Below are positions 1 to 20,000 of a DNA stretch of 20,000 nucleotides, one piece after another. The notes beneath the pieces were generated by a model, which was not told the origin of the DNA, ran no database searches, and saw only the letters and a program-made list of their open reading frames with translations. Positions within the stretch are counted from its first letter, which is position 1. Each line of letters starts with the position of its first letter. The stretch comes from an uncultured virus (IMG/VR IMGVR_UViG_3300042471_000812) (lineage: Duplodnaviria > Heunggongvirae > Uroviricota > Caudoviricetes). The stretch lies in the IMG/VR virus record IMGVR_UViG_3300042471_000812; one strand, given 5' to 3'. The position numbers were made by a program, and so were the translations under genes.

Positions 1-489
1 AAGTCCTTTACTATTGGCGAGGAGGGTTCTCGTACTGGTTATGGTGAAAATGTTGAGTCTAATACTTTCAATATGAAAGTTAATAGGTTGGAAACTGTGG
101 AAACTTATACTGGTGATAAGATTTTGACTGTTGGTTTATTTAGAATGGAAAAGGGGGACATTATACCCCCAGAAATATCAAAATACGTTCCTTCTGATAA
201 AACAGAAAAAAGGGTTTTTGTTGTCGGAGAGGTGCAAACTTCATATAAAACAAATGTAGGGACAAGGGATAGTGGTGGTACTGTGTATGTTCCTGCTACT
301 AAGCAAAATATAAGTGCCATTATTTCAAAGCTTACTCCATCAGACAAGGAAACAAGAAAGATGCTTGAAGATATTAATACTGGCAGGCAAAAGCTTGGTG
401 ATGGTAGGATAATCGGCGCAGCAACGAAGGGCGCCGAAAGGCAACCTAAGAGTGGTTTTAGTTTGTTAGAATTTGATAATATAGCATAA
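1..489 (+). CDS. 3' part of a hypothetical phage protein (possibly virion/ejection-associated), truncated by the window start
   Basis: The frame of ORF 73..489 is open back to base 1 (KSFTIGEEGSRTGYGENVESNTFNM...), so ATG 73 is probably internal. The TAA stop overlaps the next ATG (TAATG). Confidence 0.75.
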   Translation, partial: KSFTIGEEGSRTGYGENVESNTFNMKVNRLETVETYTGDKILTVGLFRMEKGDIIPPEISKYVPSDKTEKRVFVVGEVQTSYKTNVGTRDSGGTVYVPATKQNISAIISKLTPSDKETRKMLEDINTGRQKLGDGRIIGAATKGAERQPKSGFSLLEFDNIA

Positions 490-3400
490 TGAGTAAAGAG
501 ATACTAAAAGGCATATTTGAGGAGAACATAGCTCCTGTGCGTGAAGACATAACCTTTGAGGGTTGGGTAGATAAGATTAGGGATAACGAGGAGTACAAGG
601 TGGGTTTATTTGAGAACTACGTCCAGCCGAGTATGCCTGAGGCCACATTTGAGGAGTTTAATTCTAATGCGTTTGGAAGCCTGGGAAAGGTGGAGGCCCC
701 ACTTGCTGGGGCGCAATCCGAAGAAAGTTTTTCCCCTACCGAATCCGTATCGAGCGAATTTGAGGTAGGGCCACCTGCTGGGGGAACGCCTCCCGGTGTT
801 GAGCCAAAGGGTGCGCCGGTTGCTGAGGCTGCTGCGTTGGTTGGGGAGGTTGGCTCAGAGGGTGAGCCTACGATTATTGGGCAGGAGTTAGACCCTTACA
901 CGATTGTTGAGGAGGACGATAGGAATTTCTTTGAGCGTCTTTTTGGCGAGGAGCGTTATCGCAGGGTAACGGAGCGTGCGGTGGAAACGATACCGGCTTT
1001 GACTAGGTTATTTGGCAAGGCTGCTGCGAAGGATGTTCAGGAAGAGATAAATGATTTAGGTAGGGCTATGGAGGCTGACCCTGAGTTTGTGATTAAGGCT
1101 TCGCAGAATGGTCTTTTCACTACGAACAATTTAGCCACGTATTTAAGTCAAGAGGCTGCCGGGGATAAGAAGGGCGCCGAAGAGATAAATATGTTTTTAG
1201 AAAAGGGTGCAACGGGCAAGACTACTCAGTTTGAAAGGTTCAAGACGCTATATGCTCCAATCGAAAAAGAGCGCAACGAGGCTATACAAAAAGAGTTATT
1301 ATCCAACAGAGATTATGTAGCGTTAAGGGGAAAGATAGATGCTGAGTTTAATAGTCAGCGAGTAGGTGTTGATGAGAAGTATGATTTTAAGGCTTTGATG
1401 GGTGAGGAGTTTAAGGTTGGCGAGAAGGAATTGTTGGGCAAGTACGAATCTGCCACGCTTGCTTTACCTATGCAATTAGAAACCAAGGCGAGTGAGTTGA
1501 AGTTTGACTATCAGACCAAGGTGAATAATGGGCAGATGGGTGTTAACGAAGCCAATGAAGGCTTAAAGCGTGATTTAGATGCTTATGGTGCGGAGTTGCA
1601 GAAGCAGAGTGATGAGGCGTTGGGGGAGTATAATTCCGGCGTTAGCGCCTTGGCCGAAAGGGTACAAAAGGGTGTTAAGGATAAGCCAGAGTTCAAGGCT
1701 TACATGGACGAGTTGAACGACTTGCGTAATGGGGTTGTTGAGAGTTTTTCTGGCGATTACCAAAAGATTCAGCAGGCGGTGTTCAACAATATTGCCCCTA
1801 AGTACAACTCTAAGATTGAGAGTGCTATAACGAATAGCATGAAGGGTGAAACTCCTTTGCTTAACAAGTCTGGGGTAAAGGGTAATATTGACAAGATTTT
1901 GGGAAATAGGGGTTGGGATTACTTACCTTTCGACCAGAAGAAGGCTGCGTTGGATACTATGTTTGGCACTGCCTTATCTAAGTTAAAGCGTAGTGGTGTT
2001 CAGATAAACGATGGTGTTGTTGCTGGGTTGCGTGCTGAGTTTGACGATGCGTTTATGGATAGGGCGTATTTTACCAAGAAGGGTACTCCTTCTTTGTTTA
2101 TGGTAAAGACGCGTGCTATTGAGGAGGCTGAACGTCTTGACGAGATGCTTAAAGAGCGTGAGGCAAAGACTGGCACTAAGACATACACTTCTGGGATATA
2201 TGGTTCGGAGTTTGGTGTTGGCGGTATGGGTTATGATGATACTGACGTTCAGGAGTTGCGGTTAGCGAGGGAAAAGTTACAGGAGATAATTGAGATGCCT
2301 GAAACGATGTCGGATAATGAGTGGTCGAATTTTTGGAATGGGTTAACTTCTGGGAAGGTTGTTGATTATTTGCCTTTTGTTTCTGGGTTAAAGAATTTGA
2401 GTGGCACGTTGGCGTTGTATCGTGCTGTGGGTAAGGACACTGAATCTGCCCGATATTTGAAAAACGCCGAAGCGTTAAATTCCACATACAAAAATATGTA
2501 TGAGGTAAACAACATGGCTTCGGATTGGTATAGGGCTGGTAGGGGTACTGCCGAGAGTTTACCTTTTATGATGGAGTTTGCTGCCACCGCAGGGATAGGT
2601 AGTGGCGTAAGGATAGCAACTGAAAAGGTTGCTGTAAAGTTGCTTGGCAAACAGGCAGAAACGATGGTTGGCAAGTCGTTTAAGGTTCTTGCTGGAACGC
2701 TTGTTAGTTCGTTAGCGCAAACCACGTTAAACCCTCAGCGTTATGTAGATGAAACGTTGAAGCGTATGACGCCCCAGATGACTATTGCGTTTTCTCCTGA
2801 GGGTGATGATTTGGTTGCCATGTTAGACAGCAGTGATGCTGAGGGTGGCTTTGAGGCTGCGTTAAAAGGTTTTGGTGTAACCGCTTCCGAGTATTTCTCT
2901 GAGGGGTTAGGTTTTGCGGGAGCGAGGGCAATGAAAGCGTTGGGGAGTAAGATGTTGCAGAATGAGTTTTTGAAGAAGGCGTATGTGGGTTGGTATATGA
3001 GCAAGTTCAATTTAGATACACCTACTGCGTTTAAGAAGATTGCGGAGATGGGTGGTTGGAATGGATTTTTGATGGAGTTTGGCGAAGAGCTTGTAAACAT
3101 ACCGTTGACCAATTTGATTACTGGTGATGCGAAGGTAATGGAGGGCATCATTAAGGACGGGGAGTTTGATACTGAGAACTTGGCCGATATTGCTCGCACC
3201 TTATTGCCTATTAGCCTTGCTGGCGGTTCAGTTAGTTTGGGTGGTTTAGCTATCAACAAAATAGCCCCTGAGGGCGTTACGGTAACGTATAGGGACATTA
3301 ACAACCTGCCTACTACCGAAACCATTAACAAGGGTGTTTGGGACGCTGTAACTGAGGTTATGAAGTCTCCTTCCAAGGTGCGTGATTTTATTGCGAATGA

Positions 3401-6400
3401 GTTACCTAAGTTAAAGGTAGATGGTAAGGGTAGGGAGTTAGTAACTTCTATGTTAGAGCGTTCTGCTATTGAGTTTGATAGGGGTGTTGTTGGTGTTGGT
3501 ACGCGTCAGGTTGCTGAGGCTACTTCTCCTTTGGAGGTAACTTTCGAGCCTATTCCCGAAACGGGGGGCGCGCCGAAGGTTGAAATAATTGCCAAGCGTA
3601 GGCAGAAGTTAAACAAGGACAGGACTAAGTTAGTACCTACTGGTGGTTTTGATTATTTCGCAAAGGTAGGGGATAGAGAGGTTAAGTTAAGTGATGCTGA
3701 GTATAAGGCATATAAGGATAGCGGTGTGTTGCCTGAGAGTGTTTCGGCGGTTGAGGCTACTCCGAAAGTTGAGGGGGAGGCTGTTACTCCTGAGGCGGTT
3801 TCTCCTGAGGTTCCTGCGTTAAGAGATGTAGAGAGTACGGCTGAGGCGTTGGAGGGGGTTAATAATAAAAACCCACAAGAAATTATTGACGCTTCAAAAA
3901 AAATAGACAAAGTTGAATATATTGAAGAAGGTGAAGCAAGGGAAATTATAGAAAGTTACACTCATTATAAAAGTGGGAACTCAAAATCTCCAGCAACAAG
4001 ATGGGCGGGATGGTTTCAATCTATAAACGCAGCAAATAAAAAGTTTATAGTTGAAGATATACAAAATGACCCTAAATTAAGAAATGCAATGCTTTCTTTA
4101 TTTTTTGATGTATATAAGTCAGAGTTAAACTTCAAGGGCTCTTTTGATGATTTTTTAAATACCGAAATTACTCTTTATAGGGGTGTTACTTTGGCTGATA
4201 AAAAGGGCGTTGGCCAAGAAGGATTTTCAGCTTTTTCTACTACAAAAAATAGGGTTTCTGCATACGCTGATGAACAAGCCATAGGCAAAGGACAAGTTAA
4301 AGAAATTAAAATAAAGCCCATTGATACTTATGGTGCTGTGAATTATATTGGAGGTGGAGAGATAGAGGTTTTAGTCCCAACTGAATTTAAAAATGAAACA
4401 ATAAGGCAAGATTTTATCAGGCTTTTAGAATTAAATATAGGATTGTTTAGTGAAGAGCAAACAGAGCTGCTTGAGAAATACTACGACAAAGAAGATTACA
4501 TATCTGGATTGGCATTTATCAAATCTATAATTTCTTCCAAACCAAAACAACTTTCCGAAGCCTACCACAAGGCGAAGGAGGACGGAAGCAATCCTGAGTT
4601 AGTTAGTGCGGTAGAGGAGTTGTTAGGCAAACCCACCCAAACGCCCGAAGTCGCCGAAGGGCAACCTGCCGAGGTTATTTCCCCAGAGGTAGCGGAAGTG
4701 TTATCAACCGAGGACACCACACGTATTGCGTTAGAATCGCTAGAGGTGTTACCTGAGGGCATAGAGAGTGCCGAGGAAGGTGCGCGTATCTACCACGAAG
4801 CGATAGGCAAGGAGGAGCGTACTGAGGCTGAGGACGCTGTTGTTATGGCGGTGGAGGATGCGGTTATTGGTGGTGCGGTTGTGCCTGAGGTGGAAACTCC
4901 CGAAGCGGTAGAAACCGCCGAAACAGTTACCCCCGAAGAGGTATCTACCGAGGGTGTTACCCCAGAGGTTCCTGGGGTGGTGGAAGCCGCCGAAGGGCAA
5001 AGGCAGCCAAGTCGTGTAGCCACCTTTTTCTCTGGTGCAGGCACAATGGAAGCGTCTTTACCCAACGCCCAATCTGTTATGGCTGTTGAGTTCAACCCAG
5101 CGTACGTTGAAGCGTACAACAAAGCCTTTGGTGTTGAGTATGAAGCCAAAGATGTTAGGGATATTAACCCTGAGGAAGTGATAGCTTCTAAGCCGGACAT
5201 ATTCCATGCTTCTCCTGTTTGCAAGAACTTTTCGGCGGCCAAGAATAAACGAACAGTTTTGAAGTCAGATATGGAATCGGCTGATGCTGTTGCGAGGGTT
5301 ATTCGTGAGGCACAACCACCGATTGTAACGATAGAAAATGTTCCTGACTACCAAGGCACTGTTCCATTTGAAACAATAGTAAAGGCGTTAGAAGATGCGG
5401 GCTACACCTTTGATGTTGGAGTTTACAACTCTGCGGATTTCGGTGGTGTTCAAAATAGGGAGCGTCTGTTAATTCGTGCTGTGAAGAGTGGCGAACTGCC
5501 ACCTATCCAAGAGAAAACTGCTCCTGGGGATTGGTATTCTGCAATAGAGGATTTGATTGAAGGCGCTCCGGATTCAAAGTTTGAATCTAGGAGTGAGAGT
5601 GAGAATTGGGAGATGACTAGGATTAAGGATATGGTGCGTAAGGGTAAGTTAGATGCAACCAAGCCAATCATTACTATGGGTGGTTCTGCTTCTAGCGGTG
5701 TGGCTGCTGCTGCCAATGCTGGCGGCCCTGCGCCTACGTTATTAAGCACTTCGCGTTCTGTTCCAAGGATTATTTTGCCTGATGGCACAGTTAAGAGGGT
5801 AACTCCTGAGATGATGCGTAGGCTTATGGGATTGCCTGAGAGTTATCCTATACCTTCCAACCCAAAGATTGCGAAGGAAGTTTTGGGGAATGGCGTTGAT
5901 GGAGCGTTTACTAGGGCGTTGATTGACCCGTTGTTGAATCGCGCCGAAACGCAACCCAGCGCCGAAGCGCAACCCAGCGCCGAAGGTTTAACTTCTAAGG
6001 AGAAAGCAGAACAAGCCAACAAGCGCGCCGAAGAGATAGCCGAAAAGATACGCAAGAATTTAAGAGGTAGGGGCGGCATTACAGGCATAACGCCTTTTTC
6101 TCGCGCCAAGCGTTTAGCGGAGGTGGATAGGGCTACCCTTGCGTTGATTAAGGATTACATTTACCAAAAGGTTCTTGCCGGTGCATACACCTTCAAGGAT
6201 TTTGTGGAGGATATGAAGGAGAACAGCAAGCGGATTTTTGGTGTGCAGATTGAGGTTGCTAATTCTGATAAATCAATATTCCATTCAGCGCAGTCTCGTT
6301 TTGAGATAAACGATGCTTTTGCTCAGGAGATATTGGATTTGAAAGATGATTTTCTCTTTTCTATTGCCGCTATGTCTGGCCGAATGAATATGAATTTTCA

Positions 6401-9400
6401 GGAGTTTATATCTTCAAATAGTGCATTGGTTAACGGATTTGTGAATCGCGCCGAAAGCATTTACGGTTTAGACGATCAAGCTATGATGTTAGTGCAAGAG
6501 ATGTACCAAGACGCGTTACGTGCTGCTGCCAACCGCGCCGAATCGTACACTACTCTAGAAGATGTAAAGAAGTTCCACGAAACCAAGGAAGAGTTGTTAG
6601 GCTTAGAGAGGGACATGGAAAGGGCGCGTATCAACGAAGAGATAAAGCGTAGGCGTAACTGGTTGAGCAGAAACTTTGACAAGTTCCAGCGTGCGTTTAT
6701 TACTCCTGTGAAAAACTTTAATCGTGCGTTTGGGTATAGGGCTGGTAAGTTTTCCGATTACAGAACTTCGCAAGAGCGTGATGTATATTCTGCACGTAAG
6801 TATCGTATGGGTGCTTCCACCAAGGCAGGCAATTGGTACAATGCTATCCACAACAAGATTTATGGTGGGTTGTCTTGGTTTGAGAAGGTAGAGTTAGACA
6901 AGTATTTGATTTATCGTAGGATTGTAGAGGTTTCTGAGGTACGCAATCAAAGGGCTGCGGAGTATAAGAAACTCGAAGCTGAATTAGCGGCTGGCGTTAC
7001 TCCGGTAAGAAAGCAAGAGATTAAGGAGGCTATGGCGGAGCTTGAAAAGGCGGGCATGGGTGAGGTTAAGAGTGGTTCGATTATGGTTGATGGTAAGAAG
7101 GAGGAATACACTGTTGCGCTTGCTGAGGCGTTTGTGAATGACATAAACGCTCGTAATGATGCTTTGGCAATCAAAATTAGGAATCGCGCCGAAATGTACA
7201 CTGAGGCTAACAATGAGTTGTTAAAAATGCGTTTAGATTCAGGCGAAATATCTCAGGAGGCTTACGATTCAATGCAGAAGCGTGATTATGTTCGCAGGTT
7301 GTTTGTTGACCTTTCAAACACAACCTTAGATGAAGCAAATTATTCCCCTGTATCTAAAGAGATAAAAGCTATCAAGGAAGGTAGTGAGGACGCAATATTG
7401 GAGATGGATACTCAGGCTTTGTTGCAGATTAACGCTCAAATAACTTTCGATAGTGTTGCTAAAAACAACTTCATTAAAAAGGTTGTTGGTTGGTCGGAAG
7501 CTAAGCAGCAGGATTATTTAGACAAGGCGCTTGAAAAGTTCAAGGACGCTCGTGCTAGAACGGAGAGGTATCTTCGTTCTAGTCCTAGGCCATTAACTCA
7601 AGACGAGATAGACAGATTCATAAAGGAGCAGACGTTATTTATTCCTTTGAGTAATGATGCGAAGGTTCCTAGTGGGTTTACTGCGCAGAAGTATTTTGTA
7701 GATGGTGTTGAGAAGAGGGTTGCTGTTCGTAATGATATTGCAAACATATTTCAAACGCCAAGTGGAAGGGGTATTAACGAGAACAGTTTTGCTATTAAGG
7801 CTATATCTGCGCTTCTTTTAACTCCGGTCATTAAGGCTTCGGCGGTATTTGTAAACCCAGCGTTTGCGATAGGTAACTTTGCCCTTGACGTAATTCATGC
7901 GTCAATGGTTACTAGGGATTTGTATAAGTCGTTTACTTTTAACCTTGGTACTATTTTGGCAAAGGCTACGGGATATACTGCGGAGAACATATATCGCAAG
8001 GCGGTGAAGTATGGTGCTTCCCTTTTTGGTAGAACTGCCAGGGATTCAAAGTTCGAGCGTCTTGTAAAGGATTACTTTGAGCATGGTGGAGGTATGTCTG
8101 GCCTTTCCAATCCTTCGTCAAGAATGTATAGTGATAAGCTGTCTAGTAGTGCTTTGCGTAGGAGCTTTGGTGATGCTATGGATGGTATTATTGCTGTGTT
8201 GGACGTAATAAATTCTTTGCAATCGGGTTCGGAGCTTATTACTAGGGTTATTGTTTATGAGGCTGCATTGGATAAAAACATAGCGGCGTATAGGGAGAAG
8301 AATGGTGTTGACCCAGTTGGGGAGGATTTAGCGTTAATGAAGATGTCTGCGGCGGCGAGTTCTGCTGATTTGATTGATTTCAGGGAAGGCGCCGAAGCAA
8401 CAAAAGCGTTCGACCAAACCCTTCTGCCTTTCTTAAACGCTATGATTCAAGGTGCCAAGGCAGAGATTGATTTTGCATCCAAGAATCCTTTACTTGCTGC
8501 TGCAAGATTGGCAGAGTTTGGAGGTATGGCACTTGGGGCTGCTCTGTACAATGCTAATTCCGGAGATGAAGATGAAAAAGAGGGTATCGTTGGCTACAAT
8601 GGTATTACCGATTACATAAAGTCGAACTTCTTTGTAATGATGATGCCTTGGACTAAGAAGAATGAGCGTGGGGAAATTGTCCGTCCGTTCATATCAATTA
8701 AGTTGCCTGCTGCGTTAAAGGCCACGAACATTTTGGTTAGCGGTATGGTTGCTGACCAAGGGGCGGAGAATACTATTGGCCAAATGGCAAGTGCGTTAGA
8801 GGGTGGTTATGTTCCTGAGATTGGTTCTGTATCTCCTACCGCCCAGATTTTTATGGCTTTGAATTACAATAGGGATGCGTTTAGGAAGGGCGCTCCGGTG
8901 TATCGTGGTAGGGCAGACGTGTTATTAACTGAGCGTTTCAACGCAGGGGAAACGAAGGCTATTTATCGTGATTTGTTTGGTGCTATGTATGATTTAATCA
9001 ATGAGGATGGCGAGAATGAGGGTGTTTTAGGTTTTGATGAGGCGGGGCCGGCGCAATGGCAAGCGGCTTTCGAGAAGGCAATATCTTCAAACAATCCATA
9101 CTACCTTGGCATTACGTCCACCTACGCGACCATATCTTCGCTATACGGCAAGGATAATAAGAAAGAGGTAGATGCGCTTATGGACGAGAAGTTTGCTGCC
9201 TTAAATGCGTTTGGGAGCAGAGTATATCGCGAGCCGAATAGTAGTGTTCAGCAGAAGAATATGAAGGATAGGAAACAGGTTGATTTCCTTCGCGACCAGA
9301 TAGGTTCTTGGCAAAAAAAGAACGATGATGCTATTGAGTTTGCTGCCAAGACGATACGGGATATTAACAAGTTAGAGGGTAACTCGAAGAATGTTAAAAT

Positions 9401-9929
9401 AGATTTATTCTTTGACAGGGAGGTGTTTAATTATATTTCTGATGCTCAAATGATTAAGGGGATAAAGGATCAAGGCATAAAAGATATTCCTGAGAACTTA
9501 GATGACCTTAATAAAGTTATCAATAAAGAGCAAACTCGTTTGTCGTTGAGACTTTTAGAAGAGTTTAAACCAAACTTTGTTTTCAAGCATCCGGCGTTAA
9601 AGAGTTATGCGCAGAGTGAGGATTCTTATGTTGGTTTAAACGCCGAAATGATTAACAAAATTGCTAAAGAGTATGACAGTTCTAGGAATAGGAGGTCATA
9701 TCTTATTGCGTTGAAGTTTGTTGCTGGTGATGATTTTAAGAATATCGTTCAACAAATTGGGGCGCACGAAAGGGACTTGTCTGTTGTAGAAGGTATTACA
9801 GAAACTACGAGTGCAACTAAGTACAAGCGACTTTATCTTCGTCCTGATAATAGAAGCTCAAAGCCAATATCCTCCGAGTCTGCAATAAACAATTTGATAC
9901 TGCTAAAATATTTATTGACAAATGAGTAA
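489..9929 (+). CDS. Giant (3146 aa) polyvalent / internal virion (ejection-type) protein with ART-like, C5-DNA methyltransferase and LPD38-like domains
   Basis: Uninterrupted 9.4-kb ORF, translationally coupled at both ends. It has mostly helical-looking charged regions, Glu/Pro/Val/Thr linkers and the internal domains listed separately. It lies just upstream of structural and tail genes. Confidence 0.9.
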   Translation: MSKEILKGIFEENIAPVREDITFEGWVDKIRDNEEYKVGLFENYVQPSMPEATFEEFNSNAFGSLGKVEAPLAGAQSEESFSPTESVSSEFEVGPPAGGTPPGVEPKGAPVAEAAALVGEVGSEGEPTIIGQELDPYTIVEEDDRNFFERLFGEERYRRVTERAVETIPALTRLFGKAAAKDVQEEINDLGRAMEADPEFVIKASQNGLFTTNNLATYLSQEAAGDKKGAEEINMFLEKGATGKTTQFERFKTLYAPIEKERNEAIQKELLSNRDYVALRGKIDAEFNSQRVGVDEKYDFKALMGEEFKVGEKELLGKYESATLALPMQLETKASELKFDYQTKVNNGQMGVNEANEGLKRDLDAYGAELQKQSDEALGEYNSGVSALAERVQKGVKDKPEFKAYMDELNDLRNGVVESFSGDYQKIQQAVFNNIAPKYNSKIESAITNSMKGETPLLNKSGVKGNIDKILGNRGWDYLPFDQKKAALDTMFGTALSKLKRSGVQINDGVVAGLRAEFDDAFMDRAYFTKKGTPSLFMVKTRAIEEAERLDEMLKEREAKTGTKTYTSGIYGSEFGVGGMGYDDTDVQELRLAREKLQEIIEMPETMSDNEWSNFWNGLTSGKVVDYLPFVSGLKNLSGTLALYRAVGKDTESARYLKNAEALNSTYKNMYEVNNMASDWYRAGRGTAESLPFMMEFAATAGIGSGVRIATEKVAVKLLGKQAETMVGKSFKVLAGTLVSSLAQTTLNPQRYVDETLKRMTPQMTIAFSPEGDDLVAMLDSSDAEGGFEAALKGFGVTASEYFSEGLGFAGARAMKALGSKMLQNEFLKKAYVGWYMSKFNLDTPTAFKKIAEMGGWNGFLMEFGEELVNIPLTNLITGDAKVMEGIIKDGEFDTENLADIARTLLPISLAGGSVSLGGLAINKIAPEGVTVTYRDINNLPTTETINKGVWDAVTEVMKSPSKVRDFIANELPKLKVDGKGRELVTSMLERSAIEFDRGVVGVGTRQVAEATSPLEVTFEPIPETGGAPKVEIIAKRRQKLNKDRTKLVPTGGFDYFAKVGDREVKLSDAEYKAYKDSGVLPESVSAVEATPKVEGEAVTPEAVSPEVPALRDVESTAEALEGVNNKNPQEIIDASKKIDKVEYIEEGEAREIIESYTHYKSGNSKSPATRWAGWFQSINAANKKFIVEDIQNDPKLRNAMLSLFFDVYKSELNFKGSFDDFLNTEITLYRGVTLADKKGVGQEGFSAFSTTKNRVSAYADEQAIGKGQVKEIKIKPIDTYGAVNYIGGGEIEVLVPTEFKNETIRQDFIRLLELNIGLFSEEQTELLEKYYDKEDYISGLAFIKSIISSKPKQLSEAYHKAKEDGSNPELVSAVEELLGKPTQTPEVAEGQPAEVISPEVAEVLSTEDTTRIALESLEVLPEGIESAEEGARIYHEAIGKEERTEAEDAVVMAVEDAVIGGAVVPEVETPEAVETAETVTPEEVSTEGVTPEVPGVVEAAEGQRQPSRVATFFSGAGTMEASLPNAQSVMAVEFNPAYVEAYNKAFGVEYEAKDVRDINPEEVIASKPDIFHASPVCKNFSAAKNKRTVLKSDMESADAVARVIREAQPPIVTIENVPDYQGTVPFETIVKALEDAGYTFDVGVYNSADFGGVQNRERLLIRAVKSGELPPIQEKTAPGDWYSAIEDLIEGAPDSKFESRSESENWEMTRIKDMVRKGKLDATKPIITMGGSASSGVAAAANAGGPAPTLLSTSRSVPRIILPDGTVKRVTPEMMRRLMGLPESYPIPSNPKIAKEVLGNGVDGAFTRALIDPLLNRAETQPSAEAQPSAEGLTSKEKAEQANKRAEEIAEKIRKNLRGRGGITGITPFSRAKRLAEVDRATLALIKDYIYQKVLAGAYTFKDFVEDMKENSKRIFGVQIEVANSDKSIFHSAQSRFEINDAFAQEILDLKDDFLFSIAAMSGRMNMNFQEFISSNSALVNGFVNRAESIYGLDDQAMMLVQEMYQDALRAAANRAESYTTLEDVKKFHETKEELLGLERDMERARINEEIKRRRNWLSRNFDKFQRAFITPVKNFNRAFGYRAGKFSDYRTSQERDVYSARKYRMGASTKAGNWYNAIHNKIYGGLSWFEKVELDKYLIYRRIVEVSEVRNQRAAEYKKLEAELAAGVTPVRKQEIKEAMAELEKAGMGEVKSGSIMVDGKKEEYTVALAEAFVNDINARNDALAIKIRNRAEMYTEANNELLKMRLDSGEISQEAYDSMQKRDYVRRLFVDLSNTTLDEANYSPVSKEIKAIKEGSEDAILEMDTQALLQINAQITFDSVAKNNFIKKVVGWSEAKQQDYLDKALEKFKDARARTERYLRSSPRPLTQDEIDRFIKEQTLFIPLSNDAKVPSGFTAQKYFVDGVEKRVAVRNDIANIFQTPSGRGINENSFAIKAISALLLTPVIKASAVFVNPAFAIGNFALDVIHASMVTRDLYKSFTFNLGTILAKATGYTAENIYRKAVKYGASLFGRTARDSKFERLVKDYFEHGGGMSGLSNPSSRMYSDKLSSSALRRSFGDAMDGIIAVLDVINSLQSGSELITRVIVYEAALDKNIAAYREKNGVDPVGEDLALMKMSAAASSADLIDFREGAEATKAFDQTLLPFLNAMIQGAKAEIDFASKNPLLAAARLAEFGGMALGAALYNANSGDEDEKEGIVGYNGITDYIKSNFFVMMMPWTKKNERGEIVRPFISIKLPAALKATNILVSGMVADQGAENTIGQMASALEGGYVPEIGSVSPTAQIFMALNYNRDAFRKGAPVYRGRADVLLTERFNAGETKAIYRDLFGAMYDLINEDGENEGVLGFDEAGPAQWQAAFEKAISSNNPYYLGITSTYATISSLYGKDNKKEVDALMDEKFAALNAFGSRVYREPNSSVQQKNMKDRKQVDFLRDQIGSWQKKNDDAIEFAAKTIRDINKLEGNSKNVKIDLFFDREVFNYISDAQMIKGIKDQGIKDIPENLDDLNKVINKEQTRLSLRLLEEFKPNFVFKHPALKSYAQSEDSYVGLNAEMINKIAKEYDSSRNRRSYLIALKFVAGDDFKNIVQQIGAHERDLSVVEGITETTSATKYKRLYLRPDNRSSKPISSESAINNLILLKYLLTNE
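3861..4550 (+). other. AT-rich in-frame cassette encoding a putative R-S-E type ADP-ribosyltransferase domain within the giant protein
   Basis: Motifs in canonical order: ITLYRG (R at 4179), FSAFST (4224-4241), EIEVLV (E-x-E at 4359-4367). GC drops abruptly: 31/60 at 3781-3840 versus 17/60 at 3901-3960. Confidence 0.7.
5013..5935 (+). other. C5-cytosine DNA methyltransferase domain within the giant protein
   Basis: Ordered motifs: I FFSGAG, II AVEFNP, III DVRDI, IV HASPVCKNFS (catalytic Cys codon 5220), VI IENVP (5331-5345), VIII QNRERL, IX RVTPEMMRRLMGLPESY, X LGNGV (5883-5897). Confidence 0.92.
5941..5985 (+). repeat. 18-bp tandem repeat, about 2.5 copies (GCGCCGAA(A/G)CGCAACCCA; AETQPS-AEAQPS-AE)
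   Basis: Directly visible immediately after methyltransferase motif X. Confidence 0.9.
8361..9150 (+). other. LPD38-like (large polyvalent protein-associated) C-terminal region
   Basis: Pattern DF..G.........PFLNAMIQG, followed by a hydrophobic helix and then Y..ITDYIKSNFFV...ISIKLP, with an upstream NPAFAIGNFALD segment. Recognised from memory of this family; boundaries are approximate. Confidence 0.6.
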
Positions 9930-10326
9930 CTACACCAAACCGAAATTAAGGGAGAGCATTAAGGATAGGGTAATGGCTTCTAGCAAGGGTGGCAAGCCTG
10001 GCCAGTGGTCAGCGCGGAAGGCACAGCTTTTATCTCAGGAGTATGAGAAGAAGGGTGGGGGGTATAGTGGCGGCAAGAGTGGTGCCCAGAAGAGTTTAAG
10101 TAAGTGGACTAAGGAGGAGTGGGGTACTAAGAGTGGCAAGCCTTCTACGCAGGGGCCGAAGGCTACTGGTGAGCGGTATTTACCAAAGGCAGCGCGTGAG
10201 GCGTTATCGCCGAAGGAGTATGCTGCCACTTCTGCCAAGAAGCGTAGTGATACTGCCAAGGGCAAGCAGTTTAGTAGTCAGCCCAAGAAAATAGCAACCA
10301 AAACAAGTAAATATCGTGGAAAGTAA
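9922..10326 (+). CDS. Small basic conserved viral protein (DUF5872-like)
   Basis: 134 aa, Lys/Ser/Gly-rich. The YTKPKLRE...KGGKPGQWSARKAQLL..EY..KGGGY and SLSKWTKEEW...ERYLPK motifs are typical of a widespread viral family. Overlaps the giant gene stop. Confidence 0.8.
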   Translation: MSNYTKPKLRESIKDRVMASSKGGKPGQWSARKAQLLSQEYEKKGGGYSGGKSGAQKSLSKWTKEEWGTKSGKPSTQGPKATGERYLPKAAREALSPKEYAATSAKKRSDTAKGKQFSSQPKKIATKTSKYRGK

Positions 10327-10489
10327 GTTCAAGAAATTGCAAAAGAGTGTAGCCAAGGGCTACGCCGAAAAGGGTAGTAAGAAAGCTATGGAGATTGGCG
10401 CTGCCGTTGCGTATAAGCAGGGTGTCAAGAAATATGGCAAGGAGGTTATGACTAAGAAATCCATTGCCGGAAAGAAGAAAAAAAAGTAG
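10316..10489 (+). CDS. 57-aa Lys-rich small protein (not in ORF track)
   Basis: GTG 10316 to TAG 10489 gives MESKFKKLQKSVAKGYAEKGSKKAMEIGAAVAYKQGVKKYGKEVMTKKSIAGKKKKK. It overlaps the upstream stop and fills the gap in the operon. Confidence 0.75.
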   Translation: MESKFKKLQKSVAKGYAEKGSKKAMEIGAAVAYKQGVKKYGKEVMTKKSIAGKKKKK

Positions 10490-10497
10490 TATCTTTG
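10490..10497 (+). promoter_or_regulatory. Possible Bacteroidota-type -7 promoter element (TAnnTTTG)
   Basis: TATCTTTG sits in a short AT-rich intergenic gap 14 nt before ATG 10512. The nearest TTG upstream (10464-10466) is at non-ideal spacing. Confidence 0.4.
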
Positions 10498-10511
10498 AAA
10501 CAAAAATTGTT

Positions 10512-10610
10512 ATGAAAGCAACTACCAAGGGTGGTTCAACCACCAAAACAAAAGTTACCACTAGTGGTGGCTCTGGAAAGAAAGTAAAAGTAACCACTAA
10601 ATCCTGTTAA
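10512..10610 (+). CDS. 32-aa Lys/Thr/Gly-rich peptide (not in ORF track)
   Basis: MKATTKGGSTTKTKVTTSGGSGKKVKVTTKSC, with an A-rich leader, internal repeats of (V)TT(K/S)GGS, and a stop 2 nt before the next ATG. Confidence 0.65.
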   Translation: MKATTKGGSTTKTKVTTSGGSGKKVKVTTKSC

Positions 10611-10612
10611 TT

Positions 10613-10768
10613 ATGTACGGAATGAAGAAAGCTGGCGGTAGCAAAACCGCTAAAATGGGCAAAATGGCTGGCAAAATGGCTGGCATGGTTGCTGGTGCTA
10701 AGGCTGGCGCTAAGGCTGGCAAGGCTATGGGCAAAATGGCTGCTGCCAAGGTGTCTAAGAAAAAATGA
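10613..10768 (+). CDS. 51-aa Lys/Ala/Gly/Met-rich histone-H1/protamine-like peptide (not in ORF track)
   Basis: MYGMKKAGGSKTAKMGKMAGKMAGMVAGAKAGAKAGKAMGKMAAAKVSKKK. It has no acidic residues, 12-bp tandem repeats (GGCAAAATGGCT, GCTAAGGCTGGC) and an ATGA overlap with 10765. Confidence 0.75.
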   Translation: MYGMKKAGGSKTAKMGKMAGKMAGMVAGAKAGAKAGKAMGKMAAAKVSKKK

Positions 10769-11070
10769 AGAAAGACTCTCGAATAGAGCGTGCAGGTGTG
10801 GCTGGGTTTAATAAACCTAAGGCCACACCTTCCCACCCTACTAAGAGCCATATTGTAGTGGCTAAGGAGGGTGATAAGGTAAAGACTTTGCGCTTTGGTC
10901 AACAGAATGTCAAGACCAACCAAACTGTCGGGCAGAGGGAGGCTTTCAAGTCTCGCCATGCCAAGAACATTGCGAAGGGCAAAATGAGTCCTGCGTATTG
11001 GGCAGATAAGGTAAAGTGGTCTAGTTCCAAGACAAAATCTCCATCTAAGAAATGGGTTAAGGGAAGCTAA
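10765..11070 (+). CDS. Small basic conserved phage protein (101 aa)
   Basis: NKPKATPSHPTKSHIVVAKEGDKVKTLRFGQQ...FKSRHAKNIAKGKMSPAYWADKVKW pattern, seen in aquatic phages near structural genes. Coupled on both sides. Confidence 0.8.
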   Translation: MKKDSRIERAGVAGFNKPKATPSHPTKSHIVVAKEGDKVKTLRFGQQNVKTNQTVGQREAFKSRHAKNIAKGKMSPAYWADKVKWSSSKTKSPSKKWVKGS

Positions 11071-11609
11071 TGTTACAGATAAATTTCACCGCCAATCTTG
11101 CAGAGAATTGCAAGGACATCAACTTGGTAGATACTACTGGGGATTATGATGCTGTAAACAATCCGGAAGGGTGGGGGGCGCCGAATGCGTCCACCTCTAA
11201 CATTTCCCAGTCAAACATATACATAACCCCTCCAAGTGGCATAAGCTACATCATAGGCGCCACAGCGTTACTAAACGATGAGCAGACTATCTTAGGCACT
11301 TCAATAGGCTATACTACCAAGTTGCCTGATGGCTATTACGACATAAGGTATGAGGTCCAGGGCACGTTTGGTGGGAATAGTGGTGTGTTGAGTAGTGAGC
11401 GTAAGAACGTGTTGTTTTACGGCAATGTATTCTGTTGCATTGAGAAGATGAATGTTGAGGGGGATTGTTTGTGTGAAACCTCTGAGCTTGAAGATATGCT
11501 GCTGTTGTTTGAGGCTATGAAGGCCGCCGATGAGTGTTGCGATATTGTTTGTGCCAAAAAGATACTTAATGAATTAACCAGGCGTTGTGCCAAAAAATGT
11601 AATTGCTGA
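11070..11609 (+). CDS. Putative structural protein: beta-rich N-terminal domain with a Cys-rich C-terminus
   Basis: 179 aa. DTTGDY...GWG...LPDGYYDIRYEV beta-sandwich-like region; the tail is Cys-rich (CC, CLC, CC, CxxxCxC). Confidence 0.7.
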   Translation: MLQINFTANLAENCKDINLVDTTGDYDAVNNPEGWGAPNASTSNISQSNIYITPPSGISYIIGATALLNDEQTILGTSIGYTTKLPDGYYDIRYEVQGTFGGNSGVLSSERKNVLFYGNVFCCIEKMNVEGDCLCETSELEDMLLLFEAMKAADECCDIVCAKKILNELTRRCAKKCNC

Positions 11610-12412
11610 TGAGCTGTAATTGTCAAGATACTCCTTGTTCGTGTGTAGATGGGTTGAACTCGTTTACCACTTTAGCGGCTAGTTTCACTCAGCCAGGTGT
11701 TGGGTTAAATGTTACCGTTTCCACCACTAACCTCGGCCAGTTGAATAACCGGTGGGTGGGTGTTAATCAGATTTTATATGTTGTGGGTGGTGGTTACTAC
11801 CAAGTGGTTAGTATCCCTAGCTTAGTATCTATCCAGCTTAAAAACTTGGGATATACTGGCAATGCTGCCCCTGCCGCTACGGTTGCTTCTGGGGGCAATG
11901 TGTCCCCAGGTGGGTTAGCTGGGGTTACCGGCCCTTCTGGGGTTAATGGCACTGTATTGTTGTTTAACGACCACACTCAGCAAACTGCGACTTCTAGTGC
12001 CACGTTATACACTTACTCAATGCCCCAAGGCACGTTAGCGCCGAATGGATCACAGCTAGAGTTAGAATTTTACATAAACACTTCTGTCAGCCCAAACACA
12101 AGGAATATGCGTATTGGGATTGGGGCCACTACCTTTGTTTTCCAGAACTTAGGATTATCTTCAAGCACTTTCGTTCAGAGGGGCTATGCTACGGTTACGA
12201 GGCTCAGTGCAACAACTGTTGCAATTTCTGTGAAGTCTGAGACATCTACTGTTTCCGGGAACTTAATCACTACGGAAAACTACTACACTACTTCTGCTGC
12301 TGTTACGAACTTGGATAGTGGTGGTGCCATTGCTATTACTTTGCAGAGTGTTATCTCTACTACGGGCACAATAACTGCCGAATACTTTACAATTAAAAGA
12401 AACTTGATATGA
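11609..12412 (+). CDS. Putative tail/fibre-associated structural protein
   Basis: ATG 11609 (TGATG overlap) is preferred over TTG 11603. N-terminus MSCNCQDTPCSC, short G-X-Y run (GLAGVTGPSGVNG), Thr/Ser-rich beta C-terminal domain. Confidence 0.7.
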   Translation: MSCNCQDTPCSCVDGLNSFTTLAASFTQPGVGLNVTVSTTNLGQLNNRWVGVNQILYVVGGGYYQVVSIPSLVSIQLKNLGYTGNAAPAATVASGGNVSPGGLAGVTGPSGVNGTVLLFNDHTQQTATSSATLYTYSMPQGTLAPNGSQLELEFYINTSVSPNTRNMRIGIGATTFVFQNLGLSSSTFVQRGYATVTRLSATTVAISVKSETSTVSGNLITTENYYTTSAAVTNLDSGGAIAITLQSVISTTGTITAEYFTIKRNLI

Positions 12413-14064
12413 TAGTCCAGTCCTACAAAACGATTGCAATAGGTGTAGCCAATTTAACTTTGGAGGGGGCTTCTTCTGCTTCCACGTTAAACTTGGATGA
12501 GAATGACCTTTTGAAGTATTATGTAATGACTACTGCTGGGGTAAGTTTATCTTCTCCGCTAACGATTGCGTATGGTGGGGCAGGTACTCCTCCAACGGGA
12601 ATGGTTGGAATGTTTTTCTTCCCTGGGGGTGTTACCTTGGGGGCAAATACTTTCACGATATTTGGGTATGCGTTGAGTGCTACTGAGGCGTTGAAGGGCG
12701 CTGTGATTGCGGTGGTGTATAATGGTTCTGCTTTTAGTGTTTCTGTGTTACCGGCGGCAAATGCTACTGAGTGGATAGAAACTGGAGATATTGCTGCCTT
12801 GGCGGTTACTAATGCCAAGATAGCGACTGGTATTGATGGAAGCAAGGTTTCGGTTGGTAGTATGCCTGCTGACAGGTTAGCTGCTGCGAGCATTACAAAT
12901 GCTCAGTTGGCCACCATGCCGACCTTGACTATTAAGGGCAACAATACGGGGGGCGCTTCCACTCCCATTGACCTTACGGCAGCTCAGGTATGGGTGATGC
13001 TTGGGGGTCAAATCTTTACTGCTGCTGCCGGCACGAGTAGTTTTGTGCAAAATGGTAGTGGTTCTACGGCTGCTGGCAATTATGCTGGGGCTGTTGGGCA
13101 GAGTAATGTTGCCAGTGGTCTTAATTCCTTTGCTCAGGGCAACGGAAACACCACGAGTGGGGCTAGGGCTTCGGCTAGTGGCAATGCCAACACAGCGAGT
13201 GGTTCTAACTCAAAGGCTGTGGGGGATAGCAACGTTGCTTCTGGGGTTAATTCTTTCGCTGGGGGTATAAGCTCTACGGCGAGTGGCACTCAGTCATTTG
13301 CGTATGGGGAGGGTGTTACTGCTAGTGGCAATAATTCTATTGCTTTAGGTGAAGATGTAACGGCTAGCCGGGAGGGTGAATTTGCCCGAAACAATGGGAA
13401 CACTGTAACGCTCCGCAAGCATGCTATTAACTTATTGCAATCTGCCACTACGAATGCTACTCCAGCAATAATGTTTTTGGGGGATAGTGGTTTATCGTTT
13501 AACGTGCCCACTAATTCTTCTGTTGCGTTTAGCGCTTTAGTAAACGCCGTTCAGGATAATACTGGTGGCGGTGGCGCCCCTGGAGATAGTGCAAGTTGGC
13601 ATTTGACTGGCTTGGTTAAGAATGTGGGGGGTACTACTTCCCTTGTGAATGGTATTAACTTCGACACTACTTTGTCGCGTACTATTCGCGAAGCGGGAAC
13701 GGCTCAGGCTGGTGCTGCTGGCACTATTACCTTGCAGGCTGGTGCTACTTCCATTACCAATGCGTTTGAGCGCTCCTACATTTACATCATTAGCGGTACC
13801 GGTTCTGGGCAGAATAGGGAGATTACTGCGTACAATGGCACTACGAAGGTTGCTACGGTATCTCCCAACTGGAGTGTTAACCCTGACAATACTTCTGTGT
13901 ATCGTATTGTTACCCAAGAGCATTATCAGTCCACCACTATTGGTTGGGACGTGAATGCTGTGGCAAACAATGCTACTGACACGTTGGATATAACGGTAAC
14001 TGGTGAGGGGAGCAAGAACATTGTTTGGTATTGCCGGTTAGAAACCATTGAATTAGGGTTCTAA
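12409..14064 (+). CDS. Tail fibre / adhesin-like protein with YadA-head-like (Hep_Hag) 14-aa repeats
   Basis: 551 aa, Gly/Ala/Ser/Thr-rich. VTNAKIA/ITNAQLA fibre motifs; about seven 14-residue repeats of the type N-x-ASG-x-NS-F-A-x-G at about 13060-13380. Confidence 0.8.
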   Translation: MIVQSYKTIAIGVANLTLEGASSASTLNLDENDLLKYYVMTTAGVSLSSPLTIAYGGAGTPPTGMVGMFFFPGGVTLGANTFTIFGYALSATEALKGAVIAVVYNGSAFSVSVLPAANATEWIETGDIAALAVTNAKIATGIDGSKVSVGSMPADRLAAASITNAQLATMPTLTIKGNNTGGASTPIDLTAAQVWVMLGGQIFTAAAGTSSFVQNGSGSTAAGNYAGAVGQSNVASGLNSFAQGNGNTTSGARASASGNANTASGSNSKAVGDSNVASGVNSFAGGISSTASGTQSFAYGEGVTASGNNSIALGEDVTASREGEFARNNGNTVTLRKHAINLLQSATTNATPAIMFLGDSGLSFNVPTNSSVAFSALVNAVQDNTGGGGAPGDSASWHLTGLVKNVGGTTSLVNGINFDTTLSRTIREAGTAQAGAAGTITLQAGATSITNAFERSYIYIISGTGSGQNREITAYNGTTKVATVSPNWSVNPDNTSVYRIVTQEHYQSTTIGWDVNAVANNATDTLDITVTGEGSKNIVWYCRLETIELGF

Positions 14065-14378
14065 TGGAGCCATACAAGTATGTGTGTAAATACTTAGATG
14101 CTTTGCACTCAGGGAACTGGGAGAAGGCTGAGGAGTATTTGGCATGTGCTAGGAAGGGCATTGTTGTTGTTATTCCCGACCCGAATGTTATCGGCCCCAA
14201 TGTTAGTTTGTATGTAAATGTTTGCAGTTATTTAGATGCTTTGCATTCTGGGAAGTGGGAACTCGCCGAAAAGTATCTTGCTTGTGCGAGGGCTTCATAT
14301 TTACTTTCAGGCTTACCCTTATTAACTGAGGGGGATGAGCCACTCCTTACCAATTTAGACGAAGAAATACTAGTGTAA
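14064..14378 (+). CDS. Hypothetical protein with an internal 27-aa duplication
   Basis: YKYVCKYLDALHSGNWEKAEEYLACAR (14073-14153) versus YVNVCSYLDALHSGKWELAEKYLACAR (14211-14291), 21/27 identical. Acidic LLTEGDEPLLT tail. Confidence 0.75.
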   Translation: MEPYKYVCKYLDALHSGNWEKAEEYLACARKGIVVVIPDPNVIGPNVSLYVNVCSYLDALHSGKWELAEKYLACARASYLLSGLPLLTEGDEPLLTNLDEEILV

Positions 14379-14379
14379 T

Positions 14380-15201
14380 ATGCCAAGAATATCAAATTTA
14401 CCACCGGCCTCTACGGTCAACGGCCCAGATTTACTACCCATTGTTCAGGGTGGAACCACGAAAAGGGCTACTAAAGACCAGCTTGTAGCTTCTACCTTGG
14501 CAGTTGCCAATGCAGCACAGGTAGATGCCACACAGGCCATTGCTGATGCTTCTAGCGCTCAGGCTACGGCTACTAGTGCATTGGCAAATGTAAACACTGC
14601 ATTGACTATTGCCAATACAGCCCTTTCGCAAGTAGGCACGGCAGTTCAAAAGACAGGCGATACGATGACTGGCGATTTGGATATGGGTAACAACCAAATT
14701 GAAAACTTGGGTACGCCGTTTGGCCCCGCCGATGCGGCAACCAAAACATACGTTGACACCGCCGATGCCTTGAAACTTGACAAATCAGGCGGCACAATGA
14801 CAGGGGCATTGAACATGGGGGCACAAAGCCTTACTAACCTTGGCACGCCAACAAATAACAGCGATGCGGCGAATAAAGGCTACGTGGATAGCGCATTGGC
14901 TGGCAAACAGAACACTGTTGCCACCACTACGGGGGTTGCTGTTGCATTGGTTACGCCGCAAGAATACGGCACTTATGCCGCACCCGAAACGGGCAATATT
15001 GCAGTTAGCTTGACCAATGCGGTGCGAGGCATTGACCAAATAGTTTACCACGATGATACGGTTGCACCGACAATTGTGGTAACAGGGGGCACGGCAATCA
15101 AGTTCGGGCCGATTGACTACAACCTTGCCAAAGTGAACCTGATTGTTTTCTTTTGGATGGGGGGCACGAATGTAGGTTACATCATAACACCAGCGGTTTA
15201 A
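14380..15201 (+). CDS. Tail fibre protein
   Basis: N-terminal RISNLP...DLLPIVQGGTTKRAT motif, an Ala-rich coiled coil, and two 44-aa repeats G.TMTG.L.MG....NLGTP....DAA.K.YVD starting at 14650 and 14782. Confidence 0.8.
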   Translation: MPRISNLPPASTVNGPDLLPIVQGGTTKRATKDQLVASTLAVANAAQVDATQAIADASSAQATATSALANVNTALTIANTALSQVGTAVQKTGDTMTGDLDMGNNQIENLGTPFGPADAATKTYVDTADALKLDKSGGTMTGALNMGAQSLTNLGTPTNNSDAANKGYVDSALAGKQNTVATTTGVAVALVTPQEYGTYAAPETGNIAVSLTNAVRGIDQIVYHDDTVAPTIVVTGGTAIKFGPIDYNLAKVNLIVFFWMGGTNVGYIITPAV

Positions 15202-15202
15202 C

Positions 15203-16006
15203 ATGAGGCGGTTGAGGTTAGAAATGATGGCTGGAGAGATAGGTCTTGACCCTGATGCAGTTGCTTTTTTGGCTGCGGCTGGCATTACCGACGGCACAAT
15301 AACATCGGCAATAAACAATTTGGTTATTTCGCTCAAAAGTTTCGGCATTTGGACTAAACTAAAAGCCATTTACCCATTTGTTGGGGGCACGGCCACTACG
15401 CATAAGTTTAACTTAAAAGACCCGCAAGATGCAAACGCAGCGTTTAGGTTGGTTTTTTCTGGCGGCTGGACGCATTCTGCAAACGGGATTCAGGGCAACG
15501 GCACAAATGCGTATGCGGACACCTTCTATGTTCCAAATGCTGAATGTGATTCATTGCAAAATTCAATGTCATTTTATTCAAGAACCCAATCAAATCTTGG
15601 CAATCCTTATGAAATTTTTTCTGCGAACAATTCGGGTAATAATATAAGGCCTTATGGTCTATTGGTAAGATTTAACACTAACCAGTCTTTTTATGCAAAT
15701 GGTGCATACAATCTTTTTGTTTCAAATTCAGATAGCCGAGGTTTTTTTCAAGCATTTACTGATTTAACAAATCAAATTTTATTTAGAAATTCTTCACAAA
15801 TAGGGTCAATTGCAATACCAAATAACCTGATAAGCGGGTTTTCACTATACATTGGAGGCTCAAATGGAGCTGGAACTGCTGGACAGTTTAGTAACAAACA
15901 ATGTGCATTTGCCTCACTTGGTGGCAGCAAACTTACAACAACCGAAGCTGCCAACTACTACACCACCGTACAAGCATTTCAAACCACATTAGGCCGCCAA
16001 GTATGA
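15203..16006 (+). CDS. Putative receptor-binding / lectin-fold (LamG/ConA-like) tail protein
   Basis: N-terminus DPDAVAFLAAAGIT...LKSFGIWTKLKAIYPFVGG...HKFNLKDP and C-terminus LTTTEAANYYTTVQAFQTTLGR flank an AT-rich beta-rich centre. Confidence 0.6.
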   Translation: MRRLRLEMMAGEIGLDPDAVAFLAAAGITDGTITSAINNLVISLKSFGIWTKLKAIYPFVGGTATTHKFNLKDPQDANAAFRLVFSGGWTHSANGIQGNGTNAYADTFYVPNAECDSLQNSMSFYSRTQSNLGNPYEIFSANNSGNNIRPYGLLVRFNTNQSFYANGAYNLFVSNSDSRGFFQAFTDLTNQILFRNSSQIGSIAIPNNLISGFSLYIGGSNGAGTAGQFSNKQCAFASLGGSKLTTTEAANYYTTVQAFQTTLGRQV

Positions 16007-16275
16007 TAACACGAAACGAAATACCATTAGGCCAAGAAACCGAGTTTGTTGGCCTCTTAACCGAAACGCAAAAGGATAGTTTGGTAGGGCAGCTATTTGC
16101 CCCTGACAGCTACTACAACCCAATTCAAGATGGCAACGAGCCGCCCAACTGGGTGATTTCGGTTGAGGAGATTGACCAAACAACCAACGAAGAATTTATG
16201 TGGGTTAAGGATTTGCCTTTGATTCCTTGGGTTGCCCCTACACCAGTAAACCCATTTGAAGATGCGACCAATTAA
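16003..16275 (+). CDS. Small acidic protein, possibly a fibre assembly chaperone
   Basis: ATG 16003 overlaps the upstream stop (ATGA) and is preferred over 15901. VGLLTETQKDSLVGQ...YYNPIQD...NWVISVEE...WVKDLPLI. Function inferred from position only. Confidence 0.7.
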   Translation: MITRNEIPLGQETEFVGLLTETQKDSLVGQLFAPDSYYNPIQDGNEPPNWVISVEEIDQTTNEEFMWVKDLPLIPWVAPTPVNPFEDATN

Positions 16276-16684
16276 CCACATCGTTCTGCACACAACAGCC
16301 AGCAACATAACGGCCACGGCTGACAGCATTAACCGATACCATAAAAAGGTACTGAACTGGGGTTCGCCCGGTTACCATTTTATCATTGAACGGGACGGCA
16401 AGGTAGTGGACAACTGGCCAATTGAAAAGACCACCAACGGGGTAAAGGGCCATAACCACGATAGCATTCATATCAGCTACATCGGCGGCATTGATGCCAA
16501 GGGTAAGCCTACCGACAACCGTACTAAAGAACAGAAGCAAGCAATGGCAGAACTGGTTACCAAGCTAACCGATAAGTTCCCAAACGCTAAGGTATTAGGG
16601 CATCGGGACTTTCCGAATGTCAACAAAGCCTGCCCATGTTTTGGTGCTGGGGCTTGGTGGGCAGAAGTAAAAAAAGAGTTATGA
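16262..16684 (+). CDS. Endolysin, N-acetylmuramoyl-L-alanine amidase (Amidase_2 / T7 lysozyme-like)
   Basis: IVLHTTA (Zn His), GYHFII, GHNHDSIHISYIGG, GHRDF (His) and KACPCF (Cys). ATG 16262 is preferred over TTG 16256. Confidence 0.92.
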   Translation: MRPINHIVLHTTASNITATADSINRYHKKVLNWGSPGYHFIIERDGKVVDNWPIEKTTNGVKGHNHDSIHISYIGGIDAKGKPTDNRTKEQKQAMAELVTKLTDKFPNAKVLGHRDFPNVNKACPCFGAGAWWAEVKKEL

Positions 16685-17112
16685 TCCGAATTGCCATTCT
16701 TTTCCTTTTACTATCATCGTGCATTACTGAGAAGAAGTGTAATGAGAAGTTTCCTCCAAGGGAAAGTGTTGAGGTTCGTGATTCTATTGTGTATCGCGAT
16801 ACGACTATAATCATTCCTCCGGACACTATATCCTTTACGTTTATAGATACGTGTCAGGATATGGATACTGTGTTTATTACCAAGAAGGGAAAGGTTCGGG
16901 TGATACGTGAGAAGGGTAGAATGTGGGTGGATTGTGTTACGGCGCCGAAGGATTTTATAGCCACCTTACAAGACCTCCACCGCCACACGATACGCACCAT
17001 AGTAAAGGGATTGACATGGTGGGAGAAAGCCTTTATTTTGATTGGTAAATTCTTTTTATTTTTGTTGTTAGCAAGTATGCTATATGTAATTGGGAAACGA
17101 TGGATAAGATAA
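16681..17112 (+). CDS. Lipoprotein with C-terminal transmembrane helix, probable unimolecular spanin
   Basis: ATG 16681 (ATGA overlap). Signal peptide II MIRIAILFLLLSS|C, a beta-rich middle, and C-terminal hydrophobic AFILIGKFFLFLLLASMLYVI followed by GKRWIR. Located between endolysin and holin. Confidence 0.7.
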   Translation: MIRIAILFLLLSSCITEKKCNEKFPPRESVEVRDSIVYRDTTIIIPPDTISFTFIDTCQDMDTVFITKKGKVRVIREKGRMWVDCVTAPKDFIATLQDLHRHTIRTIVKGLTWWEKAFILIGKFFLFLLLASMLYVIGKRWIR

Positions 17113-17552
17113 CTTTTAAGGCAACGCTGTTGTCATACATTTCGGTAGTGATTTCATTCTTTATCCCATTAGCCCCTTTATTAGTGCTAGTGTTTTTCGC
17201 TGTGGTTGCTGACACCTTTGTTGGCCGGTGGTATGCTAAGAGGACAGGGGAAGTGATAACAAGCAAGAAAACTAGGGAGGGTTTTACGGCCAAGATGGTA
17301 AGCTATTGTGGTGGCCTTACCTTTGTTTATTTGCTTGATTCTTGGGTGTTGAATGAGCTTGTGATGATGTACTTCCCGAAAGACCACTTTTCAACGCTTC
17401 TAACGGCCTTATTTTTGATTTGGATAGAATATACCTCGGTAGATGAGAAAGTCAAATGGGCAACAGGAAATGGCATTACAGACAGGGTATTTGACTTTAT
17501 CAAGAAGGCAAAGAAAGGATTAGGTATTATCCGGAGTGTCAAGCCTGATTAA
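17100..17552 (+). CDS. Holin (phage holin 4-like)
   Basis: Three to four hydrophobic segments, the D...G....R....ITSKK.REG..KM motif, IE..S.DE, and a basic C-terminus. Located in the lysis cassette. Confidence 0.8.
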   Translation: MDKITFKATLLSYISVVISFFIPLAPLLVLVFFAVVADTFVGRWYAKRTGEVITSKKTREGFTAKMVSYCGGLTFVYLLDSWVLNELVMMYFPKDHFSTLLTALFLIWIEYTSVDEKVKWATGNGITDRVFDFIKKAKKGLGIIRSVKPD

Positions 17553-17877
17553 ATGTGCTGTTCTTTGTGCCGACCCCAATATGGCGAAGCACTATGAAGA
17601 TGTTTTAACAGACAAGGGGATATATTGCGTTAGGAAGAGGGGGTTTGAGATGATTGTTTCCTTTGACAACAAGTTTTCCCCAGATTTATACTTTGTAGAT
17701 TTCTCTTGTATTTCCTTTAAGGGGATAGAGGTTATGTATATGATAAAAAAGATTAGGGCCATAACCATGTCTCGGAAGGTTTTTATCCGCCGAAAGGTTC
17801 ACATCATAGGCTATGGCGCCAATCGTCATTTGTTTAAAATAGTAGATAGGTGGGTGGATTCAGTCCACGATATTTGA
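17536..17877 (+). CDS. Degenerate CheY-like receiver-domain protein
   Basis: GTG start. KCAVLCADPNMAKHYEDVLTDKGIYC...SPDLYFVD......GIEVMYMIKK...HIIGYG matches the REC beta/alpha pattern by eye. Confidence 0.5.
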   Translation: MSSLIKCAVLCADPNMAKHYEDVLTDKGIYCVRKRGFEMIVSFDNKFSPDLYFVDFSCISFKGIEVMYMIKKIRAITMSRKVFIRRKVHIIGYGANRHLFKIVDRWVDSVHDI

Positions 17878-17973
17878 TTGTCGAACCACACAATCATTCC
17901 CTTTTCATCTTTCTTTACATTAACCAAATCTTCCTTATTGACTATTAGCATAGGGGATATGGAGTGGGTAATG

Positions 17974-18372
17974 CTAAAGAGTTGGTGGGGAGTCTTCACT
18001 CTTTTTTTTAGTGGTTCTACGCCGTTTATTAGGATTGTCAGCAGATCGTAATCCTCCATCGGGAGCATGTGCTTCATCAGGAATTTGAGTGTTTTGAGTT
18101 GTATCTTCTTCATAAAGTCCAAATAGTTGTAGTAGTTGTAATGGGAAATCCTCTCTTAGTGCATTGGCACGTTTCCCTTCGGCGTGGCGTTTATTCCAGA
18201 GGGCTTTAAACTCCATGCCTTTTTTAAGCATGGCCTTCTGTGCGGCTTGCATATCGGTTTCCCCTTCGGCCACTTGGAAGGTGATGTTTTTGGCAGACTC
18301 AATAAATTTGCCAAGTATCTGCTGGTCGTTTTCTACGGCCTTATCGTTTATTTTTCTTTGTCTTCGGTTCAT
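17974..18372 (-). CDS. Hypothetical protein (132 aa)
   Basis: ATG just downstream of the terminator, MNRRQRK N-terminus, disordered charged C-terminus. Confidence 0.65.
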   Translation of the reverse strand: MNRRQRKINDKAVENDQQILGKFIESAKNITFQVAEGETDMQAAQKAMLKKGMEFKALWNKRHAEGKRANALREDFPLQLLQLFGLYEEDTTQNTQIPDEAHAPDGGLRSADNPNKRRRTTKKKSEDSPPTL

Positions 18373-18382
18373 GATAAAAGTT

Positions 18383-18410
18383 AAAAAGCCCCAGCTGTTA
18401 CACTGGGGCT
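18383..18410 (-). terminator. Rho-independent terminator
   Basis: On the - strand: AGCCCCAG-tgtaacag-CTGGGGCT followed by TTTT, about 10 nt after the stop of 18420..19103. Confidence 0.8.
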
Positions 18411-18419
18411 GTGGTTAAT

Positions 18420-19103
18420 TTAGAATGGGAAGTCCTCATCATCGCTCTCGGCCAAGAGTTCCTCTTCCCCTTGGGTTAGAGGCTTATCTGTTTCCGGGGT
18501 GGTGGGAGCTGTGCCAAAGTATGCCTCTAGGTAATCCTCTAGGAGTTGCCACACGCCCTTGCCAGACTCTTCCTCTTGCGGGGTTGTTTGCTCTAGGGTG
18601 AACTTGGGGAACTTGTAGGATACAGCGCCTTTCTTACCGGAGCCAACCTCTGAGAATTTAACTGCTCCATCGTACATGCGGTTGTTCTTTTGGAAATCAA
18701 CCCATGAGTTAAGGGCAGCGCCGGAGAGTTTGATGTTGCCAAGTTTAACCTCGCCATCGACTTCTATTGCGATGTAAATGGAGGAGGTAAACTTAATGCC
18801 TTTGGGCAGGCTTTCTTTCATTTGGCTATACAGCCCTTTTTTAATTACCCCAGACTTAGTTCTGACGGTTATCTCTTGCTTTGTGGTGTCCCTCACCTCA
18901 TTGGCATACACGCCTTGGTTTGAACTTTCGTCAAAACCGGTGATGGTGCTAAGGACATCTAGCACAATAAACCGCCCCAGTTCAAATGGGACTCTGGTAC
19001 CTGCTGCTTTATCATAGTAGCGAAAGTTACCATCAGCACCACCCCACTCTAACCAAAGAGTGCAAGGGTGCTGGTTTGTGTTACGAGGCTTAAATCTGCT
19101 CAT
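18420..19103 (-). CDS. Putative single-stranded DNA-binding protein
   Basis: Beta-rich, aromatic-rich core and an acidic tail ending SDDEDFPF, resembling the bacterial SSB C-terminal DDDIPF motif. Confidence 0.65.
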   Translation of the reverse strand: MSRFKPRNTNQHPCTLWLEWGGADGNFRYYDKAAGTRVPFELGRFIVLDVLSTITGFDESSNQGVYANEVRDTTKQEITVRTKSGVIKKGLYSQMKESLPKGIKFTSSIYIAIEVDGEVKLGNIKLSGAALNSWVDFQKNNRMYDGAVKFSEVGSGKKGAVSYKFPKFTLEQTTPQEEESGKGVWQLLEDYLEAYFGTAPTTPETDKPLTQGEEELLAESDDEDFPF

Positions 19104-19121
19104 AGTTTAACGGATTAGTGG

Positions 19122-19319
19122 TTAAAATTTTTTGCCGTAGGGCTTTAGTTCTTTGATAATGTTTTTGATTGCTGTGGCGTTTCTAACTAGCCGGAAGGAA
19201 GCTTTGCTCATAGTTTTCTGGGCAGTTTTGCATCCATTTTCGGCTTCTTCAATGTGGAGTTTTAACTCTACGGACAAGTCCTCAATGTTAGCTAGTAGGT
19301 GTAGTGCTGCTTGTTTCAT
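19122..19319 (-). CDS. Small helical protein, possibly Hc1 (histone H1-like) related
   Basis: ENGCKTAQKTMSKASFRL resembles the recalled Hc1-family core ENGNKAAGTRARKASLEL. Confidence 0.5.
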   Translation of the reverse strand: MKQAALHLLANIEDLSVELKLHIEEAENGCKTAQKTMSKASFRLVRNATAIKNIIKELKPYGKKF

Positions 19320-19806
19320 CTTTTACGAATATGCCACCTTGTGTCTTGCCAGTACGGTTTTTGATTTGTTCCCATGCTAGGGAAAGACATTCGGCGAGGT
19401 TAATGTTTCGGAGTTTACAATAGATTATGAGTGTTACAAGCACGTCTCCCACAGCGTCTTTTTCTTCTTCTTCTTTGTTTTTAAGCAGTGCGCTTGCAAG
19501 CTCACCACCTTCCTCAAAGAACTTTAGGAGTTGGGATTGGGGGGAGGTTATGCCTCTGGCATTTGCCCAGGCTTCAATGCTTGGGATAAGGGTTTCGATT
19601 GGTGTGGGTAGGGGTGCGCCGGAGTTTATGCCGACAGACTCCCAATATAGCAAACCTTCGGGGGCATCTTTCCACGAAAAGCCTCTTGCAAGTGCTGTAC
19701 GGAAAGAGGTTACTTTGAGGTCTTTGACCTCTTGGTTTAGGTTGGAGAGTGCCTTTTGCTTTACTCCTTCGGGTAGTTCTAAGAACCATTCTTTGATTGT
19801 TTTCAT
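19288..19806 (-). CDS. MazG-like nucleotide pyrophosphohydrolase fused to an N-terminal phage domain
   Basis: IEAWANARGI...QLLKFFEEGGELASALLK....EEKDAVGDVLVTLII...CL..AWEQIKNRTGK shows the MazG EExxE / ExxD pattern. There is an extra N-terminal domain of about 65 aa (GFSWKDAPEGLLYW). Confidence 0.85.
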   Translation of the reverse strand: MKTIKEWFLELPEGVKQKALSNLNQEVKDLKVTSFRTALARGFSWKDAPEGLLYWESVGINSGAPLPTPIETLIPSIEAWANARGITSPQSQLLKFFEEGGELASALLKNKEEEEKDAVGDVLVTLIIYCKLRNINLAECLSLAWEQIKNRTGKTQGGIFVKDETSSTTPTS

Positions 19807-20000
19807 AGTTGTTGTTTTACTTTTTCCCAGTAGTTAAGGGTTGATTCTTTAAGGTGTCCTTTCGGCCCGCCATTCCATTTCCGGGCAATAACCTCGGCGC
19901 TTTTATATCCGCTAACTTTTACCCACTTAGCAAAGGCTTCCTTCGACTTATCGCAATCGAGCCTATCCTCTAAGGTAAACTGTATGCCAATGTTGTTGAA
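19803..20000 (-). CDS. 3' part of a lysozyme-like / lytic transglycosylase (destabilase-like) protein, truncated by the window end; not in ORF track
   Basis: Translation FNNIGIQFTLEDRLDCDKSKEAFAKWVKVSGYKSAEVIARKWNGGPKGHLKESTLNYWEKVKQQL*, containing the AR.WNGGP.G....T..YW.KV motif. The stop overlaps the MazG ATG. Confidence 0.75.
   Translation of the reverse strand, partial: FNNIGIQFTLEDRLDCDKSKEAFAKWVKVSGYKSAEVIARKWNGGPKGHLKESTLNYWEKVKQQL

Follow-up and report, generated by a model that had tools for sequence, protein, structure and literature searches.

Phage-type polyvalent proteins have been described as giant polypeptides in which unrelated enzymes are combined with LPD modules, which are encoded among the virion genes, predicted to be injected with the DNA, and subject to mosaic domain swapping (Iyer, Burroughs, Anand, de Souza, and Aravind, 2017, PMC5512222). 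In the main text of this founding paper, N6-adenine methylases are tied to SF2 helicases, the ADP-ribosyltransferases (ARTs) are of the H-Y-D type (Tox-ART-HYD2), and an embedded zincin-like peptidase is frequent, not universal; a C5 methylase and an ART in one giant phage protein are not treated there. P1 DarB, a methyltransferase-containing head protein in which an N6-adenine methylase is fused to an SF2 helicase, guards incoming DNA from restriction in cis (PMC5512222, section 14). R-S-E ARTs of the Alt/VIP2 group, represented by T4 Alt, and MuF-fused ARTs are delivered from the head together with the DNA (Iyer et al., 2022, PMC9503650). For crAss001, the structural account reports the cargo proteins gp45, gp46, gp47, gp49, and gp50 in virions by mass spectrometry, predicts them to be mostly helical, and considers extrusion in a partly unfolded state for them (Bayfield et al., 2023, PMC10172136).

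Here, we describe a 3146-aa protein encoded in a 20,000-nt stretch of an uncultured Caudoviricetes virus (IMG/VR IMGVR_UViG_3300042471_000812), which is called the window throughout. Judged by its domain content, the protein is a further member of the known phage polyvalent-protein class, with some new details. Scaffold modules are joined in one ORF to disparate domains, namely the C5 methylase and the ART-like domain, and gene setting and domain swapping are the same as in the class described (PMC5512222). The differences lie in the enzymes, as a C5 methylase of a PVCK type takes the place of the N6-adenine enzyme, a helicase is missing, and the ART-like domain is of an R-S-ExE instead of an H-Y-D type; a peptidase motif is likewise missing. 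Since the protein has neither an HExxH motif nor an SF2 helicase, the processing scheme of PMC5512222 does not apply to it, and the same goes for the DarB-type mechanism of a methylase with a helicase.

Architecture of the Giant Protein

The reading frame described in the earlier note on this DNA (489..9929; all parts listed here with coordinates lie on the + strand) is uninterrupted and encodes a protein of 347.9 kDa with a pI of 5.05. Its start overlaps the stop of the upstream ORF (TAATG), and the ATG of the next ORF at 9922 results in an 8-nt overlap at the other end. The N-terminal anchor (aa 1-153, 489..947), in which a linker rich in Pro, Glu, and Gly comes after a small globular head, is preserved at 49-100% identity across 30 giant proteins with differing bodies. 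It is followed by the N scaffold module (aa 154-1124, 948..3860), which is 50-97% conserved in part of the family and contains one moderately hydrophobic segment (aa 904-923) as well as a sub-threshold Pfam match to LPD14 at aa 845-888. The ART-like cassette (aa 1132-1339, 3882..4505) is separated from the methyltransferase cassette (aa 1505-1823, 5001..5957) by a linker (aa 1340-1504, 4506..5000) of helical and acidic Pro/Glu/Val-rich character, which contains imperfect direct DNA repeats and reaches a pI of 4.05 in its segment aa 1355-1504. The acidic Pro/Glu linkers that had been pointed out earlier are indeed present, at aa 61-140, 1081-1120, and 1441-1520.

The remainder of the protein is taken up by the mostly alpha-helical C scaffold module (aa 1824-3146, 5958..9926), in which the segments aa 2433-2471 and aa 2668-2686 are hydrophobic. 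Its core (aa 2122-2807, 6852..8909) shares homology with modules that bear LPD38 in other phage polyvalent proteins. The LPD38-like C-terminus proposed in the earlier note is marginal in Pfam alone (E 0.077, 13.5 bits vs. a cut-off of 27) and has been borne out by hhalign, in which the C-module profile matches P0175, a carrier of a bona fide LPD38 (E 1.1e-30), at 98.8% (E 5.4e-17, 529 columns). Atlas neighbors of the module (score 0.98) point in the same direction, with LPD38 in 61-63% of their members. BLASTP furthermore finds homologues of the core in Maribacter phage Panino (CDS0069) and in Cellulophaga phage phi46:3 (gp120/gp121); the latter two are annotated as "hypothetical protein", and neighboring genes have been labeled "structural protein" by similarity to the proteins of a related phage.

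Searches beyond these relatives have returned little. Neither megablast with the whole window nor tblastn with the N module (aa 1-1124) gave a match among 50,697 phage records, a phmmer search of PDB sequences with the N module and the C module yielded nothing below E 0.45, and a BFVD search retrieved uncharacterized viral proteins only (best E 1.2e-3). Motif scans and Pfam revealed neither HExxH nor HxxEH and no peptidase family; Pfam found no SF2 helicase, the sole Walker-A-like string being located at aa 723, and the motif scan found no NPP[YFW] or DPP[YFW]. The DarB-type dyad of an NPPY/F N6-adenine methylase with LPD36 and an SF2 helicase has not been found in the giant protein.

Gene Neighborhood

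The earlier note had placed the gene in a late structural arm, and the neighboring genes confirm this placement. Directly upstream lies the 3' part of a 542-aa ORF (1..489), which has no cysteine and no family match, and a 1506-aa muzzle protein of the crassvirus type (crAss_MUZ, E 1.1e-34) is encoded two genes upstream of the giant ORF. Downstream, a 134-aa ORF (9922..10326) has two matches of unknown function, phrog_14910 and phrog_17747, and three ORFs of 551, 104, and 273 aa (12409..15201) serve as late-arm markers; the first gives a sub-threshold YadA-head hit besides its matches to PHROGs of unknown function, and the last matches tail-fiber and head-decoration PHROGs. The lysis genes follow (16256..17552); the endolysin (16256-16684) is of the Amidase_2 type, and the holin is encoded at 17100-17552. 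Two DNA methylases other than the giant protein are encoded in the same arm of the genome.

In crAss001, the cargo genes presumably come after the muzzle gene gp44, judged by their gp numbers. The giant protein resembles this cargo (PMC10172136) in being very large, mostly helical, and encoded near a crass-type muzzle gene; it differs in that the giant cargo of crAss001 is RNA-polymerase-associated, whereas a DxDxD-type motif is missing here. Sequence and fold comparisons of the giant protein with the crAss001 cargo proteins gave no similarity. A hidden virion RNA polymerase within the scaffold, considered by analogy to crassviruses, finds no support, as both the DxDxD-type motif and a fold match are absent.

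The C5-Cytosine Methyltransferase Cassette

The C5 methyltransferase named in the earlier note is firmly recovered by the DNA_methylase profile, with PF00145 matching aa 1510-1805 (nt 5016-5903) at 106.3 bits vs. a cut-off of 22 (E 2.8e-30) and covering profile positions 3-312 of 324. PHROGs 116, 363, and 5999 are matched as well. All conserved motifs are present, namely FFSGAG (motif I) and SPVCKNFS (motif IV, with the catalytic C1578 at nt 5220-5222), followed by ENV (motif VI), QNRER (motif VIII), and GNGV (motif X). The best solved relative is M.HhaI, which aligns over its full length (E about 4e-12) with the motif IV Cys, ENV, QxRxR, and GNxV in register, while Dnmt2-type tRNA enzymes align with the N-terminal half only. 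The M.HhaI-type DNA methyltransferases are free-standing and have P-C-Q in motif IV, whereas the enzyme described here is embedded in a giant protein and has S-P-V-C-K, with Val for Pro before the Cys and Lys for Gln. This variant is found in 102 of the 120 giant phage proteins among the matches listed.

C1578 is at the same time the only cysteine within the 3146 residues of the giant protein; the other late-arm ORFs contain 74 cysteines in 9518 aa, which corresponds to a binomial P of 5.6e-10 for the depletion. The same exclusion has been seen in 27 family proteins, in which the catalytic residue is the only cysteine; exceptions are P0270 and P0271, which each have a single cysteine outside the motif, and P0022, which has five terminal ones. 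Fourteen methylase-carrying relatives each retain the catalytic cysteine, one of them together with a few extra terminal cysteines.

The ART-Like Cassette

The second enzyme-like unit has a core of five strands, preceded by a helical lead-in and followed by a bundle of three helices, and its candidate catalytic residues are R1231 (nt 4179-4181), S1250 followed by two threonines (S1250-T-T), and E1291/E1293 (nt 4359-4367). Among 34 homologues, R1231 is invariant, E1291 and E1293 are present in at least 90%, and the S1250 column, read by eye from the alignment, shows Ser or Thr with a single exception. The R-S-E ART-like domain of the earlier note has therefore been retained as far as its conserved Arg, Ser/Thr, and Glu-x-Glu are concerned, which in the R-S-E clade belong to strands 1, 2, and 5, respectively; a match to a curated ART profile has not been obtained, since aa 1105-1354 matched none of the Pfam families at E<=10, ADPrib_exo_Tox, ART-PolyVal, and Mod_ADP_RT included. 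The same holds for 60 small homologues examined, none of which has a Pfam family over this region and 53 of which have no Pfam family at all. The R-S-E active-site pattern is shared with T4 Alt and the MuF-fused ARTs (PMC9503650). T4 Alt-type enzymes are small head proteins with regard to which the embedding in a 3146-aa scaffold, without an ADPrib_exo_Tox or Mod_ADP_RT match, is different.

In our reading, aa 1132-1339 probably represent an R-S-ExE ART-like domain, with ADP-ribosyltransferase activity as a prediction. A binding module, an NADase, or another chemistry sharing the R, S/T, and ExE pattern appears improbable, as several observations argue mildly against it. Top Foldseek rows obtained with the domain are mostly ARTs or Tpt1, a PDB profile match aligns all three motifs, and Atlas neighbors, taken as leads, are R-S-E ART families (scores 0.86-0.88). 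Furthermore, across 34 sequences that share just 22-57% identity with the window's domain, conservation is highest in the columns of the three motifs.

The R-S-E-type ART-like family, for which a Pfam model does not exist, comprises at least 351 proteins. Homologues of the domain have Phage_portal, Phage_Mu_F, NUDIX, and InPase domains as fusion partners; MuF and portal fusions likewise occur among the head-delivered ARTs (PMC9503650). Within giant proteins, the ART-like homologues co-occur with PhageMin_Tail, LPD38, ddrB-ParB, RelA_SpoT, and ART-PolyVal.

Regarding the combination of both enzymes, the earlier note had considered a C5 methylase together with an ART to be uncommon. In this general form the statement does not hold, as PF00145 is accompanied by PF18760 (the H-Y-D ART-PolyVal) in 41 of 120 giant proteins among the matches listed. 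It does hold for the narrower pairing, since within 123 giant proteins covered by a scan with the domain's HMM and 18 further carriers covered by Pfam, the R-S-E-type ART-like domain has been seen with PF00145 only in the window's protein. By these domain assignments, the unusual feature is the type of ART-like domain, which is R-S-E and outside Pfam.

Exchange of Cassettes

Near-identical relatives (97-99% identity in both flanks) have been found to lack the ART-like domain, the methylase, or both. P0002 and P0004, with flanks of 90-99% identity, are without both domains, P0003 is missing the ART-like domain, P0005 carries ParB_N in place, and P0007 has ART-PolyVal. Contigs of lake metagenomes show the corresponding joints at 3778->4635/4636 and 4996->5969, at the linker repeats; for samples X12 and X15, gaps in cover (about 3889-4523) have been scored as absence only where a contig joins across. 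Because near-identical relatives and lake contigs display cassette absence at the same linker joints, the protein is, as its family alignments present it, built from two conserved scaffold modules (aa 1-1124 and aa 1824-3146) that flank exchangeable enzyme cassettes. Near-identical phages acquire, lose, and exchange these cassettes, the probable route being recombination within the repetitive linkers, and this is what one expects of counter-defense cargo in an arms race. Since relatives without both cassettes exist, comparison of the predicted proteins shows that the scaffold, whatever its role, does not depend on the enzymes.

The earlier note had named an assembly chimera as one case against its proposal. 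The imperfect repeats in the linkers and the several cassette variants in the lake samples are together conditions in which assemblers can mis-join domains, but we consider such a mis-joining very improbable. One contig of 31,190 bases, which may stem from the source sample, covers 3000-6800 with zero differences, and in X10, which is not among the runs flagged as a possible source, contigs with >=99% identity bridge 3669-4317, 4454-4709, and 4684-5206. Among the pieces listed, X10 thereby spans three of the four junctions, not the methylase-to-C-module junction near 5960. The protein cluster, moreover, consists of 4 member sequences on 7 contigs, and P0006 (3142 aa, 77% identity over aa 1471-3146) has the N module, the methylase, and the C module in the same order.

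Possible Functions

The explanation that we favor, with moderate confidence for the whole of it, is a polyvalent delivery scaffold with exchangeable cassettes, which would be packaged as cargo and would carry counter-defense enzymes. The N anchor and N module (aa 1-1124) and the LPD38-related C module flank a variable enzyme middle, and the gene, two genes after the muzzle gene, would be transcribed with the tail genes. The protein would then most likely be packed in the particle and driven into the host cell together with the DNA or before it. In the infected cell, the ART-like domain would ADP-ribosylate a host protein, perhaps on arginine, by analogy to ExE-type enzymes such as T4 Alt. The methylase, recognized as a domain, would put 5mC on DNA and thereby blunt restriction, its target, timing, and site being conjectural. 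Packaging and ejection are suggested by the muzzle-gene neighborhood, the portal, MuF, and tape-measure fusions of ART-like homologues, and the cysteine depletion. P1 DarB provides the functional model for the methylase cassette, with the differences that the window's enzyme is a C5 methylase with no translocase, and that packaging, predicted for the protein described here, has been demonstrated for DarB.

The same data would be explained by methylation of progeny DNA in the producer cell, where a late-made methylase would act on replicated phage DNA before or during packaging, like late-expressed orphan phage methylases, and where the ART-like domain would act late on host or phage proteins, so that packaging would be irrelevant to enzyme function. 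Such a methylase would protect the progeny without injection. The gene lies in a late operon and is translationally coupled to structural genes, two further DNA methylases are found in the same arm, and a helicase or another DNA-tracking partner, as in DarB (PMC5512222, section 14), is absent; it may also be reasoned that a co-injected methylase must outrun the restriction enzymes. We nevertheless regard this possibility as somewhat unlikely, as it leaves unexplained why a 348-kDa cysteine-free scaffold, encoded beside a muzzle gene, harbors the enzymes and why the ART-like domain has repeatedly been fused to portal, MuF, and tape-measure domains. The modules themselves may, on the other hand, be the primary function, with N and C modules as parts of an ejectosome or internal core that forms a trans-envelope conduit, and with the cassettes as optional passengers of small fitness effects. 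T7 gp14-16 are analogues of such a conduit, and the same has been proposed for crAss001 gp45/gp46. The enzyme-free P0002 and P0004 with their 90-99% identical flanks, the hydrophobic segments (aa 904-923, 2433-2471, and 2668-2686), the gene position after the muzzle gene, and the mostly helical C module, a property also predicted for crAss001 cargo (PMC10172136), fit this possibility, which we hold to be unlikely as the main function. The "hypothetical protein" labels of the phi46:3 homologues gp120/gp121, which are not structural ones, count against the delivery scaffold.

Returning to the delivery scaffold, a more far-reaching version may be formulated, which we offer tentatively and would doubt as a joint statement. 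According to it, the giant protein would be crass-like virion cargo and would serve as an exchangeable effector platform, in which a cysteine-free scaffold could be threaded unfolded through the tail and cassettes with counter-defense enzymes are swapped within natural lake populations at repeat-bearing acidic linkers. The PVCK C5 methylase would be the cytosine counterpart of P1 DarB, entering with the genome and methylating it in cis before phage gene expression, and an uncatalogued R-S-E ART family would modify a host protein.

Implications

The known concept of polyvalent proteins remains unchanged by this locus, and the catalogue is extended. Three features are not covered in the literature searched, namely a clade of C5 (PVCK) methylases that is widespread among giant phage proteins, an ART-like family of the R-S-E type with at least 351 proteins and without a Pfam model, and the near-total exclusion of cysteine from these scaffolds. 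Polyvalent proteins have been predicted to be a main route for the delivery of phage counter-defense enzymes, and few have been tested. The locus offers a natural experiment in this respect, as near-identical lake phages differ only by the methylase and ART-like cassettes, the function of which may thus be compared.

Genomic Setting of the Giant Reading Frame

The viral contig that contains the window comprises 65,101 bases at a completeness of ∼90% (CheckV). Within the window, positions 1-19608 correspond to contig positions 1-19608 in reverse complement, and its final 392 bases (19609-20000) lie outside this contig (G000:C1), whose end corresponds to window 19608. The giant ORF (489..9929, + strand) has been found, as claimed in the earlier note, to be an uninterrupted frame of 3146 codons, and its product has a mass of 347.9 kDa and a pI of 5.05. 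The start ATG overlaps the stop of a preceding 542-aa ORF (TAATG), and a downstream ORF begins 8 nt ahead of the giant-ORF stop; the gene is therefore part of a tightly coupled operon. The gene order runs from a muzzle-like gene over a 218-aa ORF and the 542-aa ORF to the giant ORF, which is followed by small ORFs and then by tail-fibre-like genes, an amidase and a holin, as expected for the late structural arm in which the gene had been placed. The muzzle-like protein (1506 aa; L002:2439-6956 on a segment of the same phage, − strand) gives matches to PF25731, the crassvirus muzzle family (E 1.1e-34), and to structural proteins from Cellulophaga phage phi14:2 and from the crAss-like gut phage cr126_1.

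The same arm encodes an N6_N4_Mtase (L002:13884-14621, − strand, E 6.3e-31) and a D12-class N6-adenine enzyme (L002:11695-12381, − strand, E 8.6e-8), so that the phage carries three DNA methyltransferases in all. The crassvirus-type muzzle protein is here encoded by a lake-water phage of 65 kb. A serine recombinase/DNA invertase gene (Resolvase, L003:4385-5032 on another segment of the phage, − strand, E 4.9e-25) forms the start of a long same-strand block that ends with the tail and lysis genes, and a MazG-like nucleotide pyrophosphohydrolase is encoded beyond the lysis genes on the opposite strand (window 19288-19806, −). Among the tail genes, a 179-aa ORF (11070-11609, +) contains 11 Cys (6.15%) amid cysteine-poor neighbours, and profile searches have returned no family match for it.

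The region 3400-6400 has been found in 20 metagenome runs of lake water or fresh water, drawn from 19 studies; nine of the runs may belong to the source campaign. Contigs of four runs (X1, X10, X12, X15) have been compared with window 3000-6800. A single contig from X1, a possible source run, covers this whole interval with zero differences, and contigs from X10, a run not flagged as source, bridge 3669-4317, 4454-4709 and 4684-5206 at identities of at least 99%; the X10 pieces listed span three of the four domain junctions and leave the one near 5960 unbridged. Therefore, an origin of the giant ORF as an assembly chimera has been rejected.

Domain Content

The only Pfam family found above threshold in the 3146-aa protein is the DNA methylase PF00145 at aa 1510-1805 (E 2.8e-30, 106.3 bits against a cut-off of 22), and three DNA methyltransferase families of PHROGs match as well. 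The domain aligns over its full length with M.HhaI, for which structures have been solved (E about 4e-12), with motifs I, IV, VI, VIII and X all in register, which bears out the full set of C5-methyltransferase motifs noticed earlier. Motif IV reads SPVCKNFS, whereas P-C-Q is usual in enzymes of the M.HhaI type. As this form or a close variant occurs in 102 of the 120 giant proteins among the matches listed in the homology search, the PVCK motif marks a conserved methylase clade rather than a decayed active site.

For the region that had been read as ART-like (aa about 1125-1354), scanned alone, no Pfam family has been obtained even at E ≤ 10. In 1.84 billion representative proteins, searched exhaustively with phmmer, 351 homologues have been found at E ≤ 1e-3, 61 at E ≤ 1e-10 and 12 at E ≤ 1e-30, and despite the absence of a Pfam match the region is thus a real and widespread domain. 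Across 34 aligned sequences, 22-57% identical to that of the window, R1231 is invariant, Y1230, G1232, F1246, E1291 and E1293 are conserved in at least 90%, and the S1250 column, read by eye, holds Ser or Thr in all sequences except one. Judged from the alignment, this Arg, Ser/Thr, Glu-x-Glu conservation corresponds to the pattern of R-S-E ADP-ribosyltransferases. From the same alignment, an AlphaFold model (mean pLDDT 83.4) has been built in which a helical lead-in precedes a five-strand core, followed by a three-helix bundle at the C-terminus. Foldseek has found no match to this model in the PDB at E ≤ 0.001 (best 0.054), and the top rows are mostly ARTs (Vis, ExoS, C3larvin, VIP2, iota toxin, ART2.2, Rhs ART toxins and Tpt1/KptA). 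The alignment profile matches a single PDB chain, 2kxi_A (E 0.049), in which LYRG, the S-T-T motif and ExE all line up; the entry is titled "Uncharacterized protein", and we take it to be the Neisseria ART NarE. Neighbours in the protein-language Atlas carry ADPrib_exo_Tox, Mod_ADP_RT, DRAT and ART families (scores 0.84-0.90, leads only). The predicted structure is consistent with an ART, as weak support, and the domain is probably ART-like and of the R-S-E type, in no curated family.

LPD38 is marginal in the Pfam scan (aa 2703-2838, E 0.077, 13.5 bits against a cut-off of 27). A C-module profile aligns aa 2122-2807 with residues 1951-2509 of the homologous giant protein P0175 (98.8% probability, E 5.4e-17, 529 columns), which has a genuine LPD38 at residues 2408-2575 (E 1.1e-30), and in the Atlas aa 2100-2900 adjoin viral clusters (score 0.98) of which 61-63% of members carry LPD38. 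The claim of an LPD38-like C-terminus therefore holds, and the homologous unit around LPD38 is much longer than the Pfam model. Its core matches aa 916-1512 of CDS0069 of Maribacter phage Panino (L005:9256-14742, 1829 aa), annotated "tRNA methyltransferase"; this label looks unsupported, as Pfam finds no PF00145 in CDS0069 and only SHOCT at E 0.022. In Cellulophaga phage phi46:3 the core is divided over gp120 and gp121 (L006:10314-16833, BLASTP matches to the C module), the gp120 C-terminus and the gp121 N-terminus matching the consecutive parts aa 2108-2333 and 2445-2729, as if one module had been split in two. Modelling of aa 2024-3146 with AlphaFold has given a poor, mostly helical structure (pLDDT 50.2) that has yielded no informative fold match.

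A Conserved Scaffold With Exchangeable Cassettes

BLAST of the window protein against its best 58 giant homologues has revealed two conserved parts, aa 1-1124 (an N-terminal anchor, aa 1-153, plus body) and aa 1824-3146, with a variable middle between them. The scaffold families are small (30 proteins for the N anchor, 26 for the C scaffold). P0002 and P0004 share both flanks at 90-99% identity and are devoid of either enzyme domain, P0003 shows 96% identity from aa 1354 onward and keeps the methylase without the ART-like domain, and P0005 (89%) has ParB_N and a weak ART-PolyVal match instead; P0007 and P0008 carry the Pfam ART-PolyVal at the position of the R-S-E type, with the methylase after it. 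The linkers have an acidic composition with much Pro, Glu and Val, which confirms the acidic Pro/Glu linkers described before, and at the DNA level they hold imperfect direct repeats (3773-3811, 4853-4891, 4898-4922, 4970-4994 and 5960-5984).

These repeats coincide with the junctions at which lake contigs skip the ART-like or the methylase cassette. Contigs of X12 and X15 join 3778 to 4635/4636, skipping the ART-like cassette, and X12 contigs also join 3853 to 4544; a further X12 join, 4996 to 5969, skips the methylase, which another X12 contig carries. For most of these joins, other sequence may replace the skipped part. The cassette differences among database proteins are also present within natural samples, at repeat-bearing linkers.

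Cysteine Depletion

The single Cys in 3146 residues is C1578, the methylase nucleophile. Other ORFs of the late arm contain 74 Cys in 9518 residues, a rate at which at most one Cys in 3146 has a binomial probability of 5.6e-10, and several neighbouring presumed virion proteins are also Cys-free. Among 27 family proteins of 1733-3260 aa (P0001-P0024, P0270-P0272), 14 carry the methylase, each with the catalytic Cys as its only one save P0022, which has five more among its six C-terminal residues, where the contig ends; 11 methylase-less members have zero Cys, and P0270 and P0271 one each. This pattern may reflect selection against Cys in a protein that leaves the cell, perhaps unfolded and refolded. 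Jointly with such exclusion, the retained C1578 would point to selection for an active methylase.

Proposed Delivery and Action

What has been observed directly is the domain content, the scaffold-plus-cassette design, the cassette polymorphism and the location of the gene in the late arm by the muzzle gene. Going by their gp numbers, the crAss001 cargo genes follow the muzzle gene, gp44. In the crAss001 study, mass spectrometry has detected in virions both the cargo proteins gp45 and gp46 and three giant proteins associated with RNA polymerase (gp47, gp49 and gp50), and extrusion in a partly unfolded state has been proposed for these proteins (PMC10172136). We infer that the giant protein would likewise be packed as cargo and then ejected. 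The phi46:3 homologues are annotated "hypothetical" and their neighbours "structural" by similarity, which counts, as a weak point, against packaging.

The ART-like domain would modify a host protein. Arg-specific ExE-type enzymes include T4 Alt, and by likeness to such enzymes the acceptor may be guessed to be arginine. The methylase would add 5mC that blocks restriction, and the earlier note had proposed that it acts on the entering DNA. A serious rival is action in the producer cell, where the methylase would modify progeny DNA, because the domain occurs without a helicase partner and the genome encodes two other DNA methylases, the N6_N4_Mtase and the D12-class enzyme.

Comparison With Known Polyvalent Proteins

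The window protein fits the phage-type polyvalent proteins, which are predicted to be injected with the DNA (Iyer et al., 2017). The methylases in the main text of that study are N6-adenine enzymes tied to SF2 helicases and the ARTs belong to the H-Y-D clade, whereas the window protein combines a C5 methylase with an R-S-E-type domain (PMC5512222). In this paper "cytosine" occurs in the reference list only, and "Dcm", "5-methyl" and "C-5" are absent; a literature search judged by titles and abstract openings has found no work on C5 methylases in polyvalent proteins. In sequence databases, C5 methylases are common in giant phage proteins. PF00145 and ART-PolyVal occur together, by the precomputed domain column, in 41 of the 120 giant proteins among the matches listed, so the pairing of an ART with a C5 methylase in one such protein is ordinary.

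ART-like homologues are fused to portal protein, Mu F, NUDIX and InPase domains, and seven of 60 small homologues have any Pfam family. In 18 other giant carriers, PhageMin_Tail (3), LPD38 (2) and ddrB-ParB, RelA_SpoT, ART-PolyVal, GNAT and Peptidase_M91 (1 each) have been identified, with no family in eight and PF00145 in none by Pfam scan. Such fusion contexts have been read as those of head-packaged, injected effectors (Iyer et al., PMC5512222, PMC9503650). Among 123 giant proteins scanned with its HMM, the R-S-E ART-like domain occurs in four, and together with PF00145 in the window protein only. The pairing that had been called uncommon is uncommon in this R-S-E form, not for ARTs in general, and represents a rare combination of domains, not a new principle.

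Overall, the earlier observation has been confirmed and its interpretation supported in part. Worth recording are an uncatalogued R-S-E ART-like family, a PVCK methylase clade in giant phage proteins, and cysteine-free scaffolds with population-level cassette exchange.

Follow-up and report, generated by a model that had tools for sequence, protein, structure and literature searches.

Selection maintains the heptanucleotide CGCCGAA as a candidate direction-dependent DNA signal in a freshwater podophage lineage

The heptanucleotide CGCCGAA is held at about one copy per kb by selection in one freshwater podophage lineage, whose host probably lies in the Bacteroidota. The linear phage contig (65.1 kb, ~90% complete) carries 75 copies, 52 on the + strand and 23 on the - strand, where 5.0 were expected (1.15 per kb, a ~15-fold excess), and the word forms the strict core of a ~30-bp asymmetric site. 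The evidence supports a cis-acting DNA signal overlaid on coding sequence and independent of reading frame, and points to a sequence-reading protein acting on phage DNA at CGCCGAA. Our preferred reading, to which we give a probability of roughly 0.3, is that a DNA-tracking nuclease reads the word in a Chi-like manner that depends on its orientation. One 7-mer takes a third of the compatible sense positions, and the phage lineage must gain something important from it.

In the window, the whole stretch of 20,000 nucleotides that was analysed, an exact count gave 28 copies (23 on + and 5 on -), compared with a mean of 1.33 in 200 dinucleotide-preserving shuffles (sd 1.14, maximum 6). Every coordinate and strand agreed with the manual count of a preliminary description of this DNA. 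That description had proposed comparison with codon-preserving shuffles, and the enrichment persisted when amino acids and codons were both preserved, with 48 sense copies against 4.3-10.5 and 18 antisense copies against 5.2-5.8. The nulls for the excess were synonymous permutation and dinucleotide-preserving third-base permutation; under two codon-preserving nulls CGCCGAA was the rank 1 outlier among all 7-mers (z = 24.5 and 15.3), showing that the excess is not due to protein sequence, codon usage or dinucleotides. Of the positions compatible with the amino acids, the word occupied 47 of 148 in the sense and 18 of 145 in the antisense orientation. GCC-GAA encodes 39 of the 115 Ala-Glu pairs, against ~12 expected from codon usage, and the genes do otherwise favour GCT and GAG as first remarked (Ala is GCT in 36% and GCC in 25% of cases, Glu is GAG in 57%). 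All 21 one-mismatch variants stood at 2.6-fold or below, the exactness required of a 5-8 nt asymmetric Chi. Called ORFs contain 66 of the 75 copies, or 67 counting a MazG ORF that runs off the contig; five intergenic copies in the early arm are oriented against the early genes, and some intergenic copies lie in terminator hairpins.

Around the core, the site reads 5' to 3' as Y-C-S-R-A-W at -16..-11, ~10 free bases, (G)CGCCGAA and then R-R-G-n-W-W-A. The upstream C-S-R-R element (at -15) accompanies 33 of 75 copies (44%, against a background of 4.2%) at a distance from the core that tolerates +/-1 bp, and the downstream R-R-G accompanies 41% (background 6.6%). These flanks go with the exact core. 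They are common to sense, antisense and intergenic copies, which indicates that the signal is at the level of DNA.

About 20 of the 28 window copies (about 17 on + and 3 on -) lie within the gene for a 3146-aa polyvalent-type virion protein (489..9929, +), which includes a C5 cytosine DNA methylase domain at aa 1510-1805. The assignment of the copies to three reading frames held throughout: mostly A-E, A/S-P-K/N at 3571, 10208, 11179, 12039 and 16943, and R-R-K at 17788. The first copy (432..438, +) is in sense orientation as xxC-GCC-GAA (K-G-A-E-R-Q) at the 3' end of an ORF ending at 489. The 3146-aa gene carries + copies in the A-E frame at 1175..1181, with both the upstream C-S-R-R and the downstream R-R-G, at 2465..2471, with the upstream element, at 4652..4658, in a low-complexity stretch whose length differs among populations, and at 4916..4922, 4988..4994, 6026..6032, 8390..8396 and 9641..9647. 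One contig of run X20 has an extra 18-nt unit with GCCGAA at 4916..4922. The + copy at 3571..3577 uses the xCG-CCG-AAx frame (A-P-K) and has the upstream element, as does the antisense copy at 3743..3749 (-) on its own strand; two further antisense copies lie at 5231..5237 and 7838..7844 (both -). Beyond this gene, + copies are found at 10208..10214 (ORF 9922-10326, S-P-K), 10363..10369 (a small + ORF, A-E), 11179..11185 (ORF 11070-11609, A-P-N, with the upstream element), 12039..12045 (ORF 11603-12412, A-P-N), 14264..14270 (ORF 14064-14378, A-E), 16943..16949 (ORF 16636-17112, A-P-K) and 17788..17794 (ORF 17536-17877, CGC-CGA-AAx, R-R-K, with both flanks). The last two copies are on the - strand and are sense in - strand ORFs, at 18178..18184 (ORF 17974-18372, A-E) and at 19390..19396 (the MazG-domain ORF 19288-19806, L-A-E).

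The preliminary description also saw a quasi-periodic spacing, which the analysis did not bear out. Genome-wide, the spacing of the 75 copies was exponential, that is, Poisson (CV 0.95, KS P = 0.83). The best period among late-arm + sites, 1180 bp, fell short of the 95% point of the null (power 6.05 against 7.9), and the best period in the window, 1190 bp, had a power of 5.16 (P = 0.11). The series spaced 1081-1290 bp apart was a hand-picked subset. Without its periodic component, the original inference of a cis-acting signal stands on the rank of the 7-mer, the antisense excess, the shared flanks and conservation. Strand bias was confirmed for part of the genome: it is strong in the 31-kb late arm, while the rest of the genome is unbiased with ~18% occupancy on both strands. 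Compatible positions were occupied at 35 of 91 sense (+) versus 6 of 86 antisense in the late arm, 6 of 32 versus 4 of 29 in the early arm, and 3 of 17 versus 5 of 22 in the head-gene region. As raw counts, contig positions 32-65 kb hold 39 + and 8 - copies and the other half of the genome 13 + and 15 -. The late-arm polarity opposes local base composition, as the + strand is G-rich there and the word is C-rich.

Related phages kept the sites above background. Fourteen loci at 80-100% nucleotide identity had densities of 0.8-1.45 per kb, and in relatives at 80-99% identity sites were kept ~2 times better than background, with some turnover. L014 (81.6% identity) retained 15 of 24 sites, compared with 33% of all 7-mers, and gained six new ones; a lost site at 33658 was replaced by a copy 15 bp away. 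L011 retained 14 of 14 sites, compared with 51% for all 7-mers. Copies that are conserved yet turn over and relocate suggest that number and local presence are selected and exact position is not. Eight more distant loci (42-54% portal identity) held a single copy in ~44.5 kb, and relatives at ~50% portal identity have the same G+C as the phage yet are without enrichment.

Among 401 genomes sampled from one phylum, the Bacteroidota, none had a phage-like enrichment; the ratio of the motif to its reversed control was 15 in the phage and 4.5 in the best of these genomes. We rejected the genome at 4.5 as a case of specific enrichment, since it is CpG-rich, is without the flanks and has the variants equally common. 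In two Bacteroidota genomes, G001 and G129, the first 100 sites were mixed over both strands. A portal search of 185,579 species genomes found no relatives of the phage, and neither a repressor family nor an integrase was recognised among its proteins, where small HTH proteins were matched only generically; lysogeny is therefore doubtful.

The Chi-like reading assumes that a reader protein on phage DNA acts according to the direction of CGCCGAA. A helicase-nuclease that processes DNA ends would travel along the phage genome and, on reaching a correctly oriented copy, give up degradation for a recombination-proficient mode, so that dense co-oriented copies would protect broken, restricted or concatemer-tail phage DNA. 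The candidate enzyme would be host AddAB, or the PD-(D/E)XK nuclease of the phage with an SbcCD-like pair; the phage encodes such a nuclease, an SbcC/Rad50-like ATPase and a metallophosphoesterase, and neither a primase or sigma factor nor an enzyme of the HNH or GIY-YIG type was found among its proteins. Nuclease pressure is visible in the phage genome, in which GATC occurs 27 times versus 171, GTSAC once versus 106 and CGWCG 7 times versus 82, and several 6-bp palindromes are missing.

Known Chi words are read on a single strand and are 5-8 nt long and G-rich. Like CGCCGAA, Chi sites are exact short asymmetric words spread over coding sequence, over-represented, lineage-specific and orientation-biased over large blocks, and their number counts rather than their position. 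Exactness, Poisson spread and high occupancy would by analogy be the anatomy of a genome-wide word, unlike that of gene-linked regulatory sites, and we also count for the Chi-like reading the late-arm polarity, selection on number, lineage specificity, nuclease pressure and the nuclease genes. Against it stand the flanks, polarity in only half of the genome, no phage-like enrichment in the Bacteroidota genomes sampled, mixed strands in two of them, and a C-rich word. Recognition of Chi is limited to the short word, whereas CGCCGAA has a second element distant at -15 and a downstream preference; we know of no Chi word with a second element at a fixed distance of 15-16 nt. Unlike host Chi, CGCCGAA showed no specific excess in the 401 candidate host genomes and no consistent strand polarity over the first 100 sites of G001 and G129, and its density of 1.15 per kb and ~15-fold excess are far above those familiar from host Chi. 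Two other kinds of directional word are more distant parallels. KOPS/SRS are polar duplex words that direct a DNA motor, G-rich octamers skewed towards dif; CGCCGAA shares their polar character, but no link to a translocase was found. The Type III sites of phage T7 are an asymmetric word kept in one orientation by avoidance of inverted pairs; they do not involve an excess, whereas 23 of the 75 copies of CGCCGAA lie on the opposite strand.

It was through genome-wide words such as Chi, KOPS and uptake sequences that the recognition of self and direction by bacterial DNA-tracking machines came to light. If host AddAB reads CGCCGAA, the word would name the Chi of a Bacteroidota lineage and the phage would be exploiting it; if a phage protein reads it, it would be a novel class of phage DNA signal spread genome-wide. 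Under either reading, the 30-bp consensus could serve directly as bait to find the reader protein. In Bacteroides, AddAB is present and its Chi was unknown as of 2010 (PMC2887965), which leaves a place for such a word and counts for the Chi-like reading.

The main alternative, held tentatively, is that a phage protein with sequence-specific DNA binding uses the copies as dispersed sites, be it in a stoperator- or dispersed-operator-like array, as an architectural factor or as a polar roadblock. It might bind through the strict core plus a second, weaker half-site (CCGAW) lying 1.5 turns upstream, an arrangement we likewise hold only tentatively. A bipartite, asymmetric site of ~30 bp with +/-1 bp of play suits such a protein, as do flanks that accompany the exact core (44% and 41% versus 4.2% and 6.6%), orientation that tracks the late operon, lineage specificity, and small HTH proteins in the phage, among them a stand-alone DnaA domain-IV-like protein (115 aa) and an HTH_3-like one (149 aa). 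There is precedent in a monomer with two domains that reads an asymmetric site, at more than 20 dispersed, transcription-oriented positions (PMC9283540). As described there, the stoperators of Cluster A mycobacteriophages are located at promoters and in short gaps between genes, and their orientation matches transcription in each of the two arms. CGCCGAA resembles those stoperators in its two-part asymmetric site, tens of copies over a ~50-65 kb genome, an orientation related to transcription and lineage specificity, but differs in that about 66-67 of its 75 copies are in ORFs, outside promoters and short intergenic gaps, in that orientation follows transcription in the late arm only, with no rule in the early arm, and in that no repressor was identified. 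Moreover, 75 sites far exceed known operator arrays, the barely enriched one-mismatch cores imply stricter recognition than is usual for transcription factors, and neither a repressor nor an integrase was recognised in a phage whose lysogeny is doubtful.

The anatomy of the site is nearest to that of the uptake signal sequences of Pasteurellaceae and Neisseriaceae (USS/DUS), which have a strict core with weaker flanks over ~30 bp, occur at ~1 per kb in all coding frames, include some intergenic copies in terminator hairpins and show no enrichment of one-mismatch variants. CGCCGAA shares the core and phased flanks, the ~1 per kb density, the independence of frame, the terminator-hairpin copies and one-mismatch variants with little or no enrichment. 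By this analogy it might be a phage self-word, letting a phage machine distinguish phage DNA from that of the host and sense which way it runs, a notion we consider improbable; the machine might be the terminase, an ejected cargo protein of the polyvalent kind or a nuclease encoded by the phage. The word is 15-fold above its reversed control in the phage and at most 4.5-fold in the 401 genomes, a difference that could serve to tell the two kinds of DNA apart. USS/DUS belong to the chromosome of a competent bacterium, whereas CGCCGAA is a phage word with polarity in one arm, and the 401 Bacteroidota chromosomes sampled showed no hyper-abundance of it. The narrower version, in which terminase at packaging initiation or an ejected cargo protein picks phage DNA, is still less probable: it leaves the late-arm polarity unexplained, and we know of no terminase that uses such word-based selection. 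A word of this kind could accumulate by drive, as proposed for bacterial uptake sequences. We found no phage self-word system described in the literature searched.

It is unlikely that the copies act as promoter-like sites, recognised by a specificity factor of RNA polymerase that is alternative or specific to the phage and giving sense transcription in the late arm and antisense transcription in the early arm. The -16..-11 element would be -35-like, GCCGAA -10-like and the A at +13 the start, an assignment we regard as equally unlikely. The geometry of an 8-mer, an 11-nt spacer and a GCCGA-containing 8-mer does resemble the sigma-28 consensus, TAAAGTTT-N11-GCCGATAA, and the sense bias in the late operon and the five intergenic early-arm copies directed against early genes would fit. 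A weak excess of copies is also seen up to 200 nt upstream of starts that share their orientation (17 of 74 versus 9.8 expected, P = 0.018); at 100 nt or less there is no excess. However, most copies are distant from starts, a promoter every 0.9 kb on both strands would be implausibly dense, and the operon heads carry ordinary host-type TAnnTTTG promoters instead. Searches of the 73 phage proteins against Pfam, PHROGs and NCBIfam found no sigma-70-family domain, the same collections gave no match to an RNA polymerase, and the DxDGD motif is absent from the large proteins.

It is also quite unlikely that the copies are epigenetic or structural marks, the targets of a phage DNA-modifying or nicking enzyme; candidates would be the C5 methylase domain of the 3146-aa protein, an N6/N4 or Dam-like methylase, or an unrecognised nickase making T5-like site-specific nicks. 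The 65-kb genome does contain three methyltransferase genes or domains, the C5 domain and the N6/N4 or Dam-like methylase among them, and exact-word recognition is typical of such enzymes. Those with separate catalytic and recognition modules offer a parallel to a second sequence at a fixed distance with +/-1 play, as seen here. Modification alone, on the other hand, gives no selection for more copies, and no nickase family was found among the phage proteins.

Primase or lagging-strand initiation sites, suggested in the preliminary description, are very unlikely: the late-arm word does lie on what, judged by GC skew, would be the template of the lagging strand, but the 12-32 kb region has no word bias despite positive skew, spacing is irregular, known primase sites are trinucleotide-based, unlike CGCCGAA, and no primase or DNA polymerase gene was recognised in the phage.

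That the word is a functionless by-product, whether of repeats in the proteins, of preferred codons or codon pairs, or of neighbour-dependent mutation, is hardly credible, being contradicted by an excess that outlasts synonymous and dinucleotide-preserving third-base permutation, by flanks shared across copy classes, by copies in three frames, antisense (18 versus 5.2-5.8) and between genes, and by relatives of ~50% portal identity and the same G+C that are without CGCCGAA. What speaks for it is that GCC-GAA is a codon pair and that some copies in the 3146-aa gene sit in repeated protein contexts. Four or five are in N-R-A-E contexts, namely those at 6449..6455, 6536..6542 and 7187..7193 (all +) and the one at 5942. 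Three + copies at 5942..5984 (5942, 5960 and 5978) follow the 18-bp period of a hexapeptide repeat (..SAEAQP..), and there the protein repeat accounts for part of the excess.

CGCCGAA is found at every one of the 28 window positions listed in the preliminary description, 23 on the + strand and 5 on the - strand, and dinucleotide shuffles of the window gave a mean of 1.33 copies with a maximum of 6 in 200 shuffles. A linear, ~90% complete IMG/VR virus contig of 65,101 bp contains window positions 1-19608 on its reverse strand; contig positions are given here in window orientation and equal the window position + 45,493. Across this contig (the phage), the word occurs 52 times on + and 23 times on -, compared to 5.0 occurrences expected from base composition for both strands together, and 5 occurrences of the reversed control word AAGCCGC. 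The reading frames and encoded peptides are as first described, as is the codon preference against the word: GCT and GAG are commoner, yet GCC-GAA makes up 39 of 115 Ala-Glu pairs. The last 392 bases of the window (19609-20000) fall outside the 65,101-bp contig; public contigs extend past window 19991, so the true genome is >65.1 kb.

The enrichment had been said beforehand to stand or fall with an amino-acid- and codon-preserving shuffle, and it persists under one. Permuting synonymous codons within genes (300 shuffles) gave 4.3 +/- 1.7 sense and 5.2 +/- 2.0 antisense copies compared to 48 and 18 observed, and permuting third bases while keeping the protein and all dinucleotides (300 shuffles) gave 10.5 +/- 2.4 and 5.8 +/- 1.9. 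When all coding 7-mers were ranked, CGCCGAA headed the list under each of the two nulls (z = 24.5 and 15.3), followed by 7-mers that overlap it, with its reverse complement also among the top words (z 6.5-6.8). The two shuffle nulls thus rule out a codon, amino-acid or dinucleotide artefact. Out of the positions where the protein is compatible with the word, 47/148 are occupied in sense and 18/145 in antisense. Some copies have trivial explanations: an 18-bp coding tandem accounts for three, a recurring N-R-A-E peptide for four or five, and terminator-like GC-rich hairpins overlap three or four intergenic copies of the early arm; setting these aside leaves >60.

Small genes on - make up the early arm of the phage genome (1-20.6 kb of the contig); head genes follow on + (21-30 kb), and the late arm, also on +, runs without interruption from 32.3 to 63.4 kb. 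The proposed quasi-periodic spacing of ~1.2 kb did not hold, being significant neither in the window nor genome-wide; tested against Poisson, inter-copy distances are exponential (CV 0.95, KS P = 0.83). The reported strand bias survived for the late arm only, where 35/91 compatible positions are occupied on + and 6/86 on -, and there is no orientation bias in the early arm (6/32 vs 4/29) or among the head genes (3/17 vs 5/22). GC skew is highest in the late arm (+0.15 to +0.33) and the word is C-rich, so its bias there opposes local composition. Association of copies with gene starts is weak.

The core is strict, as all 21 one-mismatch variants reach at most 2.6x and position 0 alone is somewhat relaxed; CGTCGAA and CGACGAA are absent because the phage avoids CGWCG in general. 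Alignment of all 75 copies defined a flank profile, numbered relative to the core. Upstream there is C at -15 (46/75), S at -14 (66/75), R at -13 (60/75), A at -12 (45/75), a base other than C at -11 (74/75) and G at -1 (36/75), and downstream a base other than C at +7 (74/75), G at +9 (46/75) and W-W-A at +11 to +13. The upstream element resembles a half-site, CCGAW, weaker than the core and lying 17-18 bp ahead of the core's CCGAA with a tolerance of one base. This element accompanies 33/75 exact cores, compared to 11/124 one-mismatch cores and 4.2% of all positions, and is present at 5/18 antisense and 4/9 intergenic copies as well as in all three sense frames. This distribution indicates a signal independent of gene frame, as the preliminary description had supposed, and of gene strand, and argues for recognition that would take place at the DNA level. 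An RNA hairpin or tetraloop (GCC-GAAA-GGC, C-UUCG-G) was rejected since only a handful of copies match, and an inserted mini-element was rejected since the portal-gene copy lies, with no indel, in residues invariant among 50%-identical homologues.

Close relatives carry the same signal. Fourteen metagenome and IMG/VR loci at 80-100% nucleotide identity have 0.8-1.45 copies per kb, and eight loci with equal G+C and 42-54% portal identity have one copy in ~44.5 kb. In six of the close loci, word sites were kept more often than 7-mers overall: 15/24 compared to 33% in L014 (81.6% identity), 14/14 to 51% in L011, 6/9 to 32% in L012, 7/12 to 31% in L015, 6/8 to 27% in L016, and 1/2 to 36% in L017. 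Sites also turn over, as six L014 copies are absent from the focal genome, several of them differing there at 3-5 of 7 bases, and the copy at 33658 is lost in L014 with a new copy 15 bp away. Conservation and turnover together point to selection on number and local presence, not on fixed positions. In two distant relatives (L019 and L023) the top words are 12-bp coding tandem repeats, and in the others, with loci of 2-10 kb only, the top words are not significant.

These data place CGCCGAA among genome-wide, selected, orientation-sensitive recognition words. Chi, stoperators and uptake sequences each have features in common with it, but for each of them it fails at least one testable defining feature. 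We tentatively favor a Chi-like role, at a probability of roughly 0.3, in which the word would control a DNA-end-processing nuclease. This reading draws on how exact the word is, how densely and independently of frame it is spread, the polarity it keeps along a long block, selection that acts on copy number and not on position, the strong signs of nuclease pressure described below, and the PD-(D/E)XK nuclease and SbcCD-like pair encoded by the phage. It also draws on Bacteroides AddAB, an enzyme for which Chi was unknown as of 2010 according to PMC2887965. The flanking elements and the lack of polarity in half of the genome weaken it. Both of these features fit better with a phage protein that binds the duplex site through two contact regions, a reading we hold to be nearly as likely and whose nearest precedent is the stoperator repressor (PMC9283540), but which leaves the density of sites inside genes unexplained. 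Further rival readings make the word a promoter-like site, a self-recognition or packaging signal, the target of a modifying or nicking enzyme, or a primase site. The shuffles, and flanks common to all copy classes, contradict a mere by-product of coding or mutation. In kind it is a genome-wide recognition word, located here in a phage and with an apparently bipartite footprint.

The phage contig, window 1-19608 included, very strongly avoids restriction-type words. GATC occurs 27 times compared to 171 expected (Markov), GTSAC once compared to 106 and CGWCG 7 times compared to 82 (zero-order); GGWCC, TCGA, CATG and GGCC are likewise depleted, and the 6-bp palindromes CATATG, CCATGG, CTTAAG, CTGCAG and CTATAG are missing. 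We read these as strong signs of nuclease pressure on the phage. Separately, CGNCG is almost wholly missing from four of 401 Bacteroidota genomes (G113, G137, G361 and G313), which hold 0-1 CGCCGAA compared to ~350-650 control words, 1-2 CGCCGA compared to ~1,150-2,000, and 1-3 CGACGA compared to ~2,200-2,700. At G137:C1:1-400000 (loci L107-L126; 43.1% G+C), each CGNCG 5-mer occurs 0 times compared to 124-164 Markov-expected, and another genome, G189, shows a roughly ten-fold depletion. The remaining avoided words of G137 are unlike those of the phage, which gives no clear reason to see G137 as its host.

Several leads, short of proof, suggest a host in Bacteroidota. Gene starts lack a preceding Shine-Dalgarno, several genes have TAnnTTTG boxes 5-36 nt upstream (which we take to be the promoter consensus), the nearest structures to the beta-clamp homologue are Bacteroidota clamps, and one serine invertase weakly resembles the Mpi family. 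A host search through phage-record matches by DNA or portal protein gave none, 185,579 species genomes contained no portal relatives, no tRNA genes were found in the phage, and the N6/N4 methylase is promiscuous across phyla and so indicates no host. A methylase homologue in a Lacibacter chromosome led into the Bacteroidota sample, whose 401 genomes were drawn evenly across the phylum. None has phage-like enrichment, the best motif/control ratio being 4.5 compared to 15 in the phage; that best genome is CpG-rich, with variants as common as the word and copies without the flanks. Strand polarity was not consistent in the two genomes listed in detail, and in G129 the complete set of copies falls on both strands of all three contigs (23+:33-, 16+:12-, 3+:13-), which excludes a one-strand-only word there. 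For the 401 searched genomes, these results make a host word of the uptake-sequence type unlikely. Host Chi excess is generally modest, so a host Chi is compatible with them, the host being perhaps outside the sample. Lake and other freshwater metagenomes contain the stretch repeatedly, with 19 of 24 listed runs holding at least half of its sampled words, although nine of the 19 may be the source sample.

Viral contigs were also scanned for word pairs 17-18 bp apart, giving at least 118 stretches, from which 80 loci were ranked by copies over expectation. In five loci checked for top 7-mers, all CpG-rich (odds 1.18-1.81), the word was on top only in L220 (6 copies in 10 kb), and the flanks in eight loci are unlike those of the phage; on the evidence of these loci, the idea of unrelated phages sharing the word was dropped. 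Another unrelated viral contig, L217, has 13 CGTCTGA/TCAGACG compared to 1.3 expected, presumably recalling the Neisseria uptake sequence core. Literature text returned only incidental matches to CGCCGAA, such as primers, and nothing relevant on over-represented strand-biased heptamers of phage genomes.

The late arm includes a gene at window 489-9929 (+) for a 3146-aa polyvalent-type protein, whose residues 1510-1805 form a C5 cytosine methylase domain (M.HhaI is the best solved relative), beside weak hints of LPD14 and ParB_N and an otherwise unassigned remainder; no DxDGD motif of RNA polymerase was found in it. Within this gene, at window ~3780-5970, public contigs are distinguished by 277-972 bp deletions and an 18-nt repeat unit, which marks a length-hypervariable linker region. 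The phage has three DNA methylase genes or domains. A 1506-aa late-arm protein (L002:2436-6956 (-), contig 39,146-43,666) matches the crAss-virus muzzle family PF25731 (E = 1e-34), and in this 65-kb genome the crAss-type muzzle homologue stands alongside a P22-like portal.

Outside the window, early-arm intergenic regions (L003:9800-14600, contig ~12.5-17.3 kb) carry a common module consisting of a GC-rich hairpin, GCGCCGG-N8-CCGGCGC, a T-rich run, and TTAACCCTTTAAT repeats ending ~10 nt before ATG. Strand counts in the phage are 16:1 for AAGGGTTA and 15:2 for TTAAAGGT, and the modules may combine early terminators with an unusual early promoter. GTGCGTG was rejected as a second polar word since 6/10 of its + copies belong to one local cluster. 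At L003:8750-8890 (contig 18,215-18,350, outside the window), GTGCGTG/GCGCGTG/GCGTG repeats are clustered in 135 bp within the one early-arm ORF that lies on +, and could form an iteron-like or origin region.
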